The notes under the pieces: generated by a model | Database searches by the model: none | What the model was told of the DNA's origin: nothing | What the model saw: only the letters and a program-made list of their open reading frames with translations | Shown here: positions 1 through 16,370 of the stretch, piece after piece | Layout of the letters: every line of letters begins with the position of its first letter | How positions within the stretch are numbered: the first letter of the stretch is position 1 | Position numbers and translations under genes: made by a program | Source: a virus | UHGV virus genome: UHGV-1639282 | Strand: one strand, 5' to 3' | Length of the DNA: 16,370 nucleotides

Positions 1-1116
1 CTCACATAAAACCCTATTATCTCTATATTGTTCATTTTTTTCTTTTATTATATTTAGAATATTGCTTTCAGAAGAAACATAACCGTTCTTAAGGTAAAAA
101 TCTATATCATCATCGAAAGCACTTTCTGCTCGTTCATAAATAACATCAAGGCTATTAACAAATGAATATACAGAGTTAACTTCTTCCTTTTCATCTTTAT
201 CATCTAACATATAGTCGAATGCATGTATATTTTTGATTGACTCCTTAAATGAAGCATAATCAACGTTAGGAACACCAAAATAGTAAACCACTGAAAATAA
301 GACCAATCTATTAATAAAACTTTCTCTAACCTTATCCTCTGCTAACTTTAGCACATCTCTAAATATAACTAGAGATGATTTTATTTTATTTAATATTCTA
401 ATGTTTTTGATGTTTAAATCATTTACTAGGTTTTTTAACAAAAGAAAATCAGGGTCAGTCTCATAAAAAACTTTTCTTAAGTTTTTCTCAGGCGTGGGAT
501 CGTATTTTATTTCCACATCAATTATTTTTTCTCTATACTCTAAAAACTGTTGTTGTGCAGTTTCTTCATGTAAGTTATCTTCATTTAATATTAGAACAAC
601 CTTGCAATTTTTTCTTCTTGCCAACTCATCAATTACCCCCATAATCTCTTTAATTTCTAGCGCACTACCTTTTCGTTCAATATCATCAATGCAAACCAAA
701 TAATTATTAACAAATTTATACTCAAGAGATGACAGCAGATTATCAGTTTTGAACCCAAAAAAATCGTTCTTTCCAAAATGTATTAAAAATTTTGACAAGG
801 AGTTGTATTTCAACCATCCCCAAAACCCATTTCTATAACGAATCATAGTTCGATCCGTTTCAGATAAAATCAGTTCTTTATATTTCTTTTCATTAATTGG
901 TGTGGCACAATGATAAAGAGCTTTTTTAATGTCTCCAATAGAATTTATTCCAAACAAAGAAACATATGAATATGCATTATAATCTAATTTTTTAGAATGT
1001 TTAGTATAAAAGCTATTCCAATAATGCGTTTTACCTACTCCCCAATTTCCTTTTATGACAGCAACCCGATGATCTGAGTCCAAAAAATTTTTTAAAAATA
1101 CTTCTATCGATTCCAT
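1..1116 (-). CDS. KAP-family P-loop NTPase, 5' partial (ATG at 1116-1114; ORF runs off the window start, at least 372 codons)
   Basis: I scanned all 372 minus-strand codons from 1116 to 1 and found no in-frame stop; the upstream in-frame stop is at 1123-1125. The supplied ORF track does not list this ORF. Translation starts MESIEVFLKNFLDSDHRVAVIKGNWGVGKTHYW. GNWGVGKT (nt 1027-1050) is the Trp-containing Walker A typical of KAP NTPases, and LVCIDDIERK at residues 139-148 fits the KAP Walker B. SD-like AAGGA lies ~12 nt upstream of the ATG. The region is much more AT-rich than its neighbours. Confidence 0.6.
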   Translation of the reverse strand, partial: MESIEVFLKNFLDSDHRVAVIKGNWGVGKTHYWNSFYTKHSKKLDYNAYSYVSLFGINSIGDIKKALYHCATPINEKKYKELILSETDRTMIRYRNGFWGWLKYNSLSKFLIHFGKNDFFGFKTDNLLSSLEYKFVNNYLVCIDDIERKGSALEIKEIMGVIDELARRKNCKVVLILNEDNLHEETAQQQFLEYREKIIDVEIKYDPTPEKNLRKVFYETDPDFLLLKNLVNDLNIKNIRILNKIKSSLVIFRDVLKLAEDKVRESFINRLVLFSVVYYFGVPNVDYASFKESIKNIHAFDYMLDDKDEKEEVNSVYSFVNSLDVIYERAESAFDDDIDFYLKNGYVSSESNILNIIKEKNEQYRDNRVLCE

Positions 1117-1137
1117 TGGTGTCTATCCTTCAACTCA

Positions 1138-1166
1138 TATATTGGGCGTAACAAACGCCCAATATA
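1138..1166. other. Perfect 11-bp inverted repeat with 7-nt spacer (TATATTGGGCG-TAACAAA-CGCCCAATATA) between the small ORF stop and the KAP NTPase start
   Basis: Read directly from the sequence. It sits 1 nt after the stop codon at 1168-1170 and exactly at the AT-rich/GC-normal boundary. There is no U-tract on the minus-strand side, so it is not a canonical terminator for the genes here. It may be a protein-binding palindrome or an RNA stem-loop. Confidence 0.4.
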
Positions 1167-1167
1167 A

Positions 1168-1527
1168 TCACCCTTTCTTCATCAACTCGCGTTTAATTTC
1201 ATCGGTACGCATCGTGACATCGGCAGCTGTGATCGCCTCGTTAAGTTTCACGATGTCCTCGATTTCCTGCGGTGTCTTCTCCGCAAGATGGAAAATAGCA
1301 GCACGAATCACATCAGAGCGGGTGAATTTCTCGAAGCGAGGGATGAACTTCATCATCTCCAGCAGTTCGAAGTATTCGTCCTCCAGTGACATTGTGCGGC
1401 TTTTAATTTTCTCTTTGCCACGAGTCGGGCGTCCCTGTGGTCTGACTGGTTGGCGCAAAGGAGTTGTGTTCTTAGCCGGTGCATCAGGCTCTTTGCGCTT
1501 TGCTAGGTCACCCATTTTCATGGACAT
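1168..1527 (-). CDS. Small basic protein (119 aa), possible ParG-like partner of the ParA-like ATPase
   Basis: Start ATG overlaps the upstream gene's stop (TAATG at 1525-1529). The N-terminal ~45 residues are Lys/Arg/Pro-rich and look disordered (KRKEPDAPAKNTTPLRQPVRPQGRPTRGKEKIKSR). The C-terminal part (KFTRSDVIRAAIFHLAEK) looks like a strand-helix unit. The function is inferred from gene context only. Confidence 0.45.
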   Translation of the reverse strand: MSMKMGDLAKRKEPDAPAKNTTPLRQPVRPQGRPTRGKEKIKSRTMSLEDEYFELLEMMKFIPRFEKFTRSDVIRAAIFHLAEKTPQEIEDIVKLNEAITAADVTMRTDEIKRELMKKG

Positions 1528-2195
1528 TATTCTTCTTCCTCCAGACTCAACAGATAATCTACAAATTCTTCAAACTCGGCTTCCGCCTTTTTGTCGCGCT
1601 CGCTACCGGTCATTTCAAAGATAGAACGACCAGACTCTTCCGCATCATCATAGACGTTGCGGTTATATAGATTGACTGGCGCAGACTCGATGCCAAACGT
1701 CTCAACAATCTCTTTAGCCGCCAAAATGCGAGACACTTGTGATGGCAAAGCCGGGCACTGGTTCATGACCGCGCGGACCTTCACTTTATCGTTCACATTA
1801 CGAACATTGTCGATAATAGGATCGATGTCACGCAGAGATTTCAAATCACGACGCTTAGGACGAAGCGGGATAATGATAACGTCGGCCATCAGCATCGCTT
1901 GTCGCTGAATTTCGGAGTCAAAGCCACCAGCATCTACCACTACATACTCAGCTCTACCCTGAAGCGATTTTAGGTGCTTAATGATGTCATCCTGAACGTA
2001 TGCAAAAGGAATCAGCTCAAGGTCTTCGTTCTGTCGACGGTCTTCACACCAGCTTGTTGTCGTGCGCTGAATATCTATATCAGTGATATAAACCTTCTTC
2101 TTCTTTTTGACTTTCAGGCAAACGGCAATTTGCTGGGCAACAGTGGATTTGCCAGGCCCGCCCTTTGTGCCGCCAACCACAAAGATCTTGGTCAT
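1527..2195 (-). CDS. ParA/Soj/MinD-family ATPase with deviant Walker A (222 aa)
   Basis: N-terminus MTKIFVVGGTKGGPGKSTVAQQIA contains the deviant Walker A KGGxGK[ST]. A VVVDAGG motif follows, and the size matches small type-Ib partition ATPases. The protein ends in an acidic tail (LSLEEEE). ATG at 2195-2193 with AAGGGA ~9 nt upstream. Confidence 0.8.
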   Translation of the reverse strand: MTKIFVVGGTKGGPGKSTVAQQIAVCLKVKKKKKVYITDIDIQRTTTSWCEDRRQNEDLELIPFAYVQDDIIKHLKSLQGRAEYVVVDAGGFDSEIQRQAMLMADVIIIPLRPKRRDLKSLRDIDPIIDNVRNVNDKVKVRAVMNQCPALPSQVSRILAAKEIVETFGIESAPVNLYNRNVYDDAEESGRSIFEMTGSERDKKAEAEFEEFVDYLLSLEEEE

Positions 2196-2341
2196 TGGAG
2201 AGTTCCCTTTGCGTATATAATTATCGTCTGAAACAACTTGTTTTCTTATATGTGATATAGCCTAAATGCCTACGGCTGCGGTGTAAAGGTTATTTAGTAG
2301 GTTGTTATTGCCTATTGCTAGTAACTGTTTTCATTTGTCTG

Positions 2342-2370
2342 TTGAAAAAAGTGACAATCATCTCTATATT
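2342..2370 (+). promoter_or_regulatory. Candidate sigma70 promoter TTGAAA-N17-TATATT, directed toward ataR
   Basis: Hexamers at 2342-2347 and 2365-2370 with a 17-bp spacer, each 5/6 match to consensus. The predicted start site falls on the dyad at 2375-2393. It lies ~145 bp upstream of the ataR ATG. Sequence pattern only. Confidence 0.3.
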
Positions 2371-2374
2371 ACGA

Positions 2375-2393
2375 GTACGGTAAATTGCCGTAC
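2375..2393. promoter_or_regulatory. Dyad symmetry GTACGG-N7-CCGTAC, candidate operator
   Basis: Inverted hexamers read directly from the sequence, positioned at the predicted +1 of the candidate promoter in the divergent region between the ParA-like gene and ataR. Confidence 0.3.
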
Positions 2394-2417
2394 ACAATTT
2401 GATGACACATACGCAAT

Positions 2418-2504
2418 GGGCTATAGCCCAGTTAAATAACCTTTGAGTCGAAAACTCAGTTTAAATAGAGAGCAATGATGGCCTTCCTACATCACCGGCC
2501 ATCA
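2418..2504. promoter_or_regulatory. Cluster of dyad symmetries in the ataR leader: GGGCTATAGCCC (2418-2429), TGAGT-N5-ACTCA (2444-2458), TGATGGCC-N13-GGCCATCA (2476-2504)
   Basis: A perfect 12-bp palindrome and two inverted repeats read directly from the sequence. The last one ends at the ataR Shine-Dalgarno (AGGGGG, 2505-2510). Type II antitoxin/TA complexes commonly autoregulate by binding palindromes in their own promoter region. Confidence 0.3.
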
Positions 2505-2514
2505 GGGGGTACAC

Positions 2515-2784
2515 ATGTCCGCACTGAAAAAGCAGCGCATCGATTTGAGATTAACCGATGACGATAAAAGCATCATCGAGGAAGCTGCCGCAATGTCTAA
2601 CCAGAGCATTACCCAGTTCATGGTTAGCAGTGCATCCGAACGTGCCGTGAAGGTGATAGAGCAACACCGTAGACTGGTTCTAAGTGAAGAGTCCTGGAAT
2701 CTGGTTATGGACGCTATAAGCAATCCTCCGGCACCGAACGACAAGCTGAAACGAGCTGCCAATCGTCTGAAAAGCATGGAGTAA
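2515..2784 (+). CDS. ataR: DUF1778-type RHH antitoxin (AtaR/TacA family)
   Basis: 89 aa: MSALKKQRIDLRLTDDDKSIIEEAAAMSNQSITQFMVSSASERAVKVIEQHRRLVLSEESW. It closely resembles AtaR/TacA sequences as I recall them, and it sits 7 nt upstream of a GNAT toxin gene. ATG with AGGGGG SD. Confidence 0.88.
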   Translation: MSALKKQRIDLRLTDDDKSIIEEAAAMSNQSITQFMVSSASERAVKVIEQHRRLVLSEESWNLVMDAISNPPAPNDKLKRAANRLKSME

Positions 2785-2791
2785 TTTACTC

Positions 2792-3313
2792 GTGAGCAAT
2801 ACGACGATCGAGATTTTCTCTGGAGAGAACGATTATGATCTAAACGGTTTTGATTGCGGCGAAGAGTCACTAAACGCATTTTTGACCAACCACTTAAAAA
2901 GACAGCATGAAGGAAAAATTCTTCGCGCTTATGTGCTTTGCACTAAAGAAGAAATACCAAAGGTATTAGGTTATTACACTTTGTCAGGCAGCTGCTTTGA
3001 GAAAGAAACCTTACCTTCAAAGAGTCAGCAAAAGAAAGTGCCTTATCGGAATGTCCCAAGTATCACTTTAGGCAGACTGGCTTTGGACAAATCTCTTCAA
3101 GGTCATGGGCTTGGCTCAATGCTTGTAACACATGCAATGCGCGTTGTGTACAATGCATCTCTTGCTGTAGGCATTCATGGACTTTTCGTTGAGGCGTTAA
3201 ATGACAAAGCCAAGGCGTTTTATAAAAGTTTAGGCTTTATCCAGCTGGTTGGTAACAACGAGCGTTCTTTGTTCTATCCTACAAAATCTATCGAAAAATT
3301 GTTCGAAGAATAA
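2792..3313 (+). CDS. ataT: GNAT-family acetyltransferase toxin (AtaT/TacT family, aminoacyl-tRNA acetylating)
   Basis: 173 aa, GTG start with GGAG upstream. Contains the GNAT core LQGHGLGSMLVTHAMRVVYNASLAVGIHGLFVEALNDKAKAFYKSLGF and the N-terminal DYDLNGFDCGEESLNAFL segment typical of AtaT/TacT. Classic antitoxin-then-toxin order. Confidence 0.88.
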   Translation: MSNTTIEIFSGENDYDLNGFDCGEESLNAFLTNHLKRQHEGKILRAYVLCTKEEIPKVLGYYTLSGSCFEKETLPSKSQQKKVPYRNVPSITLGRLALDKSLQGHGLGSMLVTHAMRVVYNASLAVGIHGLFVEALNDKAKAFYKSLGFIQLVGNNERSLFYPTKSIEKLFEE

Positions 3314-3316
3314 TGT

Positions 3317-3338
3317 GTTCCCCTCATTTGAGGGGAAC
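3317..3338. terminator. GC-rich hairpin (GTTCCCCTCA-TT-TGAGGGGAAC) between convergent ataT and o-spanin stops
   Basis: 10-bp perfect inverted repeat, 4 nt after the ataT stop (3311-3313) and 8 nt before the o-spanin stop (3346-3348). Flanking T-runs are short on both sides, so efficiency is uncertain. Plausibly a bidirectional terminator. Confidence 0.45.
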
Positions 3339-3345
3339 TTCGACA

Positions 3346-3561
3346 TCACCAACCACAAACCCTCTCTCCCATCGTATTGTGAAAAAGGATTTGGCGTTCG
3401 GTTTCTTCAGTCATTACATCATTATTGCTGATATAGATAGGCTCAGCCCCATCGCAGAACAACACGCTGGCTGTTTGTGGTTTAATGACGCACCCACTTA
3501 TCATACAACTCACGATGAACGGCAGAAGCATCTTTCTGACGTATTTTACTGCTCGTCTCAT
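3346..3561 (-). CDS. Putative o-spanin (Rz1-like outer-membrane lipoprotein), overlapped architecture
   Basis: N-terminus MRRAVKYVRKMLLPFIVSCMISGC has a basic n-region, a hydrophobic core and a lipobox-like ISGC. It is a short protein with additional Cys residues. It starts inside the 3' part of the i-spanin gene in another frame and extends beyond it. Confidence 0.5.
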   Translation of the reverse strand: MRRAVKYVRKMLLPFIVSCMISGCVIKPQTASVLFCDGAEPIYISNNDVMTEETERQILFHNTMGERVCGW

Positions 3562-3733
3562 TCACCACTTTCACTGTGTTTTGAAGTCGTTTTCTGTCTT
3601 CCTGTTTTGCCTTCTCTTCCATTGCTCGTCGCGCCGCATTCCCGCCCATCGTGTAAGCGCCGACAAGAACGAAAAGAACGGCAGCCAGCGTAATCAAAGC
3701 AACTTTTAGCTTTGTCATCAGGCTGCCTAGCAT
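3482..3733 (-). CDS. Putative i-spanin (Rz-like): N-terminal TM helix plus charged helical periplasmic domain
   Basis: 83 aa with TM segment LKVALITLAAVLFVLVGAYTM followed by a charged helical region (RRAMEEKAKQEDRKRLQ). The ATG is 1 nt after the stop of the upstream hydrolase-like gene. It is short for an Rz protein, so the call is tentative. Confidence 0.5.
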   Translation of the reverse strand: MLGSLMTKLKVALITLAAVLFVLVGAYTMGGNAARRAMEEKAKQEDRKRLQNTVKVVNETSSKIRQKDASAVHRELYDKWVRH

Positions 3734-3734
3734 A

Positions 3735-4427
3735 TTAGACCATCCCTTTCTGGTGTTTTCTTACCTGCGACCAGGCAATGAATCCTGCCACAACAATAGT
3801 GGCAATACCGAAGATGATGCGTACTGTATCCCCGCTAGAGATATGACCTTGTGCTTTATCCATAGCAGCGGAAACCTGCGGCATAACATCGGCCAGCTGA
3901 GCCAGACCAATACCTGCTGTAACAGTTGCGCCTGCGGTTTCTTTAGTTACAGGAACAGCCTTCACGGTTTTCACCGGCTTAACAACGCCAGCTCGACGCA
4001 GACCTTCCTCAATAACTTCTGCCGCATACCAGGTGTTCAGCGTTTTTAGCGGGCCTCGGCCATTCTCGTGGCGAATGATTGCCTCAACCAAAGGTCGAAG
4101 GATGTCGTAATCATGCAGATCGATGATCATGTCTGCGGTTACACCAACGGCTTTAGACACCTCATTAATGTAGGCGTCAGTATTGTTTTCATTCGGCGGT
4201 GCCCAGCGTTCAATAACTTCACGAATGGTATCGATACTTGTGCCGTCTTTTGCGCGACGTTTATCGTGGTAGGTAATTAGAGTCACCGCCAGCGCACGAA
4301 TCCCCCAAACAGGGTCTTTAAACGTGCAAAAGCGCGGTTCGTCTGGATTCGCAACCAGACCTTGCCACGGTGATCCTTTATCAAGATTACCGGGGTTATT
4401 ATTACGAATGCCTCTCGGGGTCTTCAT
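3735..4427 (-). CDS. Putative endolysin-like protein with C-terminal transmembrane anchor (230 aa from ATG 4427; the ORF track's 4454 start is GTG)
   Basis: Starts MKTPRGIRNNNPGNL with a strong SD (CAGGAGA) 8-9 nt upstream of the ATG at 4427-4425. The C-terminus has a Lys/Val/Thr-rich linker and a hydrophobic helix IIFGIATIVVAGFIAWS. The N-terminal motif is reminiscent of phage lytic-enzyme families, but I cannot confirm the family without a search. The lysis role is inferred mainly from the adjacent spanin pair. Confidence 0.45.
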   Translation of the reverse strand: MKTPRGIRNNNPGNLDKGSPWQGLVANPDEPRFCTFKDPVWGIRALAVTLITYHDKRRAKDGTSIDTIREVIERWAPPNENNTDAYINEVSKAVGVTADMIIDLHDYDILRPLVEAIIRHENGRGPLKTLNTWYAAEVIEEGLRRAGVVKPVKTVKAVPVTKETAGATVTAGIGLAQLADVMPQVSAAMDKAQGHISSGDTVRIIFGIATIVVAGFIAWSQVRKHQKGMV

Positions 4428-4440
4428 CCTTGATCTCCTG

Positions 4441-4764
4441 TTATTGCAGTCCACTTTTTACGCCATACGCGGCTAACCCCAAAAGCAGTGCGGTAATAAT
4501 GAACGACGTTATTTTAGAAACAATGCCGCCAAAGAACCCACTTGAGATGGAATCTAACCGGTTAAGGAGTTTGTCCAGATTGGAGTGTTGAATACTATGT
4601 TGCGCCGGGGTCATATCACCAAAGTAGGTTTTCAGCTGATCATTGACCTCCTGGCCAATTTCTTCACGTAGCTCTTTACCTAATTTGCCAACAACCTCCC
4701 GAGCAACGATCGCGGCAATACGCTCAACTTGCTCTGTTGTAACGCCCGCCATCTCGTTCGACAT
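4441..4764 (-). CDS. Small membrane protein, possible holin or lysis regulator (107 aa from the ATG at 4764, which has a GGAGGA SD)
   Basis: The ORF track starts at 4776, but the in-frame ATG at 4764-4762 has GGAGGA 6 nt upstream. There is a soluble ~85-aa N-terminal region and a single C-terminal TM helix (ITSFIITALLLGLAAYGV). Its position immediately upstream of the hydrolase-like gene suggests a holin role, but the topology is atypical. Confidence 0.4.
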   Translation of the reverse strand: MSNEMAGVTTEQVERIAAIVAREVVGKLGKELREEIGQEVNDQLKTYFGDMTPAQHSIQHSNLDKLLNRLDSISSGFFGGIVSKITSFIITALLLGLAAYGVKSGLQ

Positions 4765-5086
4765 GTTTTCCTCCATGAAAAGTCAAATCGGGATGGCGGA
4801 TTTATATCACATTTCACCCTTTTGTTGTAGGTGTGTACTTACCTATCATTCAGCATTGCAACCGATTGATGAGAAAGCACCTACTCCAACCCATCGCCAG
4901 TTATAGATGCTACACGCTTTGTATAAGGTATAGTCGTTCACTTTTTTAACAGCATATATGGGTATGACTGTCTCCTGTCCACCAATGATAGCTTCACCAT
5001 AACATATAGGTGTCGGCAATTTCTGGCAGCCAGTAAGAGAGAGAACAACAGCTATTGTTAGAAATAATCTTTACATCATTTACTCA

Positions 5087-5695
5087 TCAGTTATACAGAT
5101 TTCTATTTATTACCGGTACTCTGCCATTTACGCTAAAACTATGGCCGCCATTAAGTTGGTTTACGAATATCGAGCTAACAGTATTTCCATATGCCGCATA
5201 TCCATAAACCATTGTCATGGCTCCGCCCGGTACTGGAACAGCGGACACATTCGCATATGTTGGGATTATCGCTGGAGGGTAATCAAAAACATGCTCTCCA
5301 GAGCTGTTCCACTCCGTATTATTAAGAAAGGTAAATGAAAGTGGGATATTTGCCGTATTATAGATTTCCTCCCCTTGTGCATTGAAAAAACTCATGCCCC
5401 AAGTTTCTTTTTTGGCTATACCTTTCGAAAATACGTATATCGTGGCACTAGAGTCGCTACCCCGACCTCCGAAACTGTAAATCACCTGGTTGTTACGCAC
5501 TATTCTGTTGGCTATTAATGAAACAGCTTTCGAATAGACAACAAAAATAATCGGTGAACGATCTGGAGATATTTTGGTGTTAAACTCTGTCCCGCCGGAC
5601 AAAGAAACAACCTGCTTTCTCTGAAAAACGATAGGAGACAAAGAAGGAGACATCCAGACCTTCCCGTCAGATCGATATATCTTGCTTCCGTACAT
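5087..5695 (-). CDS. Hypothetical protein (202 aa), Ser/Gly/Asn/Tyr-rich, no signal peptide recognised
   Basis: Complete ORF with ATG at 5695-5693 overlapping the stop of the upstream ORF (TAATG). Composition suggests a beta-rich fold. No family recognised. GC looks somewhat lower than the tail genes. Confidence 0.55.
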   Translation of the reverse strand: MYGSKIYRSDGKVWMSPSLSPIVFQRKQVVSLSGGTEFNTKISPDRSPIIFVVYSKAVSLIANRIVRNNQVIYSFGGRGSDSSATIYVFSKGIAKKETWGMSFFNAQGEEIYNTANIPLSFTFLNNTEWNSSGEHVFDYPPAIIPTYANVSAVPVPGGAMTMVYGYAAYGNTVSSIFVNQLNGGHSFSVNGRVPVINRNLYN

Positions 5696-5949
5696 TATTT
5701 TTGAAAAACCAATATGTTTAAATTACCACTAGCTCCAGACCACGAAATGGTATTTCCAGAAACCGTAAGACTTGTGTACTTTCCATTGGTTACGTCCATT
5801 ATGTAATAGTCGATTCCCAATCCCGCCTCAACCTCATATGTTCTACTTCCTGAACCAGAGGGAGTAAAATAATCGAGGTAATAAACAGGGGCCAACGCAT
5901 TGACCATCTCCTGTCTTGATGGCGACCAAACCTGTGCACCATAGCTCAT
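5695..5949 (-). CDS. Hypothetical protein (84 aa), translationally coupled to the downstream 202-aa ORF
   Basis: ATG at 5949-5947 preceded by AAGGA. The stop TAA overlaps the next start by one base. No recognisable motifs. Confidence 0.5.
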   Translation of the reverse strand: MSYGAQVWSPSRQEMVNALAPVYYLDYFTPSGSGSRTYEVEAGLGIDYYIMDVTNGKYTSLTVSGNTISWSGASGNLNILVFQK

Positions 5950-6086
5950 AAATATATCCTTATACTTTTAAGCAGGGGCTGGTTTAGCTCCATCCCCGAT
6001 TGAAGTTGTTTATTCTTTAGGTGAATTTAACTTCGTTTCAAGCTCCTCAACCCTTTTGGTCAATTGCTGAATATGATGCATGAGAC

Positions 6087-6116
6087 AAGGCCCGCTATCG
6101 GGCCTTAATTTTTATT
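6087..6116 (+). terminator. Intrinsic-terminator-like hairpin AAGGCCCG-CTAT-CGGGCCTT followed by AATTTTTATT (T-tract on the plus strand)
   Basis: Perfect 8-bp GC-rich stem with 4-nt loop and a downstream T-run on the plus strand. It lies immediately beyond the tfa stop (6112-6114). On the minus strand it has an A-tract before it and no U-tract after, so it is best oriented to stop plus-strand (antisense) transcription, or it acts as a weak bidirectional terminator. Confidence 0.4.
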
Positions 6117-6639
6117 CAGGCTTTTGTGGCCATTCAGGATTTGCCGTATCCACACGGCTGACCAGAACACTGTAGCGTTCCCATGCTTCCAGTCGTGTGC
6201 GCTCCTCGTCTGTTGCCATATTCAGCCTGACAGCGCGTTCCAGCGGCTGGATGACTGATTCAGCTTCGGAAAGCAATGCGGCCTTTTGTGATTCGGCCTG
6301 TTGTTGTTGCTCGTCTGCCGTATAAATCCGTTTAACCACAGCTCCGTCCCTGAACATCCATTTACCCGAAATATCAGCCCGGCGATTTGCTGTAATGTCA
6401 GCAACCTCAACCACACTTAAACCTTCTGGATTTATTGTAGATACGTCTTTATTTATAGCCACAATAATTCCATCTGATGTGTAAGCAATTTTTATAGTGT
6501 CATCCTGGAAGTTCTTTTGTTCCTCATACCAGTTTTTACCGTCTTCAGAATACAACCAGACAACACCAAATTGTCGCGTCAATTCATATTGTTCAACAGT
6601 TTTTGGATTACCTGATCTGATGTTTTTTAAATGCTGCAT
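6112..6639 (-). CDS. tfa: Tail fiber assembly protein (Tfa-like chaperone)
   Basis: 175 aa. C-terminal region [25 protein letters not shown] matches the conserved end of lambda-type Tfa proteins as I recall them. Its start is 2 nt after the side tail fiber stop. Confidence 0.82.
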
Positions 6640-6641
6640 AA

Positions 6642-9600
6642 TTAAATACTTCCCGCGTTATACCATGTACCATTGATACAATACTGCACCGGCCTTGCCT
6701 GAGTTGTATCAATAAGTTCGTCCTTATTTGAGTTAATTGAGGCAGTAACAACATAACCAGATTTATCGTTCCATCCAGGACCATTCCATGTTTGCACAGA
6801 CGATTTTGTACCTAATCGAATACCTGTAATAAATCGTGAATTACATTCTGCTTTGGTATATGCCCCAACATCTCCCGCAGATGGTTTGCGTGTTGTAGTA
6901 TAAAATTCCGACCAGTCGGCTTCAAAACCATAACCGTCACGCGCAGAACGATAATAAATACCGCCGTTCTTATAATTCACGCGGAACTGTACAGCAGGGC
7001 AGCTCCCCGTATTCATATTGAAGTGGAGGATTAATGTCGATGCTCCACTGATATCTGCATCATAAACACCGCTATTCCAGTTCCAGCCAACAGCTTTATC
7101 ATTTGCAACCCTGCTTCCTGTTTGCCCTAAAGCAAATGCAGGCTGCTGGTTTTTCGTGTTGTAGTCTCGTCGCCAGCCAGGAGCATAAGCATCACCATGA
7201 TTAATATAAGTGAATTGTGCATTAGTAGTTCCGCCACCGCTGGAAGTGCTCGGGGTGGTTACACGGATGGTCATGGCACCTTTATTACCCATAACCTCAA
7301 TAACGCAACCAGCAAGGTGAATAAGTCCACATCCGGTGTCAGTAATAATTTTATTATTGCCGTATGACCATGAGCATTTACACATCCAGTATGGATGATT
7401 GAAGGCCCACTGAGATTCCAGCCATTCAATAAATTGCGCCGTCGTCCAGTTTCCTGCACCTGTGCTAATAGAGCCATGAAAAGAGCGGCAAGCACCTATT
7501 GTTTGCGTAAATTTATCTTTGTTTGGAATATCTGCGCCGTTCTGGTTTTTCTGTAATGCTCCTGCGGCTAATTCTACAGTTTGCTCAAGATTTAAATCTG
7601 CCGCCGTTAGCTCAATATTTTTAGAACCGTCAAACGACACCCCATTTATAGTTCTAGCGGTTTGTAACTTGGTCGCTGTAGCCGCGTTACCGGATGTATT
7701 CTGATTACCCGCAACGTTAACACCAGGTAAATTAATATTCGCAGTGCCATCGAAGCTAACACCACCGATGGTTCTTGCTGTCGCAAGTTTTGTCGCGGTA
7801 GCAGCATTCCCCGTGGTGTTCTGGTTACCAGCAATGTTTACACCCGGCAGGTTGATATTGGCGGAGCCATCGAATGACACGCCGCCTATTGTGCGTGCTG
7901 TTTGCAGTTTTGTTGCAGTTGCAGCATTACCGTTCAAACTACCATTGATGCCGCCAGTAACATTGAGTCCATTACCAATGGACACAGCACCGCTGGTATT
8001 ATTAATTGTAATAGGTCGCAAACCGTTCCATGAACCTAATGTGTCTCCTGATGCTGTTAGCATGAAATATGTGTTCGATCCATCATTACGGATAAAGAAC
8101 CCAAAGCTACCGTAAGCAATGCGGAAACCATTTGCATATTTTGAAATGATCTCGCCAGAAGATGTCAAACCTCCAGATAATGTACCACCGGTAAGAGGTA
8201 ATGCACCGACATCAGCCGCAGTAGGCTTGTTTTTAGTGTTATAAGAACGACGCCAGCCTGGCGCATAATCACTCCCATTGTACACATAAATAAATTCCGC
8301 ATTATTAACACCACCATGACCTGATGTTGTTGTCGTTGTAACACGAATAGTGTAGTGGCTTGTTGACTTATTACTAAACACCTCAATCACGGAACCAGAT
8401 AGATCGATCCTACCGCAACCAGTGTCGTCTATATAATTATTGTTGGCGTAAGCCCATGAGCACCGTGCAATCCAATATTTGTTTGAAAATGCACCCTGAT
8501 TATTTAGCCAAGTTATAAATTGAGCAGTCGTAAATGGCGTTCCGTTACCACTATTTAACCATCCAGCGGCAGCGGTTGGCGCGTTTATATCAGCCGGCTG
8601 AGGCATAAATCCAGTCGTGTAAACCTGCTCCCAACCACTTTCAAAACCATAGCCATCGCGAGATGAACGATAAAACAACCCACCATTTTTATAGTGAGCC
8701 TTAATTTGAAGCGTACGGCAACTACCTACACCAGTATAAAAGTTGGCAAGAATATAACTGTCGCCCGTTCTAGTTACATTATAAGCACCAGATTCAGCAT
8801 TCCACGGCACGCCGCCATCAGCATCAGCATATGACCCTGTTGCTCTTCTTGCGAAAGCGGCAACATGCGCGGCGGTTAAAGTGATATCAGTAGAGCCATC
8901 AAATGGAACACCGGATATTTTTCTTGCAGTCTGAAGTTTCGTAGCTGTATCAGAGTTCCCCTTAACCCCTTTTGGAGAATTAAGTGGTGTATTGATCGTC
9001 ACTTCACCTGTTGCGTTATTTACTGCAAATGGTCGAAGACCGTTCCAGCCACCGTACTGGTCGCCTTTATCAGTCATGAGCAAGTAAGTATTTGCTCCAT
9101 CATTTCGCCATATGACACCGTAATCGCCAGCAATCATCCTTAACGCATTCTGACTACGGACAATAACTTCATCATTAGCGTAAACCTTATTACCGCTAAT
9201 ATCCGCATTTGTGAGGAGTGCGTGCGAACTATAGAATCCTCTACCGTTGGAGAAATCAAGTATAGTATCAGCGTCCACGCATTCTGTTCTAGGGTCTGTA
9301 GCGCCCCATTTGTAAGTTGATTGCCCGATAACATAATCGGCAGATGGTACAACAACAGATAAGCCTTCTTCTACATATACAGCAATAGGAAACGCTTCAC
9401 CTTCAACATAGAACACAGAACACAGATCATCCGCTTTTCTACCCATCATGATAGAATGAATAGCACGCTCATTTGCGTGATAGATATGAAACATTCCATA
9501 AGCATAATGTCCCCTGTCAGTCCAACCGCCAGGCATGACAAAACCATTGAACTCACAGTTGTTCATCCTATCATTGGCAGTCTTTGAACTTGTACTTATC

Positions 9601-11297
9601 GTCACCCTGGATGCTAATTCACTGCTGAATCCAGAAGAACGACGAATAACCACAGGGTAAAACTTACCAGCTTCAACTCCTGCGGGCGCATTCACTGTTG
9701 AATACTTCATTCCTCGTTTAGCGGCCATATCAGTCTTGCTGGCAGCATTAATGTTGCTCAGGAAGCGGCCCTTGTCTGGGATATCAGCGCCATTCTGATT
9801 CTTCGCCAATCGGCTATTCGCATTGTCATTGGCTGCTTTTACTGCCTTTGGCGTTGCCGCCAGCGTTTCAGACGTGCTGTTGGTCGCACTGCTGAGCTGT
9901 ACTATCCCCTTTTTCGTCGTGCTCGCATCCTCAAGCGCCACAGCGGATGCAATATCCTCTGCCCGTTTTGCCGCTGTCTCGGCGCGCGTTGCCGCGGATT
10001 CTGCCGTACTTTTGCTCTGTGCTGCCGCCGTCGCACTGCCAGCTGCCTCTGTCGCCTTCGTGGATGCCGTCGTGGCGCTGCCCTTCGCTGCTGACGCTTG
10101 TCTGGTCGCCTCATCTTTTGAAGCAGACGCAGATGATGCCGATGACGCCGCCGAACTGGCTGACGATGCGGCAGCCGTTTTTGAGGATTCTGCGCTGGTT
10201 TCCGACGCTTTCGCGTTCGTTTCGGATGTCTTCGCTGCGGAAGCAGACCTCGCTGCTGCGCTGGCCTGTTCAGTGGCTTCGCCAGCCTTCGTTGTGGCTG
10301 TTGAAGCAGACGATGCGGCGCTTTCTGCCGATTTTCCGGCGGCGGTGGCACTGGCTGAGGCCTGCCCGGCACTTGTTGACGCGGCACTGGCAGACGACGC
10401 AGCCGCTGTTTTTGAGCCTGCCGCAGCTGAGGCGCTCTGTCCCGCTGCCGTCTCAGAAGACTTAGCGTTCGTCTCGGACGTTTTTGCCGCCTTCGCGGAA
10501 TTTGCTGCCGCCGTTGCCGAGGAAGCTGCGCTACTGGCGCTCAAGGATGCGTTCGTTTCTGATGATTTCGCTGCCTCTTTTGAGGCCGCCGCATCCCGGG
10601 CTGAGGTGGCAGCTTCTGACGCTTTCGTGGTCGCGGTGGATGCAGAAGTGGCTGCTGATTGTTGTGACGCTGCGGCATTCGTTTCAGATTTTTTCGCAGC
10701 AGTTGCACTCGCACTTGCGGCACTTTGTGAGGATGCCGCATCGGATGCACTTTGAGACGCTTGAGAGGCTTTTTCTCCAGCGGTATTGGCGCTTTCTGCT
10801 GCTGCGGCAGCACTGGCCGCCGCCTCACGAGCTTTGTCGCCAGCAGCATCAATCGCGTCAGTGTTATTTTTATACCACTCAACGTTTTCGTTGTGCTCGT
10901 TGACGATCTGCATTAGCGGCTTAACGGTTACTTCTGTACCGTCTTCACGCTCGATTGTCACCTCATCCAGCGCAGTCAACCAACTGCGCATGGACTTGGA
11001 ATCAGCCGACATACGCGACATTAGCGCAGTAAAGCGCGCGCTAAACTGTGTTAAGTCGCCTTCATAGGTCGTAATGATTCGGCACGGAACCTCAGACTGA
11101 GTTTCGCCGGTATAAGGTTCTGAGAGAACAATGTTCGTATCACTGGTTACGCGCTTGATCTCATACAGCTTATTGTCGGGGCCAATGACGATCATCCCCG
11201 GCAACACACCATTAGCTGTTACGTTCCAGGCTGTCCCTGCCCCAACCAGAGTATTGCTACCCTGTGTAAATGTGATAGTACCTTCCCTGTACCACAT
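6642..11297 (-). CDS. Side tail fiber protein (Stf-like), 1551 aa, mosaic
   Basis: ATG with AAGGAG 8 nt upstream. Long Ala/Ser/Thr-rich shaft containing [24 protein letters not shown] and [42 protein letters not shown], which I recall as near-identical to lambda Stf. Phage tail fibre repeats ([29 protein letters not shown]) in four copies. Duplicated distal modules, followed by tfa. Confidence 0.9.
7590..7945 (-). repeat. Three tandem ~120-bp coding repeats (phage tail fibre repeat, ~40 aa each) inside stf; a fourth isolated copy near 8880-8960
   Basis: Protein repeats [40 protein letters not shown] x3 with matching DNA periodicity visible at 7600-7940. The isolated copy reads [29 protein letters not shown]. 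Boundaries are approximate. Confidence 0.6.
9950..10850 (-). repeat. Low-complexity GC-rich (GCN-codon) Ala/Ser/Thr-rich shaft-coding region of stf
   Basis: About 300 aa dominated by A/S/T with recurring KTSETNA/SASAA motifs. Its lack of stops in several frames produces the long spurious overlapping ORFs on both strands in the supplied track. Boundaries are approximate. Confidence 0.6.
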
Positions 11298-11317
11298 GTT
11301 GAATATGCTCCTTGATT

Positions 11318-11340
11318 TGGCGGGTTATCCTTGCCCGCCA
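11318..11340. other. Hairpin TGGCGGG-N9-CCCGCCA in the J-stf intergenic region, just upstream of the stf RBS
   Basis: 7-bp GC stem read directly from the sequence. A T-rich tract follows on the plus side (11341-11390). On the minus strand it directly precedes the stf Shine-Dalgarno. Confidence 0.3.
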
Positions 11341-11390
11341 TTAAGTAAATACTTACCTATTTTTACCGATATAAAAATTTTTTTCCACCA

Positions 11391-14300
11391 TCACAGACGG
11401 CCAATTCTTACTCGTAGGACGTTGTTATCGTCATAAACGTCAATCCGCTGACCATTTATAACCAATCGCCCATTGCCGCCGCTATTACCGTTGATCTCAA
11501 GCGTTCCATTTTTGCCGAACCGCCATCCAGATCTACCGCTAACAAAATTGGTAGATTGCAGATCGCCTACTTTTGCATTGGTGATTGTGCCATCCTTGAT
11601 ATACGCTCCATTCATATAGGCGATACTGTTTTCGATAACAAATGGCGTTGTGATCTTCCCGTTAACAGAGTTGACCAAACCAAACCTGTCCGCCTGAACC
11701 AAAAACTGAGATAGCCCAGTGGTGTCAATACCAAGCGCAATACCGGCAACATACTTCTGCCCTCCGCTCGTTGAAGTCTCCATTTTCAACGTCCACGCGG
11801 TTGATACTTTTTTGTTGGTATCAGCAATAGCTGTTGCCTGCTGTTGAATTGTCGCGGTATTTCCATCCACCTCTGCTTTCAGAGTATCGATTCGCCCACT
11901 CAGAGCATTATCTGCCTGCGTTCTCGCTGTCGTTTCAGTTGTTACCGCCGCGGAAATGTTGGCTGCCGTTTGAGACTCTAAGTTTGTGATTTGAGTCGCC
12001 AATGCAGCATCTTGCTCTGTACGCGTTTTCGTTTCGGTTGCTACAGCCGCTTTAATATCCTCTTTGTATTGAGAGGTCAGCTTGGTGATCTGAGACGACA
12101 ACGCCGAGTCAGCATCAGTTCGAGCCTGCGTTTCAACTGCAACGGCCGCACTAATATCTTTCGCTGTCTGTGCTTTTAAACTTGAAACCTCTTTTGTTAA
12201 AGCGGTATCACCATCTGCACGAGCCGTTGTTTCTCTGGCAAGAGACGCCTCGAGATCATTAGCTTTTGCTGTAAGAGACGTAATCTGGGTAGACAATGCA
12301 CTATCGGCATCAGTCCTTGCTTTTGTCTCTACAGCAACCGCTGCGGCAATATCAGTTCCGGTTTGTGCTCGCAGGCTGTTAATTTCTCGTGAGAGCGCCT
12401 GGTCAGCACTTGCTCTGGCCTCCTGCTCCTGAGTGATGGCAGCGGATATATCACCGTCAACCTTTGACTGAAGCTGGTTTATTTGTTTGGCTAACGCAGA
12501 GTCCCCGCTTGCTCGGGCCTCCTGCTCACTACGTATTGCAGCAGAAATATCATCATCAACCTTTGCCTGAAGTTGGGTGATCTGGCTTGCCAGAGCCGAA
12601 TCTTCCGTTGCTCGGGCTTCTTGCTCTTCCTTAATAGCTGCGACGATATCGTTGCTTACTTTCGACTCAAGCTGAGTGATCTGTGTCGTCAGAGCTTCAT
12701 CGGCAGATGTACGAGCCTCCTGCTCTGTACTAATCGCCGCGCTGATATCTCCTTCAAACTTAGATTGCAGCTGAGTGACACGCTTTGCCAACGCTTCATC
12801 GCCATCGGCACGAGCGGTGGACTCTTCCAGAATACTGGCCTTAATGTCTTCGCCAATTTCTACGCGAATTTCCTCAACCTTCGTGGCCATTGCAGACATA
12901 TCATCAGCAAAGGTTTTCTGTGTTGTTGCGATCTTCGCGTTATTGACCATCTGCTTGTGCTGGTCTTCATCTTGACGAAGAGCCAGGTCAATATTTGTTT
13001 TGGCTAACGCCTCAATGTTCGTAGTCAGTTCTGCACTGGTACGATCGACCTCTGCAACCGTCTTTTTCATTTCTTCAACGGCAGCGGAGCTTTCCTCTAC
13101 CGTTGACTGCAACACTTCCAGTTGTTTAGCGTTTGCAGCATCGCCTTCAACACGAGCCTCGCTTTCCTTAGCAATAAGAGCCGCCGCTTCATCTCTTGCA
13201 GCCTTTATTGCCTCGACTGTATTAGCGAGAGCTTTATCGTGTTCAGATACGGTGTTTTCGATTTCAACAATTGCAGCATCAGTAGCATCAATTTTTTCAA
13301 ACGCTTCATTGACCTTGTCGATCGTTGCCGAAACCTCACCTTTAAGCTCGGTTTGTGCGTTCTCCAAAGCATCGCTACGCTCGTTGAATTTTATTTCAAA
13401 ATCCGCGAGGTTATCGCTGAACTGCTTATCTAATTCAGCTATATCTTCCTTAACGTCGTTTACCGCCCCCTCCAAAGATTCGACGCTCTGGTTGATATGC
13501 TCATTTAACTCGTCAACTGCTTCTTGAGAGGCTTTGCTGTTGATGTCCTCAAGCAGAGCCTGACCAAGCTCGGAAGATGTAATTTTGCCAGTCAGGAACG
13601 ACAGTACATCGCGAGTTGTCGCCTCTGTACCCAAGTTTGAGTTCGGAGGACTTAACATACCTCGCTTGTTCGATGCTCGAACCCAGTAATACCACGTTTC
13701 GCTATCCCCAAGACCAGCATGTGTAAAGGTGGTGCTTGCAGACTCTGCGATCAGTTTCGCCGTATCCAGATTGTTGGTCTGGGATGCGTAAACATTAATG
13801 TGATCAAGGTCTACCGAATCTGGATTAACCCAATTCAGTATCACATTACGATAGTCTCCAACGGCCGTTAATGACGTTGGGGAATCCGGCGGTGTCATTG
13901 TGCCCAACACCTGATAAACGGCACTGATAATCTCTGTTTTTTTACCGTTGAATGAAACCGCATACAGCTGGAAGTCGTAGCGTCCATTCTCCGCGACATT
14001 AACGATTTCGTATTGCTCTTCGGTTACACGCGCCGATTGCCAGTTCGATACATTGTTTTCATCAGAACGTCGCCAACTGATCCAATACTCTGGAGATTTC
14101 CCTTCCCATGTTGCAGTCAGTTTTACTGACAGGTTGCCCGGGCTTGAGAGATAAGTCCCTTCAGTGATTTGCAGATTAGATGGCTTGGAGTAAGTTGGGT
14201 CCAATACCGTCGTATTCTGCGGGATCAGCGTTGCACCATTGTCGATTGCCTCATATTTAGACGGATTGTTCTCAACAGCGGTGATGTCAAAGCTACCCGG

Positions 14301-16118
14301 CGTTTCCCCCTGCGCGATGTTAACGATGCGAACGCGCATAGGTTCGAGGTCTGGTTCTGTAATAGTCCAGACGCCGTTCAAAACAGGCGTTTCAGCCGAA
14401 GACAGGGCTTTTGAAAACGTAACTTTTGTTATATTTTCGCCAGTTTCAAGAACATCGCGTTCAACGATTTTGCCTTCCTGATTCAGTATTCGAATAAAGC
14501 AGCCGCCTTTGGCTAACGACACAGGCGCATCGAGTGTGACGCTGTTTTTGGTAAACGCCACAATTCGACCTGAGTTACGTTTGCCTGCGCGATATTTGTT
14601 CTGAATCAGAACGGTTTCACCAGGCATCAGAAATGACGCGTCTAAGCCGGCAGTAAATGTAATTACATCCGACTCCATTCTGGCGGTATATAAAAGCCAC
14701 AAACCAACTCGGTGAGCCTGCCCTCGGCTTGTACAGCCAAATGCTACGACTTCTGTTTTACGCTCACCATAACGGCGCATTGCGTCCTGATCTTCGACGT
14801 ACTCGATGTTTTGCTTATAACCGTCCTCCTTGTTGTTGTAGGTTACGAGCGCAACGGATGGGCGATCTTTACGCGCAGAACCTTTATAGGTAAACAATCC
14901 ATCTTTGACGTTAGAGTTGGTAAACATCATTACCGGATCTGATGGGCTATCCTGCATGATGTTAACCATCCCACCAGCCCAAAACACCATGCCGCGGAAT
15001 GCTCCGGCAATATCCTGAATTAGCCGGTATGCGTCCTGTCGACTGGTGATCTGTGTATTGATTGCAAAGCGTTTCTCTTTGCCACCAAAGCCATCATCGA
15101 CCTCTTCGTCACAATATCGACCAATCTGGTACAACTGGCCAAGGTCAATCATAGATTCCGACACATACTGACCAAGGCCATATCGAGCATTGGTCAGCAA
15201 ATCAAAGAGAATCCACGCGGGGTTCGAAGAAGACAACAGCTTAAAAGTGCCATCCCATACACCATCATAAGTGTTGCTGGCCTCGTTGTAGTTTGACGGC
15301 ACGCGAATTTTTAATCCACGTACCAAATACGAACGAGATGGCATGGTGCTACCAAACTGCTCAGAATTAACCTTCAGACCCACCAGCACAGAGTTTGGGT
15401 AGTTCATCGGTGTATCTACAATCTCACCTATTGAGTCCACCCATGTATCGTTATAGAGATACTGGCTGCTGTTATCATCGGTAATACGGACCACACGAAC
15501 CTTGTATGCTCGTCCAGGCTTAGGCAGCTTCAGCTCATAGCTACGGTAATAAACGCCGGTCTTCTTTGCTGTTAGCTTAATGCCAACGCTTTTTTCACCT
15601 TCAGCGACCACATCTACAAATGTTGAGTCGCCATTTGCTATCTGGAACTTGTACTCAACAGTCGTACCGTTCGTGTCACCAGTTTTTTTATCTATGCTTC
15701 GCAAAGAAGGAAACTTCATGATGACACGAACCCGATCAGCTTCATCGTTATCGATTGAAACCGTTACATAATGTGTTTTTTTTAACTGGATATTGACGGA
15801 TTTAGGCGTTTCAACGAAATCAAAGCCAGACATTGGAGTCTGGTCTTGTGAACCGTCGCGAAAATCCCATGTGATTCCGCTGAAGTTGGAGGAACCGTCT
15901 TCATTTACAATCGGCAGATCGTCGATAAAAATAGATCTTGCGCCATTTACTAAGCCGCCAATTACCCCTTCCCCAAGAAGATCGAGGATAGCGGCCATTG
16001 CACGAGAATTTACGGTATCGTCGGCTTCAACCGGTGTACGGCTGGAGCTTTTGCTGCTTTTTTTACCACCCGCACCGGCAATAAACAGCGGTAGCTTTTT
16101 CTTCTTGAACTGTTCCAT
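11391..16118 (-). CDS. J-like tail tip / host specificity (central fiber) protein with extended coiled coil (~1575 aa from ATG 16118; the ORF track's 16124 start is TTG)
   Basis: The N-terminal ~650 aa carry lambda J-like motifs (AFGCTSRGQAHRVGLWLL, PAWILFDLLTNARYGLGQY) and the C-terminus has KYVAGIALGI...QFLVQADRFGL, also J-like. Between them is a ~600-aa alpha-helical region that includes ~10 tandem 33-aa repeats. The ATG at 16118-16116 has AAGGA upstream. Confidence 0.9.
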   Translation of the reverse strand: MEQFKKKKLPLFIAGAGGKKSSKSSSRTPVEADDTVNSRAMAAILDLLGEGVIGGLVNGARSIFIDDLPIVNEDGSSNFSGITWDFRDGSQDQTPMSGFDFVETPKSVNIQLKKTHYVTVSIDNDEADRVRVIMKFPSLRSIDKKTGDTNGTTVEYKFQIANGDSTFVDVVAEGEKSVGIKLTAKKTGVYYRSYELKLPKPGRAYKVRVVRITDDNSSQYLYNDTWVDSIGEIVDTPMNYPNSVLVGLKVNSEQFGSTMPSRSYLVRGLKIRVPSNYNEASNTYDGVWDGTFKLLSSSNPAWILFDLLTNARYGLGQYVSESMIDLGQLYQIGRYCDEEVDDGFGGKEKRFAINTQITSRQDAYRLIQDIAGAFRGMVFWAGGMVNIMQDSPSDPVMMFTNSNVKDGLFTYKGSARKDRPSVALVTYNNKEDGYKQNIEYVEDQDAMRRYGERKTEVVAFGCTSRGQAHRVGLWLLYTARMESDVITFTAGLDASFLMPGETVLIQNKYRAGKRNSGRIVAFTKNSVTLDAPVSLAKGGCFIRILNQEGKIVERDVLETGENITKVTFSKALSSAETPVLNGVWTITEPDLEPMRVRIVNIAQGETPGSFDITAVENNPSKYEAIDNGATLIPQNTTVLDPTYSKPSNLQITEGTYLSSPGNLSVKLTATWEGKSPEYWISWRRSDENNVSNWQSARVTEEQYEIVNVAENGRYDFQLYAVSFNGKKTEIISAVYQVLGTMTPPDSPTSLTAVGDYRNVILNWVNPDSVDLDHINVYASQTNNLDTAKLIAESASTTFTHAGLGDSETWYYWVRASNKRGMLSPPNSNLGTEATTRDVLSFLTGKITSSELGQALLEDINSKASQEAVDELNEHINQSVESLEGAVNDVKEDIAELDKQFSDNLADFEIKFNERSDALENAQTELKGEVSATIDKVNEAFEKIDATDAAIVEIENTVSEHDKALANTVEAIKAARDEAAALIAKESEARVEGDAANAKQLEVLQSTVEESSAAVEEMKKTVAEVDRTSAELTTNIEALAKTNIDLALRQDEDQHKQMVNNAKIATTQKTFADDMSAMATKVEEIRVEIGEDIKASILEESTARADGDEALAKRVTQLQSKFEGDISAAISTEQEARTSADEALTTQITQLESKVSNDIVAAIKEEQEARATEDSALASQITQLQAKVDDDISAAIRSEQEARASGDSALAKQINQLQSKVDGDISAAITQEQEARASADQALSREINSLRAQTGTDIAAAVAVETKARTDADSALSTQITSLTAKANDLEASLARETTARADGDTALTKEVSSLKAQTAKDISAAVAVETQARTDADSALSSQITKLTSQYKEDIKAAVATETKTRTEQDAALATQITNLESQTAANISAAVTTETTARTQADNALSGRIDTLKAEVDGNTATIQQQATAIADTNKKVSTAWTLKMETSTSGGQKYVAGIALGIDTTGLSQFLVQADRFGLVNSVNGKITTPFVIENSIAYMNGAYIKDGTITNAKVGDLQSTNFVSGRSGWRFGKNGTLEINGNSGGNGRLVINGQRIDVYDDNNVLRVRIGRL
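11870..12870 (-). repeat. About ten imperfect tandem 99-bp repeats encoding 33-aa coiled-coil units (consensus approx. DISAAIxxEQEARxxADxALxxQITQLQSKVxx) within the J-like gene
   Basis: The protein-level repeat is obvious in the translation. A DNA periodicity of ~99 bp is seen in recurring motifs such as GCTCGGGCCTCCTGCTC at ~12415, ~12513, ~12612 and ~12711. Boundaries are approximate. Confidence 0.65.
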
Positions 16119-16135
16119 GTTCAAAAAATCCTTGT

Positions 16136-16370
16136 TTACATTAGCTGGTCAATCGTGATTGAAGAACTCACAACCTGTGAGCCAACCAGAATTTCCTCGC
16201 CATAGATAAGTTGTACTGGGTTGCCCTGGTTTTCTGTATTTTGAGGGCCGTCGAAATAATAAGAGTTCGAGTTATCTGCCTGTCTCACACTTTCGTTAGT
16301 GGCTTGCGCGGATATTTTTTGTGATAGGGCGCCCATCACCATCGACACACCGCAAGGTTCTAAAGCAGAC
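16136..16370 (-). CDS. Tail assembly protein I homolog, C-terminal fragment (N-terminus beyond the window end)
   Basis: The C-terminal sequence NSNSYYFDGPQNTENQGNPVQLIYGEEILVGSQVVSSS resembles the lambda gpI C-terminus as I recall it. It lies immediately upstream of the J-like gene, as in lambda. The stop at 16136-16138 is 15 nt before the J ATG. Confidence 0.7.
   Translation of the reverse strand, partial: SALEPCGVSMVMGALSQKISAQATNESVRQADNSNSYYFDGPQNTENQGNPVQLIYGEEILVGSQVVSSSITIDQLM

Follow-up and report, generated by a model that had tools for sequence, protein, structure and literature searches.

PifA of the F plasmid, a member of the KAP family of P-loop NTPases, excludes phage T7 and has no TM helices (PMC13001434). 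KAP-effector fusions were found to give Walker B-dependent protection to E. faecalis (PMC12632615), and the NTPase Tmn senses a phage protein through its helical arms (PMC13001434). Experiments have validated PD-T4-3/CMoRE as a restriction enzyme (PMC12923530; 10.1101/2024.12.20.629700), and its target is T-even phage DNA (PMC12923530). SSU5-type phage-plasmids have been linked to multidrug-resistant lineages of Shigella sonnei and S. Typhi, and a DefenseFinder-based survey of these elements gives other systems and mentions no KAP gene (10.1101/2025.09.12.675607). We report here a KAP gene carried in a cargo slot of such an element.

The stretch of DNA that was analyzed (16,370 nucleotides of virus genome UHGV-1639282, hereafter the window) is from an SSU5/pHCM2-like phage-plasmid of E. 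coli. The first-pass annotation had described an unlisted minus-strand frame of 372 codons, open from 1116 to 1. Retranslation confirmed a run of 372 codons with zero stops, which was missing from the ORF list because the frame runs off the window end. The frame starts at an ATG (1116-1114) with an in-frame TAG 9 nt upstream (1123-1125) and a ribosome-binding site, GAAGGA, at 1126-1131. Judged from its relatives, it is predicted to comprise the first 372 of 568 residues, or about two-thirds, of a soluble KAP-type ATPase. Intact 568-aa genes identical at 368/372 and 371/372 residues were found in NZ_CP031136.1 and NZ_JBTHVF010000003.1, respectively; WP_152065179.1 and WP_114569656.1 are examples of the intact protein. 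The window copy is visible to codon 372 only, and copies of approximately 99% identity in complete plasmids were intact at 568 aa when the full-length gene was checked for disruption. The frame matched phrog_4740 end to end (E 9e-165), the ORF was intact in more than 100 member sequences of the 90% cluster of the protein, and an architecture of 568-580 aa was kept across at least 1,655 clusters (50% identity, E<=1e-30).

Features of the KAP gene and its surroundings in the window. Residue numbers (aa) are those of the 568-aa protein; invariance of motif residues is that of a 77-sequence family alignment.
Feature	Position	Strand	Basis and remarks
N-terminal 372 codons of the 568-aa KAP-clan P-loop NTPase gene	1..1116	-	Stop codon about 590 nt past the window edge, judged from relatives
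KAP_NTPase domain, aa 18-258	343..1065	-	AAA+/STAND-like alpha/beta core plus lid
Walker A GNWGVGKT, aa 23-30	1027..1050	-	Translation; G23, W25, G26, G28, K29 and T30 invariant (77 homologues)
Aromatic-rich loop between Walker A and B, aa 99-123	748..822	-	Sole low-confidence part of the model, pLDDT <50
Walker B LVCIDDIER, aa 140-148	673..699	-	Translation; C142, D144, D145, E147 and R148 invariant (77 homologues)
Beginning of the all-helical C-terminal half, aa 261-372 of 261-568	1..336	-	Fast-diverging; presumed specificity/sensor module
12-bp hairpin UAUAUUGGGCGU-UUGUU-ACGCCCAAUAUA between parB-like stop and KAP start	1138..1166	-	No T-run
Right-hand slot junction, TGA stop of the parB-like gene	1168..1170	-	SSU5 near-identical up to the TGA, unrelated beyond
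parB-like small partition-operon gene (phrog_5111), directly upstream of the KAP gene and co-oriented	1168..1527	-	ORF list; PHROG E 1.5e-79
parA partition ATPase, first gene of the operon with the cargo slot at its tail	1527..2195	-	Pfam AAA_31, MipZ, CbiA, ParA; RefSeq

The assignment to the KAP family, as defined by Pfam together with PMC13001434 and PMC12632615, was then examined by profile and by motif. Pfam KAP_NTPase (PF07693) was matched at 27.1 bits by the fragment and at 25.8 bits by the full-length protein (aa 18-258, profile positions 22-282 of 293), which is above the gathering threshold of 20 bits by a narrow margin; PifA scored 148.5 bits on the same profile. Both motifs on which the annotation had relied, the Trp-containing Walker A (GNWGVGKT) and the DDxxR-type Walker B (LVCIDDIER), were present and are shared with PifA (GAWGSGKT and VVMDDLDR), such that the proposed family held, if narrowly by score. 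The NCBIfam search returned no family for the protein. An extended helical region C-terminal to the NTPase, as expected of KAP proteins, was present in the AF2 model, with approximately 25 helices and no strands assigned by DSSP over aa 209-568 and pLDDT mostly above 85. Further residues invariant in the family are R195 and R240, and W508 and R561 in the helical C-terminal domain.

A TM insertion, which the first-pass annotation had proposed to look for, was not supported by a Kyte-Doolittle scan. No TM helices were predicted in the full-length protein (maximum 19-residue value of 1.60, at aa 403-421), and there were no high-scoring hydrophobic 19-residue windows between the Walker motifs, where the loop of aa 99-123 lacks hydrophobic character and is modelled as disordered. 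An insertion of this type in the NTPase domain was dropped on the basis that no 19-residue window exceeded 1.6. Missing TM helices do not disqualify the protein from KAP membership, as PifA is likewise without them (PMC13001434). No nuclease, protease, membrane or other effector domain was detected with Pfam or structure comparison, no solved structure was found to match the helical C-terminal half, and a profile built from the 77-sequence alignment gave no match at E<=1 to PDB sequences. Fold similarity to Avs4, NOD2, ZAR1 and DARK was at the level of the generic AAA+/STAND core only. Membership in the Avs/NLR-like STAND NTPases was rejected based on this generic likeness, the lack of an effector domain and an nSTAND3 score of 21.2 bits that was below the 27.2 cutoff and covered the P-loop only. 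QatA and PDC-S20 were also rejected, as their profiles gave no match to the protein yet both match PifA, and no Qat-like neighbours were found.

The relationship to PifA, which the annotation had drawn from the motifs, thus stands at the level of the family and no closer. The window protein and PifA are both plasmid-borne in E. coli and taken to act as single proteins. In each, an N-terminal KAP_NTPase domain that bears the GxWGxGKT and hhhhDDxxR motifs precedes a long helical region, and TM helices are absent. By contrast, the two share no detectable sequence similarity past the P-loop (BLASTP E 0.06), the window protein is 568 aa compared to 741 aa for PifA, and the PADLOC PifA model, which scores F-plasmid PifA at 963 bits, gave no match to the window protein at E<=1. 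The window gene follows parA and the parB-like gene with no pifC repressor upstream, unlike the pifC-pifA arrangement. With both the PifA profile match and this arrangement absent, membership in the Pif exclusion system was rejected.

When searched against PADLOC profiles, as had been proposed, the protein had PDC-S49 as its best and only match in the defence library (E 1.2e-22 and 2e-21). The match took in profile positions 8-320 of 624, roughly half of the total, and was mainly to the NTPase half of the protein. Like the window gene, PDC-S49 is a single-gene candidate of similar length (profiles of 619-629 positions), and it was matched by all tested members of the family; scores across the family were just 60-94 bits. 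At the sequence level, the window protein looks more like a sister lineage of PDC-S49 than a member. PADLOC ranks PDC-S49 as no more than a candidate, and no paper that mentions it was found in the literature searched. EF_KAP and its metagenomic relatives, compared by their description, are similar in that a single gene encodes a KAP NTPase followed by a domain-less region of approximately 300 residues (PMC12632615), but differ from the TM-less window protein in having two N-terminal TM helices and Firmicutes hosts. Tmn (YobI family) resembles the window protein as a single-gene P-loop NTPase on E. coli mobile elements, but its P-loop domain contains an insertion with two TM helices, and it assembles in the membrane as a Mg2+-exporting decamer. 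A Tmn/YobI-family identity was ruled out by the lack of TM helices and of any PADLOC match besides PDC-S49.

The annotation had further regarded the gene as separately acquired and noted a sharp drop to AT-rich composition. Both observations were borne out. The GC content was found to be 0.28-0.29 over positions 1-1000 and 0.45-0.48 from 1001 onward, and that of the full KAP gene was 0.295 compared to 0.47-0.50 for parA, the parB-like gene, phrog_2500 and dnaB (28-30% versus 47-50% for gene and flanking genes). A GC content of approximately 30% was retained even in KAP alleles only 38% identical; low GC is therefore a property of the gene lineage and not proof of recent arrival. With regard to acquisition, homology to SSU5 stops exactly at the TGA of the parB-like gene, with matches to phages Cyrano, PhiR41_1 and SSU5 beginning at 1167-1172, and resumes at a conserved hairpin just past the KAP stop. 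This downstream hairpin is terminator-like (-28.3 kcal/mol, z -7.2, followed by CUUUU). Beyond the slot, and co-oriented with the KAP gene, lie phrog_2500, dnaB and primase genes; on the other side, the parB-like gene adjoins parA in all relatives. The TA module was not adjacent to the KAP gene as had been claimed, since the parB-like gene and parA (1168-2195) intervene before TacA/TacT at 2515-3313.

The contents of this slot were compared among approximately 260 related plasmids, recovered as matches among 5,426 complete E. coli genomes. A PD-T4-3/CMoRE-like GIY-YIG gene was found in 107 and the KAP gene in 28, and the remainder held DUF2971/PDC-S31, either of two unannotated genes, or nothing. 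About 89% of the related plasmids in E. coli thus lack the KAP gene, as does SSU5; in SSU5 and Cyrano the slot is occupied by the PADLOC candidate PDC-S31. As expected of hotspot cargo, the position is fixed, the junctions are sharp, the fillings are mutually exclusive and include a validated defence gene, and empty variants occur. The P2/P4-type phage and satellite hotspots (Rousset 2022, cited in PMC10879196), as presented in the citing article, are similar in having a fixed backbone position, interchangeable unrelated small defences, sharp junctions and sites that are sometimes empty, and differ in location, as the slot described here is inside the partition-operon tail of an SSU5-type phage-plasmid. 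In the literature searched, no description was found of a slot between the parB-like stop and the terminator, and the SSU5 survey does not use the word hotspot (0 occurrences).

Comparison of KAP alleles revealed a protein that diverges far more than its neighbours, with alleles 38-76% identical to one another and neighbouring proteins 84-99% identical. Same-slot homologues in Klebsiella and Salmonella had 38.5% and 43.6% aa identity, respectively, compared to 84-93% for the neighbouring proteins. The two E. coli alleles, those of NZ_CP031136.1 and NZ_CP172196.1, were 76% identical between flanking proteins of 99% identity, and the pair was mosaic, with 84-96% identity in the N-terminal part and only 52-62% over aa 350-568. 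The gene is under purifying selection throughout its length (dN/dS of 0.10-0.29 at dS of 0.25-1.0). Positive selection was tested and rejected, as dN/dS was below 0.3 everywhere; the divergence is therefore attributed to old alleles and recombination rather than to adaptive change detectable at this resolution. The sequence comparisons thus indicate that the alleles are old and functional and have been exchanged by recombination.

In E. coli, the KAP gene was found on plasmids only. Elsewhere, homologues were located beside an S24 repressor in a Pseudomonas prophage, next to IS66 and T5orf172 in Oleispira, and two small ORFs away from an OLD-family nuclease in Shewanella, while three chromosomal homologues were surrounded by housekeeping genes. 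Full-length homologues stand singly in chromosomes without a phage-plasmid, and no conserved partner gene was detected across the neighbourhoods examined.

Based on these results, the KAP gene is a swappable accessory cargo of the SSU5/pHCM2-like phage-plasmid that encodes a stand-alone cytosolic NTPase, probably with a role in immunity against phages or other mobile elements. The slot holds a proven anti-phage nuclease in sister elements, and the KAP gene is therefore a candidate anti-phage immunity gene; immunity is the most likely role to be read from this context. The status of candidate exclusion or defence determinant given to it by the first-pass annotation was accordingly retained on grounds of context, that is, a slot shared with PD-T4-3/CMoRE and PDC-S31, and the match to PDC-S49. 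An alternative, which we view as unlikely, is that the gene is an inter-element competition factor that excludes or destabilises rival plasmids or SSU5-type phage-plasmids (superinfection or incompatibility exclusion), with allele diversity reflecting self versus non-self discrimination among sister elements. The plasmid-only carriage in E. coli, the embedding in a partition operon and the deep alleles maintained on near-identical backbones would fit such a factor, and superinfection immunity was earlier hypothesised for the KAP proteins of Campylobacter CJIE prophages (PMC3995785). Sequence alone does not separate competition from anti-phage defence; however, single full-length homologues occur in chromosomes that lack any phage-plasmid, and the nuclease that most often takes the place of the KAP gene acts on T-even phage DNA (PMC12923530).

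A role outside of conflict, either as a host-beneficial or regulatory NTPase or as a selfish passenger with no phenotype, appears quite improbable. Whole-gene purifying selection (dN/dS 0.1-0.29), the intact ORF in over 100 sequences of the 90% cluster and the 568-580 aa architecture of the 1,655 clusters (E<=1e-30) all argue against it, as do the recurrence in mobile and defence-type settings and an allele mosaic typical of conflict genes, despite the lack of a detected effector domain or an NCBIfam model and the housekeeping genes around some homologues. Least expected of all is a replication or partition accessory, be it a Cdc6/Orc-like initiator, a helicase-loading ATPase acting with the DnaB-like helicase and primase, or a third partition protein. 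Fold matches and the dnaB neighbourhood had suggested a Cdc6/Orc1-type initiator, the gene is co-oriented between parAB and phrog_2500, dnaB and primase, and its annotated start in Klebsiella overlaps the parB-like stop. Structurally, however, the protein resembles Cdc6/Orc1 in the generic AAA+ core only (9-13% identity), and its C-terminal half consists of helices alone, lacking strands of the winged-helix type. The gene is also dispensable, as some 89% of the related plasmids in E. coli do without it (SSU5 and empty slots included) and it is substituted by a restriction nuclease or DUF2971; furthermore, homologues are solitary in chromosomes and the GC of 30% is unlike that of the backbone. 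An initiator was rejected because the gene is dispensable.

If the KAP gene does provide immunity, the N-terminal AAA+/STAND-like NTPase would serve as a nucleotide-dependent switch that uses K29/T30, D144/D145 and the invariant R148, R195 and R240. The all-helical C-terminal half, the most allele-variable part, would recognise a trigger encoded by the invader, and this recognition may drive NTP-dependent assembly by which infection is aborted or blocked; the effector step is modelled by analogy with TM-less PifA. It is conceivable, albeit unlikely, that the protein is the founding example of a large family (at least 1,655 clusters at 50% identity) of effector-less, soluble KAP-clan immune NTPases in which a helical C-terminal domain and a Cdc6/Orc-like ATPase constitute an undescribed mechanism of bacterial immunity. 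Such a mechanism could be NTP-driven capture or remodelling of the replication or packaging machinery of the invader rather than killing of the nuclease, pore or NAD type, and the partition-operon position would tie its expression to the plasmid (lysogenic) state of the phage-plasmid.

SSU5/pHCM2-type phage-plasmids are common (about 260 per 5,426 complete E. coli genomes), and, were the KAP gene an immunity gene, these elements would alter the phage susceptibility of their hosts. The absence of the gene from the DefenseFinder-based survey is of relevance to phage therapy and to the persistence of cryptic plasmids. In a small space, the slot assembles a natural set of single-gene defence candidates, two wholly unannotated proteins among them. 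A TM-less protein of 568 aa is a tractable model for the action of KAP NTPases, and two natural alleles that differ mainly in the C-terminal half provide a ready-made pair for specificity swaps. As an argument for defence, location is indirect, and two of the alternative fillings of the slot carry no defence annotation.

With regard to expression, a simple promoter and terminator scan revealed no convincing KAP promoter in the 51-nt spacer or the 3' end of the parB-like gene. The KAP gene is co-oriented with parAB at the operon tail and is therefore probably expressed during plasmid life by read-through from the par promoter. Such read-through could be restricted by the hairpin that lies between the parB-like and KAP genes. 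An 81-nt segment containing this hairpin folds at -22.3 kcal/mol (z -3.9), and, given the lack of a T-run, the idea of an intrinsic terminator was set aside. Both E. coli KAP alleles share the hairpin without a difference, SSU5 and empty slots lack it, and the Salmonella allele carries another one, which does have a T-run, at the equivalent place. As annotated in Klebsiella, the KAP start overlaps the parB-like stop.

The minus-strand frame at window 1-1116 (the KAP gene) translated as 372 codons with zero stops and, as the first-pass annotation had said, was missing from the mechanical ORF list, since it runs off the window end. Both motifs claimed for it were found, Walker A (GNWGVGKT) at aa 23-30 and Walker B (LVCIDDIER) at aa 140-148, and GC content was 0.28-0.29 over positions 1-1000 and then at once 0.45-0.48; the sequence observation on this frame was wholly confirmed. 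The first 3 kb of the window matched ~110-kb plasmids from 263 of the 5,426 complete E. coli genomes searched, with no chromosomal match among these genomes, and also matched phage-plasmids SSU5, Cyrano, PhiR41_1 and CMS-2020a. The remainder of the window carried a lysis cassette, tail fibre genes and a TipJ-type tail tip gene. Thus, based on these matches and the phage gene content, the element is an SSU5/pHCM2-type phage-plasmid. Complete plasmids carried the KAP gene at a length of 1,707 bp (568 aa), under the annotation 'P-loop NTPase fold protein'. The fragment in the window was identical to two of these copies at 368/372 and 371/372 positions and, judged by them, ~196 residues fall past the window edge, the window itself showing 372 codons only.

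KAP_NTPase was the sole Pfam family over cutoff, but the score was marginal (fragment, 27.1 bits; full-length protein, 25.8 bits; cutoff, 20; aa 18-258); nSTAND3 fell under its own cutoff, and a search of NCBIfam with the protein returned no model. Within PHROGs, the protein belonged end to end to the functionally unannotated phrog_4740. Its only PADLOC match (E 1e-22) was to PDC-S49, a candidate system of one gene, and the alignment was limited to positions 8-320 of the 624 in that profile. PDC-S49 was likewise matched with partial coverage, at 60-94 bits, by homologues from Klebsiella, Salmonella, Pragia, Oleispira and Pseudomonas. F-plasmid PifA, the positive control, scored 963 bits on the PADLOC PifA model and 148.5 bits on Pfam KAP_NTPase and also matched the QatA and PDC-S20 models; none of these three PADLOC models was matched by the KAP protein. 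The proposed placement in the family of PifA was therefore retained only at the level of a common clan and of motif types (GAWGSGKT and VVMDDLDR in PifA), as alignment of the two proteins was confined to the P-loop (9/17 residues, E 0.06), and a PifA orthologue was ruled out. The transmembrane insertions suggested for checking were not found: the protein had no transmembrane helix, its top Kyte-Doolittle value (19-residue windows) was 1.60 at aa 403-421, and no high window lay between the Walker motifs. A Tmn/YobI protein was ruled out by this lack of a transmembrane helix, which is nevertheless compatible with KAP membership, since PifA is reported to be a KAP fold without such helices (PMC13001434). 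The KAP protein is a soluble, peripheral lineage of the KAP clan.

An AlphaFold2 model built from 77 homologues was confident (pLDDT 86.1, pTM 0.70) and predicted an alpha/beta NTPase with lid at the N-terminus followed by an all-helical part that starts near residue 209 and continues to the C-terminus. The sole disordered part of the model was aa 99-123, a loop rich in aromatic residues that separates the two Walker motifs. Invariants of the C-terminal half among the 77 homologues included G345, W508 and R561. Full-length homologues (~565-600 aa), aligned over 98-100% of their length at 28-35% identity, occurred in Shewanella, Pragia, Oleispira, Vreelandella, Pseudomonas and Desulfobacterales. 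When 1.84 billion cluster representatives were searched with a profile, 1,655 matched at E<=1e-30, and nearly all of the best 150 of these were matched end to end (535-607 aa); thus, the family has one uniform architecture, with the C-terminal domain and the NTPase conserved together. No partner gene was common to the homologue neighbourhoods compared. In Pragia, Vreelandella and P. frederiksbergensis the homologue formed an isolated islet; it adjoined IS66 and a T5orf172 gene in Oleispira, and directly adjoined an S24-type repressor in a Pseudomonas prophage. The nuclease near the Shewanella algae homologue, P0046, carried AAA_15/AAA_21 plus an OLD-like TOPRIM domain, and this region is possibly a defence islet. 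From these neighbourhoods, the KAP gene appears to act alone and to travel with mobile DNA.

Homology, lost in the alignment with SSU5 at the near junction of the slot, came back outside the window a few bases past the KAP stop, at a long conserved hairpin (ACCTGCTTC...GAAGCAGGT, then CTTTT; fold -28.3 kcal/mol, z -7.2) that was common to E. coli, Salmonella and SSU5 elements and present in diverged form in Klebsiella elements. Empty-slot plasmids had the parB-like stop, ~28 nt, and then this hairpin. Based on the junctions and empty slots, the cargo is bordered on one side by the last partition-operon gene and on the other by a terminator-like hairpin, which is probably both the par-operon terminator and a homology anchor for cargo exchange. 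The KAP gene has the orientation of parAB. The two E. coli KAP alleles had exactly the same hairpin at 1138-1166, which did not occur with other slot cargo and belongs to the KAP cargo; in the Salmonella allele, the equivalent site had a different hairpin, GC-rich and with TTTTTT after it. The 1138-1166 hairpin may damp KAP expression, its candidate roles being an attenuator, RNA processing/stability or a recombination scar.

Coordinates of features in the window and in related elements
Feature	Location	Strand	Remark
KAP start codon, ATG	1116-1114	-	In-frame TAG 9 bases upstream; start well defined
Shine-Dalgarno-like GAAGGA of KAP gene	1126-1131	-	Sequence
Perfect 12-bp hairpin without T-run	1138-1166	-	Between parB-like stop codon and KAP start
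Near junction of slot	1168-1170	-	TGA of parB-like gene; SSU5 alignment near-identical to here, unrelated past it
Conserved 60-nt palindromic hairpin + CUUUU	pGMI17-003_2 (L001) 7320-7400	-	Outside window; far end of slot
352-aa protein gene	NZ_CP163030.1 (L010) 2615-3673	+	Slot state; strand opposite to parAB
225-aa protein gene	NZ_CP019283.1 (L011) 2698-3375	+	Slot state; strand opposite to parAB
Region with full-length KAP homologue P0046	L017 8001-12180, L018 1546-5761		Two Shewanella algae assemblies; two small ORFs upstream of OLD-family nuclease
TacA antitoxin	2515-2784	+	Pfam TacA1, E 3.5e-26
TacT-type GNAT toxin	2792-3313	+	
126-aa ORF	3313-3693	+	Begins at TacT stop codon
Ala/Ser/Thr-rich low-complexity stretch, ~330 residues	9699-10898	-	Inside tail-fibre ORF 6642-11297
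Variable site just upstream of primase gene	L001 2596-3849, SSU5 (L003) 1536-2501	+	

A flank-only query retrieved 260 E. coli plasmids, and a 60-row spread sample of these revealed at least six slot states: a LEM-3-like GIY-YIG gene, the KAP gene (28 genomes), a DUF2971 gene, the 352-aa and 225-aa protein genes, and an empty slot, with IS1 or IS100 insertions now and then. The GIY-YIG gene, found in 107 genomes and plasmid-borne in every copy, matched PADLOC PD-T4-3 (E 1.6e-23), which protects against T-even phages and is the type IV restriction enzyme CMoRE (10.1101/2024.12.20.629700; PMC12923530). The DUF2971 gene of SSU5 and Cyrano matched the PADLOC candidate PDC-S31. The 352-aa and 225-aa proteins, with no match in Pfam or PADLOC, are by position further unannotated defence candidates. 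A DefenseFinder-based survey of SSU5-type elements (10.1101/2025.09.12.675607) gave PD-T4-3, PrrC, PD-T7-5 and RM as systems, and mentioned neither a KAP gene nor the term 'hotspot'.

Klebsiella and Salmonella elements carried a KAP homologue in the same slot and orientation (38.5% and 43.6% aa identity, respectively), and their parB-like, phrog_2500 and DnaB proteins were 84-93% identical to those of E. coli. Two E. coli alleles (NZ_CP031136.1 and NZ_CP172196.1) were 76% identical in KAP vs 99% in flanking proteins; per 50-residue block, identity was 84-96% up to residue 300 but fell to 52-62% from residue 350. For aa 1-260, 261-340 and 341-568, respectively, dN/dS was 0.16, 0.10 and 0.28 and dS was 0.36, 0.64 and 0.86, against flanks of 97-99% nucleotide identity. 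Thus, by low dN/dS and high dS next to near-identical flanks, the KAP gene is functional and its alleles are far older than the carrier backbones. The alleles have been brought in by recombination, partly as mosaics. The claim of separate acquisition stood in that the gene is an exchanged cargo of a sharply bounded slot, but low GC is no mark of recent arrival: GC was ~30% in all four KAP alleles and is a stable trait of the lineage.

The evidence points to the KAP gene as a candidate accessory, stand-alone immunity gene of the phage-plasmid. Supporting this reading are a site where validated and candidate defence genes swap, dispensability for the element, deep allelic diversity focused in the non-catalytic domain, purifying selection, homologues adjoining a prophage repressor and near an OLD nuclease, and the candidate-defence profile match. 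Precedents are PifA, which lacks transmembrane helices, and KAP-effector fusions whose protection of E. faecalis depended on Walker B (PMC12632615). In the favoured switch-and-sensor model, the NTPase would be the nucleotide-dependent switch and the helical C-terminal half would sense an invader protein, leading to NTP-dependent assembly by which infection is blocked or aborted; judged by geometry, expression would be through read-through from the par promoter.

An accessory role in replication or partition, to which the location and similarity to the Cdc6/Orc1 fold would lend themselves, is contradicted by the absence of the KAP gene from ~89% of sister plasmids and by the nuclease that takes its place. 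A neutral passenger is unlikely because of the dN/dS values and conserved architecture. Competition between sister elements or plasmids cannot be told apart from anti-phage defence by sequence data. The first-pass interpretation was essentially supported. The KAP gene adds a new member to the KAP-type single-gene defence candidates, a class suspected before, and occupies a well-delimited defence slot of SSU5-type phage-plasmids.

The KAP gene was not immediately adjacent to the TA module, contrary to what had been described. The TacA/TacT pair (2515-3313) formed a second variable site, with the parA promoter region on one side and the lysis cassette on the other; this site was occupied by two unrelated hypothetical genes in pGMI17-003_2 and SSU5 and by the TA pair in Cyrano too. 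The 126-aa ORF, with no Pfam, PADLOC or PHROG match, overlapped an opposite-strand Rz-like ORF (3482-3733) and could be either a chance frame or an additional, third member of the TA cargo. The site upstream of the primase gene encoded a 417-aa TPR protein in pGMI17-003_2, with a weak, sub-threshold PtuA-like P-loop match (E 1.5e-4). In SSU5 it encoded an unrelated protein of 321 aa instead, and in p3PT-111kb it was empty. Within the tail-fibre ORF, the low-complexity stretch had recurring KxSETNA-like units, with no DNA repeat called there by Tandem Repeats Finder, and accounts for a GC peak of 0.59-0.62 and a strong AT skew.

Follow-up and report, generated by a model that had tools for sequence, protein, structure and literature searches.

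The window, as the whole stretch of 16,370 nucleotides analysed here is called, can be assigned with high confidence to an Escherichia coli phage-plasmid of the SSU5 supergroup, of which it represents 16.4 kb; the element is probably of the pSLy3 or SSU5_pHCM2 type. Phage-plasmids of the SSU5 family are a kind already known, and the odd gene order of the window is ordinary for this family. SSU5 and its relatives are recognised as a supergroup of phage-plasmids, most of them typed as IncFIB (Pfeifer et al. 2021, PMC7969092), and the pSLy3 and SSU5_pHCM2 types measure 85-134 kb, with E. coli and Salmonella as hosts (PMC12977533). In experiments with the relative Cyrano, ~5.5 plasmid copies per cell and a 39-fold induction by ciprofloxacin were found, siphovirus particles were seen and virions were produced (PMC9928086). 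The present element would likewise be a temperate siphovirus, with a prophage that is a low-copy circular plasmid of ~110 kb and is not integrated. Since the window is the only part of the contig that was seen and contains no replication initiator, we infer the plasmid state of this particular copy from its relatives.

Gene order and plasmid location

A sequence-only reading had given the gene order as tail, fibre, cargo, lysis, toxin-antitoxin (TA), partition-like and KAP, and every one of these items is found in the window. All genes lie on the minus strand and read from 16370 down to 1, with the TA pair alone on the plus strand. The order is tail tip I, J, fibre, Tfa, two small genes, a cor pseudogene, lysis genes, TA pair, ParA with its partner, and a KAP NTPase, comprising the following features:

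16136-16370, minus: 3' end of a gpI-like tail assembly protein gene, running off the window end; position matches CYRAN_19 ('Tail tip protein I') and SSU5_019
11391-16124, minus: gpJ-like tail tip/host specificity protein (Pfam FNIII-A_GpJ, Phage-tail_3, fn3, Phage_Tail_Tip)
6642-11297, minus: mosaic side tail fibre, 1551 aa, with two Pfam Gp34_trimer stretches
6112-6639, minus: tail fibre assembly chaperone, Tfa / P1 U'-like (Pfam Caudo_TAP, E 6.4e-38)
5695-5949, minus: 84-aa gene (phrog_557), overlapping the 202-aa gene
5087-5695, minus: 202-aa gene (phrog_425)
4846-5078, minus: cor pseudogene (superinfection-exclusion lipoprotein)
4441-4776, minus: holin-like protein with C-terminal TM helix; Cyrano and SSU5 annotate a holin here
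3735-4454, minus: endolysin with C-terminal hydrophobic helix (PHROG endolysin E 6.5e-89; solved endolysin 7q47 E 3.9e-54)
3482-3733, minus: Rz-like i-spanin (PHROG Rz-like spanin E 7e-25)
3346-3561, minus: Rz1-like lipoprotein o-spanin with lipobox MISGC, overlapping Rz
2292-3353, plus: variable cargo slot 1 (type II TA operon), absent from pGMI17-003_2 and SSU5
3317-3338: terminator-like hairpin in slot 1, 3' of the toxin gene
2792-3313, plus: GNAT acetyltransferase toxin (Pfam GNAT; solved AtaT/KacT homologues E 1e-75 to 4e-78)
2515-2784, plus: DUF1778/TacA-family antitoxin (Pfam TacA1 E 3.5e-26; solved homologue E 2.5e-41)
2196-2305, minus: conserved parA leader, a candidate promoter, operator or centromere
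1527-2195, minus: ParA ATPase, 222 aa, deviant Walker A KGGPGKS (Pfam AAA_31, MipZ, CbiA; PHROG ParA-like E 2e-51)
1168-1527, minus: 119-aa ParA partner (phrog_5111, unknown function); start shares one base with the parA stop
1-1166, minus: variable cargo slot 2, breakpoint 1166/1167
1-1116, minus: KAP-family P-loop NTPase, 5' two-thirds (372 of ~568 codons), cut by the window start (Pfam KAP_NTPase E 3e-6; phrog_4740 E 2e-126)

The order in SSU5 and Cyrano is as in the window, i.e., J, fibre, lysis, variable slot, ParA, small partner and variable slot, followed by DnaB helicase, primase and ligase. The window bridges the late genes (virion and lysis) and the plasmid-maintenance/replication region. 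Replication would depend on genes past its left end, for a 246-aa protein, a DnaB-like helicase, a primase and a ligase, together with a Rep3-type initiator encoded at another place of the replicon.

Escherichia phages CMS-2020a and Cyrano match the window with 95.7-96.6% identity over 65-70% of its length, and Salmonella phage SSU5 with 80% identity over 42%. Many circular E. coli plasmids of ~95-120 kb match at 94-98% (1098 of 1161 typed non-mobilizable). In addition, positions 1167-16368 recur in contigs of 105-110 kb with 99.1-99.2% identity, and positions 1-8542 match a metagenome contig of 8.6 kb at 100%. Among 5,426 complete E. coli genomes, the lysis-TA-ParA region (1120-4800) occurs at 265 places in 263 genomes, all plasmid-borne and none (0/265) chromosomal. 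These matches, the exclusively plasmid location, the synteny, the complete relative described below and the Cyrano experiments all agree with the phage-plasmid that had been proposed from gene order.

An integrated, heavily mosaic lambdoid prophage in which genes for lysis, TA and ParA were acquired downstream of the tail fibres is very improbable. Such a prophage could be seen in the 86-91% identity of the fibre shaft and J/fibre modules to lambdoid phages, in the 9,038 places on E. coli chromosomes that parts of the window match, and in the tyrosine recombinase of the SSU5 family; chromosomal capture of phage-plasmids is reported, and is rare (PMC12977533). However, those chromosomal matches must fall outside the lysis-TA-par region, across the whole window the best matches are without exception plasmids of 95-120 kb or SSU5-type phages, and near-identical copies of the window sit mid-contig in contigs of 105-111 kb, with SSU5-type genes on both sides. 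The window itself lacks tRNA genes and, as had been remarked before, integrase and excisionase, no such domain being detected in any of its genes by a Pfam search. Mosaicism is real, but only the tail fibre and the two cargo slots show it, and the earlier suggestion of a heavily mosaic prophage finds no support as an integrated element.

The complete relative pGMI17-003_2 (NZ_CP031136), a circular E. coli plasmid of 109,442 bp, has a complete complement of packaging, head and tail genes, among them those for terminase, portal, capsid and tape measure. It also encodes a Rep3_N initiator, DnaB, primase, ligase and DNA polymerase III alpha, as well as tRNAs. The replication and telomere functions that the sequence-only reading had proposed to look for on the full contig were looked for on this replicon, where the Rep3 initiator and a tyrosine recombinase are present and a protelomerase is nowhere annotated. 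In the relatives this recombinase is found beside the repressor, annotated 'integrase', with dimer resolution or integration as candidate roles. Because the family carries such a gene, an integrase, which had been named as evidence against a phage-plasmid, would be meaningful only together with chromosomal flanks and attL/attR; taken literally, the expectation of a contig free of integrase would probably fail, and chromosomal flanks are probably absent.

In N15, a linear phage-plasmid with hairpin telomeres, the partition genes sopAB directly follow a lambda-like tail block and cor is present. An element of this kind is nevertheless extremely improbable here, as the relatives are deposited as circular records, the complete one has no annotated protelomerase, the window shows identity to SSU5-type phages and not to N15, and the replicon is ~110 kb compared with 40-66 kb for the N15 type (PMC12977533).

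Virion, lysis and fibre-linked genes

To the lytic cycle of the SSU5-type phage-plasmid the window would contribute tail-tip proteins I and J, the mosaic side fibre with its chaperone, and the holin/endolysin/spanin cassette. The 77-aa gpI fragment gave no Pfam match. The gpJ-like protein comprises 1577 aa from a TTG start, or 1575 aa from the ATG used in relatives, and contains a long coiled-coil insertion made of 33-aa (99-nt) repeats, with 99-nt direct repeats at 12378-12773. The segment 9813-16368, including the gpJ gene, is 97.3-97.5% identical to pGMI17-003_2 and Cyrano, and the fibre region from ~6085 to 9812 is variable with respect to these two and SSU5. The fibre is built of an SSU5-type N-terminus, an Ala/Ser-rich shaft common to lambdoid stf genes, the two Gp34_trimer stretches and a P1 Sv'-like C-terminus. 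Its shaft is of high GC content (0.57-0.59 at 9501-11000); ~8641-10776 is 86-91% identical to lambdoid phage fibres, and 6320-7705 is 82% identical to P1 Sv'/U'. No exact copy of the fibre protein is on record; the exact Tfa protein is present on four contigs of 105-111 kb. The lysis cassette (3346-4776) is annotated in Cyrano and SSU5 as holin, endolysin, Rz and Rz1, with the endolysin of relatives starting at an ATG at 4427.

The 84-aa and 202-aa proteins have no Pfam or PADLOC match. Their genes are conserved in SSU5 (SSU5_023 and SSU5_024); the 202-aa protein shares 75% identity with its counterpart there and shows full-length identity of 31-33% to proteins of virulent T1-like phages. Since SSU5 conserves both genes and T1-like phages have distant homologues of the 202-aa protein, the two probably serve the fibre/host-recognition module as accessories and are not cargo.

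In the adjacent cor gene, codon 3 is TAA (translation MM*RLFLTIAVVLSLTGC...). This codon is AAA in pGMI17-003_2, where cor is intact, as is Cor in SSU5. The TAA recurs in 10 other loci from independent samples, and the nonsense mutation is lineage-wide.

The pseudogene is consistent with a defective derivative, which keeps SSU5-type genes and no longer makes infectious virions, and so are some of the relatives, which are either shortened, as in records of 72 kb, 76 kb and 94.8 kb, or interrupted by IS elements within or close to the window region. A Klebsiella SSU5-like plasmid is also described as phage-like with a plasmid role (PMC8969562). Nevertheless, a defective element is unlikely, as the virion and lysis genes in the window, which represents 15% of the ~110 kb element, are all full-length and co-linear with those of the virion-producing Cyrano and SSU5. 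Moreover, Cor in phi80 and N15 is an accessory exclusion protein that is dispensable for virion production.

Partition operon and flanking variable slots

ParA matches the NCBIfam model ParA_partition over its full length (E 2e-33), but with a score short of the curated cut-off. Among solved structures, it comes closest to ParF of TP228 (4dzz, E 3e-10) and to a ParA (5u1g). The 119-aa partner, from a family limited to relatives, several on contigs of ~105-150 kb, carries a conserved MGDLAKR at its N-terminus together with a basic linker and an RHH-like motif, and is a putative centromere-binding adaptor. The ParF-like ParA and this adaptor would form a small type-Ib-like partition operon, segregating plasmid copies at division. 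Both genes are SSU5-family backbone with variable cargo slots on either side.

Over approximately 100 nt of the parA leader (from ~2295 to the ATG of parA), the window does not differ from pGMI17-003_2 and Cyrano, and SSU5 has ~6 differences. Compared with SSU5, the par region around the leader shows 85.8% identity and other segments 70-78%; the par leader is more conserved than the flanking sequence. Since the repeat search found no internal repeat family in the leader, its role as a cis site is proposed tentatively.

The TA pair and the KAP gene are the real variable cargo, as follows from the breakpoints in the comparison with relatives. The genes between fibre and lysis, taken as cargo in the sequence-only reading, are probably not cargo. 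The breakpoints of slot 1 with respect to pGMI17-003_2 and SSU5 lie at 2291/2292 and 3353/3354, and the segment is present in 139 of the 263 matching E. coli plasmids. Judged by sequence, the TA pair is of the AtaR/AtaT type (DUF1778/GNAT) and homologous over its full length to the solved complexes AtaRT and KacAT. Characterised homologues of such GNAT toxins acetylate charged tRNA, and the pair would favour plasmid retention or act against competing phages.

The KAP NTPase matches the PADLOC candidate defence system PDC-S49 (E 1.2e-22), and only 28 of the 5,426 complete E. coli genomes have its gene, at 28 places that are all plasmid-borne. The GC content over 1-1000 is 28% (0.281). In other relatives slot 2 contains DUF2971/PDC-S31 or unknown genes. 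The slots flanking the par operon are recombination-prone and carry exchangeable cargo, with the low-GC KAP NTPase a candidate anti-phage function.

Comparison with known systems

With phage lambda and lambdoid prophages the window shares homologues of gpI, gpJ, side tail fibre and Tfa in lambda-like order. In lambda the fibres are followed by the b region, att, int and xis, and S-R-Rz lies upstream of cos, whereas in the window fibres are followed by lysis, TA and par genes, and the element is never chromosomal.

The partition operon resembles the type Ib ParF-ParG system of TP228 in its small ParA without an N-terminal DNA-binding domain, for which ParF is the best solved match, and in the short downstream partner gene with a one-base overlap with the parA stop. 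The conserved N-terminal peptide, flexible basic linker and RHH-like motif of the 119-aa partner suggest a likeness to ParG, although similarity to ParG in sequence or fold was not detected. Also, the array of short repeats at TP228 parH is not seen upstream of parA in the window.

The TA pair is an antitoxin-first operon like AtaR-AtaT of E. coli O157:H7 and KacA-KacT of Klebsiella pneumoniae; the solved toxins align full-length (1-172) with ~70% identity by eye, and the antitoxin matches KacA with an E-value of 2.5e-41. Unlike these systems, the pair, of predicted function, occupies a variable slot within a phage-plasmid and is encoded on the other strand than the neighbouring operons.

Plasmid pGMI17-003_2 is 99.0% identical over 1-2291 (KAP, 119-aa gene, ParA and leader) and 96-97.5% over the lysis genes and J, but has two hypothetical genes in place of the TA pair, and its cor is intact. 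Its fibre is different, shorter and not accompanied by Tfa, and an IS1 lies close to the tail genes. Cyrano (pLF82, OV696614) and CMS-2020a show 95.7-97.3% nucleotide identity over J, lysis, TA pair, ParA and 119-aa gene, with the same order and orientation and an AtaRT/KacAT-type TA in the matching slot. Cyrano differs from the window in its fibre, in the absence of Tfa, the 84-aa and 202-aa genes and cor (4848 to ~9812 missing or diverged), and in the slot that follows the par operon, which contains a DUF2971 (PDC-S31) gene and no KAP NTPase.

SSU5 (NC_018843), the type member of the supergroup, is only 70-86% identical in nucleotides and has an intact Cor, a shorter J, a different fibre, two hypothetical genes and no TA in slot 1, and three other genes and no KAP in slot 2. 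Nevertheless, it presents I, J, fibre, adhesin/Tfa, the 84-aa and 202-aa homologues and Cor, then holin, endolysin and Rz/Rz1, and onward a slot, ParA, the small partner, a second slot, DnaB, primase and ligase, with a nearly identical parA leader.

Gene content and order of the window

The window contains a compact gene set which, by ORF listing and translation, lies on the minus strand throughout except for one divergent pair, the toxin-antitoxin (TA) genes:

16136 to window end, minus strand: gpI-like tail assembly gene, 3′ end (ORF listing)
11391-16124, minus strand: gpJ-type tail tip protein (Pfam FNIII-A_GpJ, Phage-tail_3, fn3 and Phage_Tail_Tip)
6642-11297, minus strand: tail fibre, 1551 aa (Pfam Gp34_trimer, two stretches)
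6112-6639, minus strand: fibre chaperone, Tfa (Caudo_TAP)
5695-5949, minus strand: 84-aa gene, overlapping the 202-aa gene (phrog_557)
5087-5695, minus strand: 202-aa gene, overlapping the 84-aa gene (phrog_425)
4846-5078, minus strand: cor remnant
4441-4776, minus strand: holin-like gene
3735-4454, minus strand: endolysin (PHROG endolysin, E 6.5e-89; solved endolysin 7q47, E 3.9e-54)
3482-3733, minus strand: Rz-like spanin (PHROG)
3346-3561, minus strand: Rz1-type o-spanin, an overlapping lipoprotein ORF (lipobox MISGC)
2792-3313, plus strand: GNAT toxin (Pfam)
2515-2784, plus strand: DUF1778/TacA1 antitoxin (Pfam)
1527-2195, minus strand: ParA
1168-1527, minus strand: 119-aa gene
1-1116, minus strand: KAP-family NTPase, first 372 codons (Pfam KAP_NTPase)

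The gene order proposed by the sequence-only reading, running from tail and fibre genes through lysis and TA genes to a partition-like and a KAP gene, is borne out item by item: each listed gene is found, a domain search of the window proteins reveals no integrase or excisionase domains, and there are no tRNA genes in the window. The genes between fibre and lysis, which had been taken for cargo, are more likely part of the fibre/host-recognition module, since both the 84-aa and the 202-aa gene are conserved in Salmonella phage SSU5. The 202-aa protein shares 75% amino-acid identity with its SSU5 counterpart, and distant homologues that match the small genes of this stretch over their full length occur in virulent T1-like phages and Stx phages.

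Compared with lambda J (1132 aa), the gpJ homologue has about 440 additional residues. The extra length consists of a coiled-coil insertion before the Phage_Tail_Tip domain, with 33-aa (99-nt) repeats at 12378-12773 that follow the motif DISAAI..EQEAR.S.D.AL..QI..LQSKV; SSU5 J is shorter in this coiled-coil repeat region. The fibre is a three-way mosaic. Its C-terminal part together with Tfa (6320-7705) shows 82% identity to the Sv′/U′ alternative fibre end of P1, and its shaft (8641-10776) shows 86-91% identity to lambdoid side tail fibres (phages Turner, PhiR30_1 and 2H10), a composition which shows that integrated prophages and two families of phage-plasmids have exchanged sequence. Within the fibre gene, in the 57-59% GC Ala/Ser-coding shaft, lies a plus-strand ORF of 310 aa (9823-10755), counterparts of which are annotated as hypothetical protein in two loci of relatives (L001, 15496-16179; L006, 5894-6577). 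This antisense ORF is most likely not a gene but an annotation artefact of the GC-rich Ala/Ser-coding repeats.

Together with the tail genes, the lysis cassette would serve the lytic cycle. The topology of the lysis pair is unusual. The endolysin (3735-4454) ends in a hydrophobic C-terminal helix (IIFGIATIVVAGFIAW) and is thus C-terminally anchored rather than equipped with an N-terminal SAR domain, its homologue being called "membrane protein" by PGAP, and the holin-like protein (4441-4776) combines an extended soluble N-terminal portion with just one TM helix, at the C-terminus. In cor (4846-5078), the gene of a superinfection-exclusion lipoprotein, codon 3 is TAA (ATG ATG TAA AGA...); it is AAA in the circular E. 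coli plasmid pGMI17-003_2 (NZ_CP031136), and SSU5 Cor is intact. A further 10 loci, from independent assemblies and metagenomes, share this TAA, so that the stop is an inherited marker of a sub-lineage rather than a sequencing error. In one assembly a 69-aa product is called downstream of the cor stop (L006, 11585-11794). That the window stems from a defective phage-plasmid derivative, as the broken cor and the truncation of some relatives might suggest, is unlikely, as far as its 16 kb show: all the virion and lysis genes that lie in them have their full length.

Relationship to SSU5-type phage-plasmids

Judged by its genes and their order, the window belongs to an already described family of phage-plasmids, the SSU5 supergroup. 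Megablast with the whole window retrieves Escherichia phage CMS-2020a (95.7% identity, 70% of the window covered), Escherichia phage Cyrano, the E. coli phage-plasmid pLF82 (96.6%, 65%), and SSU5 (80%, 42%). Hundreds of E. coli plasmids of ~95-120 kb match the window at 94-98% identity, and of 1161 plasmid records with a match, 1098 are classed as non-mobilizable. The virion and lysis genes (I, J, fibre, Tfa, 84-aa, 202-aa, cor, holin-like, endolysin and Rz/Rz1) are co-linear with SSU5_019-030, the nucleotide identity of this region being 70-78% to SSU5 and 96-97% to Cyrano. In addition, the positions of ParA and its 119-aa partner correspond to SSU5_033/034 and CYRAN_28/29.

When 5,426 complete E. 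coli genomes are searched with the whole window, many chromosomes are matched, at 9,038 places. In 263 of these genomes (about 5%) the lysis-TA-par segment (1120-4800) is present, at 265 places in total, all of them on plasmids (265/265) and none on a chromosome. Because this segment is never chromosomal, the chromosomal matches of the window lie outside it. The SSU5-type synteny and the exclusively plasmid location of the relatives of 1120-4800 support the earlier suggestion of a phage-plasmid, and its doubt about a classic integrated lambdoid prophage was well placed. In the lambdoid layout att, int and xis follow the tail fibres, the lysis genes lie upstream of the packaging genes and the flanks are chromosomal. 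In the window, however, the lysis genes come directly after the fibre, without an integrase or excisionase domain, and on contigs of 105-111 kb the copies are flanked by SSU5-type genes; with 0/265 copies of 1120-4800 on chromosomes, an integrated, mosaic lambdoid prophage is very unlikely.

An extrachromosomal replicon of ~85-134 kb, as the phage-plasmid interpretation implies, is indicated by proxy, from the plasmid copies of the relatives and from the 105-111 kb contigs. The latter carry the exact Tfa and 202-aa proteins (exact-protein look-up), and two of them match 1167-16368 at 99.1-99.2%. A metagenome contig of 8.6 kb corresponds to 1-8542 at 100% identity.

In SSU5 and Cyrano the region to the left of the window contains a conserved gene of ~246 aa and genes for a DnaB-like helicase, a primase and a DNA ligase, and the region to the right contains the tail genes K, L and M, the tape measure gene and head genes. 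The plasmid pGMI17-003_2, which is complete and circular (109,442 bp) and 99.0% identical over 1-2291, encodes a RepB-family initiator with a Rep3_N domain about 33 kb away, as well as DNA polymerase III alpha, nrdAB, tRNAs, and terminase, portal and major capsid genes. Replication functions would accordingly be supplied from outside the window. No protelomerase is found in the window, and none is annotated across the whole pGMI17-003_2 record. An N15-type linear phage-plasmid can be given hardly any credence, as the relatives are circular and without protelomerase and differ in replicon size from the N15-type linear replicons of 40-66 kb. In relatives of the window, including pGMI17-003_2, a tyrosine recombinase (Pfam Phage_integrase, E 7e-10) adjoins an HTH regulator. 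A solved homologue of this recombinase is not detectable by sequence; by analogy with Cre of P1, it may resolve multimers. Examples of cargo elsewhere on these replicons are seen in pGMI17-003_2 (locus L004), which carries the trimethoprim-resistance gene dfrA51 (8581-9057) within the nucleotide-metabolism block and the apparently chromosomal genes apbC and metG beside an IS1 remnant (19578-22869).

The SSU5-type phage-plasmids comprise defined groups, the pSLy3 type of E. coli (85-134 kb) and the SSU5_pHCM2 type of S. enterica (94-126 kb) (PMC12977533). IncFIB accounts for 130 of 193 typed phage-plasmids, chiefly members of the SSU5 supercommunity (PMC7969092), and SSU5 itself is a phage isolate (refs 29-30 in PMC7969092). 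Cyrano is present at 5.5 copies per cell, shows a 39-fold induction by ciprofloxacin in qPCR and yields siphovirus particles of the expected size in TEM (PMC9928086). The contig is best treated as an autonomous replicon of ~110 kb, which would spread vertically as a plasmid and by infection as a virion. Elements of the SSU5 type are known to carry genes for resistance and defence (PMC9600943; 10.1101/2025.09.12.675607).

The putative partition operon and its leader

ParA (222 aa) contains a deviant Walker A motif, GGTKGGPGKST, at residues 8-18 and is without an N-terminal DNA-binding domain. It matches the PHROG ParA-like family with E 2e-51, and its best solved matches are ParF of TP228 (4dzz, E 3e-10) and ParA 5u1g; the NCBIfam model ParA_partition aligns over positions 6-202 of 203 with 115 bits, below its cut-off of 180. 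From this homology we infer a role in partition. The ATG of the 119-aa gene overlaps the parA stop by one base. Its product has an invariant N-terminal MGDLAKR, followed by a variable basic linker and the RHH-like motif SRTMS(L/I)EDE...FTRSDVIRAAI, the same layout as in ParG-type adaptors. With a small ParF-like ParA and a partner of ParG-like layout, the best guess is a partition system resembling type Ib, which may act on the conserved leader. The Cyrano homologue of the 119-aa partner, CYRAN_29, has been published as "RelE/ParE putative toxin", a label without Pfam, NCBIfam or PADLOC support. This annotation is probably wrong, as position and motifs fit a putative partition adaptor.

The sequence-only reading had allowed that the ParA-like gene might belong to a separate cargo element. 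This is not the case, because the par operon and its leader are conserved between two variable slots, the shared backbone comprising ParA, its 119-aa partner and the ~110 nt that precede parA (2196-2305, minus strand). Over ~100 nt of this leader, from ~2295 to the parA ATG, the window shows no differences from pGMI17-003_2 or Cyrano, and SSU5 differs at only ~6 positions. The par region as a whole shows 85.8% identity to SSU5, against 70-78% for the other shared segments. A repeat search of 2150-2560 reveals three short inverted repeats upstream of parA but no family of direct repeats, and promoter and terminator scans give background levels. The leader at 2196-2305 is a candidate operator, centromere or recombination boundary.

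Cargo slots and the toxin-antitoxin pair

The slots on either side of the par operon are delimited by sharp breakpoints in pairwise BLAST of the window against its relatives. Slot 1 (2292-3353) holds the TA operon and a terminator-like hairpin. The TA segment is absent from pGMI17-003_2 and SSU5, which instead have two hypothetical genes without a Pfam or PADLOC match, and is present in about half of the E. coli relatives (139/263, the number with 80% or more of 1120-4800 covered). The slot-1 breakpoint (2291/2292) falls at the distal edge of the parA leader, and the arms of a perfect inverted repeat of 12 nt (2285-2296 and 2433-2444) flank the beginning of the TA insert.

Slot 2 (1-1166) holds the KAP gene and is common only to KAP-bearing relatives. 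In Cyrano it is occupied by a DUF2971 protein matching PADLOC PDC-S31, and in other relatives by unknown reverse-strand genes (352-357 or 225 aa) or degraded KAP fragments; the comparison of slot content covers the window and the loci L001, L002, L003 and L006-L010. The KAP NTPase, which measures 568 aa in pGMI17-003_2 and of which the first 372 codons lie in the window, reaches 27.1 bits with Pfam KAP_NTPase (cut-off 20) and matches profiles of the PADLOC candidate system PDC-S49 with E 1.2e-22. Complete E. coli genomes contain 28 copies of the gene, on plasmids only, and 28/263 of the E. coli relatives carry it. This rarity, together with the 28% GC content of its DNA, suggests that it was recently acquired.

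The TA pair and the KAP NTPase are exchangeable cargo on the replicon, and ParA is part of the element's backbone. The window joins an L009-like backbone and fibre to a TA pair in slot 1 and a KAP gene in slot 2. Neither the exact fibre protein (exact look-up) nor this slot combination (pairwise comparison with the relatives) has a match as such; the particular combination of modules is routine modular shuffling, and the current understanding of the SSU5 family is unchanged by it. It is possible, though doubtful, that the par-flanking slots are dedicated cargo hot spots of SSU5-type elements, at which defence or addiction genes are swapped between replicons, with the ~110-nt leader serving both as recombination boundary and as cis site (operator or centromere) of an adaptor without detectable relative outside the lineage. 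If so, the 119-aa protein would represent a novel family of centromere-binding proteins, and the KAP gene would be a defence module carried by a phage.

The DUF1778 antitoxin gene is located directly upstream of the GNAT toxin gene, on the same strand and at a distance of 7 nt; homologues of the pair are transcribed in the Cyrano lysogen (PMC9928086). Pfam assigns TacA1 to the antitoxin with E 3.5e-26 and GNAT domains to the toxin with E 8e-8 to 5e-5. In the AtaT/KacT family the toxin acetylates charged tRNA and halts translation once the labile antitoxin is lost, and by homology the pair would favour retention of the replicon. The toxin matches the solved structures 6gts, 6ajm (AtaT) and 5zgn (KacT) over residues 1-172 with E 4e-78 to 1e-75, at ~70% identity to AtaT/KacT, and the antitoxin matches KacA (5zgn_A) with E 2.5e-41. 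AtaT/AtaR and KacT/KacA are full-length homologues of the TA pair of the window.

What the first reader, a model, noticed from the sequence alone, without database searches (positions are those of the whole stretch)
1168..2195. ParA-like ATPase plus small basic partner, co-oriented with the KAP NTPase: partition module or part of a defence operon?
A 222-aa deviant Walker A ATPase (KGGPGKST) is translationally coupled (TAATG) to a 119-aa protein with a disordered Lys/Arg-rich N-terminus and a possible ribbon-helix-helix C-terminus. That architecture is typical of type-Ib partition systems (ParF/ParG-like). A partition cassette beside tail and lysis genes would suggest the element is maintained as a plasmid-prophage rather than integrated. 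Alternatively the pair could act together with the immediately downstream KAP NTPase, from which it is separated by only ~50 bp and a palindrome, as a three-gene array of unknown function.
Basis: inference. Interest (0 to 1): 0.6.

Follow-up and report, generated by a model that had tools for sequence, protein, structure and literature searches.

The report
Partition cassette of SSU5-like phage-plasmid
These two overlapping genes are most likely the plasmid-segregation module (a ParA ATPase plus a small DNA-binding adaptor) of a common family of E. coli phage-plasmids. The neighbouring KAP NTPase is unrelated, swappable cargo, so the finding is largely ordinary, except that the small partner protein has never been annotated.

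Summary
A 222-aa deviant-Walker-A ATPase (1527-2195, minus strand) overlaps by TAATG a 119-aa protein (1168-1527) with a disordered basic N-terminus.

The window comes from an SSU5-supergroup phage-plasmid. It is 94-97% identical over window 1-4500 to circular ~110-kb E. coli plasmids. In 5,426 complete E. coli genomes the module occurs 264 times, never on a chromosome.

The ParA matches small partition ATPases best (ParF of TP228, NCBIfam ParA_partition). The small protein belongs to an unannotated family (phrog_5111, 49 clusters). In all 12 lineages examined it sits directly after a small ParA, including on non-phage Rep3 plasmids.

A ribbon-helix-helix fold is suggested only by convergent sub-threshold hits. 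It lies centrally (aa 41-84), not at the C-terminus.

A 69-bp block upstream of parA is 96-99% conserved, while synonymous sites are only 52-60% identical. It holds the likely promoter and two palindromes. No iterated centromere array exists in this lineage.

The KAP NTPase has 28% GC and occurs in only 23 of ~728 related plasmids. It occupies a slot that holds other candidate defence genes in relatives, so the three-gene reading is rejected.

Side finding: the palindrome AAACA-N3-TGTTT in the par promoter recurs 12 times across the replicon.

Verdict: a type Ib-like partition cassette, a new member of a known kind.

The parts
1527..2195 (-). parA: 222-aa small Walker-type (ParA/MinD superfamily) ATPase without an N-terminal DNA-binding domain
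   Evidence: ORF. Pfam AAA_31, MipZ and CbiA above cut-off. PHROG 164 'ParA-like partition protein' E 2e-51. NCBIfam ParA_partition E 2.3e-33 over the full length, but 115.5 bits against a cut-off of 180. Best PDB matches are ParF of TP228 (4dzz, E 3e-10) and ParA 5u1g.
2142..2165 (-). Deviant Walker A motif KGGPGKST (aa 11-18)
   Evidence: Read directly from the translation.
1168..1527 (-). Small partner gene (119 aa), proposed ParG/omega-like centromere-binding adaptor; start overlaps the parA stop (TAATG)
   Evidence: ORF. phrog_5111, unknown function, E 1.5e-79. No Pfam family. 49 homologous clusters, all unnamed. Always directly downstream of a 212-229 aa ParA.
1495..1515 (-). Conserved N-terminal peptide MGDLAKR (aa 5-11; family motif hydrophobic-G-x-L-x-K/R), proposed ParA-contacting and ATPase-stimulating tail
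   Evidence: L8 is invariant and the motif is kept in all 29 aligned members, while the following linker varies in length and sequence. The region is disordered in AF2. The functional role is inferred by analogy with ParG residues 15-23 (PMC5393062).
1276..1407 (-). Putative ribbon-helix-helix unit (aa 41-84: strand IKSRTMSLE, helix 50-59, loop, helix 70-82 starting with the invariant TRSDVIRAA)
1174..1272 (-). Two C-terminal helices (aa 86-97, 101-117) beyond the putative RHH; role unknown (possibly oligomerisation)
   Evidence: AF2 with a 29-sequence alignment, pLDDT 80-95 in this part.
2224..2292 (.). Ultra-conserved non-coding block upstream of parA: candidate promoter, operator and partition site
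   Evidence: 66-68 of 69 bases identical to SSU5 and two Klebsiella phage-plasmids, while parA third codon positions are only 52-60% identical. One copy per plasmid in 728 plasmids.
2282..2287 (-). Putative -35 hexamer TTTACA of the par promoter
   Evidence: Read from the sequence. The same TTTACA/TTGTCA-N17-TAGGCT/TAGTAT geometry appears in diverged lineages L008, L013 and L015. Not called by the consensus scan. Inference.
2259..2264 (-). Putative -10 hexamer TAGGCT (17-nt spacer)
   Evidence: As above. TTAGGCTA is invariant in five lineages. Inference.
2247..2259 (.). Palindrome TATAT-GTG-ATATA overlapping the -10 and the expected transcription start; candidate par-specific operator
   Evidence: Sequence. 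Conserved in lineages whose small protein is at least 89% identical, and diverged in L023 and L015. Resembles the YATAT-type boxes upstream of parA in L010 and L024. Inference.
2231..2243 (.). Palindrome AAACA-ACT-TGTTT in the par 5' leader: one copy of a replicon-wide operator
   Evidence: The only exact match in the window. 12 exact copies in the closest complete plasmid against 0.14 expected. Half-sites conserved with free spacer and flanks across lineages.
2203..2207 (-). Shine-Dalgarno AGGGA of parA, 7 nt before the ATG
   Evidence: Read from the sequence.
1138..1166 (.). Perfect 12-bp-arm hairpin between the small gene and the KAP gene. It belongs to the KAP cargo segment, not to the par module.
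   Evidence: arms 100% complementary. (-20.4 kcal/mol, z -4.2). Relatives without KAP align only from about 1167 onward.
1..1113 (-). Neighbour, not part of the module: N-terminal 371 codons of a 568-aa KAP-family P-loop NTPase (candidate single-gene defence cargo)
   Evidence: Pfam KAP_NTPase. PADLOC candidate PDC-S49, E 1.6e-21, for the full-length homologue. GC 27-29%. Present in 23 related plasmids only.

Best explanation
The two genes are the active-partition (par) operon of an SSU5-supergroup phage-plasmid, which is kept in lysogens as a low-copy circular ~110-kb plasmid. The operon is organised like type Ib systems such as ParF/ParG of TP228 or delta/omega of pSM19035.

Shown here:
- ParA is a small deviant-Walker-A ATPase without a DNA-binding N-domain.
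- Its gene is translationally coupled to a 119-aa protein.
- The pair is inherited as one unit across phage-plasmids and ordinary plasmids.
- The pair is exclusively extrachromosomal in E. coli.
- A 69-bp block directly upstream is under strong purifying selection.

Inferred:
- The small protein dimerises through a central ribbon-helix-helix unit and binds sites inside that upstream block. This would both repress the par promoter and build the partition complex.
- Its disordered N-terminal peptide (MGDLAKR) docks into ATP-bound, nucleoid-associated ParA dimers and stimulates ATP hydrolysis, so plasmid copies are moved apart by the usual ParA gradient (diffusion-ratchet) mechanism.

The KAP NTPase downstream is independent, horizontally acquired cargo in a variable slot.
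For: - Element identity: 93-98% DNA identity to E. coli phage-plasmids (CMS-2020a, Cyrano/pLF82) and 83% to phage SSU5. The closest complete record is a circular, non-mobilizable IncFIB plasmid of 111 kb.
- Location: 264 places in 263 of 5,426 complete E. coli genomes, 0 on chromosomes.
- ParA class: PHROG 164 ParA-like partition protein, E 2e-51. NCBIfam ParA_partition is the best family, E 2.3e-33, full length. The top PDB hits are ParF (4dzz) and ParA (5u1g).
- Pair conservation: a small-protein homologue directly follows a 212-229 aa ParA in all 12 lineages looked at (from an 8-nt overlap to a 10-nt gap). These include Rep3-ParA-small plasmids with MobC/NikA and no phage genes. ParA is 38-41% identical where the small protein is 22-29% identical.
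- Small-protein architecture: conserved N-terminal peptide, variable linker, basic stretch, strand-helix-helix with the S/T-R-S-D-V-x-R-A motif. The RHH signals are convergent but sub-threshold.
- cis element: the 69-bp block is 96-99% identical against 52-60% at synonymous sites. Relatives carry clear arrays or palindromes at the same place: 5 x YATATG at 9-bp spacing in L010; six AAACA motifs in L015; a 9-bp-arm palindrome that occurs only once in the 14 kb of L024.
- Natural replacement: pMT1 of Y. pestis, from the same supergroup, lacks both genes and carries a type Ia ParA/ParB instead.
- Expression: the Cyrano homologue of the small gene is transcribed in lysogens, 9-fold over local background (PMC9928086).
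Against: - There is no experimental test of stabilisation, DNA binding or ATPase stimulation for this family.
- ParA scores below the curated NCBIfam ParA_partition cut-off (115.5 against 180).
- This lineage has no iterated centromere array, only two short palindromes.
- One of those palindromes is shared by at least 12 promoters of the replicon, so it is not par-specific.
- The centromere could therefore lie elsewhere.
Confidence: 0.75

Rival explanations
1. ParA, the small protein and the KAP NTPase form one three-gene functional array (for example a defence operon) and act together.
For: They are co-oriented and only 54 bp apart. The KAP homologue matches the PADLOC candidate defence family PDC-S49.
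Against: - KAP GC is 27-29% against 47-49% for the pair.
- KAP is present in 23 plasmids, while the par block is in 728.
- A strong hairpin (-20.4 kcal/mol) lies between them and belongs to the KAP segment.
- The same slot holds DUF2971/PDC-S31, Abi_2/PD-T4-5, Fic, DUF5713 or nothing in relatives.
- The pair occurs without KAP in every other lineage.
Confidence: 0.03
2. The pair is chiefly a gene-regulation module. The small protein would be a repressor of the replicon-wide AAACA-N3-TGTTT regulon, with ParA as its cofactor. Segregation would be secondary or handled elsewhere.
For: - The par leader carries one of 12 exact copies of this palindrome.
- In lineages whose small protein keeps the strand residues S-x-T-x-S, the densest AAACA cluster of the locus lies upstream of parA. 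Lineages with other strand residues lack it.
- Known precedents from the literature (my own knowledge): omega of pSM19035 and KorB of RK2 are both partition proteins and global regulators.
Against: - pMT1 lacks the small protein yet keeps four palindromes in homologous promoters, although this may simply be recent descent.
- Helicase promoters conserve only the palindrome, while the par promoter conserves 49 further bases, which implies an additional par-specific constraint.
- The pair also exists on small Rep3 plasmids that have no such regulon.
- No other complete partition system is annotated on the replicon.
Confidence: 0.12
3. The 119-aa protein is a RelE/ParE-type toxin, as annotated for its homologue CYRAN_29 in phage Cyrano, and is unrelated to ParA function.
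For: The annotation in OV696614.1 and PMC9928086.
Against: - No ParE or RelE family hit in Pfam, NCBIfam or PADLOC for the window protein, nor in Pfam for any of the 29 family members.
- No cognate antitoxin gene. The weak fold signals point to RHH, which is an antitoxin or DNA-binding fold.
- Strict linkage to ParA.
Confidence: 0.02
4. The true centromere-binding partners of this ParA are the two ParB_N-domain proteins encoded about 35 kb away beside the terminase genes. The small protein would be an unrelated passenger.
For: Two ParB N-terminal-domain proteins exist on the closest complete plasmid (record positions 17853-19201; Pfam ParB_N E 3e-13 and 1e-8).
Against: - They are retained in pMT1, which lacks this ParA and uses its own type Ia ParAB.
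- They sit in the packaging region.
- The small gene is translationally coupled to parA in all lineages, including plasmids that have no ParB_N genes in the fetched locus.
Confidence: 0.03

Closest known systems
ParF / ParG / parH of plasmid TP228 (type Ib partition)
   Same: - A small ParA (206 aa there, 222 aa here) with a deviant Walker A; ParF is the best solved-structure match.
- A downstream small protein with a disordered N-terminal tail followed by a (putative) ribbon-helix-helix.
- The tail motif here (M-G-D-L-A-K-R) resembles the ParG ParA-binding segment, residues 15-23 with Gly16 and Arg19 (PMC5393062). The ParG sequence itself was recalled from memory.
- A regulatory or partition site upstream of parA.
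   Different: - The small protein is 119 aa, not 76, and has two extra C-terminal helices.
- There is no detectable sequence similarity to ParG (hhalign E 0.59).
- ParA is only distantly related to ParF (43 bits).
- No array of tetramer boxes like parH is seen in this lineage.
delta / omega of pSM19035 and IncC / KorB of RK2 (partition proteins that are also global regulators)
   Same: The par promoter contains an operator that recurs at many promoters of the replicon. There are 12 exact 13-bp palindromes here. From my own knowledge, RK2 has 12 KorB operators and omega binds heptad arrays at several promoters.
   Different: It is not shown here that the small protein is the factor that binds the dispersed palindrome. 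KorB is a large HTH ParB, not an RHH protein. Omega sites are 7-bp heptad arrays.
SopAB of the linear phage-plasmid N15 and ParAB of P1 (partition systems of other phage-plasmids)
   Same: The biological role is the same: stable inheritance of a prophage that replicates as a plasmid. From my own knowledge, N15 has dispersed centromere sites that also influence phage gene expression (Ravin et al. 2008, cited in PMC11652158).
   Different: Those are type Ia systems, with a large ParA carrying an N-terminal HTH and a large HTH/CTPase ParB. This one is type Ib-like, with a small non-ParB adaptor.
McdA / McdB carboxysome positioning

Membership tests
Type Ib plasmid partition system | Small (about 190-310 aa) deviant-Walker-A ParA without an N-terminal HTH domain | tested here: met
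   222 aa. The Walker A starts at residue 8-11. Best matches are ParF and ParA_partition over the full length.
Type Ib plasmid partition system | Gene for a small non-ParB centromere-binding protein directly downstream in the same operon | tested here: met
   TAATG overlap here. The adjacency is conserved in 12 lineages. DNA binding itself was not tested.
Type Ib plasmid partition system | [quoted passage not shown] | tested here: inconclusive
Type Ib plasmid partition system | Flexible N-terminal tail of the binding protein that contacts ParA and stimulates its ATPase | not testable with these tools
   The tail is disordered and carries a family-wide conserved motif, hydrophobic-G-x-L-x-K/R. 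Its function is inferred by analogy.
Type Ib plasmid partition system | Centromere of iterated short repeats upstream of parA, overlapping the autoregulated promoter | tested here: inconclusive
   No tandem or iterated array in 1100-2560. However, a 69-bp block is under strong constraint and holds two palindromes. Clear arrays exist at this position in relatives L010 (5 repeats) and L015 (6 motifs).
Type Ib plasmid partition system | The cassette stabilises an otherwise unstable low-copy replicon | not testable with these tools
   Indirect evidence only. The module is exclusively plasmid-borne. It is replaced by a type Ia parAB in pMT1.
NCBIfam NF041546 ParA_partition (equivalog) | Score at or above the curated cut-off (180 bits) | tested here: not met
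   115.5 bits, E 2.3e-33. It is the best-scoring family, but below the cut-off.
Pfam PF01402 RHH_1 (CopG family) | Score at or above the gathering threshold (20.5 bits) | tested here: not met
   The window protein has no hit. Relatives score 12.8-16.7 bits.
RelE/ParE toxin family (annotation of the Cyrano homologue) | Match to a ParE or RelE profile, and a cognate antitoxin gene | tested here: not met
   No such hit in Pfam, NCBIfam or PADLOC. The upstream gene is parA.
SSU5-supergroup phage-plasmids | Synteny and DNA similarity with SSU5/pHCM2-like circular plasmid prophages; extrachromosomal location | tested here: met
   83% identity to SSU5 and 93-98% to E. coli members. The gene order tail fibre - lysis - par - helicase is the same. 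0 of 264 places are chromosomal.
KAP NTPase multi-gene system that includes ParA and the small protein | Consistent co-occurrence of the three genes | tested here: not met
   KAP is in 23 plasmids, against 728 that carry the par block.

The most novel reading that the evidence does not exclude
The 119-aa protein may be more than a local centromere binder. It may be the factor that recognises the 13-bp palindrome AAACA-N3-TGTTT, which sits in the leader of at least 12 promoters spread over the phage-plasmid, including par, the DnaB-like helicase gene and the gene upstream of the terminase genes. It would then be an RHH-type counterpart of KorB or omega. A single small protein would build a dispersed, multi-site partition complex and also hold a replicon-wide set of phage-plasmid genes under autoregulated control, coupling segregation to the lysogenic gene programme.
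Probability: 0.25. Interest if true: 0.7.

Novelty: new member of a known kind. Interest (0 to 1): 0.33.

Why it matters
SSU5-type phage-plasmids are common. This module is in 263 of 5,426 complete E. coli genomes and in about 730 PLSDB plasmids from Klebsiella, Escherichia, Enterobacter, Salmonella and others. According to the literature read here, these elements carry resistance and defence genes.

Their ParA is routinely annotated. Its partner is everywhere 'hypothetical', and in phage Cyrano it is called a toxin and counted as a moron.

Assigning the small protein as the probable centromere-binding adaptor does four things:
- It corrects that annotation.
- It defines the unit that probably sets partition incompatibility between these elements.
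- It points to a 69-bp candidate partition and operator site.
- It shows that the position just downstream of the cassette is a swap site for candidate defence genes.

None of this changes how partition is understood.

Tried and rejected
- Profile searches of PDB sequences gave only E > 0.2.
- An exhaustive HMMER search of 1.84 billion representatives found only 18 proteins. No bridge to a named family emerged.
- Rfam found nothing real in 1050-2600.
- Direct-repeat and TRF searches found no iterated array near the cassette.
- The consensus promoter scan did not call the par promoter. The promoter proposed here rests on cross-lineage conservation only.
- A large inverted repeat built from 2205-2296 and 2409-2444 was considered as a structure. 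It was rejected because the sub-matches are in the wrong order for a hairpin and are not conserved in Cyrano.
- The second 'AAA family ATPase' on the replicon was checked as a possible second ParA. It is a kinase-like AAA_28 protein.
- The Gilcrease and Casjens 2018 paper on these plasmid prophages could not be retrieved.
- One Python run timed out and was repeated with a cheaper shuffle.
Full report
**What is in the sequence.** On the minus strand the window encodes a 222-aa protein (1527-2195) and a 119-aa protein (1168-1527). The stop of the first and the start of the second share one base (TAATG), and a GGAGGA ribosome-binding site lies 9 nt upstream. The larger protein begins with a deviant Walker A, GGTKGGPGKST. 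The smaller one has a Lys/Arg/Pro-rich N-terminal third that AlphaFold2 leaves disordered. Downstream lies a 54-bp gap holding a perfect 12-bp-arm hairpin (1138-1166; -20.4 kcal/mol, z -4.2). After it comes the 5' part of a KAP-family NTPase gene (<1-1113). The one exception is that the putative ribbon-helix-helix is central (aa 41-84) and is followed by two more helices.

**What the element is.** Window 1-4500 is 94-97% identical to circular, non-mobilizable IncFIB plasmids of about 110 kb from E. coli. It is 93-96% identical to 'Escherichia phage' records CMS-2020a and Cyrano (= pLF82), and 83% identical to Salmonella phage SSU5. Gene order in these relatives is tail fibres, holin/endolysin/Rz, a variable insert, parA plus the small gene, a variable slot, then a conserved 246-aa gene, a DnaB-like helicase, primase and ligase. 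This is the SSU5 supergroup of phage-plasmids described in PMC7969092 and PMC11652158. Among 5,426 complete E. coli genomes the cassette occurs 264 times in 263 genomes, every time on a plasmid and never on a chromosome.

**The ATPase.** Pfam places it in the ParA/MinD superfamily, with AAA_31, MipZ and CbiA above threshold. PHROG 164 'ParA-like partition protein' matches at E 2e-51. The best NCBIfam model is the ParA_partition equivalog, aligned end to end at E 2.3e-33, but at 115.5 bits it stays below the 180-bit curated cut-off. The best solved relatives are ParF of TP228 (4dzz) and ParA 5u1g. There is no N-terminal DNA-binding domain. It is therefore a small, type Ib-style ParA, distantly related to the characterised ones.

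**The small protein.** It has no Pfam family, and its PHROG (5111) has no assigned function. The word-indexed search found 25 clusters, and a profile search found 49. An exhaustive HMMER scan of 1.84 billion representatives found only 18. None has a name.

The alignment of 29 members shows a fixed plan:
- a short conserved N-terminal peptide (hydrophobic-G-x-L-x-K/R; MGDLAKR here; Leu8 invariant);
- a linker that varies in length and sequence;
- a basic stretch;
- I-K-S-R-T-M-S-L-E-D-E, a helix, a loop, and a second helix that starts with the near-invariant (S/T)-R-S-D-V-x-R-A.

This strand-helix-helix pattern, with S/T-R-S at the start of helix 2, is typical of ribbon-helix-helix proteins. 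The tools gave only sub-threshold support:
- NCBIfam aCcr1 (an RHH family), E 2.3e-4;
- Pfam RHH_1 in 12 of 29 members at 12.8-16.7 bits against a cut-off of 20.5, in the right register;
- the RHH protein ORF56 as second PDB profile hit, E 0.8;

Foldseek found nothing. The second AF2 model has pLDDT 73 and four helices. A monomer model cannot form the inter-subunit ribbon. I therefore treat the RHH as probable, not shown. The Cyrano annotation of the homologue as a RelE/ParE toxin has no support in any profile library.

**The pair is a unit; the KAP gene is not part of it.** In every lineage whose context I fetched, the small gene directly follows a 212-229 aa ParA, anywhere from an 8-nt overlap to a 10-nt gap. 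The lineages are Providencia, Moellerella, three Klebsiella lineages, Enterobacter, several metagenomic contigs, SSU5 and Cyrano.

The most distant member is 29% identical to the window protein in the family alignment. It lies on small plasmids in the order Rep3 initiator - ParA - small protein, next to MobC/NikA, with no phage genes. That is a standard plasmid backbone. Its ParA is 41% identical to the window's.

By contrast, the KAP gene:
- has 27-29% GC against 47-49% for the pair;
- occurs in only 23 plasmids, while the par upstream block occurs in 728;
- arrives together with its own hairpin, since relatives lacking it align only from about 1167.

The same slot holds a DUF2971 protein (PADLOC candidate PDC-S31) in Cyrano and SSU5, an Abi_2 protein (PD-T4-5) in L013, Fic in the Rep3 plasmids, and DUF5713 in Providencia. 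The KAP protein itself matches candidate PDC-S49. The three-gene reading is rejected. The slot looks like a cargo and defence hotspot.

**The cis region.** No tandem or iterated repeats exist in 1100-2560. However, the 69 bp at 2224-2292 are 66-68/69 identical between the window, SSU5 and two Klebsiella phage-plasmids. In the same comparisons parA third codon positions are 52-60% identical, and even second positions are 94-98%. The block is single-copy in 728 plasmids.

Read on the parA strand, the block contains:
- TTTACA-N17-TAGGCT; the same geometry recurs in diverged lineages L008, L013 and L015, but the consensus scan does not call it;
- the palindrome TATAT-CAC-ATATA over the expected start site;
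- the palindrome AAACA-AGT-TGTTT in the leader.

In lineages where the small protein has diverged to 62% (L023) or 48% (L015) identity, only the two hexamers and CATAAGAAAACA-N3-TGTTT stay fixed. The spacer and the first palindrome change.

Relatives show what a par site can look like at this position:
- five YATATG boxes at 9-bp spacing in the Rep3 plasmids;
- six AAACA/TGTTT motifs across the promoter in L015;
- a 9-bp-arm palindrome that occurs only once in the 14 kb of L024.

I conclude that the block is the par promoter plus protein-binding sites. I cannot say which bases are the centromere.

**A replicon-wide palindrome.** In the closest complete plasmid (NZ_CP020118, 111,212 bp) the exact pattern AAACA-N3-TGTTT occurs 12 times. 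Block shuffles give a mean of 0.14 and a maximum of 3 in 300 trials. Further one-mismatch copies lie in the same setting. Most copies sit about 13-15 nt after a -10-like hexamer and 12-105 nt before a start codon. The genes concerned include par, the helicase gene, the gene upstream of the terminase genes, and a run of small genes at 6-12 kb. At the helicase promoter only the palindrome is conserved across lineages, while at par a further 49 bp are conserved. The par operon thus belongs to a plasmid-wide regulon.

Who binds the palindrome is open.
- For the small protein: lineages that keep S-x-T-x-S in the putative strand have their densest AAACA cluster upstream of parA, and lineages with other strand residues do not.
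- Against: pMT1 of Y. pestis lacks both par genes (tblastn) but keeps four palindromes in homologous promoters. That retention may be mere recent descent.

**Other candidates on the replicon.** Two ParB_N-domain proteins lie beside the terminase genes. They are also present in pMT1, which lacks this ParA and carries its own type Ia ParA/ParB. They are therefore unlikely partners. A second annotated 'AAA ATPase' is kinase-like. The replacement of this cassette by a classical parAB in pMT1 is itself consistent with a partition role.

**Mechanism proposed.** Shown: the architecture, the linkage, the extrachromosomal location and the constrained upstream block. Inferred: dimers of the small protein bind the upstream block through an RHH ribbon, repress the par promoter and form the partition complex. 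The N-terminal peptide, which resembles the Gly16/Arg19 segment of ParG that docks in the ParF dimer interface (PMC5393062), stimulates ATP hydrolysis by nucleoid-bound ParA. Plasmid copies are then separated by the ParA gradient. The homologous small gene is transcribed in Cyrano lysogens (PMC9928086), as a maintenance gene should be.

**Comparison and novelty.** In how it works, this is a type Ib partition system. For membership, the ParA and operon criteria are met. The RHH and centromere criteria are inconclusive. The functional criteria are untestable here. The curated ParA_partition and RHH_1 thresholds are not reached. ParA in SSU5-type elements is already annotated as a partition protein. 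I found no paper that assigns the small partner.

**Verdict.** A new member of a known kind, of modest interest (0.33). The dispersed palindrome and the cargo slot are the more unexpected by-products.

Noticed in passing
window 2231-2243; NZ_CP020118.1 at 5970, 6021, 9256, 9633, 10118, 11771, 21170, 53099, 56866, 82627, 105840, 106569 (loci L018-L020): The 13-bp palindrome AAACA-N3-TGTTT occurs 12 times exactly in the 111-kb phage-plasmid (0.14 expected), plus one-mismatch copies. Most copies lie just downstream of a -10-like hexamer and upstream of a gene start, and the half-sites are conserved across lineages. This looks like the operator of a replicon-wide regulon. The binding factor is unknown.
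   Followed up: partly
window 1-1167; L001 5202-6005; L002 4088-6000; L013 4591-5559; L010 3374-4468; L006 4431-4772: The position directly downstream of the par cassette is a swap site. It holds KAP NTPase/PDC-S49 here, DUF2971/PDC-S31 in Cyrano and SSU5, Abi_2/PD-T4-5 in L013, Fic on Rep3 plasmids, and DUF5713 in Providencia. The KAP gene has 27-29% GC and occurs as two alleles (99% and 88% identical) in 23 E. coli/Shigella plasmids.
   Followed up: partly
window 2515-3313 (+), promoter-like site 2342-2370, palindrome 2375-2393: A TacA-like (DUF1778) antitoxin and a GNAT toxin pair lies divergent from par. It has a good sigma-70-like promoter (TTGAAA-17-TATATT) followed by the palindrome GTACGG-N7-CCGTAC, probably its own operator. 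The pair is present in the E. coli sub-lineage only; SSU5 and Klebsiella relatives carry other genes there.
   Followed up: partly
window 2285-2296 and 2433-2444: A perfect 12-nt inverted repeat (AAAGGTTATTTA / TAAATAACCTTT) with arms 136 nt apart brackets the tacAT promoter region and overlaps the putative par -35. It is not conserved in Cyrano. It may be an insertion scar or chance.
   Followed up: no
L021/L022 (NC_003134.1, Y. pestis pMT1): pMT1 shares the SSU5-type structural genes and repA but lacks the 222-aa ParA, the small protein, the lysis genes and the helicase. An IS100 abuts the tail-fibre genes. It carries a type Ia ParA/ParB pair instead, which is a natural replacement of one partition system by another.
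   Followed up: partly
L010 2075-2141 and L011 (Rep3 plasmids from metagenomes): Five YATATG boxes at exact 9-bp spacing lie immediately upstream of parA in small mobilisable Rep3 plasmids that carry the most distant homologue of the small protein. This is a textbook-looking type Ib operator/centromere array.
   Followed up: partly
L001 6002-6361 (CYRAN_29); L003 7168-7521: Annotation issues. The Cyrano homologue of the small protein is labelled 'RelE/ParE putative toxin' and was counted as a moron. RefSeq starts the gene two codons later (117 aa), losing the TAATG overlap. Some RefSeq records name the ParA 'division plane positioning ATPase MipZ'.
   Followed up: yes
L018 17853-19201 (NZ_CP020118.1): Two adjacent ParB_N-domain proteins followed by an ABC-type ATPase lie upstream of the terminase genes and are conserved in pMT1. 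They are probably a phage function rather than partition.
   Followed up: partly
window 6642-11297 and 11391-16124 (-): Two very large tail-fibre or host-specificity genes (1551 and 1577 aa). The first has a long Ala/Ser/Thr-rich low-complexity segment and internally repeated C-terminal modules.
   Followed up: no

Follow-up and report, generated by a model that had tools for sequence, protein, structure and literature searches.

A predicted self-repressed toxin-antitoxin promoter and a conserved three-hairpin leader beside parA in an SSU5-like phage-plasmid

The 319 bp that separate parA from an ataR-like antitoxin gene are a back-to-back control region of two unrelated parts, first backbone and then a toxin-antitoxin (TA) module. 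Our main reading, to which we assign a probability of about 0.6, is that the TA part consists of a self-repressed promoter and operator followed by a conserved three-hairpin leader, most likely one that stabilises the mRNA or insulates it. The promoter and operator belong to a type already known in close relatives. The leader with its three hairpins is apparently previously undescribed; a search of the literature for structured leaders in type II TA operons, of the GNAT-RHH kind or any other, returned nothing relevant.

The interval lies in the window, by which we mean the whole stretch of 16,370 nucleotides analysed (UHGV virus genome UHGV-1639282). It is bounded by the parA start codon, which on the reverse strand ends at 2195, and by the ATG of the ataR-like gene at 2515. 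A first-pass annotation had listed in it a promoter, four dyad symmetries and two pairs of direct repeats, and direct reading of the sequence located every one of these elements where it had been placed. Perfect dyads are in excess here. With arms of at least 5 bp and spacers of at most 13 bp we counted 17, against 5.4 ± 2.9 in 1000 dinucleotide shuffles (p = 0.003), and with arms of at least 6 bp there were 7, against 1.4 ± 1.5 (p = 0.008).

Genomic setting

We identify the window as an SSU5-like phage-plasmid of E. coli, since the 2.3 kb around the interval match hundreds of Enterobacterales plasmids of ~110 kb, typed as non-mobilizable, and also phages Cyrano, CMS-2020a and SSU5. The genes on either side of the interval are the following.

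1168-1527, minus strand: small partner gene, product of 119 aa without a Pfam match
1527-2195, minus strand: parA, 222 aa, a small Walker-type ParA (open reading frame; Pfam AAA_31, MipZ, CbiA, ParA)
2515-2784, plus strand: RHH antitoxin gene (ataR-like), DUF1778/TacA family, 89 aa (Pfam TacA1, 3.5e-26)
2792-3313, plus strand: GNAT acetyltransferase toxin gene, 173 aa, GTG start (Pfam Acetyltransf_1, _7, _10)

The parA gene is transcribed away from the TA operon, and its product shares 92% identity with SSU5 ParA across 218 aligned residues. The toxin gene is labelled KacT or AtaT in related records and is followed in the local order by minus-strand lysis genes. Two unrelated genes occupy the corresponding slot of SSU5, from parA to the lysis cassette, and the similarity of SSU5 to the window ends near 2292-2302. 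The TA module is cargo within this variable slot. Every TA-bearing relative keeps its operator 175-180 bp from the parA ATG, and the sequence beyond the operator is replaced wholesale.

Promoter and operator

Between the backbone and the antitoxin gene we recognise three elements that bear on transcription.

2342-2370, plus strand: putative sigma-70 promoter of the TA operon, TTGAAA-N17-TATATT (TTGAAA 2342-2347, TATATT 2365-2370)
2375-2393, no strand: operator GTACGG-taaattg-CCGTAC (GTACGG 2375-2380, CCGTAC 2388-2393), matching the KacAT crystal DNA
2377-2514, plus strand: predicted 5' leader of the ataR-like mRNA, ~138 nt, from an inferred transcription start site (TSS) and beginning with the hairpin of the transcribed operator

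The promoter matches 10 of 12 consensus positions and was the sole plus-strand sigma-70-like site that a promoter scan returned in 2100-2620, where one such match is not significant alone. The proposal of a promoter at this place is borne out by a register shared throughout the family. Comparison was made with 197 related loci that have a recognisable start and operator, drawn from genomes sampled at one per species, from viral contigs and metagenomes, and from E. coli records. Among 118 distinct related sequences the -35 element is TTGAAA or TTGAAT, the spacer is 17 bp, and the -10 element, TATAnT in the family, ends 4 nt before GTACGG. A perfect GTACGG-N7-CCGTAC was present in 70 of the 71 loci of a first set; when the full set was scored, 197 of 200 loci had it. 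With the operator always 4 nt after TATAnT, the putative promoter, the operator and their register are family-wide. No second promoter within the leader was returned by the plus-strand scan of 2100-2620, and TTGACC, conserved at the foot of the last hairpin in relatives, has no -10 partner.

Within the 16-kb window GTACGG-N7-CCGTAC occurs once, without mismatches. KacA4KacT2 was crystallised on the DNA AAATGTACGGTTATTAACCGTACATGA, a palindrome that spans the TSS of kacAT, and roles in DNA contact have been described for antitoxin residues R8, D10 and R12 (PMC6698736). Against AtaR, KacA and a plasmid homologue the window's antitoxin shows 75-79% identity, and it keeps these three β-strand residues, which are invariant alongside all three proteins; among known structures it matches KacA (5zgn_A, 2.5e-41) and AtaR (6ajm_C, 5.2e-40). 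To judge from the sequence, then, GTACGG-N7-CCGTAC is the operator for the RHH antitoxin/toxin complex, as already known in close relatives. The suggestion that the first dyad serves autorepression thus holds up well, resting on the match to the crystallised KacAT operator and on near-invariance across the family.

The TSS is predicted at ~2377, 7 nt past the -10 element and within the left half-site of the operator, from the position of the -10 element and the reported overlap of palindrome and TSS in kacAT. Within a T-A2-A2-T heterohexamer the antitoxin would contact the operator through its RHH N-termini, and since the operator would overlie the start of transcription, the complex would repress its own operon. 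Self-repression by KacAT runs by conditional cooperativity. A start inside the operator would also give a leader of ~138 nt, so that the structured leader of ~140 nt postulated in the first-pass annotation is likely, provided that the TSS sits in the operator as it does for kacAT.

A leader class with three covarying hairpins

Past the operator the predicted leader holds three dyads, which we refer to as RNA hairpins A, B and C, and the Shine-Dalgarno sequence (SD).

2417-2430, plus strand: predicted RNA hairpin A, U GGGC uaua GCCC A (single-sequence folds; covariance alignment)
2444-2458, plus strand: predicted RNA hairpin B, UGAGU cgaaa ACUCA (single-sequence folds; covariance alignment)
2476-2504, plus strand: predicted RNA hairpin C, UGAUGGCC, 13-nt loop, GGCCAUCA (covariance alignment; RNAalifold)
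2505-2509, plus strand: SD GGGGG, GGAGG in the sister allele (sequence; unpaired in predicted folds)

In the DNA, hairpin A corresponds to the palindrome GGGCTATAGCCC at 2418-2429, hairpin B to TGAGT at 2444-2448 with ACTCA at 2454-2458, and hairpin C to inverted-repeat arms TGATGGCC at 2476-2483 and GGCCATCA at 2497-2504. The 3' arm of hairpin C abuts the SD, which follows it directly, and the ATG lies five bases further on.

The distance from operator to ATG is 121 nt in the window and ranges from 14 to 331 nt across the family, in which we distinguished 129 distinct leaders. The three-hairpin class comprises 24 distinct sequences with ~120 nt after the operator, from six named genera, namely Enterobacter (E. 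soli), Huaxiibacter, Lelliottia, Salmonella (chromosome), Morganella and Mangrovibacter, and from viral and metagenome contigs. The description of such a leader as unusual for a TA operon therefore needs qualification, because length varies so widely in the family and several genera have leaders of the three-hairpin type. The class is also present in E. coli, in two phage-plasmid alleles that are ~81% identical and in an IncF-type plasmid. The window's own leader was found in 152 of 5426 complete E. coli genomes, always on plasmids and with no chromosomal copy. Elsewhere members of the class stand in chromosomal loci without a phage-plasmid backbone, for example on large Salmonella and Morganella contigs. 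A covariance model of the class, built from seven distant members, scored the window at 76.5 bits (E ~1e-14).

Several lines of evidence concern pairing in these hairpins. In the alignment of all 24 distinct sequences, which was fitted to the structure by a covariance model and so favours pairing, 87.2% of cells pair, and sliding the partners lowers this to 20-45%; covariation scores 0.430, a value that slid partners (at most 0.126) do not approach and that none of 500 shuffles reached. The covariance-model alignment was used for covariation because an alignment by MAFFT only left the stems one column out of register. Hairpin C is paired in 97% of cells, with compensatory changes in six of its nine pairs, and RNAalifold recovers it independently; hairpins A and B are absent from the RNAalifold consensus. 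For hairpin A, 82% of cells are paired and both sides have changed in 4/5 pairs. The corresponding values for hairpin B are 75% and 3/5, and this is weaker evidence given that the register of the hairpin varies between subgroups. For most members of the class, single-sequence folds contain all three hairpins. The two E. coli alleles have the three downstream dyads in common and vary in the flanks, and the only two arm substitutions, GCCC to GCCU (hairpin A of the closest allele) and GGCC to GGUC, yield G·U pairs.

The strand and nature of the structure are indicated by these wobble pairs. A G·U or U·G pair is more frequent than any other at two positions of hairpin C (12 and 11 of the 24 sequences). 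Read from the other strand, these pairs would become C·A mismatches, so that the structure is that of plus-strand RNA. The three downstream dyads are predicted RNA hairpins of a covarying leader type, and not DNA operators, because abundant G·U pairs work only in plus-strand RNA. Two single-stranded features accompany them, a loop motif in hairpin C, CUUCCUnCAUCAC, that is conserved while the stem varies, and a conserved ACUUAACGAG-like linker. The transcribed operator is in addition predicted to fold into a 5'-terminal stem. As a whole the leader is not unusually stable (folding z = -1.46).

Hairpins that abut the SD recur in leader classes unrelated in sequence. We compared 88 leaders with a length of 45 nt or more, and in 81% the terminal hairpin lay at most 3 nt from the SD called by our script, a figure to be read with the fact that the script mis-set the SD in some classes; a hairpin abutting the true SD was visible by eye in the classes checked. 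Closely related phage-plasmids carry tandem arrays or AT-rich sequence in place of the leader, so that much of it may be dispensable.

Other identities for the leader were considered. The frame upstream of the ATG is shifted by a 1-nt indel between alleles, which argues that the leader is non-coding. An upstream open reading frame or an N-terminally extended antitoxin was rejected on account of this indel and because distant leaders lack codon-like conservation; the 101-aa antitoxin annotated in phage Cyrano starts 36 nt upstream, and that start is out of frame in the window allele. An intrinsic terminator or attenuator was likewise rejected, as no U tract follows the hairpins and no plus-strand terminator-like site was found in 2100-2620. 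Rfam 15 gave no match up to E 5 in 2100-2900 on either strand, and ARAGORN found no tRNA-like or tmRNA-like element.

The SD itself appears to be free. The idea that an RNA structure occludes the ribosome-binding site (RBS) did not survive secondary-structure prediction, in which hairpins A, B and C were seen and the SD was unpaired in minimum-free-energy (MFE) and centroid folds, with an accessibility as in shuffled leaders (0.367 for the window-type leader vs 0.417 shuffled, z = -0.8). The mean z of SD accessibility in the family was +0.21, and in 41 non-redundant leaders the unpaired probability from -15 to +5 was 0.487 vs 0.469 with shuffled upstream sequence. Since accessibility is no better than with shuffled sequence, the idea of insulation gains no thermodynamic support.

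The parA side of the interval

The first part of the interval belongs to the backbone.

2196 to ~2302, no strand: backbone block upstream of parA, kept in SSU5-like phage-plasmids with or without the TA module
2231-2243, no strand: palindrome AAACAAcTTGTTT, lying between parA and its putative promoter (dyad scan)
2259-2287, minus strand: putative parA promoter TTTACA-N17-TAGGCT (-35 at 2287-2282, -10 at 2264-2259)
2285-2296 (AAAGGTTATTTA) and 2433-2444 (TAAATAACCTTT), no strand: 12-bp perfect long-range inverted repeat

The block is conserved in 22 distinct phage-plasmid sequences, and conservation falls after ~2302. Within it, 2229-2292 show 100% identity to phage SSU5, compared with 86% DNA identity for the parA region overall. 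TTTACA-N17-TAGGCT is the probable parA promoter; it matches at 8 of 12 positions, which is under the threshold of the promoter scan, was read by eye, and falls inside the most conserved block. The palindrome AAACAAcTTGTTT is unchanged in SSU5 and the sister phage-plasmids compared, and is a candidate operator for the partition proteins.

Direct repeats had also been noted on this side. Their coordinates are correct, with AGGTTATT at 2287-2294, AGGTTGTT at 2299-2306, TATTGCC at 2306-2312 and TATTGCT at 2313-2319; they do not make a convincing array. The TATTGCC/TATTGCT repeat is not kept even in the closest allele and is probably due to chance, and the AGGTT repeat is conserved only in part.

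An inverted repeat as long as the 12 bp at 2285-2296 and 2433-2444 was reached in 6 of 1000 shuffles. In its perfect form it is confined to the window allele, and relatives match at 7-9 of the 12 positions. An invertible promoter switch between the two arms was rejected, since the inverted arrangement was found in no complete E. coli genome; two seemingly full-length matches to a synthetic inverted arrangement align collinear with the window.

Possible functions of the leader

We favor a role of the leader in protecting the mRNA, because a 5'-terminal stem together with a hairpin flush with the RBS is the architecture of the ompA leader. The ompA leader, of ~130 nt, has two protective elements, a 5'-terminal stem-loop and a hairpin just upstream of the RBS, and Arnold, Yu and Belasco reportedly described in 1998 that this E. 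coli 5' UTR stabilises its mRNA. Hairpin C ends at the SD and, in the predicted folds, leaves it free, and by analogy the leader would act on the mRNA. The 5'-terminal operator stem and the RBS-flush hairpin would protect the ataR-ataT message from 5'-end-dependent decay and from decay by RNase E, and the same elements would shield the initiation region from variable upstream sequence. As the specific function of the leader, protection of the mRNA should be regarded with some caution, and we would give it perhaps one chance in three.

The first-pass annotation had suggested layered control with a second regulator. That dyads A, B and C are DNA operators for such a regulator, for example the partner of ParA or a phage repressor, and so add a layer of transcriptional control to the TA operon, now appears very improbable. 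The significant excess of dyads in the interval, the adjoining partition genes and the retention of all three dyads between the two E. coli alleles amid varying flanks would all agree with it. However, the sequences of the arms are wholly changed across homologues with complementarity retained, the common G·U and U·G pairs would be mismatches in a DNA palindrome, and no half-site is common to the three dyads. Moreover, the dyads lie 40-130 bp downstream of the start site, and the leader is found in the Salmonella and Morganella chromosomal loci that lack a phage-plasmid backbone. It is also distinctly unlikely that the leader is a translational riboregulator, in which the loop sequence CUUCCU (2483-2488) would pair with the SD when hairpin C opens, or the RBS would be occluded in some other way, as a post-transcriptional switch of the antitoxin. 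RNAalifold picks the CUUCCU:SD pairing on a sequence-only alignment, it is possible in 91% of cells, and the constancy of CUUCCUnCAUCAC above a variable stem could be read in the same sense. Yet the pairing shows no covariation, shuffles score alike and slid registers reach 82%, for which reason we rejected anti-SD pairing by the loop and attribute its score to the composition of pyrimidines facing purines. Hairpin C is, moreover, far more stable, the SD stays unpaired in the folds described above, and the RBS is as accessible as in shuffled leaders. A pseudoknot keeping both helices was rejected on geometric reasoning, as only 0-1 nt would be available to bridge an 8-bp stem, which would be sterically impossible; pairing of the loop with a purine tract upstream of hairpin C was rejected as well, being absent in the window and in leaders L016 and L022.

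The leader past the operator could also be a functionless recombination spacer in a variable slot, where only promoter, operator and SD matter. The wide range of operator-to-ATG distances in the family, the short distance of 26-30 nt that suffices in the characterised ataRT and kacAT loci, the quite different leaders of sister phage-plasmids and the modest folding z-score all speak for such a spacer. We nevertheless regard it as unlikely, given that three helices are maintained by covariation across genera, that the dyads are conserved amid variable flanks between alleles only 81% identical, and that a hairpin abutting the SD recurs in leader classes of unrelated sequence. Similarly doubtful is a more far-reaching reading, in which the leader with its CUUCCUnCAUCAC loop and ACUUAACGAG-like linker is an undescribed cis-regulatory RNA of GNAT-RHH TA operons that forms a post-transcriptional layer. 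Such an RNA might, for example, have the TA complex, the toxin or a tRNA-related molecule as its ligand, or might switch between hairpin C and the anti-SD pairing, and translation of the antitoxin would then respond to toxin activity.

Regulation of type II TA systems is normally attributed wholly to transcriptional autorepression and proteolysis. With regard to the former, our results indicate that the recognition code of KacA and AtaR, GTACGG-N7-CCGTAC in a fixed register past the -10 element, is essentially invariant across Enterobacterales, which is useful for annotation and not new. The modest novelty lies in the leader, insofar as a subset of a well-studied TA family keeps helices by compensatory change and almost all long leaders set a hairpin against the SD. 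If this hairpin architecture controls the life-time of the mRNA or translation of the antitoxin, it would be a cheap and testable extra layer that sets the antitoxin:toxin ratio on phage-plasmids. The region past the operator is, in addition, a hot spot of leader replacement in SSU5-like elements.

Comparison with known systems

On the backbone side the closest parallel is with type Ib partition systems, which have an operator and centromere repeats upstream, as in parH of TP228 parFGH. The window shares with them a small ParA that lacks an N-terminal DNA-binding domain, a small partner gene after it, and a conserved non-coding block with a palindrome directly upstream of parA. It differs in that there is no repeat array, two imperfect AGGTT copies and one 13-bp palindrome being all that is present, and in that the partner protein has no Pfam match.

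On the TA side, the chromosomal ataRT locus of E. coli O157:H7, between livJ and panM, has the operator TGTACGG-TGACATA-CCGTACA in the same promoter register, and its antitoxin is 75% identical to that of the window. Its distance from operator to ATG is 26 nt, however, with no leader hairpins, and its coding DNA is only ~64% identical to the window's. The kacAT locus of Klebsiella pneumoniae (5ZGN) has GTACGG/CCGTAC half-sites identical to those of the window with a 7-bp AT-rich spacer, an operator placed directly after the -10 element at the expected TSS, and an RHH antitoxin gene followed by a GNAT toxin gene. The window's antitoxin is 79% identical to KacA or to the pPEC1020 plasmid homologue, a value that is ambiguous between the two, and R8, D10 and R12 are kept. 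Whereas kacAT has ~30 nt from operator to ATG (leader L038), the window has 121 nt with three hairpins, and its module stands beside parA on a phage-plasmid. The leader itself is best compared with the ompA-type 5' UTR. There is no sequence relationship between the two, and the resemblance is purely architectural, consisting of a 5'-terminal stem-loop, an RBS-adjacent hairpin and a similar leader length.

Results and Discussion

Variable-number tandem arrays separate the operator from the Shine-Dalgarno (SD)-proximal hairpin in the toxin-antitoxin (TA) leader of sister SSU5-like phage-plasmids, the ParA proteins of which share 84-91% identity with that of the window. A further leader type was found among the collected TA loci (L numbers).

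L007 (about 1060-1170) and L111 (872-1147), also L102-L113, L139, L143, L145, L146: tandem-array leaders
L114, L117-L122, L108, L142, L144 (about 990-1200): third leader type, 210-226 nt

The arrays are built either of (GAAAACT)n or of a 14-nt unit, AAACTGAAACCTAG, at 19.6 copies, and leader length varies between 121 and 331 nt; in the window, GAAAACT occurs just once in the leader, within hairpin B. The arrays could represent repeats prone to slippage or else protein-binding iterons beside parA. The third leader type has a very high AT content, with repeats of short TATATC-like motifs, and is again closed by a GC-rich hairpin immediately 5' of GGGAG or AGGAG. Some relatives, L113 and L115, carry two operator copies about 30 nt 5' of the leader: a perfect GTACGG-N7-CCGTAC is followed after ~30 nt by a degenerate copy, GTACAAAAGCAGGCCGTAC, and then by a three-hairpin leader of the window type.

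In the record of phage Cyrano (the sister allele, L001 4312-4617) the antitoxin is 101 aa long, its annotated start lying 36 nt 5' of the position equivalent to 2515 in the window, inside hairpin C. In the window allele this upstream start is shifted into another reading frame by a 1-nt indel, so it was probably mis-called.

Two further features flank the TA region.

1168-1527, minus strand: gene for a 119-aa product, downstream of parA
3317-3338: 9-bp GC-rich hairpin, GTTCCCCTC-attt-GAGGGGAAC

The 119-aa product had no Pfam match, and the Cyrano record gives its gene the label 'RelE/ParE putative toxin'. Its position downstream of parA makes a centromere-binding partner of ParA more likely than a RelE/ParE toxin. 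The hairpin lies 4 nt past the toxin stop codon, where the TA cassette ends on the right, and faces the lysis genes on the minus strand. It probably acts as a terminator in one or both directions.

A long-range repeat encloses hairpin A together with the promoter and operator of the TA operon.

2285-2296 and 2433-2444: perfect 12-bp inverted repeat, arms AAAGGTTATTTA / TAAATAACCTTT

This length was attained in just 6 of 1000 shuffles. The perfect repeat is confined to the window's allele (13 loci), and the inverted arrangement between the arms was found in none of 254 E. coli plasmids searched. Relatives match at only 7-9 of the 12 positions, from which it follows that both arms changed together, in a pattern reminiscent of template-switch (quasi-palindrome) mutation.

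Follow-up and report, generated by a model that had tools for sequence, protein, structure and literature searches.

By its sequence, the pair of plus-strand genes at positions 2515–3313 of the window, by which we mean the whole 16,370-nt stretch of DNA analyzed here, is an intact type II toxin–antitoxin (TA) system of the GNAT/DUF1778 family, in the AtaT/KacT branch or "clade A" of PMC9177977. We propose that the two genes form a functional TA operon, that this operon lies in an exchangeable cassette, and that it has a role in stabilizing the plasmid that carries it. Taken as one explanation, these three statements have, in our estimate, a probability of about 0.65.

The pair as such is already known, and its family has been studied in detail. 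RefSeq records name its members a DUF1778 protein or TacA-family antitoxin and a "GNAT family N-acetyltransferase" (PGAP), with one plasmid record using the name ataT. An ortholog has been published for phage Cyrano, which is plasmid pLF82 of strain LF82, and there the two genes were annotated as a "KacT acetyltransferase-type toxin" and a "putative antitoxin" (Misson et al. 2023, PMC9928086). The presence of this Cyrano pair contradicts a claim, based on TADB, that pLF82 carries no TA systems (PMC11205521). For the SSU5 supergroup as a whole, TA systems have been reported in the shell genome (Pfeifer et al. 2021, PMC7969092).

Identity and integrity of the gene pair

[quoted passage not shown] The GNAT toxin gene (2792–3313, plus strand) encodes 173 aa and starts with GTG, with GGAG at 2778–2781; the same start is chosen by PGAP and in the Cyrano annotation. 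In the ORF scan the order is antitoxin then toxin on the same strand, with a 7-nt gap, and both reading frames are complete and gap-free. An upstream ATG at 2478, where the 101-aa antitoxin annotated in Cyrano begins, was considered as an alternative start and rejected. It lies 37 nt before 2515 and is out of frame in this window, and the antitoxin start is therefore placed at 2515.

The preliminary description had called a DUF1778 antitoxin and a GNAT toxin at exactly these coordinates, and domain searches bear this out. The antitoxin matches the Pfam family TacA1/DUF1778 (PF08681) with an E value of 3.5e-26 (91 bits, the cut-off being 21; span 8–86), and the toxin exceeds the gathering scores of four GNAT families. 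The family named in that description, AtaR/AtaT (TacA/TacT family), can be sharpened to the AtaT/KacT branch as distinct from TacT. In phmmer searches of PDB sequences, the toxin aligns with AtaT over residues 1–172 of 175 (E 4e-78, about 1e-78), and its score against KacT (E 1e-75; 256 bits) is near that against AtaT (264 bits). For the antitoxin, full-length alignments were obtained with KacA (E 2.5e-41) and with AtaR (E 5e-40). Chance cannot account for matches of this strength. By comparison, the TacT-type toxins (6G96, 7AK7, 7AK8, 5FVJ) are matched only at E 1e-12 to 1e-20, against 1e-78 for AtaT. On this basis we rejected membership of the TacT branch, that is, of Salmonella TacT, TacT2 and TacT3, which are specific for Gly-tRNA.

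We also rejected an identification with AtaT/AtaR proper. Amino acid identities are 69% for the toxin and 75% for the antitoxin, nucleotide identity is 64.5%, and the genes lie on a plasmid, not at the livJ–panM locus; nor did the toxin match any AtaT-specific NCBIfam model. Judged by these identities and this location, the plasmid pair is a paralogous allele rather than AtaT itself.

Functional residues and selection

The alignment of the toxin with canonical AtaT is free of gaps, with 119 of 172 residues identical (69%). For AtaT, we used as reference the 20 experimentally mapped residues of Yashiro et al. 2020 (PMC7595197), which include the basic or aromatic residues that contact the acceptor stem of the tRNA and the aminoacyl pocket, and 15 of these are identical in the toxin: Y144, G108, L27, F30, H34, R37, S76, K77, S78, K81, K82, Y85, R95, L136 and K165. 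The catalytic Tyr of the family is Y144 in AtaT and Y145 in KacT, and the acetyl-CoA pyrophosphate loop has the form Q/R-x-x-G-x-G/A. Both are kept in the toxin, the loop as Q103-G-H-G106-L-G108, so that the alignment suggested earlier as a check of the catalytic Tyr and the acetyl-CoA-binding residues finds Y144 and Q103-G-x-G106-x-G108 in place. Two of these positions are those of the published inactivating AtaT mutations G108D and Y144F (PMC7595197).

The five mapped residues that differ from AtaT (A26S, R40E, N41G, R71K and K79Q) are all substrate or tRNA contacts. Since these contact positions have changed, the tRNA targets may differ from those of AtaT, and the preference of the toxin among tRNAs may be shifted relative to it.

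The antitoxin shares 75% of its residues with AtaR and 79% with KacA. Against KacA, the RHH part is 88% identical and the toxin-binding part 70%; against AtaR, the toxin-binding part is 69% identical. The residues with which KacA reads its operator, R8, D10 and R12 (PMC6698736), are all kept.

The allele carried by Cyrano allows selection on the two genes to be estimated. The toxin genes differ at 40 nucleotides and 10 amino acids (dN/dS 0.083), the antitoxin genes at 13 nucleotides and two amino acids (dN/dS 0.043). These ratios indicate that both genes are under purifying selection and are being maintained.

Predicted promoter, operator and leader

A sigma-70 promoter is predicted at 2342–2370 on the plus strand (TTGAAA, a 17-nt spacer and TATATT; 10 of 12 consensus matches). 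It is the best promoter match on this strand, with a score that by scan alone is not above chance, and it is supported by its place 4 nt 5' of the operator and by the retention of both hexamers in the upstream region of Cyrano. Between the window and Cyrano this region is 81% identical, the hexamers and the operator half-sites being kept while the operator spacer and the surroundings vary.

The predicted operator is a palindrome at 2375–2393 (plus strand), GTACGG-TAAATTG-CCGTAC, whose half-sites have the 7-bp spacing of the KacAT operator. The KacAT operator that was crystallized, AAATGTACGGTTATTAACCGTACATGA (a 27-mer; PMC6698736), has the same half-sites and the same 7-bp spacer. The same half-sites are also found upstream of canonical ataR (GTACGGTGACATACCGTAC), and the Cyrano counterpart of the operator reads GTACGGTGATATGCCGTAC. 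The pattern GTACGG-N7-CCGTAC has a single match in the window and none in any of 200 shuffles. At the level of sequence, the pair has the feature expected of the family, a palindromic operator that R8, D10 and R12 would read in autoregulation.

Between operator and antitoxin lies a leader of about 120 nt (2394–2514, plus strand) with three small hairpins and with conserved blocks common to Cyrano. It holds a perfect 8-bp inverted repeat, TGATGGCC-N13-GGCCATCA, at 2476–2504, which abuts the Shine–Dalgarno sequence GGGGG (2505–2509). Canonical ataRT, in contrast, is without such a leader, its operator lying about 30 nt from the ATG as against about 120 nt here. A structured RNA in the leader was considered and set aside, as the fold has a z score of −1.46, 16 of 200 shuffles fold as well, and no Rfam family matches. 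Over 2150–3450, the sole Rfam match was to part of a group II intron and stayed below the threshold (23 bits, with 32 required; E 0.027); it lies inside the spanin coding region and is taken as chance.

Downstream of the toxin, a GC-rich perfect hairpin, GTTCCCCTCA-TT-TGAGGGGAAC, occupies 3317–3338 between the convergent toxin and spanin genes. Cyrano has the hairpin with 100% conservation, and relative to the right breakpoint described below it belongs to the cassette. For the TA operon it is at most a candidate terminator: the plus strand is without a T-run, and the hairpin is terminator-like on the minus strand only.

Host element and the exchangeable cassette

Sequence comparison places the window in an SSU5-like E. 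coli phage-plasmid. Along most of the window, identity is 95–97% to Escherichia phage CMS-2020a and to phage Cyrano, and it is about 80% to Salmonella phage SSU5. In the cassette region, identity to plasmid pXH988_2 (NZ_CP019354) reaches 100%. To the left of the cassette are the genes for ParA (1527–2195, minus strand; Pfam AAA_31/MipZ/CbiA/ParA) and for its 119-aa partner (1168–1527, minus strand). To the right are the spanins, endolysin and holin (3346–4776, minus strand), identified by homology to annotated Cyrano and SSU5 genes. Among the other long ORFs, all those that match an annotated gene in the relatives are also on the minus strand, including one running off the left end, and no tRNA genes were found in the window. 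The pair therefore does lie between the lysis and maintenance modules, as had been described, and within the window it is the only plus-strand operon.

The preliminary description had further seen the pair as inserted in a block of minus-strand phage genes, in keeping with independent acquisition. The surroundings are as described, and the idea of independent acquisition is supported by clean breakpoints and by the presence of the cassette in about 60% of related E. coli elements. Similarity to SSU5 and PhiR41_1 breaks off at 2291/2292 and sets in again at 3349/3354, while Cyrano and pXH988_2 are colinear with the window across the segment. The cassette so delimited (2293–3348, 1056 bp) contains the promoter and operator, leader, antitoxin, toxin and terminal hairpin. 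A simple insertion, however, does not describe the event: in SSU5, PhiR41_1 and plasmid NZ_CP027358 the same slot is occupied by another pair, on the minus strand, with a small gene first and a large one second, and the cassette is therefore a replacement of one two-gene module by another. An argument from foreign base composition was dropped, as the GC content of the cassette (42.4%) is just mildly below that of the flanks (48%), and the breakpoints were used instead.

Among complete E. coli genomes, 254 have the parA module and 152 the cassette (about 60%), so the cassette is dispensable to the roughly 40% of related elements that are without it. The linked parA module lies on a plasmid in all 264 of the places where it occurs. 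PLSDB lists the cassette on 144 plasmids, and the E. coli in which the element occurs were isolated from a wide variety of sources, among them animals, water and food. Two alleles can be distinguished, about 98–100% and about 91% identical to the window, respectively. In a 205-kb cointegrate, the cassette is retained next to parA and the lysis module is cut by IS1. The canonical chromosomal ataRT, with 64.5% DNA identity to the cassette, is found on about 1600 E. coli chromosomes (about 30%).

The displaced pair of SSU5, PhiR41_1 and others corresponds to PHROG 2594 and PHROG 3307, both of which are annotated without a function. It diverges fast: the three versions examined share 30–41% protein identity, as against 86–98% identity in the flanking DNA. 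The large protein has an invariant motif, H153-x-V-C-D157 / Q160-T / G164-A. The pair has no match in Pfam and none among PDB sequences, and hhalign gives probabilities of 0.2% for the large protein against the toxins and 0.6% for the small protein against the antitoxins. By sequence, a GNAT TA in this position is therefore unsupported, and only the predicted structure of the large protein gave GNAT-fold matches. Foldseek matches to this structure are weak (best E 0.03), and almost all of them are GNATs. If the predicted structure is right, both states of the slot would consist of a small gene and a GNAT-fold gene.

One could go further and regard the parA–spanin slot as a site set aside for exchanging two-gene modules built around an acetyltransferase, perhaps serving in competition between phage-plasmids and phages that share a cell or newly enter it, an idea that we consider improbable. 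Were it true, a GNAT-type TA would for the first time, in this cassette, have a role against phages or other elements, and the alternative module would represent a GNAT toxin family not described before. Should both slot states be toxin–antidote-like, they might act in incompatibility or exclusion rather than only in plain addiction. Of all this, the GNAT-fold protein of the displaced module is the only part possibly worth follow-up.

Proposed mechanism and biological role

The promoter at 2342–2370 would drive the antitoxin gene and then the toxin gene. By analogy with the AtaRT–DNA and KacAT–DNA complexes, a hexamer of two toxin and four antitoxin molecules would bind 2375–2393, over the transcription start, and repress the operon, with the C-terminal part of the antitoxin blocking the active site of the toxin. 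If the antitoxin, presumed to be labile, were no longer replenished, the toxin would be set free. Free toxin would then move the acetyl group of acetyl-CoA to the α-amino group of charged tRNAs, and translation would stop. [quoted passage not shown] The identity of the pair and this biochemical mechanism are well supported by homology to proteins that have been solved and assayed; we infer from the same homology that the toxin is toxic, what kind of tRNA it acts on and that the antitoxin is short-lived.

Biologically, the pair would most probably act in post-segregational killing: daughter cells left without the low-copy plasmid prophage would stop growing, and the pair would in this way reinforce the neighboring ParA partition system. 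Among the possible roles, plasmid addiction has the best support, and several observations lead us to favor it. The cassette lies directly against the partition genes, in a prophage maintained as a low-copy plasmid, and it is kept beside parA in the 205-kb cointegrate, where the lysis module has been interrupted. For the Cyrano ortholog, expression in the carrier state is documented: both genes are among the morons transcribed in the lysogen, at 35 and 60 times the local background (PMC9928086). There is also a precedent in GmvAT, a GNAT-type TA that stabilizes Shigella pINV in a Lon-dependent manner (PMC6519299). What is expected of an addiction module, carriage on a low-copy plasmid (264 of 264 parA places) and expression in the lysogen (for the Cyrano ortholog), is found here. 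Two circumstances may weaken the effect. Chromosomal AtaR, present in about 30% of E. coli and 75% identical to the antitoxin, could blunt addiction, and plasmid loss may be rare anyway in an element with active partition and about five copies per cell (about 5.5 for Cyrano; PMC9928086).

The preliminary description had named abortive infection beside addiction. Context and precedent favor the latter, and abortive infection found no positive support, as neither protein matches PADLOC-DB 2.0 (0 families each at E ≤ 0.01). If abortive infection or superinfection exclusion were nevertheless the main function, an infecting phage would bring about either an arrest of host transcription or the breakdown of the antitoxin, whereupon the toxin would stop translation before the invader could finish its cycle. 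The location of the cassette in an exchangeable slot of a temperate element fits such a function, as does a KAP NTPase candidate defence gene (PADLOC PDC-S49, E 1e-22) in a variable slot across the partition genes. Elements of the SSU5 group carry assorted defence systems (bioRxiv 10.1101/2025.09.12.675607), and other tRNA-targeting TA toxins are, according to PMC11559606 and PMC12409363, known defence effectors. However, the DefenseFinder survey of SSU5 elements in that preprint does not list the pair, our literature search found no GNAT/DUF1778 pair acting in phage defence, and the closest relatives of the pair are TAs of chromosomal housekeeping loci, which together make a mainly defensive function unlikely. 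It is distinctly unlikely that the cassette is a selfish hitchhiker, of little or no benefit and hard to lose, that chromosomal AtaR would often neutralize (anti-addiction). Such a view would accord with patchy carriage at about 60% and with the many chromosomes that carry canonical ataRT, and it has a parallel in a Klebsiella plasmid antitoxin that neutralizes a chromosomal GNAT toxin (KacT2/KacA3; PMC9431474). Yet most of the GNAT–RHH pairs tested do not cross-react (PMC9431474), and the toxin-binding part of our antitoxin is just 69% identical to AtaR. The strong purifying selection on both genes and the maintenance of two diverged alleles in one slot also speak against it.

That the cassette is a moron of benefit to the host, promoting persister formation or stress tolerance, for example in macrophages, as reported for Salmonella TacT, is in our view quite improbable. 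Its ortholog is among the expressed morons of an adherent-invasive strain, LF82 (PMC9928086), and work on KacT and TacT has connected these toxins with antibiotic tolerance and with intracellular cells that do not grow (PMC6698736, PMC11205521). The very varied sources of the carriers do not fit this picture, however, and the tight linkage to parA would be left unexplained. Finally, the GTG start of the toxin and the five tRNA-contact residues that differ from AtaT could be taken as signs of a decayed or inactive pair, but with full-length, ungapped frames, all catalytic and cofactor residues intact, dN/dS well below 1 and genes conserved in about 150 genomes, this is scarcely credible.

These results confirm that SSU5-type phage-plasmids, which circulate in E. 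coli of clinical and animal origin, commonly carry a TA pair of the tRNA-acetylating kind as an exchangeable accessory, and attempts to cure or engineer such elements should reckon with the toxin. In which hosts the element persists could also depend on possible cross-talk with chromosomal ataRT, present in about 30% of E. coli.

Comparison with known systems

The nearest characterized system, AtaR–AtaT, is a chromosomal TA of enterohaemorrhagic E. coli O157:H7, situated between livJ and panM (PDB 6GTS, 6AJM, 7CHD). It has in common with the cassette the gene order, an intergenic gap of 6–7 nt, Y144, G108 and the Q-G-x-G-x-G loop, most of the acceptor-stem contacts, and the operator half-sites GTACGG/CCGTAC. 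The cassette differs from it in its location on a phage-plasmid, the GTG start of the toxin, a DNA identity of 64.5% and a leader structured into hairpins. KacA–KacT of Klebsiella pneumoniae (PDB 5ZGN, 5XUN) resembles the cassette in R8/D10/R12, in the operator half-sites and in the 7-bp spacer, but is chromosomal in Klebsiella.

With regard to setting and proposed role, the model for the cassette is GmvA–GmvT of Shigella flexneri pINV, a GNAT-type TA on a low-copy plasmid that also has ParA partition; pINV is a large plasmid, GmvAT acts mainly at 21 °C, and GmvT was tested in PMC9177977 apart from the clade A members AtaT, KacT and AcaT. A further likeness is to phd-doc of phage-plasmid P1, the addiction module of a phage that lysogenizes as a low-copy plasmid (PMC7969092), although its proteins and toxin chemistry are unrelated to those of the cassette.

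Genes surrounding the TA cassette

The left end of the window is occupied by a minus-strand gene (1-1122) in a stretch with a GC content of only 28.6%; its open reading frame extends beyond the window's left end. The product, at least 374 aa long, belongs to the KAP family of P-loop NTPases (Pfam PF07693, E 3e-6) and also hits PDC-S49, a defence candidate in PADLOC (E 1e-22). When this segment was compared with the related elements Cyrano (pLF82 of E. coli strain LF82), SSU5, PhiR41_1 and pXH988_2, no homology was found in any of the four, which carry different genes at this position, such as a plus-strand LEM-3-like GIY-YIG gene. Window 1-1122 is therefore a second variable slot, on the opposite side of the partition genes from the TA cassette. 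At the equivalent position, plasmid NZ_CP027358 encodes a 564-aa 'P-loop NTPase fold protein'.

Directly downstream of the ParA gene lies a minus-strand gene for a 119-aa protein (window 1168-1527), annotated in Cyrano as a 'RelE/ParE putative toxin'. The protein had no match in a Pfam search and is assigned to PHROG 5111, a family without assigned function. Because the gene overlaps the parA stop, a ParA partner (centromere-binding protein) fits its position better than a toxin does.

The cointegrate pD228 (LC807807.1; 204.7 kb, conjugative, IncY/MOBH) has the parA-TA block whole, but its endolysin gene is truncated, with IS1 and unrelated genes after it. It has the appearance of a phage-plasmid in decay in which the maintenance genes have been retained. 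The long tail-fibre gene (window 6642-11297, minus strand) is mosaic, with segments at 6320-7705 and 8641-10776: one part has about 82% identity with the S/U tail-fibre region of P1, and a different part is 86-91% identical to side tail fibres from lambdoid phages of E. coli.

Antitoxin start and operon leader

A 2024 review relying on TADB 3.0 describes pLF82 as having no TA systems (PMC11205521), which is at odds with the annotation of this element, where a KacT-like pair and HicAB are both present. The antitoxin of the KacT-like pair, CYRAN_27 (2812-3117 in Cyrano), is annotated as 101 aa, that is, with a 12-aa N-terminal extension. In the comparison with window 2478-2784, the counterpart of Cyrano's upstream start, the ATG at 2478, is out of frame owing to a 1-nt difference. 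AtaR and KacA both begin at the downstream Met, so the 12 additional residues in Cyrano are probably an artefact of annotation.

Between the operator and the antitoxin start, the plus-strand operon has a leader of about 120 nt (window 2394-2514) containing a perfect inverted repeat, TGATGGCC-N13-GGCCATCA, that ends exactly at the Shine-Dalgarno sequence. The repeat is kept in the 91% allele, with a spacer of N12 as compared with N13 in the window, whereas chromosomal ataRT lacks the leader found in the window cassette.

Follow-up and report, generated by a model that had tools for sequence, protein, structure and literature searches.

A probable native lysis operon of an SSU5-like phage-plasmid, with an Enc34/M4Lys-type endolysin and an uncharacterised small membrane protein

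The viral DNA analysed here (UHGV virus genome UHGV-1639282, 16,370 nucleotides, hereafter the window) very probably stems from an SSU5-like phage-plasmid of Escherichia coli and carries its native late lysis operon. Four co-oriented and tightly spaced lysis genes occupy the minus strand from 4764 to 3346 and encode a small membrane protein of 107 aa, an endolysin of 230 aa, an i-spanin and an o-spanin. This four-gene operon is of the ordinary SSU5 type and as such already known, and the small upstream partner is the sole part of the cassette that is still uncharacterised.

The lysis operon of SSU5-like elements

The original prediction had described a lysis cassette of two genes between 3735 and 4764. 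The lysis assignment is borne out by matches to PHROG and PDB entries and by the annotation of Escherichia phage Cyrano and Salmonella phage SSU5, and both open reading frames stand, but the i-spanin and o-spanin genes and a terminator-like hairpin just downstream had been overlooked. At the DNA level the locus is 99.6% identical to Cyrano and 81% identical to SSU5. The cassettes of SSU5 (SSU5_026-030) and Cyrano (CYRAN_22-25) agree with the present one in gene content, gene order and starts, and both records annotate the genes as holin, endolysin, Rz and Rz1. Function was assigned there by annotation alone, and our literature search turned up no experiments on the lysis genes of either phage.

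The ATG codons at 4427 and 4764, which had been proposed as better starts because of their Shine-Dalgarno (SD) sequences, are exactly those used in the Cyrano and SSU5 records, with coding sequences of 693 nt for the endolysin and 324 nt for the small protein. The endolysin ATG at 4427 has AGGAG ahead of it at 4439-4435, and its product opens with MKTPRGIRNNNPGNL. All 36 of the 36 aligned homologues begin within a few residues of MKTPRGIRNNNPGN, and the alternative GTG at 4454 lies within the upstream gene and has no SD. For the small protein, GGAGG at 4774-4770 stands ahead of the ATG at 4764, and the alternative ATG at 4776 has no SD.

Like the SSU5 group, with which it shares synteny and DNA identity, the element occurs on plasmids, of ∼95-115 kb. 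Matches were found in 609 plasmid records, and 249 of the 5,426 complete E. coli genomes in RefSeq carry the cassette, all 250 matches being on plasmids. A scan of 3200-5200 detected no sigma-70-like promoter, as is expected for a late operon, so that the scan is uninformative on this point.

In SSU5 the gene order is terminase, head, tail, fibre, lysis, partition and replication, and Enc34 and Chi likewise have their tail genes ahead of the lysis module (PMC8943055). The location of the cassette had been taken to point to a different genome architecture or a mosaic. The synteny comparison contradicts this: SSU5, Chi and Enc34 natively carry their lysis genes behind the tail genes, and the position of the cassette is therefore no sign of a mosaic. 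Between the fibre and the lysis genes, the window and SSU5 carry a Cor gene, a gene for a phrog_425 protein and one for an 84-aa protein, a block that Cyrano lacks, and this short Cor/membrane-protein block is the only part of the fibre-to-lysis stretch that varies. In the window the Cor gene has a stop at codon 3.

The variability of the block that separates the tail fibre from the cassette would fit a cassette that came in as a foreign insertion (a mosaic) or as cargo where the tail-fibre region ends, with the real lysis genes elsewhere. The same reading could draw on the endolysin and o-spanin held in common with unrelated Chi-like phages, which indicates that the module moved horizontally at some time. 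We regard such an insertion as scarcely credible, since position and order are constant in all SSU5-like elements examined and also in Chi and Enc34, and since SSU5 has no other annotated lysis genes (the annotation of the first 100 kb of its 103-kb genome lists no second endolysin or holin).

The endolysin and its catalytic domain

The endolysin gene (3735..4427, minus strand; 230 codons plus stop) encodes an all-helical, lysozyme-related catalytic domain of the PHA02564 type (residues 1-150; 3978..4427), followed by a C-terminal membrane module (residues 151-230; 3738..3977). Residues 3-151 match the Enc34 endolysin's catalytic domain (ORF39 residues 1-169; crystal structure PDB 7Q47) with a phmmer E value of 6.8e-54, and the protein matches phrog_873 ('endolysin') at 3e-88. 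AlphaFold models residues 1-150 mostly with a pLDDT above 90, and Foldseek superimposes this model on 7Q47 with a target-normalised TM score of 0.91, an rmsd of 1.4 Å and 58% identity. The fold thus agrees with the hydrolase-like character that had been predicted for the protein. W75, Y86 and E121 are invariant across 37 aligned sequences and correspond to Trp79, Tyr95 and Glu131 of Enc34 (paper numbering, one off from the ORF). Over the full length, including the C-terminal membrane module, the protein is 55-59% identical to the Chi, Enc34 and M4Lys endolysins (59% to Chi gp38, 58% to Enc34 ORF39), 94% identical to SSU5_027 and 100% identical to that of Cyrano. Homology over the full length, membrane module included, extends to the iEPS5 endolysin, and M4Lys itself shares 97-99% identity with the enzymes of Chi and iEPS5.

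By its sequence, the 230-aa protein is a peptidoglycan hydrolase of the described Enc34/M4Lys family, with the catalytic fold, the Glu/Trp/Tyr signature, the C-terminal TM module and the place next to spanin genes that mark this class. Enc34 ORF39, M4Lys of phage BSPM4, Chi gp38 and the Siskin endolysin have the same PHA02564-type all-helical domain with Glu, Trp and Tyr and a homologous C-terminal module. Endolysin genes of the Enc34 type (Enc34 is a Hafnia phage) likewise follow the tail genes, with the gene of a small membrane protein on one side and overlapped spanin genes on the other. By analogy with the ∼55-59% identical homologues M4Lys and Enc34 ORF39, for which activity has been shown (PMC7143992; PMC8943055), the catalytic domain would cut murein, mainly as an N-acetylglucosaminidase. 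The Enc34 paper limits the architecture to Chi-like and related viruses (PMC8943055), and SSU5-like phage-plasmids are mentioned neither in the papers on Enc34-type endolysins nor in the Enc34 supplement.

The history of the catalytic domain allows another reading, in which the protein would be a virion-associated (ejection) lysin and not a lysis enzyme. The first label given to this domain family was 'virion protein', and the domain is found inside tape-measure and internal core proteins. Correspondingly, PHROG matches include a tail injection transglycosylase, a tape measure and head proteins, tblastn finds the T7-like internal core protein gp16 and 'virion protein' entries, and the core protein Gp29 (PDB 9vvp) matches with an E value of 6e-22. 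All of these matches, however, span the catalytic domain alone (residues ∼4-146), while the full protein of ∼230 aa with its C-terminal TMD is encoded between spanins on one side and a small membrane protein on the other. Close homologues of it lyse cells from within, and SSU5 has no other annotated endolysin. A virion lysin is thus very improbable, and the protein is treated in the following as the endolysin of the operon.

The C-terminal membrane module

The module begins with a variable linker and continues with the motif PVTKET (159-164), a weak helix (∼164-190), an SSG loop, a TM segment (199-222; 3762-3833) and a basic RKHQK tail. The TM segment has a Kyte-Doolittle mean of 2.07 over 19 residues and is followed by VRKHQKGMV, while the preceding Gly/Ala/Ser/Thr-rich helix is weakly hydrophobic (1.11). 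AlphaFold confidence is low across residues 159-201, with pLDDT values below 50 at 159-183 and 191-201. No hydrophobic segment was found at the N-terminus, where the most hydrophobic 19-residue window within the first 40 residues averages -0.45. Hydropathy thus upholds the predicted C-terminal hydrophobic helix, opposite to the N-terminal signal-anchor-release (SAR) type, and it is plausible that the endolysin is membrane-tethered through its C-terminus. Such anchoring had been called uncommon, which is true among characterised endolysins, but the class is both documented and abundant: 182 phage records match over at least 80% of the endolysin length, and to these come the 249 E. coli genomes. 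C-terminal-TMD endolysins have been reported for Siskin in 2019 (PMC6498227), for M4Lys in 2020 (PMC7143992) and for Enc34 in 2022 (PMC8943055), and the C-terminal membrane domain and the holin- and Sec-free lysis of the Enc34/M4Lys class were published in these years.

Per segment, the module equals the catalytic domain in conservation. Its alignment with the C-terminal parts of Chi gp38 and Enc34 ORF39 has no large gaps and many invariant columns, PVTKET is near-invariant, and SSG is conserved in the loop before the TM. This degree of conservation argues for specific interactions and not for a generic anchor. When residues 149-230 were searched alone, by a word-indexed search and then by phmmer over 1.84 billion representatives, whole matches occurred just at the C-terminus of endolysins of the same type with ∼227-239 aa. 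The remaining matches were fragments, junction ORFs and low-complexity giants, and an origin from a stand-alone holin is unsupported. The likeness to C-terminal sorting signals (GlyGly-CTERM, PEP-CTERM, LPXTG) is superficial, with no NCBIfam model at E<=10. A Tat-dependent tail-anchor was also rejected, because the endolysin has neither a twin-arginine signal nor an N-terminal hydrophobic region.

What the module may do can be judged from its homologues. M4Lys alone lyses E. coli and is not blocked by azide, truncation of its TMD abolishes lysis, and the TMD by itself is bacteriostatic (PMC7143992). Enc34 ORF39 is toxic at full length and not toxic without its C-terminus, though the authors caution that holin-independent lysis may be an over-expression artefact (PMC8943055). 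From these two cases, the module of the SSU5-type endolysin would bring the enzyme to the inner membrane and would be indispensable for reaching the wall from inside. By the same analogy, the full-length protein would lyse or poison E. coli alone and Sec-independently, and a truncated form would be harmless. Topologies predicted within the family differ, with N-in/C-in and two TMDs for Siskin (PMC6498227) and N-out/C-in and one TMD for M4Lys (PMC7143992). The basic RKHQK tail would remain cytoplasmic by the positive-inside rule.

Two other groups of membrane-associated endolysins invite comparison. SAR endolysins (P1 Lyz, phage 21 R, Mu gp22) are likewise membrane-associated and have a weakly hydrophobic Gly/Ala/Ser/Thr-rich helix. 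In contrast to them, the hydrophobic elements of the SSU5-type endolysin are C-terminal and the weakly hydrophobic N-terminal signal-anchor is absent, and no route is known that exports an N-terminal domain through a C-terminal signal. Acidovorax phage AP1 encodes LysAP, termed a 'C-terminal SAR endolysin', of ∼227 aa with a TM at 194-216 near the C-terminus and basic residues after it. This TM is required for membrane localisation and lysis, and a small single-TM partner is encoded upstream (PMC8879335). However, the catalytic domain of LysAP is a GH24 lysozyme and not of the PHA02564 type, and its authors report an involvement of Sec, unlike for M4Lys (PMC8879335). Since the module search did not retrieve the C-terminal region of LysAP, we regard the likeness as an analogy.

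Spanins and terminator-like hairpin

The gene of the Rz-like i-spanin (83 aa; 3482..3733, minus strand) has its ATG 1 nt past the endolysin stop, which suggests translational coupling. The protein matches phrog_1026 ('Rz-like spanin') at 7e-25 and has an N-terminal TM within residues 1-34; with Chi gp39 and Enc34 ORF40 it has 26% identity, the layout and a few motifs in common. The Rz1-like o-spanin is a lipoprotein (3346..3561, minus strand) with the lipobox ISGC and Cys24, and matches phrog_1275 at 1.3e-24. Its gene shares 80 nt with the 3' end of the i-spanin gene, read in a different frame, so the pair has all features of two-component spanins of the 'overlapped' architecture, and a spanin survey groups the SSU5 o-spanin with the Chi/Enc34 family (PMC6139136). 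Once the endolysin has become active, the spanins would disrupt the outer membrane. Directly past the o-spanin stop, a consensus match marks a terminator-like hairpin (3317..3338, minus strand) with a 9-bp stem and 6 G-C pairs, and convergent toxin-antitoxin genes lie beyond. Two terminator-like sites were seen where 2.0 are expected by chance, and the placement of the hairpin is thus suggestive, not proof.

The small membrane protein upstream of the endolysin

The first gene of the cassette (4441..4764, minus strand), called 'putative holin' in SSU5 and Cyrano, encodes the 107-aa protein. Its sole hydrophobic segment covers residues ∼76-106 with a peak window at 81-99, and AlphaFold predicts a helix at 82-104. 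These data agree with the single C-terminal TM of the original prediction. The tail after the TM (YGVKSGLQ) has at most ∼8 residues. Residues 1-75 are helical, with 12 acidic and 8 basic residues and two conserved His. The AlphaFold model of the whole protein, with four predicted helices, has a mean pLDDT of 46 and is too poor for a fold search.

The protein matches phrog_5093 ('unknown function') at 2e-68, and no match was obtained to Pfam, NCBIfam or the PHROG holin families. It is confined to SSU5-like elements (12 phage records; 30 protein clusters at ≥59% identity), with 99% identity to Cyrano and 95% to SSU5. The partners of related endolysins are different proteins: in Enc34 and Chi the small upstream protein is non-homologous and has its TM at the N-terminus, whereas the TM is C-terminal here. 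Homology to Chi gp37 and to a 103-aa partner from Alcaligenaceae was rejected (hhalign probability 0.3% in either case), and there is no homology to Enc34 ORF38 either.

A holin role of the 107-aa protein is putative and rests on gene position. The protein is small, has at least one TMD and is encoded next to the endolysin, as holins are. It lacks the highly charged hydrophilic C-terminal tail that is typical of holins; the dual start that many holins have is not apparent, as homologues do not keep the second Met (M5), and we found nothing on tail-anchored holins in the literature. As part of the native operon, the C-terminal helix would tether the protein to the membrane, with the acidic domain of ∼75 aa in the cytoplasm, an orientation suggested by the absence of a signal sequence. 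From there the protein would set or tune the activation time of the membrane-bound endolysin, either through holes or depolarisation, as a holin or pinholin, or through the endolysin's membrane module.

The first of these routes is tentative but quite possible. The protein would then be a true hole-forming, tail-anchored holin of unusual topology (N-in, C-out, with next to nothing in the periplasm), and the endolysin would wait on the cytoplasmic side as an N-in/C-in hairpin until the trigger, reaching the wall via lesions or after depolarisation. In favour of this, the gene stands first in the cassette, has a strong SD and ends 13 nt ahead of the endolysin start, and the single-TM protein is the sole candidate membrane protein besides the spanins. 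It is conserved in every element that has the SSU5-type endolysin, one from Providencia among them. The N-in/C-in prediction for the Siskin endolysin (PMC6498227) would suit a waiting hairpin, and other members of the endolysin family adjoin bona fide holins (phrog_920, LydA-type PF16083). This has to be weighed against the missing holin HMM match and charged C-terminal domain, and against the homologous M4Lys, which lyses without its partner (PMC7143992). Furthermore, a single TM followed by no more than ∼8 residues is not known to form holes.

That the endolysin is self-sufficient appears somewhat unlikely to us, yet several observations speak for it. Its own C-terminal module would be a membrane-active, holin-like domain, and the 107-aa protein a tethered cytoplasmic regulator (antiholin- or releasin-like) that would delay or license the endolysin via its cytoplasmic domain or its TM. 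The behaviour of M4Lys and of its bacteriostatic TMD agrees with this, and the gene upstream of M4Lys in BSPM4 is dispensable, with co-expression slightly delaying lysis (PMC7143992). The conservation of the module, at the level of the catalytic domain and with its near-invariant PVTKET, points in the same direction. Moreover, the layout of the 107-aa protein is that of the Mu gp25 releasin (DUF2730) in mirror image: both have ∼100 aa, one TM with virtually nothing on the periplasmic side, an acidic domain (∼73-75 aa, two His) in the cytoplasm, and a gene that adjoins that of a membrane-associated endolysin. The anchor of Mu gp25 is N-terminal (N-out/C-in), whereas that of the 107-aa protein is at the opposite end, and the 107-aa gene lies upstream of the endolysin gene, the Mu gp25 gene downstream. 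Small, unrelated proteins that likewise consist of a tethered cytoplasmic domain are found repeatedly upstream of endolysins of this type, a recurrence that leans on ORF calls made here and a simple hydropathy threshold. Against a self-sufficient endolysin stand the lack of any DUF2730 match to the 107-aa protein at E<=1 and the caution of the Enc34 authors on over-expression (PMC8943055).

The bolder claim that the 107-aa protein is a new tail-anchored cytoplasmic lysis regulator and not a hole-forming holin, akin to an antiholin or the Mu releasin and in control of an endolysin with a membrane-active C-terminal module, we consider unlikely. If true, a tethered cytoplasmic protein combined with a C-terminal-TMD endolysin would be a general strategy distinct from holin/endolysin and pinholin/SAR systems. 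The orientation of the anchor would then be interchangeable, N-terminal in Chi and Enc34 and C-terminal in SSU5 and several unrelated prophage versions.

Implications for SSU5-like phage-plasmids

In the SSU5-like plasmids of the 249 E. coli genomes, the lysis genes go under the label 'hypothetical protein', as a model for the SSU5-type endolysin is missing from both Pfam and NCBIfam. These genes can now be named with confidence, which is a routine case with a practical gain for annotation. The cassette also bears on the route to the cell wall that is taken by an endolysin whose membrane domain is C-terminal and which has no export signal. Since it occurs in E. coli and has a different partner protein, the SSU5-type cassette would be a modest addition, not a discovery, as a convenient second system for this question of endolysin export.

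Organization of the lysis operon

Four co-oriented ORFs extend from 4764 to 3346 on the minus strand of the window, encoding a small membrane protein of 107 aa (4441-4764), an endolysin of 230 aa (3735-4427), an i-spanin (Rz) of 83 aa (3482-3733) and an o-spanin (Rz1) of 71 aa (3346-3561), the last of which shares 80 nt with the 83-aa gene in a different frame. The original prediction had located the first two ORFs correctly and was also right in moving their starts to the ATG codons at 4427 and 4764. AGGAG (4439-4435) lies inside the 13-nt spacer between the stop of the 107-aa gene and the endolysin start, GGAGG (4774-4770) is found upstream of ATG 4764, and both genes match the CDS lengths of 693 and 324 nt in Escherichia phage Cyrano and Salmonella phage SSU5. 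No Shine-Dalgarno sequence is present at GTG 4454 and ATG 4776, the starts chosen by a mechanical ORF finder. The lysis function proposed for this cassette holds, but the cassette had been ended at 3735, overlooking the two downstream genes that complete it. The 83-aa gene begins 1 nt past the endolysin stop, and the spanins would carry out the final step of lysis. A G+C-rich 9-bp hairpin (3338-3317, minus strand) follows the last stop of the operon; no promoter was found upstream of it.

The SSU5 o-spanin was previously placed in one group with those of phages Chi and Enc34 by a spanin survey (PMC6139136). The 'Rz1 spanin' CDS of Cyrano (120 nt; window 3346-3465) would begin at V33, past the lipobox Cys24, and is probably a mis-annotation, as its product would be without the lipoprotein signal.

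The endolysin belongs to a described class

The 230-aa protein matches PHROG 873 'endolysin' (3e-88). Residues 1-150 of its AlphaFold model (37 homologues) have pLDDT values mostly >90, and the model superposes on the catalytic-domain crystal structure of Enc34 endolysin ORF39 (PDB 7Q47) with a target-normalised TM-score of 0.91 and an rmsd of 1.4 Å. E121, W75 and Y86, the equivalents of Enc34 Glu131, Trp79 and Tyr95 highlighted by the Enc34 authors, are invariant throughout the alignment of the 37 homologues. Because of this superposition and the three invariant residues, the hydrolase-like character proposed for the protein is upheld as a peptidoglycan-hydrolase fold. The Enc34 domain is related to GH73 and GH23 (Cernooka et al., PMC8943055). 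M4Lys, the endolysin of Salmonella phage BSPM4, which is 97-99% identical to the enzymes of Chi and iEPS5, breaks down murein as a glucosaminidase and, apparently, also as an endopeptidase (Bai et al., PMC7143992). By analogy to these homologues, the window endolysin is expected to cleave murein.

The hydrophobic C-termini predicted for the 230-aa and 107-aa proteins were found by hydropathy. In the endolysin alignment, a variable linker (residues 151-158) and a near-invariant PVTKET (159-164) lead into a weakly hydrophobic helix (~164-190; best 19-residue Kyte-Doolittle mean 1.11; 58% Gly/Ala/Ser/Thr), which is followed by a loop with a conserved SSG, a strong TM (199-222; Kyte-Doolittle 2.07) and the C-terminal tail RKHQKGMV. 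This whole region aligns to the C-termini of Chi gp38 and Enc34 ORF39 (the full-length alignment gives 59% and 58% identity, and tblastn 54-55% with 99% of the length covered), and a per-segment comparison gave the same conservation as for the catalytic domain. A phmmer search with residues 149-230 against 1.84 billion representative proteins recovered the module as the C-terminal part of Enc34/M4Lys-type endolysins (~227-239 aa) and nowhere else apart from fragments and junction ORFs. Since it is confined to one endolysin type, the module is specific and family-bound, and neither a generic anchor nor a captured stand-alone holin; the latter was rejected as no stand-alone version occurs among these representatives. 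None of the sorting-signal models searched matches the C-terminus, and no Tat-type signal was found in the endolysin.

Among the database proteins matching this module, P0001, P0010, P0011, P0164, P0171 and P0079 have unrelated N-terminal sequences fused to the last 50-80 residues of the endolysin, and one such ORF carries a ParB domain (PF02195). Such ORFs point to lysis cassettes that were rearranged or disrupted in some SSU5-like plasmids, unless they are artefacts of assembly or gene calling.

The C-terminal anchor had been regarded as uncommon, but it defines a class that is already described (PMC6498227, PMC7143992, PMC8943055). For Siskin, a new class of endolysins was proposed that carry two C-terminal TMDs in N-in/C-in orientation, together with a holin of 'class IV' whose TMD is N-terminal (PMC6498227). 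M4Lys alone lyses E. coli, which azide does not block; lysis is lost without the last 13 residues or without the TMD, and the TMD by itself is bacteriostatic (PMC7143992). The Enc34 endolysin is toxic in its full-length form and harmless when truncated, and its authors, who confined the architecture to Chi-like and related phages, noted no known route for export of an N-terminal domain via a C-terminal signal (PMC8943055). AP1 LysAP is an analogous case (PMC8879335), although its catalytic domain is GH24, unlike that of the window endolysin. Neither the Enc34 paper (PMC8943055) nor its supplement mentions SSU5, and we found no experimental literature on SSU5 lysis genes; tying this class explicitly to SSU5-like phage-plasmids extends it slightly and adds no new kind.

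According to the positive-inside rule, the basic tail of the endolysin should stay in the cytoplasm. If the weak first helix inserts as well, the protein would form an N-in/C-in hairpin that keeps the catalytic domain in the cytoplasm, while a first helix that stays out of the membrane would require this domain to be outside. AlphaFold confidence is low for residues 159-201. Transferred from the homologues, membrane association would depend on the TMD, and the wall would be reached from within.

The small upstream membrane protein

The 107-aa protein begins with a helical domain of ~75 aa that contains 12 acidic and 8 basic residues and two near-invariant His. Its sole hydrophobic segment spans ~76-106 (peak window at 81-99; helix at 82-104 in AlphaFold), leaving no more than ~8 residues beyond it; AlphaFold gave no usable model of the protein. 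Since it has no signal sequence, it should be tail-anchored with the N-domain in the cytoplasm. Its family (phrog_5093, 'unknown function') occurs solely in SSU5-like elements, one of them from Providencia. The holin models of Pfam, NCBIfam and PHROGs gave no match, a search for remote homology found none, and position is the only basis of its 'holin' label. It is not homologous to the Chi/Enc34 partner, whose N-terminal TM and C-terminal coiled coil mirror its layout. The Mu releasin gp25 (PMC9239132) likewise has a cytoplasmic domain on one membrane helix, a likeness of form and not membership; no similarity to DUF2730 was detected.

Most likely, the 107-aa protein sets the timing of lysis. 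It could do so as a hole-forming or depolarising holin, for which its position speaks and which we consider a tentative option. A slightly less likely option is a non-holin regulator of a self-sufficient endolysin, in favour of which speaks that the ORF upstream of M4Lys is dispensable and delays lysis slightly (PMC7143992).

Partners were surveyed at 24 viral-contig loci with a full-length endolysin and at three more loci (L005-L007), based on our own ORF calls and a simple hydropathy threshold. The SSU5-type partner occurs at L005, L010, L012, L014, L018 and L019, and a soluble N-domain with a single C-terminal TM is found in at least four further mutually unrelated small proteins (L007, L048/L056, L059 with a DUF6127 protein and, marginally, L026). 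Chi-type partners, anchored by their N-terminus (L024, L027, L028, L031), were also seen, as were holins of the classical two-TM kind (phrog_920; L025, L029) and LydA-type holins accompanied by a second spanin pair (L006, L022, L023); several loci have no clear partner. By these calls, the SSU5-type, other C-terminal-TM and Chi-type partners have in common a cytoplasmic domain of ~65-80 aa on a single helix. This layout, with a helical domain and the TM at one end, recurs in at least five mutually unrelated versions.

Chi gp37 (L003, 2150-2488) and PHROG 7686, a putative holin with an N-terminal TM, carry the label 'Rz-like spanin', probably a mis-annotation. At L006 (1411-3583), a prophage-like metagenome contig, as at L022 and L023, two spanin pairs flank this endolysin type. 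Upstream of the endolysin, L006 has a LysB/LysC-like pair and the LydA-type holin, and downstream follow the endolysin's own i-spanin (83 aa) and o-spanin (67 aa), which looks as if two lysis modules were joined. In the Providencia SSU5-like element (L005, 3231-4225), two added genes of 103 and 227 aa lie between endolysin and i-spanin; therefore the cassette can be split.

Genome position and neighboring genes

The DNA of the lysis region is 99.6% identical to Cyrano and 81% to SSU5, and its genes carry the annotations holin, endolysin, Rz and Rz1 in either record. Its flanks, both typical of SSU5-like phage-plasmids, comprise a GNAT toxin-antitoxin pair and ParA in one direction and, in the other, the fibre assembly protein, the tail fibre and a J-like tail tip protein. 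The location behind the tail fibres had been taken as a sign of a different architecture or a mosaic. However, SSU5 has the order terminase, head, tail, fibre, Cor block, lysis, partition, replication, and in Enc34 and Chi the lysis module directly follows the tail genes, as the Enc34 paper states in words (PMC8943055). Because this order is shared and the annotation of SSU5, covering the first 100 kb of its 103 kb, shows neither a second endolysin nor a second holin, the position is the family norm and no evidence for a mosaic. The short fibre-to-lysis block is variable and absent from Cyrano, whose match stops at window 4847.

In this block, a Cor superinfection-exclusion lipoprotein gene (4846-5030, minus; phrog_1119, 1.9e-18) opens with ATG ATG TAA, a stop at codon 3 where the near-identical element L010 has MMKRLFLTIAVVLSLTGC, while lipobox and remainder are intact; the stop reflects a sequencing error or else a nonsense mutation of recent date that would make the gene a pseudogene. 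The tail fibre (6642-11297, minus; 1,551 aa) contains a low-complexity stretch of >300 residues (positions ~150-480) in which Ala, Ser and Thr are abundant, and two copies of a C-terminal-type module, each with NGG(L/I)(F/Y)YRS(S/A)RDGYGFE. Cyrano has a shorter fibre (4,026 nt), and its similarity to the window stops ahead of the fibre gene. Imperfect coiled-coil repeats (DISAAI..EQEAR.SAD.AL..QI.QL.SKV) occupy about residues 1000-1400 of the J-like protein (11391-16124, minus; 1,577 aa); the SSU5 tail protein is shorter (4,158 nt).

Convergent with the lysis operon on the plus strand (2515-3313) are an antitoxin-like ORF (89 aa) and a GNAT acetyltransferase toxin (173 aa), annotated in Cyrano as 'KacT acetyltransferase-type toxin'. 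They have the hairpin at 3317-3338 in common with the operon, and it may terminate transcription in both directions; SSU5 carries other genes here. ParA (222 aa) and an overlapping 119-aa ORF, labelled 'RelE/ParE putative toxin' in Cyrano, occupy 1168-2195 (minus). The position right behind ParA suggests that the latter may instead be the centromere-binding partition partner.

The lysis operon of this common phage-plasmid is thus a known one, with an endolysin from a class already in the literature; of the original prediction the function stands, not the significance. Matches were found in 609 plasmid records, mostly non-mobilizable E. coli plasmids of ~95-115 kb, and 249 of 5,426 complete E. 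coli genomes contain the cassette, every time plasmid-borne. The genes are labelled 'hypothetical protein' there because Pfam and NCBIfam, both searched, hold no model for the catalytic domain. What is gained are better names for hundreds of 'hypothetical' plasmid genes, and an uncharacterised tail-anchored partner of interest.

Follow-up and report, generated by a model that had tools for sequence, protein, structure and literature searches.

The window analyzed here, a 16,370-nucleotide stretch of the virus genome UHGV-1639282, is part of an SSU5-like phage-plasmid. Its genes follow the order gpJ, side fiber, tfa, ORF84, ORF202, cor, and lysis genes, and the locus comprises these features:

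11391-11783, minus strand: C-terminal tip domain (~130 aa) of the gpJ-like central tail fiber, proposed docking platform; the whole gene spans 11391-16124
6112-6639: tfa, the gene upstream of ORF84, with a match to Caudo_TAP (PF02413; 6.4e-38)
6087-6106, no strand assigned: hairpin just past the tfa stop, marking the recombination boundary between the side-fiber/tfa cassette and the pair-plus-cor block
5957-5961, minus strand: AAGGA, Shine-Dalgarno sequence of ORF84, 7 nt before its start codon, read directly from the sequence
5695-5949, minus strand: ORF84, 84 aa, phrog_557, proposed small subunit or adaptor domain of a two-chain receptor-binding protein (RBP)
5693-5697, minus strand: TAATG stop/start overlap of ORF84 and ORF202, read directly from the sequence
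5087-5695, minus strand: ORF202, 202 aa, phrog_425, proposed receptor-binding subunit of a two-chain RBP
4846-5079, minus strand: cor, gene of a superinfection-exclusion lipoprotein and putative cognate partner of the pair, interrupted by TAA at codon 3 (5071-5073)

An earlier note on this DNA had described two ORFs with overlapping stop and start codons, and both the coordinates and the overlap were borne out: at 5693-5697 the plus strand reads CATTA and the coding strand TAATG, so that the ORF84 stop and the ORF202 start have one base in common. The overlap is kept in phage SSU5, genes 22 and 23 of N15 likewise overlap by 1 nt, and in Tuinin, 933W, and PeterMerian the small and the large gene are 0 to 5 nt apart. 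Read directly, the sequence shows no Shine-Dalgarno motif before the ORF202 ATG. With such a motif in front of ORF84 only, the arrangement fits translational coupling of the two genes, as we infer. PGAP starts the large gene of relatives at Met15 (188 aa). The first 14 residues of ORF202 (MYGxxIxxxDGxxW) are among the best-conserved parts of the family, even in homologs at 22 to 31% identity, and the corresponding codons evolve at a dN/dS of about 0.08 in comparison with SSU5. Judged by this conservation, the upstream ATG is the true start, and the PGAP start lies 14 codons late. Members of each of the two families begin with a conserved Met-x-(Y/F)-G motif of their own. Against SSU5, dN/dS is 0.095 for ORF84, and ORF202 shows a dN of 0.19 at saturated synonymous sites; by this substitution pattern, both are real coding genes under strong purifying selection. 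A scan between tfa and the pair yielded no promoters or terminators above chance, the hairpin past tfa carries its T-run on the wrong strand, and Rfam gave no match at the locus. The lower local GC content remarked on earlier was found in direction, but the dip is small, with 0.40 to 0.43 at the pair versus about 0.43 to 0.49 in most tail genes.

Neither protein contains a signal peptide, lipobox, beta-barrel, or transmembrane (TM) segment. The highest 19-residue Kyte-Doolittle means of ORF84 and ORF202 are 0.54 and 1.51, in agreement with the earlier view that signal peptides and TM segments are absent, N-terminal 20-residue hydropathy is -0.18 and -0.47, respectively, and there are no cysteines. 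Single-chain AlphaFold2 models of both proteins are all-beta, soluble beta-sandwiches, which corroborates the beta-rich folds suggested in the earlier note. Being soluble and devoid of membrane-targeting signals, the pair would be unable to act at the envelope alone. The N-termini are the most conserved segments of both proteins, yet they have the lowest pLDDT (51 to 65), as is expected of segments ordered only on a partner. A homologous N-terminal segment common to both families, and thus an internal duplication, is suggestive only: hhalign gave an E value of 0.004 but a probability of 8%, and cross-HMM matches were weak.

The impression that the pair belongs to no recognizable family holds for Pfam, NCBIfam, and PADLOC, none of which gave a match for either protein (PADLOC-DB 2.0 defense models, E≤0.1), but not for PHROGs, where ORF84 falls into phrog_557 (2.4e-24) and ORF202 into phrog_425 (2.7e-48). 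Neither protein matched Caudo_TAP or other chaperone families, nor NF047972, phrog_1119, or a purpose-built Cor HMM, and a sequence-profile search of the PDB returned nothing significant for either. PHROGs labels phrog_557 as "outer membrane protein" and phrog_425 as "membrane associated protein," category "moron." We rejected these membrane labels, since the sequences offer no signal peptide, lipobox, beta-barrel, or TM segment to support them; one source record (P0037), which bears the name "outer membrane protein," looks like a frameshift fusion. The best fold match of the pair is a solved phage RBP, Oekolampad PDB 9RPT chain C. The Oekolampad-type RBP fold consists of lectin-like beta-sandwiches (PMC13035648), so that the earlier guess of a binding or lectin-like module fits. 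The earlier note had also considered that a structure search might place the pair among tail fiber components, which is essentially what a match to a solved RBP does.

A word-indexed search with ORF202 alone retrieved five close relatives only, and alignments of phage homologs were needed as queries. Over its full length, ORF202 shares 31% identity with bas04_0023 (204 aa; pairwise E value, 4e-21), reaches E values of 7e-15 to 2e-13 in tblastn against Warwickviruses, and is more distantly related to gp23 of N15/phi80. In Warwickvirus and N15/phi80 alike, ORF84 matches the small gene adjoining the large homolog. About a dozen natural fusions of 307 to 325 aa carry the ORF84 profile at residues ~1 to 85 and the ORF202 profile at ~95 to 280, keeping the domain order of the split pair; an example is gp23 of Pantoea phage Vid5, encoded directly after the J-like gp22. 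The question raised earlier, whether the homologs always adjoin, was answered by the 80 IMG/VR viral loci: in every one of them, the large gene is immediately preceded by the small one in the same orientation. A J-tip domain is found no more than 1.5 kb away in 52 of the 80.

The pair directly follows gpJ in N15, phi80, the Stx phages, and Koroua, as does the fusion in Vid5, and it also adjoins gpJ in PeterMerian and the Warwickviruses. In the window, it is separated from J by about 5.7 kb occupied by stf and tfa; SSU5-like loci in IMG/VR have the J tip 4.5 to 5.1 kb upstream of the ORF202 homolog. A divergent pair occurs in Cyrano-type SSU5-like elements at a site remote from the tail region, where it is surrounded by nucleotide-metabolism and accessory genes; this hotspot carries ISEcp1-CTX-M-15 in pLAU-OXA1. 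Another pair resides in ~12-kb integrase-bearing islands without a J gene. At least two plasmids have both a tail-locus and a remote pair, and the counts imply at least 39 such plasmids, provided that all carriers have the J of the window. The notion of one pair per genome at alternative sites, considered as a sign of essentiality, was rejected in its strict form in view of the plasmids that have both.

[quoted passage not shown] The last 130 residues of the window J are 40 to 42% identical to the J tips of FritzSarasin (Bas04), PeterMerian (Bas05), N15, and Vid5, it shares 62% of its last 24 residues with 933W L0125, and its tip is 100% identical to that of Cyrano J; the full-length alignment extends to the last residues. 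In F8111-type plasmids, homology to the window (99.5%) begins at the hairpin past tfa, whereas side fiber and tfa differ, that is, the stf/tfa cassette was swapped while pair and cor stayed 99.5% identical. Comparison with phage Cyrano places the other end of the pair-plus-cor block immediately after the cor stop. Cyrano stf, 88% identical over its first ~540 residues, has no pair beside it.

The cor gene starts 8 nt past the ORF202 stop. Its intact relative in pLAU-OXA1 matches NCBIfam lamb_exclu_cor (NF047972; 2.1e-23) and phrog_1119 (2.3e-30), and in the alignment the window reads ATGATGTAA, versus ATGATGAAA in two relatives, owing to the nonsense TAA at codon 3. An exclusion-lipoprotein gene, intact in relatives and carrying a nonsense codon in the window, thus adjoins ORF202, and several lineages have a Cor-type exclusion lipoprotein encoded next to the pair. 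In the BtuB-type Warwickvirus locus, the lipoprotein encoded by the third gene matches the Cor PHROG (1e-7). Blocking of a receptor by an exclusion lipoprotein, from the periplasmic side in lysogens, is established for Cor/FhuA, Llp/FhuA, and Rtp45/LptD.

We consider it probable that ORF84 and ORF202 form a two-chain RBP for the central tail fiber, with cor as the cognate exclusion gene. Both proteins would be made from one message, ORF202 probably by re-initiation at TAATG, resulting in roughly equal amounts. The natural fusions suggest that the two beta-sandwich proteins assemble into a heterodimer equivalent to the single-chain relatives of 310 to 325 aa. Their conserved, poorly modeled N-terminal strands might attach this complex noncovalently to the J trimer at its conserved C-terminal domain, and ORF202 would then use variable loops of its C-terminal half to bind an outer membrane protein as the terminal receptor and thereby license DNA ejection, by analogy to the Oekolampad RBP-LptDE complex. 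In lysogens, the neighboring Cor lipoprotein, where intact, may block this receptor from within the periplasm. FhuA is a candidate receptor in view of the close Cor relative encoded next to the pair. The nearest RBP homologs belong to BtuB-dependent phages, and another TonB-dependent transporter is equally possible. A study of FhuA attachment takes gpJ itself as the RBP (PMC10373560), and in the T1 tail-tip structure the J C terminus is not resolved. SSU5 is reported to use the LPS core via its side fiber (Kim 2014, as cited in PMC12312913). The virion proteomics text on Vid5 mentions gp07, gp99, and gp10 as further proteins of the virion, leaving the fused homolog gp23 unnamed in that text (PMC6266253).

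The earlier note had interpreted the pair as exchangeable cargo, such as an effector, a virulence factor, or a two-component exclusion system. The comparison did not support this: besides lacking a PADLOC match and a route to the cell envelope, the pair has homologs in strictly virulent T1-like phages, at a locus whose alleles track receptor use, and it or its fusion comes right after gpJ in N15, phi80, the Stx phages, Koroua, and Vid5. Most likely, the pair is a known kind of module in split form rather than exotic cargo. An explanation that is unlikely in our judgment is that of a non-structural accessory factor ("moron"). It would be expressed from the prophage or plasmid and work together with Cor or Lom, or alongside them, to exclude or compete, possibly by capping the J tips of phages that superinfect or serve as helpers, or by directing these tips to the wrong target. 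The pair does adjoin cor in the window and in SSU5, and lom in 933W, its larger member is filed as "moron" by PHROGs, and pairs are found in the small islands that bear an integrase and no J gene. The Sp5 homologs are dispensable for infection of K-12, and this, together with the divergent pair in the Cyrano-type accessory hotspot that harbors ISEcp1-CTX-M-15 in pLAU-OXA1, keeps a non-structural role alive. However, proteins without signal peptide, lipobox, or TM segment cannot reach the envelope, the site of Cor and Lom action, no defense model in PADLOC recognizes them, and the "membrane" labels find no support in the sequences. Occurrence within the receptor-specificity locus of strictly virulent T1-like phages, a solved RBP as best fold match, and fused forms that directly follow J also speak against this explanation.

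As the pair comes right after stf and tfa both in the window and in SSU5, it could be taken for an accessory factor or chaperone of the side tail fiber, serving fiber folding or attachment instead of receptor binding at the central fiber. We deem this improbable, considering that stf and tfa were exchanged while pair and cor remained 99.5% identical, that Cyrano has a closely similar stf (88% over the first ~540 residues) without a neighboring pair, and that pair or fusion follows J, not the side fiber, in N15, phi80, the Stx phages, Koroua, PeterMerian, and Vid5; moreover, neither protein matches Caudo_TAP or another chaperone family. The earlier note had regarded a single intact ORF in related genomes as a sign of a frameshifted pseudogene, and single-chain relatives with both domains do exist; the 1-nt overlap at the junction also speaks in favor of a decaying gene split by a frameshift. 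These relatives are distant (Vid5 gp23 is 31% identical to ORF84 over 65 residues and has no significant pairwise match to ORF202), whereas SSU5-like, T1-like, N15/phi80, Stx, and island contexts all keep the two genes separate, as do all 80 IMG/VR loci. Purifying selection is strong on both ORFs and extends to the first 14 codons of ORF202, and each half starts with its own Met-x-(Y/F)-G motif. Hence, the pair is not a frameshifted pseudogene, and decay of a single gene is close to refuted as an explanation.

If the pair is the terminal RBP, host range and receptor of the SSU5-like group would become predictable and engineerable. These phage-plasmids are common in E. coli, with the J tip sequence carried by 180 plasmids in a set of 5,426 complete genomes, the bacteria they can infect depend on their receptor-binding proteins, and some of them bear resistance genes such as CTX-M-15 (PMC9600943). 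Current annotations list both gene products as hypothetical or, misleadingly, as "membrane" proteins. An RBP function would also give genes 22 and 23 of N15/phi80 and L0126/L0127 of the Stx phages a testable role, and the relationship between split and fused forms would tie together RBP families now treated as unrelated. More tentatively, and with less confidence than in the assignment itself, we speculate that the conserved gpJ tip might act as a socket that universally accepts RBP cassettes, two-chain or fused, which are interchangeable and move among T1-like siphoviruses, N15/phi80-type lambdoids, short-tailed Stx phages, SSU5-like phage-plasmids, and small integrase-bearing islands. The many SSU5-like plasmids that hold two very different alleles, one next to cor in the tail region and the other at the remote hotspot, could then display alternative receptor specificities, satellite-like islands could retarget helper particles, and FhuA-, BtuB-, and LptD-type RBP families might constitute one superfamily.

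Among known systems, T5 resembles the proposed module in its working principle only: a separate RBP, pb5, sits noncovalently on the central fiber tip, and the lipoprotein Llp, encoded beside the pb5 gene, acts from the periplasm to block the receptor that pb5 uses (PMC9586334). In contrast to the pair, pb5 is a single large protein, with no sequence or fold relationship in our searches. Stx phage 933W possesses a homologous pair, L0126/L0127 (ORF72/ORF73 of Sp5), with identities of 32% and 25%. It comes right behind the gpJ-like L0125/ORF71, which shares 62% identity with the window J over its final 24 residues. However, this phage is a short-tailed podovirus, and lom instead of cor follows the pair. 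Single in-frame deletions showed that ORF72 (92 aa) and ORF73 (205 aa) of Sp5 are not among the nine genes required for plaques or lysogeny on K-12 (PMC5155283).

In N15 and phi80, J is followed by a ~100-aa gene (22), a ~225-aa gene (23), and cor, with 1-nt overlaps in N15. The products gp23 and gp22 score 41 and 19 bits against the ORF202 and ORF84 family HMMs, and their Cor is 43% identical to that of the window. Unlike in the window, the pair comes straight after J and the side fiber lies downstream of cor; pairwise identity to ORF202 is 21 to 23% and confined to the N-terminal half, and genes 22 and 23 are unannotated. N15 depends on FhuA, and according to the phi80 record, Cor blocks FhuA. 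FhuA-dependent PeterMerian has the same genes, scoring 41 (large) and 31 (small) bits, with cor on the opposite strand.

For Oekolampad (Bas18), direct receptor binding was demonstrated by cryo-EM of the RBP bound to LptDE (10.1101/2025.07.07.663478). Its RBP gene adjoins gpJ and has a small Rtp45-type exclusion lipoprotein beside it, but the RBP is a single chain of 321 aa and its receptor is LptD. It has no significant sequence similarity to either family HMM (6 bits); the link to the pair thus lies at the level of the fold alone.

The closest counterpart is the BtuB-type locus of Warwickvirus (Drexlerviridae), e.g., bas04_0025/0024/0023 of FritzSarasin and CDS0024/0023/0022 of Tuinin. This locus is convergent with gpJ and touches it, whereas the window pair follows stf and tfa on the same strand; its lipoprotein is distantly Cor-like and comes first, whereas a close Cor relative follows the pair in the window. 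Warwickvirus phages are virulent, with BtuB as their receptor by genetics, and the window represents a temperate phage-plasmid. FritzSarasin, Tuinin, JK16, NorthRox, and MatMar depend on BtuB and carry the BtuB-linked allele of the locus, and the assignment of the BtuB-type RBP in T1-like phages is correlative, complemented by AlphaFold3 modeling (PMC8594841; bioRxiv 10.64898/2026.04.02.716166). The listed RBP of BtuB-dependent phages yields ipTM values of 0.43 to 0.82 with BtuB in AlphaFold3 (bioRxiv 10.64898/2026.04.02.716166), and "CDS_0022" of this preprint probably corresponds to the 204-aa gene, given the matching gene numbering in GenBank OR896828. Locus and window share the same three components, namely, a small protein of ~92 aa that is 37% identical to ORF84, a 204-aa protein that is 31% identical to ORF202, and a Cor-like lipoprotein, and in both, the small and large genes abut and the C-terminal tip of J is conserved.

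The window comes from an SSU5-like phage-plasmid, as shown by its matches to E. coli plasmids ~95-125 kb in length (93-99.7% identity) and to Salmonella phage SSU5 (protein identity 68-75%). Genes on its minus strand follow one another as gpJ-like (J, the central tail fibre gene), side tail fibre, tfa, ORF84, ORF202, cor (a superinfection-exclusion lipoprotein gene), a holin-like gene, endolysin, Rz, and Rz1. The relevant features are:

11391-16124, minus strand: gpJ-like tail tip protein
6642-11297, minus strand: side tail fibre
6112-6639, minus strand: tfa (Caudo_TAP, 6.4e-38)
6087-6106: hairpin, after tfa
5695-5949, minus strand: ORF84, 84 aa
5087-5695, minus strand: ORF202, 202 aa
4846-5079, minus strand: cor
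2515-3313, plus strand: DUF1778 antitoxin gene and GNAT acetyltransferase toxin gene, between the lysis and partition genes

The GNAT toxin is annotated as KacT-like in phage Cyrano, and the relative F8111 carries two different genes in place of this toxin-antitoxin pair. The interior of the side tail fibre gene (9600-10900) reaches a GC content of 0.58-0.63 with strong AT skew, coinciding with a long Ala/Ser/Thr-rich protein repeat region (residues ~140-450), and the left end of the window (1-1200) is very AT-rich (GC 0.27-0.32 vs 0.40-0.50 elsewhere). The lower GC content that the earlier note had ascribed to ORF84 and ORF202 is a small dip (0.40-0.43).

The overlap of the two reading frames is present as that note described it: TAATG on the coding strand at 5693-5697 holds the ORF84 stop and the ORF202 start, with one base in common. 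An AAGGA Shine-Dalgarno motif lies 7 nt 5' of ORF84, and none was found in the sequence upstream of ORF202. Overlap and Shine-Dalgarno pattern fit the translational coupling proposed there, and we infer such coupling from them. In close-relative plasmids, NCBI's PGAP starts the large gene at Met15 (188 aa; 8288-8854 in plasmid L001, 6288-6854 in plasmid L002). This start is very likely wrong, because the first 14 ORF202 residues (MYGxxIxxxDGxxW; window 5654-5695) are among the best conserved of the family, also in homologues with an overall identity of 22-31%, because the codon changes relative to phage SSU5 are four synonymous and two non-synonymous (dN/dS ~0.08), and because the TAATG overlap is also kept in SSU5. 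The true start would thus lie 14 codons upstream, overlapping the small-gene stop. The small gene L0126 of phage 933W is likewise annotated short, with 75 aa vs 92 aa in related full-length genes. Judged from comparison with SSU5 (ORF84 dN/dS 0.095; ORF202 dN 0.19 with saturated synonymous sites), purifying selection acts on both ORFs.

Pfam, NCBIfam, and PADLOC returned zero matches for either protein, in line with the earlier statement that no family was recognised; PHROGs assigned ORF84 to phrog_557 ('outer membrane protein', 2.4e-24) and ORF202 to phrog_425 ('membrane associated protein', 2.7e-48). These membrane names are unsupported by the two sequences, in which no signal peptide or membrane segment was found, as noted before. 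The names are propagated via pharokka-style annotation, and NCBI gives the name 'outer membrane protein' to the 182-aa E. coli protein P0037, in which the small gene is joined, frameshift-like, to the beginning of the large one. By tblastn, ORF202 homologues were found in 266 phage records forming three groups, namely SSU5 (75% identity), T1-like Warwickviruses (30-33%, full length), and short-tailed Stx phages such as 933W (L0127, 25%). An ORF84-like small gene lies just upstream in all three.

HMMER, run in full against 1.84 billion representatives, yielded 186 clusters. About 12 of these comprise proteins of 307-325 aa in which the match to the ORF202 profile begins only at residue ~95, and the ORF84 profile scores 16-35 bits on the first ~85 residues. 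With one such fused relative, P0133, as tblastn query, split pairs were covered as two collinear pieces, one per gene, and a full-length fused gene, gp23 of Pantoea phage Vid5, was found directly after the J-like gp22. ORF84 and ORF202 therefore correspond to two domains of one single-chain relative, and such fusions are classic evidence that the two proteins would work as one complex. The split form is not a product of recent decay: it occurs in 80/80 IMG/VR loci as well as in N15 and phi80 and is under selection.

AlphaFold2 models of ORF202 (pLDDT 81.5, pTM 0.80; 27-sequence alignment) and ORF84 (pLDDT 81.8; 29 sequences) are both all-beta, as the composition had led the earlier note to guess. 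Confidence is lowest over the N-terminal ~20 residues of both models (pLDDT 51-65), although these are among the best conserved, a pattern expected where a segment takes up its fold on a partner. The predicted fold of the pair matches a solved LptD-type receptor-binding protein (RBP), that of Oekolampad (Bas18; PDB 9RPT chain C).

The Warwickvirus version of the pair is the variable locus adjoining gpJ. Maffei et al. described it as the bona fide RBP locus, with alleles that follow the terminal receptor (PMC8594841), and a 2026 preprint confirms this correlation (bioRxiv 10.64898/2026.04.02.716166). The latter reports BtuB dependence by RB-TnSeq for FritzSarasin, Tuinin, JK16, NorthRox, and MatMar, and names one locus gene per phage as RBP (AlphaFold3 ipTM vs BtuB 0.43-0.82), accompanied by one or two co-located accessory proteins. 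Its Tuinin RBP, 'CDS_0022', appears to be the 204-aa ORF202 homologue, which bears the number 0022 in GenBank OR896828. ORF202 is nearer to BtuB-type (31%) than to FhuA-type RBPs (21-23%). The window Cor is 43-58% identical to Cor of phi80, N15, and Stx phages, and Cor blocks FhuA (PMC9586334; phi80 record). The likeness of Cor points to FhuA as a candidate receptor, that of ORF202 to BtuB.

In N15 and phi80, J is followed by gene 22 (100 aa), then gene 23 (224-225 aa), and then cor; the FhuA-dependent, T1-like phage PeterMerian has, after J, two genes of 103 aa and 197 aa and, on the opposite strand, a Cor-like gene. Family HMMs hit all the large genes of these phages at 41 bits and the small ones at 19 and 31 bits. 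The third locus gene of BtuB-type Warwickviruses encodes a lipoprotein matching the Cor PHROG at 1e-7 (FritzSarasin bas04_0025, 4451-4720 in L006, MKKLIAVIATVAALTGC...), which suggests a Cor-like exclusion protein aimed at BtuB. In the carriers examined, the last 130 residues of J (the J tip) are conserved, with 40-42% identity to the window, and even 933W L0125 retains a recognisable extreme C-terminus. Many E. coli plasmids carry the pair and cor at 99.5% identity to the window with a different side fibre and tfa, the divergence breaking at the hairpin (6087-6106). Phage Cyrano, whose J is 99.6% identical to that of the window (tip 100%), is without tfa, pair, and cor, and its deletion ends exactly after the cor stop. 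Pair and cor therefore behave as one module, apart from the side-fibre module. The distal side fibre and tfa (within 6112-11297) represent a cassette exchangeable separately from the pair, and the fibre genes found there in some relatives are frameshifted or partial. In the window, cor codon 3 (5071-5073, minus strand) is TAA where two relatives have AAA (ATGATGTAA vs ATGATGAAA), which leaves as sole ORF one that begins beyond the lipobox cysteine. Barring a sequencing error, this element probably has no active Cor.

The J tip was absent within 6 kb in 24/80 IMG/VR loci, which are Cyrano-type SSU5-like elements. Their pair is divergent (34% and 26% identity; 11218-12116 in Cyrano, OV696614.1) and lies in a distant accessory hotspot, with TciA/TciB-like genes on one side and a DUF4942 gene on the other. 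The same hotspot of pLAU-OXA1 (26739-27447 in L097) lacks the pair and holds ISEcp1-CTX-M-15 instead. A homologous pair (94 aa + 211 aa; ~7713-8636 in L007-L009) occurs in J-less chromosomal islands of E. coli, ~12 kb long, inserted at the eut locus or beside a LysR-family regulator gene and encoding an integrase, an AlpA-like HTH protein, an HNH protein, a Sf6-type small terminase, a prolyl isomerase, and a tape-measure-like protein. From this gene content, the islands look like phage satellites with their own RBP cassette. Among complete E. coli genomes, the window-type pair was found on 68 plasmids, the Cyrano-type pair in 151 records, and the J 3' end on 180 plasmids. Both pairs occur together on at least two plasmids (NZ_CP116406.1, NZ_JBUBIR010000005.1), and on no fewer than 39 if every carrier has this J. 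In the regions read, pLAU-OXA1 has the tail-locus pair only and Cyrano the remote pair only.

Homology to a receptor-specificity locus, the fold match, fusions, strict adjacency, the conserved J tip, and Cor linkage lead us to favour, with some confidence, a two-chain RBP docking on the J tip, with cor as its cognate exclusion gene. ORF84 and ORF202 would form a heterodimer, dock through their N-terminal strands, and bind the receptor through the variable C-terminal half of ORF202, and binding would trigger DNA ejection; the pair is a putative virion component. Several findings count against this reading. SSU5 is reported to bind LPS core via its side fibre (Kim 2014, as cited in PMC12312913), and J is distant or missing in the accessory-hotspot and island contexts above. 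In-frame deletions in Stx2 phage Sp5 included ORF72 (92 aa) and ORF73 (205 aa), and neither belongs to the nine genes that plaque formation or lysogeny on K-12 requires; the gpJ-like ORF71 immediately before them is essential (PMC5155283). The pair would be auxiliary, at least in this podovirus.

This dispensability also speaks for a non-structural, competitive role, which we regard as unlikely; the accessory-hotspot and J-less island contexts are compatible with it as well as with a portable host-range cassette. That the pair serves as a side-fibre chaperone is very doubtful, since pair and cor are conserved where side fibre and tfa differ. The least probable reading is a pseudogene, a prospect that the earlier note had tied to fused ORFs in related genomes: single-chain relatives do exist, but the widespread, selected split form lends it no support.

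Regarding the favoured two-chain RBP, a separate J-tip RBP with a cognate exclusion lipoprotein is a known module type, and BtuB-type two-gene loci have been described before, though unrecognised as a split RBP. New here are the assignment of the window pair, N15/phi80 gp22/gp23, and Stx L0126/L0127 to this putative module, the split/fused relationship, a predicted fold-level link to the LptD-type RBP, and the occurrence of two alleles of the pair on single SSU5-like plasmids.

Follow-up and report, generated by a model that had tools for sequence, protein, structure and literature searches.

The side tail fiber locus

The analyzed window is a 16,370-nt stretch of the virus genome UHGV-1639282. 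Its ORF at 6642–11297 on the minus strand encodes a side tail fiber (Stf) of 1551 amino acids. This identity had been proposed in the initial annotation and is supported. The gene lies downstream of gpJ next to tfa, and its product has an SSU5-type N-terminal domain. The locus order is a gpJ-like ORF with Phage_Tail_Tip and FNIII-A_GpJ domains (11391–16124), stf, and then tfa (6112–6639), whose 175-aa product is a Caudo_TAP tail fiber assembly protein (PF02413, E = 6e-38). This is the layout of lambdoid Stf and Tfa loci, with stf directly downstream of gpJ and the Caudo_TAP gene next. As annotated, there is a single Tfa with no second one, and the fiber is about twice as long as lambda Stf. 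The gpJ protein is 99.7% identical to that of Escherichia phage CMS-2020a, 99.6% to that of Cyrano and 73.6% to that of Salmonella phage SSU5, and synteny with plasmids of about 110 kb extends across lysis, TacAT and ParA genes. Both the N-terminal domain and the genomic context identify the element that carries this stf as an SSU5-like phage-plasmid of E. coli. The features of stf and tfa are listed below in window coordinates (aa, residues of Stf).

10848–11297, minus strand: Stf N-terminal attachment domain, aa 1–150; 99–100% identical in the nearest plasmid relatives, 82% in SSU5 Stf
9987–10847, minus strand: Ala/Ser-rich shaft, aa 151–437; low-complexity, GC 0.57–0.59
9741–9986, minus strand: Mu Sc-like segment ending in the 11-residue motif X1, aa 438–519; matches Mu S residues 91–170
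9216–9740, minus strand: variable module D, aa 520–694; other modules stand here in L002, L004, L007 and L010
8973–9215, minus strand: module A1, Gp34_trimer type (PF21446), aa 695–775; 43% identical to A2
8859–8972, minus strand: tail fiber repeat T1, aa 776–813; ATKLQTAR at aa 785
8562–8858, minus strand: module B1, gp37_C-type knob (PF12604), aa 814–912; 45% identical to B2
8208–8561, minus strand: module C1, aa 913–1030; matches PDB 8JU3 residues 201–324 (E = 8e-38), 59% identical to C2
7953–8207, minus strand: module A2, Gp34_trimer type, aa 1031–1115; matches Mu S 241–338 (5YVQ) and T4 gp34 (4UXE)
7593–7952, minus strand: three tandem tail fiber repeats T2–T4, aa 1116–1235; left crossover zone
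7473–7592, minus strand: linker with the 11-residue motif X2, aa 1236–1275; the Mu S' variable region begins here (8JU3 from residue 169)
7140–7472, minus strand: module C2, aa 1276–1386; inside the 8JU3 match, 97% identical to pTB423 S
6849–7139, minus strand: module B2, gp37_C type (PF12604), aa 1387–1483; inside the 8JU3 match
6645–6848, minus strand: C-terminal tail module in single copy, aa 1484–1551; putative Tfa docking site
6355–6639, minus strand: Tfa N-terminal fiber-binding domain, codons 1–95; 98% identical to U of the P1-like plasmid pTB423
6112–6354, minus strand: Tfa C-terminal conserved domain, codons 96–175 and stop; 96–98% identical to the type found in the SSU5-like plasmid and Mu U
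6351–7847, minus strand: putative horizontally exchanged unit comprising T3–T4, X2, C2, B2, the tail and the Tfa N-domain

Module anatomy and repeats

In a BLASTP comparison with lambda orf-401, residues 1–150 gave no match, the attachment domain being of the SSU5 type. The orf-401 match (58–72%) spans residues 202–496 and extends beyond the shaft into the Sc-like segment, whose counterpart in Mu S ends at the Sc/Sv junction. A Pfam scan of the full-length protein found PF21446 with E = 9.8e-62 (207 bits against a threshold of 27) in two stretches, the first and best of which (aa 648–758) begins inside module D. When modules were scanned alone, D and C1 yielded no Pfam family, and B1 and B2 reached 30.1 and 24.8 bits for gp37_C (gathering threshold 22.5). 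B1 also matches 8JU3 residues 324–421 (E = 3e-21), and the matches of A2 to 5YVQ and 4UXE have E-values of 1e-26 and 7e-22. The tail module aligns to the C-terminus of 8JU3 and weakly to Mu S residues 434–503. AlphaFold2 monomer models from shallow alignments are unreliable, with a pLDDT of 33 for aa 1236–1551 and 37 for aa 776–1120.

The initial annotation had described three module types present twice each, and every motif quoted for them occurs exactly twice: RNDG(A/S)NTY (aa 731 and 1070), WNGLRP (751 and 1090), the 15-residue motif (869 and 1442), TAQFI(T/E)WL (924 and 1286), IRVTT (984 and 1344) and YAPGWRR(S/D)YNTKN (1011 and 1371), as does KNQNGADIP(D/N)K (499 and 1250). The tail fiber repeats are likewise interspersed as described, with ATKL(Q/A)TAR once at aa 785 and in three tandem copies at 1128, 1168 and 1208; TRF reports a tandem repeat of 120-nt period at 7699–7928. 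The conserved cysteines of module C were considered as a disulfide signature and rejected, as SSU5 and L009 carry Gly or Val at these positions.

Alignment of aa 500–1030 with aa 1031–1551 by BLASTP showed that the similarity goes well beyond short motifs. Residues 695–1027 match 1035–1387 (E = 8e-57), 814–910 match 1387–1483 at 45% identity (E = 8e-23) and 500–519 match 1251–1270 (E = 4e-4). With similarity this far above chance, the paired modules are judged to be true homologs. Their order is A-T-B-C in the first half and A-T-T-T-X-C-B-tail in the second. Since the copies stand in different orders, they do not represent a tandem duplication. A recent event should leave neighboring copies that keep their order and are highly similar in DNA, and no such copies were found: paired modules share 35–59% amino acid identity, and the strongest DNA similarity from one half to the other covers 54–238 nt at 65–76% identity. 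The earlier claim of duplicated recognition regions is therefore not supported. By their divergence, the paired modules are classed as old paralogs.

The tip and its exchange unit

The other half of that claim, a chimeric distal region, is supported. A 1497-nt megablast segment running from aa 1151 to about codon 98 of tfa is 94.3% identical to the P1-like plasmid pTB423; its ends mark the crossover points only approximately. Because the match includes the first ~98 tfa codons in addition to the tip, Tfa is chimeric as well. Its N-domain is 71–77% identical to the Tfa of SSU5-like relatives and 74% to Mu U, and its C-domain shares 38% with pTB423 U; the whole protein matches Mu U (5YVQ_B) with E = 2.5e-96. 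The pTB423 U whose N-domain is 98% identical is paired with an identical fiber tail, and fiber tail and Tfa N-domain co-vary (AH04). According to a summary of North et al. 2019, the Tfa N-domain binds the distal fiber and assembly starts there (PMC9608196). The tip and the Tfa N-domain make up one unit of about 1.5 kb that is shared with P1-like phage-plasmids and whose parts, to judge from the alignments, moved together.

Junctions with relatives lie at aa 496–521, 784, 1134 and 1163–1185. They coincide with X1 and the T motifs, i.e. the conserved KNQNGADIP and ATKLQTAR sequences. A further junction lies at the Tfa domain boundary. Similarity resumes at aa 784, in T1, in nine of ten close relatives; backbone similarity stops at aa 1134–1185, and similarity to the P1-like plasmid begins at aa 1151. 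KNQNGADIP, previously placed at cassette boundaries, does serve as a marker of exchange boundaries (aa 496–521).

The distal 318 residues (aa 1234–1551) match residues 169–488 of PDB 8JU3 (Mu S-S') with E = 9e-180, which is homology over the full length of the S' variable part. Identity to Mu S' is about 88%, as estimated from the printed alignment; stf nucleotides 3593–4656 match P1 Sv' at 85%. The S protein of pTB423 shows 100% identity to Stf over X2 and over the tail, and 97% over C2. A cognate U/U'-type Tfa gene lies directly downstream. The distal X-C-B-tail is, on this homology, assigned to the Mu S'/P1 S' variable region. By homology to the Mu G(-) fiber, its receptor is probably the LPS core: the two Mu fibers recognize the outer and inner LPS core (PMC11821841), and host range and LPS have been described for Mu G(-)-type hosts (PMC4406740, PMC11821841). 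An invertible switch of the Mu G or P1 C type was not found by inspection of downstream ORFs or by a gix/cix search. The gix core AAACCNNGGTTT is absent even with one mismatch allowed, and the downstream ORFs encode neither a recombinase nor an inverted fiber segment; pTB423 has all of these elements. A fossil gix/cix site was also sought at the Sc/Sv-like junctions, with none found.

The internal block in the fiber family

The internal T-B-C-A block is 91–100% identical in the ten closest relatives, a biased sample consisting of the best DNA matches, and the tips of these fibers differ. Their accessory gene is tfa, a gp38-like "receptor-recognizing protein" gene, or none. The dN/dS of the block is 0.07–0.20, indicating purifying selection; for B1-C1 such selection is compatible with a binding role and a structural role alike. 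In the wider IMG/VR survey the block is not universal, so that its apparent constancy across the family, an impression from the biased ten, was rejected.

In 55 SSU5-type Stfs the A, B and C modules are arranged in 20 different orders. Thirteen fibers carry two or more C modules, 13 carry two or more B modules, and seven do so for both. Repeated modules are thus commonplace in this family. The string A-B-C-A-C-B is unique to the present Stf among the 55, AH04 having B-C-A-C-B. A B-C-A core is found in SSU5 and about half of the surveyed fibers, with variable material distal to it. Single-cassette versions exist as well: in plasmid pLAU-OXA1 a tip of the same type goes with a single B and a single C module, and Mu S' and P1 S' are further examples. 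In the tfa-less relatives Cyrano, L003, L005 and L006 a C-type module is the last recognizable domain; a C domain can therefore form the end of a fiber, where receptor binding by it is conceivable. A protein database search with B1-C1 returned only matches shorter than 435 aa, often labeled as partial proteins, which reveal module combinations but no full architecture. The tblastn coverage of plasmids was excluded from the architecture count, since paralogous modules cover the query and confound it.

Interpretation

The 1551-aa protein is a real fiber, chimeric yet an ordinary mosaic with one tip. We consider it likely that this SSU5-like Stf is a chain of reusable modules into which one P1/Mu-type tip was swapped, and that A, B and C occur twice through reuse of a small domain repertoire and not through a duplication event. 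The fiber would be a homotrimer built like beads on a string, with the attachment domain and the Ala/Ser-rich shaft followed by small self-contained modules: A of the Gp34_trimer type, the 40-aa tail fiber repeat T, B of the gp37_C type, and C, which has no Pfam family. Short conserved in-frame motifs between modules may act as linkers for homologous recombination, so that tip swaps would keep the trimer register. Tfa would dock on the single C-terminal tail and nucleate folding of the trimer at that end, so that a single chaperone would be enough whatever the number of beads upstream. Receptor binding would fall to the distal tip only, with the internal B1-C1 pair as shaft or spacer.

The initial annotation had favored two complete receptor-recognition regions, fused or duplicated in tandem and conferring two specificities or a broader host range. 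Each half does hold homologs of the four module types A, T, B and C, both B1 and C1 have counterparts in the solved structure of the Mu S' receptor-binding fiber, some relatives have terminal C-type modules, and B1-C1 is under purifying selection. We nevertheless find this reading unlikely. The copies are only 35–59% identical without long DNA similarity, B-C in one half stands against C-B in the other, and module repeats are commonplace in SSU5-type fibers. The first cassette is internal, lacks a Tfa-docking tail module, and is followed by an A module in every fiber examined, and there is no second Tfa; the block is kept at 91–100% across fibers with varying tips, contrary to expectation for a specificity determinant. 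It is quite improbable, too, that B1-C1 is a second, lateral binding site, e.g. one recognizing some conserved feature of LPS or ECA; its homology to receptor-binding fiber domains, the C-type tips of relatives and purifying selection could be cited in favor. If true, one fiber would combine a constant primary binder with an exchangeable distal tip.

That B1-C1 was once the distal end, later buried by a grafted A-T-tip segment and now only structural, is possible, though doubtful. The B-C-A core of SSU5 and about half of the surveyed fibers, with its variable distal part, would fit, as would the fibers that end in a C-like module. But an A module follows B1-C1 in every fiber examined, hence no extant fiber ends there, and B1-C1 has no tail module. 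As a historical claim it is compatible with the modular chain with one swapped-in tip. A mis-join of P1-like and SSU5-like plasmids of one sample at the repeated T motifs, finally, would explain both the 94% identity of the distal 1.5 kb to a P1-like plasmid and a junction inside a repeat. Similarity to the SSU5-like backbone returns within tfa, however, so an artifact would take two mis-joins. An exact-sequence look-up of Stf gave no match; that of Tfa did, and near-identical stf genes were located through it. Three independent assemblies contain full-length genes of 99.6–99.96% nucleotide identity, and 11 contigs (NCBI, ENA, JGI, Logan) encode exactly this chimeric Tfa. The independent assemblies refute this explanation, which we regard as extremely improbable.

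Mosaicism and domain reuse in tail fibers have been known since the 1990s, reportedly from work by Haggård-Ljungquist in 1992 and Sandmeier in 1994, so the present case carries little conceptual weight. Its practical value lies in a cleanly delimited exchange unit, tip plus Tfa N-domain, whose edges are the ATKLQTAR repeats on one side and the domain boundary of Tfa on the other. These edges are natural splice points for engineering chimeric fibers. The unit moves between a myovirus-type (P1-like) and a siphovirus-type (SSU5-like) phage-plasmid, showing that determinants of host range pass from one family of phage-plasmids to another.

Comparison with known systems

The closest parallel for the tip is Mu S' (gp52) with Tfa U/U' (8JU3, 5YVQ), to which the distal 318 residues align end to end; Stf residues 438–516 also match Mu Sc, and A2 matches Mu S 241–338. 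Unlike in Mu, about 720 residues (D-A-T-B-C-A-TTT) separate the Sc-like and Sv'-like parts here, the fiber begins with an Stf attachment domain of siphovirus type, and the invertible G segment, gix core and recombinase are lacking. The S protein of the P1-like plasmid pTB423 also carries B twice, but it is a myovirus fiber with a different N-terminal half, is encoded in a segment that Cin can invert and that also holds an alternative Sv'/U', and has a partner whose Tfa C-domain is 38% identical.

Lambda Stf/Tfa shares the gene position downstream of gpJ with the Caudo_TAP chaperone next, the shaft (58–72% to orf-401) and the Tfa C-domain (45%), whereas the N-terminus and the distal part (orf-314) have no detectable similarity. 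With T4 gp34 and gp37, the common elements are two PF21446 and two PF12604 modules (4UXE, 5NXF and 5NXH match A2); only single domains are shared, and the architecture and chaperones of the long tail fiber differ. Mobile gp34-type fiber pseudo-domains have been catalogued (PMC12143355). The SSU5-like Stfs (SSU5, Cyrano, CMS-2020a and the ~110-kb E. coli plasmids) differ in their tips, which are an S74 intramolecular-chaperone end (SSU5, pEC16-2), or go with a gp38-like adhesin gene, or consist of a C-like end without tfa. They have the same locus downstream of gpJ, an N-terminal domain identical at 82–100% and, in many members, the B-C-A core.

Genomic context of the fibre gene

The side tail fibre gene lies between a tail-tip gene and a chaperone gene:

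11391-16124, minus strand: gpJ-like tail-tip gene
6642-11297, minus strand: stf, ORF of 1551 aa
6112-6639, minus strand: tfa, 175-aa Caudo_TAP fibre assembly chaperone gene

The gpJ protein shares 99.7% identity with its counterpart in Escherichia phage CMS-2020a, 99.6% with that in Cyrano and 73.6% with that in Salmonella phage SSU5, and ~110-kb non-mobilizable E. coli plasmids are syntenic with the entire window. Downstream of tfa follow small membrane-protein genes, a 111-aa ORF, endolysin and Rz spanin genes, a TacA/GNAT pair and ParA. The sole match of the 111-aa ORF was phrog_5093 (PHROG, unknown function); its counterparts in SSU5 and Cyrano are annotated as holin. From the gpJ identity, the synteny and this gene set, we conclude that the element is an SSU5-like phage-plasmid and that stf encodes its side tail fibre.

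The TacA antitoxin (PF08681) and GNAT acetyltransferase toxin pair (2515-3313, plus strand) and ParA (1527-2195, minus strand) form its plasmid-maintenance module. An ORF open at the left edge (1 to ~1125, minus strand) matched KAP-family P-loop NTPases (PF07693, E 3e-6); the GC content of bases 1-1000, the region of this ORF, is only 28%, and the ORF looks like accessory or defence-type cargo adjoining the partition genes. The two small genes after tfa (5087-5949, minus strand) matched phrog_557 'outer membrane protein' and phrog_425 'membrane associated protein', and relatives also have a Cor exclusion lipoprotein at this site. Long antisense ORFs lie within the GC-rich, Ala/Ser-rich shaft of stf (9823-10755, plus strand; 4043-4726, minus strand, in the plasmid relatives L003, L006 and L008). 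In RefSeq the equivalent ORF is a 'hypothetical protein', and stf starts ~450 codons late in several relatives; both are likely annotation artefacts.

An exact-sequence look-up found no record of this Stf. Full-length stf is present in three independent assemblies at 99.6-99.96% identity and the exact Tfa on 11 contigs, which excludes an assembly artefact. On the metagenome scaffold L018 (1342-5998) the same gene (99.6% nt) is split into ORFs of 932 and 582 aa; the split stems from a frameshift or from a sequencing error.

The fibre repeats modules in permuted order

The initial annotation had suggested a duplicated or chimeric receptor-binding region. Each motif that it quoted occurs exactly twice in the ORF, and ATKL(Q/A)TAR is spaced as it reported, with a single copy at aa 785 and a run of three tandem copies at aa 1128, 1168 and 1208 (TRF period 120 nt). 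The apparent duplicates are truly homologous, as BLASTP between the two halves aligned aa 695-1027 with 1035-1387 (E 8e-57), aa 814-910 with 1387-1483 (E 8e-23) and the KNQNGADIP stretch (E 4e-4). We named the modules A (Pfam Gp34_trimer domain, two copies; A2 matches Mu S residues 241-338 and T4 gp34 structures), T (the 40-aa ATKLQTAR repeat), B (Pfam gp37_C, both copies above threshold in separate scans), C (no family in the Pfam scan) and X (KNQNGADIP). Their order is A-T-B-C in the first half and A-T-T-T-X-C-B-tail in the second, a difference that had been overlooked. Amino-acid identity between copies is 43% for A, 45% for B and 59% for C, and the DNA of paired modules aligns only over stretches of 54-238 nt at 65-76%. 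Low identity and permuted order together rule out a recent tandem cassette duplication, so that 'duplicated' was wrong.

The tip and the Tfa N-domain are exchanged together

'Chimeric', on the other hand, was right. The distal 1.5 kb is a single segment, 94.3% identical to the P1-like phage-plasmid pTB423, that starts at aa 1151, within the T repeats, and ends at about tfa codon 98. Accordingly, Tfa itself is a two-domain chimera with the crossover at the domain boundary.

Identity of the Tfa domains to the pTB423 and SSU5-like/Mu types
N-domain, codons 1-95: pTB423 U, 98%; SSU5-like/Mu type, 71-77%
C-domain, codons 96-175: pTB423 U, 38%; SSU5-like/Mu type, 95-98%

The fibre tail partnered with the pTB423 U is 100% identical to ours (aa 1484-1551). 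Plasmid AH04 has the same C2-B2 modules, but its Mu S-type tail is only 38% identical, and it encodes a Tfa with a Mu U-type N-domain. These matched pairs indicate that tail and Tfa N-domain travel together. This is consistent with the published model, as summarised in PMC9608196 from North et al. (2019): the variable N-domain of Tfa initiates assembly at the distal fibre, to which it binds, and the conserved C-domain forms trimers.

A conserved internal block with variable ends

The T1-B1-C1-A2 block is present in all ten closest relatives (B1 91-100%, C1 94-97%, A2 74-99% identical), which diverge upstream (variable module D and A1) and throughout distal to about aa 1134-1185. Similarity junctions, taken from megablast segment ends and thus only approximate crossover positions, fall at:

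aa 496-521: motif X1
aa 784: ATKLQTAR of T1 (9/10 relatives)
aa 1134: T2 (6/10 relatives)
aa 1163-1185: T3

Their location fits a role for conserved in-frame motifs as recombination linkers. The fibre of pEC16-2 has an S74 intramolecular-chaperone end and a gp38-like 'receptor-recognizing protein' gene; the others carry a gp38-like gene after other ends, a C-like end without accessory gene, or a tfa gene. In the sister plasmids L001 (11125-11907), L004, L008 and L009 a ~260-aa 'receptor-recognizing protein' (gp38-like adhesin) replaces tfa. The same backbone is thus used with three or more solutions for assembly or adhesion: Tfa, an adhesin encoded separately, or an S74 intramolecular chaperone.

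We gathered 55 SSU5-type fibres (50 distinct) from IMG/VR via the N-terminal domain and used profile HMMs to score their A, B and C modules. They display 20 distinct orders with a recurring B-C-A core; at least two C modules occur in 13, at least two B in 13 and both in seven. The window string A-B-C-A-C-B was found nowhere else in this set, AH04 being B-C-A-C-B. A single-cassette version does exist: in pLAU-OXA1 a tip of the same type is combined with a single B and a single C. Short database matches contained further combinations (T-B with a C-terminal region carrying Pfam Collar, PF07484; B-tail; C-A; X-C-B-tail). Given these varied orders and multiple copies, module repetition is routine across this tail-fibre superfamily, and the window stf is a new combination in a well-known class of mosaic fibre.

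Could the internal cassette (T1-B1-C1) nevertheless be a second receptor-binding region, as had been proposed? A C-like module is the last domain in Cyrano and three plasmid relatives (L003, L005, L006), all without tfa. However, the cassette has no tail module, only one Tfa is present, an A module follows it in all fibres examined, and close relatives keep it despite varying tips. The dN/dS of the block, 0.07-0.20 (dS up to 0.56), marks it as functional rather than a decaying relic, yet is in keeping with a structural role. We therefore regard the proposal as unsupported and dual binding as quite improbable.

Comparison with phage Mu

We envisage a single trimeric fibre whose folding would begin at the C-terminus, where Tfa, bound to the lone tail, would nucleate it, and whose distal X-C-B-tail probably recognises LPS core, by analogy with Mu G(-). 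Sequence comparison among relatives revealed replacement of tip plus Tfa N-domain as one unit; host range may be altered by such recombinational replacement, not inversion. Neither a gix core nor an invertase was found in the window; its tip is fixed, whereas those of Mu and P1 are invertible. The P1-like S protein, like Stf, has B twice. Tfa matched Mu U (5YVQ chain B, E 2.5e-96). Aa 1234-1551 aligned end to end with the Mu S-S' fibre (PDB 8JU3, E 9e-180), and aa 438-516 with the Mu S constant part as far as the Sc/Sv junction; these alignments place both KNQNGADIP copies at the join between the constant and variable parts of the Mu fibre. C1 and B1 correspond to residues 201-324 and 324-421 of 8JU3, an order swapped relative to B1-C1 in the window.

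Follow-up and report, generated by a model that had tools for sequence, protein, structure and literature searches.

A tandem-repeat shaft in the J-type central tail fiber of an SSU5-like phage-plasmid fits the pattern of a helix-to-sheet fold switch

This study concerned a 16,370 nt stretch of viral DNA (UHGV-1639282, hereafter the window), which encodes a J-like tail tip protein with a long helical shaft that includes ten tandem units of 33 residues. By motif fit, the shaft represents a long new example of an element just described in F-type pyocins. The reading preferred here, and on balance a probable one, is that the protein is the central fiber of an SSU5-like virus, that its repeat shaft is a helix-to-sheet module as in the F7 pyocin, and that the copy number of the repeats rarely changes. 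Because the ten units fit the pattern of the switch motif, the fiber appears to be a long member of the F7-type kind, and its shaft repeats are probably more than a passive stalk.

Judged by its sequence, the window is that of an SSU5-like siphovirus phage-plasmid. It shares 98.6% identity with Escherichia phage Cyrano, where a gene of identical length (4728 nt) is annotated as 'tail host specificity protein J', and J genes at 98.6-99.8% identity occur in Cyrano and in many E. coli phage-plasmids. The siphovirus tail modules of Cyrano, SSU5 and PhiR41_1 (J identity 98.6%, 78% and 89%, respectively) all run in the order tape measure, M, L, K, I, then J; the tail-gene order was taken from these three genomes, and the window itself stops just upstream of J. 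The gene and the parts of its product are as follows.

11391..16118, minus strand: entire gene of the J-like central tail fiber (tip attachment) protein, ATG start, 1575 aa plus stop
13587..16118, minus strand: hub and fibronectin-III part at the N-terminus, aa 1-844, with homology to residues 3-837 of lambda J
13278..13586, minus strand: first shaft part, aa 845-947, heptad-like, non-repetitive, poorly conserved, with indels among relatives
12849..13277, minus strand: four degenerate hairpin-type units, aa 948-1090, at a spacing of ~32 aa
12849..13073, minus strand: conserved shaft island, aa 1016-1090, a candidate side-fiber docking site
11862..12848, minus strand: ten tandem 33-aa units (99 bp; unit 7 has 32 aa), aa 1091-1419
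11394..11861, minus strand: C-terminal, putatively non-switching fiber domain (Phage_Tail_Tip / DUF1983), aa 1420-1575

An alternative TTG start for the J gene lies at 16124 (ORF list and translation). Plus-strand ORFs overlapping J mostly start with TTG, and the minus-strand gene accounts for the region. The initial annotation had allowed that the protein might be a fusion artefact of assembly, and a joining of J to a separate coiled-coil gene, through assembly or annotation, would suit the many database entries that are partial proteins ending within the shaft. This is given virtually no weight, as two complete phage genomes have the 4728-nt ORF uninterrupted, 165 PLSDB plasmids contain 80% or more of the gene, and SSU5, PhiR41_1 and Yersinia pestis pMT1 share the architecture; the complete phage and plasmid records effectively rule it out.

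Pfam searches placed FNIII-A_GpJ at aa 102-236 (E 1.5e-29), Phage-tail_3 at aa 358-521 (E 7e-34), fn3 at aa 645-728 (E 2.9e-5), and the central straight fiber domain, Phage_Tail_Tip (PF09327), at aa 1423-1557 (E 1.4e-41). Against solved structures (phmmer), residues 3-837 of lambda J (8iyk_J) aligned to aa 19-861 (E 5.6e-124) and residues 840-971 to aa 1419-1547. Since the flanks align to residues 837 and 840, which are adjacent in the shaftless lambda gpJ (PDB 8IYK, 8XCI), the helical region is inserted into the lambda J plan at one point only. Pfam and lambda alignments therefore agree with the initial description of a J-like tail tip protein with a long helical insert, and the resemblance to gpJ reported for the N-terminal two-thirds and the C-terminal ~150 aa holds for both. 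The latter, however, corresponds to the lambda central straight fiber domain and not to the LamB-binding end (~972-1132). While homology to lambda gpJ covers the N-terminal 840 residues and the straight fiber domain, the LamB-binding domain, which is specific to lambda and its close relatives, is missing here: no lambda-type receptor-binding domain (~972-1132) was detected, no alignment to lambda J reached past residue 971, and the protein ends 18 aa past PF09327. The C-terminal domain also aligns to the C-terminal part of the F2-pyocin fiber (to residue 1193 of 1204) and to the end of phage T1 gp33.

The helical region spans aa ~845-1436 and contains no proline in aa 845-1420. At ~590 aa, with ten units counted, it bears out the earlier estimate of a ~600-aa insertion with about ten repeats in its second half. 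Its first part (aa 845-947) shows identities of only 0.19-0.56 to relatives, with low occupancy. In the degenerate units that follow, paired reverse and forward matches to the motif SxSxxMxxLxS occur at aa 948/963, 980/995, 1012/1027 and 1061/1076, the unit HMM matches at aa 980, and a non-repeat segment, KTNIDLALRQDEDQHKQMVNN, interrupts the series at aa ~1040-1060. One unit of the regular array, quoted in the initial annotation, is DISAAIRSEQEARASGDSALAKQINQLQSKVDG (aa 1190-1222, window 12453-12551). At an offset of 33 the self-identity is 49% and the BLOSUM62 self-score 2.18, compared to -0.29 +/- 0.11 in 2000 shuffles (z = 22.5). The hydrophobic period is 3.55 over aa 845-1090 (with a power of 3.6, shuffles giving 0.7 +/- 0.2) and 3.65 over the array (~11/3, hendecad-like, ~24 sd above shuffles), both far above shuffled controls, in support of the coiled coil first proposed; the array has a further, strand-like hydrophobic peak near 2.06. 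Pfam returned only sub-threshold generic coiled-coil families on the shaft, and no named repeat family covers the unit.

In the F7 pyocin, a 163-residue trimeric coiled coil of the central fiber converts to a beta-prism (PMC12874032 sections 5, 6, 10), the switch motif being SxSxxMxxLxS, in which Glu or Asp at the M position pairs with an Arg four residues off (PMC12874032). Prediction yields the prism from deep alignments and the coiled coil from shallow ones (PMC12874032 sections 5, 6, 10), and independent F-pyocin structures concur with this work (PMC13455828; 10.64898/2026.02.24.707460). Shown in 2026, the coiled-coil-to-beta-prism switch has been demonstrated in a pyocin only, and for phages it is a prediction. 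He et al. 2026 analysed 24 phage fibers, with no mention of SSU5, repeats or hendecads in the main text, and literature searches for hendecads in phage tails or for SSU5 tail fibers found nothing on the present repeats.

Each of the ten units carries two oppositely oriented copies of the same motif, the reverse copy at positions 4-14 and the forward copy at 19-29, and across the 20 strands the S and L positions fit without exception (80/80). The M position of strand A is Glu in all ten units (Glu9), with Arg at +4 in all ten (Arg13), while that of strand B is always Ile or Val (10/10). Within aa 1091-1420 the motif matches 34 times, against 10.6 +/- 3.1 in shuffles. AlphaFold2 returned two folds for this segment. 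From the single sequence, aa 1081-1436 were predicted to be helical (pLDDT ~70-85 in most blocks); from an alignment of 28 sequences, the prediction was a beta-meander of 13 strands of 13-14 residues, two per unit, located at unit positions 2-15 and 18-31, i.e. in the motif register. The best beta model had a mean pLDDT of 77.6 (~90 near the tip domain, 55-60 in the N-terminal strands) and a pTM of 0.60, and the remaining four models of that run had means of 52-63. In F7-type fibers the non-switching tip domain opens with about three prism strands that act as a seed. Strands of the tip domain here (aa 1420-1433, 1438-1449 and 1455-1464; pLDDT 80-90) continue the repeat register, and aa 1420-1436, where a strand starts in the alignment model, are helix in the single-sequence model. 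The runs were of monomers, so that no prism could form in these models. Compared to the PDB with Foldseek, the beta model matched generic beta-meanders at TM-scores below 0.45 (porins, apolipoprotein B, and the lambda open-state fiber), with no prism among them. The monomeric origin of the beta model, the weaker remaining models and the lack of a prism match count against a fold switch.

A simpler reading of the helix signal is a stable trimeric coiled coil that sets the distance from tail tip to fiber end, with unit number adjusting the reach, for example to match the thickness of the host surface, and with no refolding. It would accommodate the strong helical periodicity without proline, the helical single-sequence model and the range of 1 to 10 tandem units among relatives, and lambda and T5 function without such a switch (PMC12874032, discussion). 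It is nonetheless considered rather unlikely, as it leaves unexplained why 80 small or hydrophobic positions keep a motif relevant to the beta state only, as well as the invariant Glu-Arg pair, the ~2-residue period, and the confident beta model in exact unit register. Of the coiled-coil stalk proposed in the initial annotation, the long helical insert stands, but the fold-switch motif and the two predicted states suggest that it is not just a spacer.

At the other extreme, the repeats could fold straight to a beta-prism or meander in the mature virion and never exist as a coiled coil, as might be supposed from the best alignment-based model, which is all-beta across the repeats, and from the beta fold of the following tip domain in the same register. 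This is improbable, given that homologous F-type pyocin shafts were seen as trimeric coiled coils in three cryo-EM studies (PMC12874032, PMC13455828, bioRxiv 10.64898/2026.02.24.707460), that the 3.65-residue period of the array stands so far above shuffles (~24 sd), that the single-sequence model is helical, and that the C-terminus of T1 gp33 was too flexible to resolve and is predicted by AlphaFold3 to protrude ~37 nm (PMC11945409).

A helix-to-sheet module is also consistent with the closest relatives of known structure, the F2-pyocin fiber (25vf_A, E 7.4e-154) and phage T1 gp33 (9l9p_S, E 6.3e-132; phmmer). A second aligned stretch joins residues 884-1193 of the F2-pyocin fiber to aa 1242-1547 (i-E-value 5.4e-23), and with the C-terminal query the F2-pyocin fiber was found at a whole-sequence E of 1.2e-24; the PDB sequence searches returned F2 pyocin chains and no F7 chains. 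F-type pyocin fibers (F7 CFP; F2, PDB 25vf; PA0641) share with the present protein a J-type hub and FNIII N-terminus, a helical shaft inserted ahead of a DUF1983-type beta tip domain, alternating orientations of SxSxxMxxLxS together with Glu-Arg pairs, AlphaFold2 predictions of both helix and beta, and, at the locus, a side fiber that has N-terminal homology to the shaft-docking domain. There are also considerable differences. The pyocin is a tailocin, whereas the present protein comes from a DNA-containing phage; the regular array here is 330 aa long (~470 aa with the degenerate units) compared to 163 aa in F7; and PyoF11/F12-like tip proteins are a pyocin feature, with none encoded adjoining J here. 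The array is a clean, hendecad-like 33-aa tandem, while the pyocin shaft is described as mainly heptad-based, a difference that counts against a fold switch. T1 gp33 (PDB 9L9P; 1172 aa) is a siphophage J homologue with few units of the same 33-aa type, and the two proteins end alike (LRVQIGRL vs LRVRIGRL). Its residues 821-1172 are unresolved in the structure, and neither a fold switch nor a repeat analysis was reported (PMC11945409).

Of the genes downstream of J, that of the side fiber also points towards the pyocins.

6642..11297, minus strand: side tail fiber gene, 1551 aa, directly downstream of J, with two Gp34_trimer stretches
10977..11297, minus strand: side-fiber N-terminus, with a match to the shaft-docking domain of the F2-pyocin side fiber
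6112..6639, minus strand: tail fiber assembly chaperone for the side fiber, 175 aa (Caudo_TAP E 6.4e-38; PHROG 136 E 2.1e-80)

The C-terminus of the side fiber is matched by chains of Tail fiber protein S (8ju3, E 1.3e-196; 5yvq), an S-type end unlike that of the pyocin side fiber, and the Cyrano counterpart is annotated as a tail fiber, the homologue of phage P1 S. At the other end, aa 2-107 align to residues 3-104 of the 'F2-pyocin side fiber' (25ve_A, E 4.7e-4; phmmer), whose N-terminal domain docks on the shaft (PMC13455828 section 2.3). Over the first 110 alignment columns the identity is 86% to SSU5 and 78% to PhiR41_1; beyond these columns the fibers are different. In the F7 pyocin, side fibers attach to the central fiber shaft (PMC12874032 sections 5, 6, 10), whereas those of Ur-lambda attach around the distal tail protein and not the central fiber (PMC13455828 section 2.3). 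From its conservation, the island at aa 1016-1090 is the candidate docking site. Its identity to 15 relatives is 0.74-0.88, against 0.2-0.6 in the flanking shaft, it is present in all relatives, one-tandem-unit types included, and it carries an acidic patch (D1050-E1051-D1052), as does the docking site of the F-pyocin (PMC12874032 section 5). Unit 7, with its one-residue skip, has a weak alignment to the acidic kink in the F2 fiber and was also considered, but was rejected: neither SSU5 nor the 1229-aa type has a unit 7, and SSU5 retains the same side-fiber N-terminus. No homologue of the pyocin tip adhesins (PyoF11/F12) was found adjoining J, and this too counts against a fold switch. Two downstream ORFs of 84 and 202 aa were rejected as such adhesins, as their PHROGs are an outer membrane protein and a membrane-associated moron; both are missing at the equivalent position in Cyrano.

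At the DNA level, the 99-bp period and register given in the initial annotation are right, but the units are old and diverged, with identities of 39-66% (mean 52%) and a longest exact run of 12 nt common to any two of them. Tandem Repeats Finder, the check suggested there, detected just 2.2 copies (12409-12626) where ten units are evident in the protein, and the array is therefore defined at the protein level. Comparison of relatives showed that the repeat number is not invariant, and that it differs by exact, in-register units (1, 4, 5, 6, 9 or 10): SSU5 has 5 tandem units, PhiR41_1 9, pMT1 6 and an E. coli type of 1229 aa has 1, compared to 10 here. All of these, the 1229-aa type included, keep the degenerate units and at least one regular unit, a minimal span about as large as the F7 switch. 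That the number of tandem units can range from 1 to 10 also fits a passive spacer, and in this respect counts against a fold switch. The gene position, N-terminus, shaft island and tip domain are common to these proteins and to the J of the Klebsiella branch of the SSU5-like plasmid family, which at 4056 aa has a different insert at the same site, of short coiled-coil segments alternating with globular, possibly carbohydrate-binding domains. The fiber had been called unusually long, which is true relative to lambda only, as arrays of the same length or much longer exist elsewhere: among the best 145 representatives from a library of 1.84 billion proteins, 57 carry ten units or more, and one carries 21 in tandem.

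One natural variant of 9 units (P0007, encoded on contig L004) has, by DNA alignment, exactly one 99-bp unit deleted, with its junction in a 10-nt microhomology.

12457-12466 and 12556-12565, minus strand: CAAAGGTTGA in duplicate, at a distance of exactly 99 bp, close to the ends of units 4 and 3 (2 pattern matches against 0.04 expected)

This variant could be taken as a sign that the 99-bp repeats are mainly a hypermutable DNA tract, with frequent change of fiber length within populations, an explanation that is very improbable in view of the low identity between units, their short exact matches, the 2.2 copies seen by the repeat finder, and the constancy of close relatives. In all of the ~80 listed matches at 94% identity or more the gene spans 4731-4734 nt, and therefore every one of these has ten units. 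With units ~52% identical and the listed close relatives all of the ten-unit type, this is not a fast-switching locus. Contrary to what was first proposed, the units are too diverged to serve as a substrate for frequent slippage or RecA recombination; of the suggested copy-number change, whole-unit differences between lineages and the single 99-bp deletion remain, and a population-level switch does not. More probably, the copy number would be fixed within lineages and change rarely, through in-register 99-bp deletions or duplications at short microhomologies.

Taken as a helix-to-sheet module, the fiber would be expected to work as follows. By homology, three J copies would close the tail tip through their N-terminal 840 residues, and the next ~590 residues would form a long trimeric alpha-helical shaft ending in a small beta-structured tip domain. 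As a helix, each distal shaft unit would comprise nine turns, or three hendecads, of ~4.9 nm, and as a sheet, one beta hairpin of ~1 nm. Three side fibers would dock on the conserved, non-repetitive island through OB-type N-terminal domains. Upon receptor engagement, the metastable shaft would refold into a beta-prism of triangular shape, beginning at the tip domain and moving upward. This would shorten the fiber by tens of nanometres, open the tip, free the tape measure protein and initiate DNA delivery. Refolding with such effects has been shown experimentally for the F7 pyocin. It is possible, although doubtful, that the 33-residue unit is a quantized, evolvable spring element, the number of units setting both the reach and the contraction stroke or energy, and that lineages tune it to the host surface.

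What powers the passage of non-contractile phage tails through the cell envelope is a long-standing question, and the present results would place a very regular, long version of the switch element in a family of real phages that can be cultivated. Clinical E. coli, Salmonella, Klebsiella and Yersinia pestis (pMT1) commonly harbour SSU5-like phage-plasmids, and resistance genes are often among the cargo of these. Since whole repeat units are all that sets natural relatives apart, their candidate docking island and tip domain being the same, they are ready-made variants for tests of stroke length and stored energy, while the register of two strands per unit offers a simple guide to the discovery and design of such switches. 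If the spring reading is true, ten units would give a stroke of ~39 nm, lineages would tune it to host surface architecture by indels of whole units (1-10 in SSU5-like phage-plasmids, at least 21 elsewhere), and the family would represent a natural dose series in which to study how non-contractile tails get through the envelope on the power of a fold switch.

On sequence comparison, the window is assigned to an SSU5-like phage-plasmid, of which it represents a part. The region of the J gene, which specifies a lambda J-like central tail fiber protein, shared 98.6-98.7% identity with Escherichia phages Cyrano and CMS-2020a, and, for its 5' part, 78% with Salmonella phage SSU5. It also matched 473 PLSDB plasmids, and in 165 the match covered 80% or more of the region. 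The J homologues of Cyrano, SSU5, and PhiR41_1 stand behind the genes for the tape measure, M, L, K, and I and ahead of the side fiber gene. The features of the window concerned are:

6642..11297, minus strand: side fiber gene, 1551 aa, directly downstream of J
11391..16118, minus strand: J open reading frame, 1575 aa (from the ORF list and translation)
11862-12848, minus strand: ten-unit repeat array of J, aa 1091-1419 in a 33-residue layout

Pfam domains of J comprised the J hub domains, one fibronectin-III domain, and Phage_Tail_Tip (PF09327, formerly DUF1983) at aa 1423-1557. In a search of solved structures, aa 19-861 aligned to lambda J 3-837, and aa 1419-1547 to lambda J 840-971. As these two alignments meet at lambda J 837/840, the ~590 intervening residues amount to a single-site insertion into the lambda layout. 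This bears out the initial annotation, which had described lambda gpJ-like ends flanking a helical insert of ~600 aa; its observation of a J-like protein with a long, repeat-bearing helical insert was confirmed overall, while its interpretation was supported in part. The LamB-binding C-terminus of lambda J is without counterpart in the window protein.

The insert carries ten back-to-back units of 33 residues (unit 7 has 32), and the self-score of the array at an offset of 33 lay 22.5 standard deviations over shuffles. Seven unit columns were invariant (A4, E9, R13, D17, A19, L20, and L27) and two more were kept in 9/10 units. Upstream are four degenerate units (aa 948-1090, spacing about 32 residues), broken by a non-repeat segment at aa ~1040-1060. 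About ten tandem 99-bp repeats had been proposed at ~11870-12870, and their number and position held, but the DNA of the units has diverged to 39-66% identity (mean 52%), with a longest exact run in common of 12 nt. Because of this divergence, Tandem Repeats Finder recovered just 2.2 copies from the DNA of an array that is visible at the protein level.

Signals of both helix and sheet were present in the insert. There are no prolines in aa 845-1420, and large hydrophobic residues recur with a period of 3.55 residues in aa 845-1090 and 3.65 in the ten-unit array, both far over shuffled controls; the latter value is near 11/3, so that one unit corresponds to three hendecads, or nine turns. On the Kyte-Doolittle scale, the strongest peak of the array lay near 2.06 residues, as the alternating pattern of a beta strand would give. 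AlphaFold2 without an alignment gave a helical aa 1081-1436 (pLDDT about 70-85 in most blocks), whereas with a 28-sequence alignment aa 1223-1433 became 13 strands, each 13-14 residues long and occupying unit positions 2-15 or 18-31 (mean pLDDT 77.6, pTM 0.60, confidence climbing from ~55 to ~90 toward the tip domain). These models are of monomers, and in the alignment run the other four scored lower. A Foldseek search of the beta model against the PDB returned generic beta-meanders only. The coiled coil originally suggested is therefore one of two states indicated for this region. In fold-switching fibers the outcome of prediction likewise differs between shallow and deep alignments (PMC12874032), and this is the pattern displayed by the J models.

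When the F7 pyocin fiber converts, the tip opens and the tape measure protein is ejected (PMC12874032). The strands of that fiber that switch have the motif SxSxxMxxLxS, its orientation alternating from strand to strand, and S denotes small residues buried in the prism only (PMC12874032). In all ten J units, positions 4-14 matched the reversed motif (strand A) and positions 19-29 the forward motif (strand B), and the S and L positions fitted in 80/80 cases; each unit is therefore one predicted hairpin. The M position was Glu with Arg at +4 in strand A, and Ile or Val in strand B (10/10 units each). Most likely, J forms a metastable trimeric shaft that would bear the side fibers and refold to a beta-prism, opening the tail tip; the main rival, a passive stalk, would draw on the helical signals. 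For a shaft that refolds in this way, standard values (0.148 nm per residue in helix, 0.48 nm per strand) give a calculated length for ten units of about 49 nm as helix (whole helical region, about 88 nm) and about 10 nm as 20 strands, a predicted contraction of about 39 nm.

The best solved-structure match of whole J was the F2-pyocin central fiber, a second aligned stretch of which (residues 884-1193) covered shaft and tip (J aa 1242-1547). Phage T1 gp33 (9L9P) shares with J both the 33-residue repeats and the C-terminal ending; flexibility kept its last 350 residues from being resolved (PMC11945409). The first 107 residues of the side fiber matched its F2-pyocin counterpart at the N-terminus (E 4.7e-4), and by these matches homology to the pyocin system appears to reach the side-fiber partner as well as J. 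Over the first 110 alignment columns, the side fiber was 86% identical in SSU5 and 78% in PhiR41_1, although the three proteins otherwise vary widely in length. Along the shaft, J was compared with 15 relatives, and identity was 0.74-0.88 at aa 1016-1090 against 0.2-0.6 in flanking segments; this island, kept in all relatives, contains the non-repeat segment with an acidic patch, and we propose it, from conservation alone, as a candidate side-fiber docking site. The side fiber itself has two Gp34_trimer stretches (Pfam) and a C-terminus matching Tail fiber protein S chains (8ju3, 5yvq). It also shows an Ala/Ser-rich low-complexity stretch (aa ~150-470), three copies of a ~40-aa motif (TRF 7699-7928), and a globular region with an internal duplication. 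Its length is 1551 aa in the window and 1341 aa in Cyrano, despite 98.6% J identity, so the distal fiber has been exchanged.

Tandem units, counted using a unit HMM and alignments, numbered ten in the window and Cyrano, nine in PhiR41_1 and proteins P0001-P0008, six in Yersinia pestis pMT1, five in SSU5, four in P0073, and one in an E. coli 1229-aa type, so that repeat number is not invariant. Every difference was of in-register whole units, and the degenerate units and island were retained throughout. P0007 was near-identical to window J except for one missing unit; the deletion junction on its contig lies inside CAAAGGTTGA, which occurs exactly twice in the window, 99 bp apart, so a microhomology-mediated deletion is indicated. 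On that contig (L004 1-4941, Logan SRR7786745), P0007 is encoded as a J of 1146 aa truncated at its 5' end, and Mu-like Mor and GemA genes lie immediately upstream; either the prophage is recombinant or the contig is chimeric. Among the 60 best matches (three with IS insertions) and 20 full-length matches from an even sample of the ranking, the J span was 4731-4734 nt in every listed relative of at least 94% identity. The predicted capacity for copy-number change is thus seen between lineages, while within lineages the number is stable. Dozens of partial J proteins (P0078-P0118, 943-1090 aa, 97-100% identical to window J) stop within the first half of the shaft, where short-read assemblies seem to break, perhaps at points where co-resident variants diverge. 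J of pMT1 (L007 1656-6251) is intact at 1531 aa, has six tandem units, and is followed by a fiber gene; a fold-switch-type fiber gene is thus preserved on a plasmid that is not usually regarded as a functional phage.

Further genes of the window are:

1168-2195, minus strand: 222-aa and 119-aa ORFs, read from sequence only
2515-3313, plus strand: two-gene pair (89 aa and 173 aa), adjoining the lysis genes
3346-3561, minus strand: Rz1, overlapping Rz
3482-3733, minus strand: Rz
3735-4454, minus strand: endolysin
4441-4776, minus strand: holin
5087-5949, minus strand: 84-aa and 202-aa ORFs, between fiber chaperone and holin

The lysis cassette (3346-4776, minus strand) has the order holin, endolysin, Rz, and Rz1, as annotated in Cyrano. 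The 84-aa and 202-aa ORFs matched PHROG 557 'outer membrane protein' and PHROG 425 'membrane associated protein' (moron category), gave no Pfam match, and have no counterparts at the corresponding position in Cyrano. The plus-strand pair looks like a KacAT-type toxin-antitoxin (89-aa antitoxin, 173-aa toxin), since its match in Cyrano, at the edge of the locus, bears the annotation 'KacT Acetyltransferase-type toxin'. The 222-aa and 119-aa ORFs resemble a partition gene of ParA type and a small partner gene. If these readings hold, both pairs would be plasmid-maintenance functions adjoining phage late genes.

With aa 1080-1575 as query, 3312 matches at E ≤1e-3 and 242 at E ≤1e-30 were obtained among 1.84 billion representative proteins. 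The best 145 new representatives, a sample skewed to repeat-rich proteins because score accumulates with repeats, had a median of 8 units, with at least 10 in 57/145 and at least 20 in 7/145; one, P0121 (2138 aa), carries 21 in tandem. In the Klebsiella branch of the SSU5-like plasmid family, J reaches 4056 aa (L008 3238-15408, NZ_CP022128.1, a Klebsiella pneumoniae plasmid). It is like window J at the N-terminus and PF09327 end, but its insert at the same insertion point is a different one: roughly nine globular domains, which may bind carbohydrate, alternating with short stretches of coiled coil, and no 33-aa units. The insertion point seems to be a hot spot of expansion by modules. The central fiber, initially described as unusually long, is so relative to lambda but is not extreme. 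The kind to which the shaft element belongs was described in 2026; within it, that of J is long, very regular, and phage-borne, with natural whole-unit variants.
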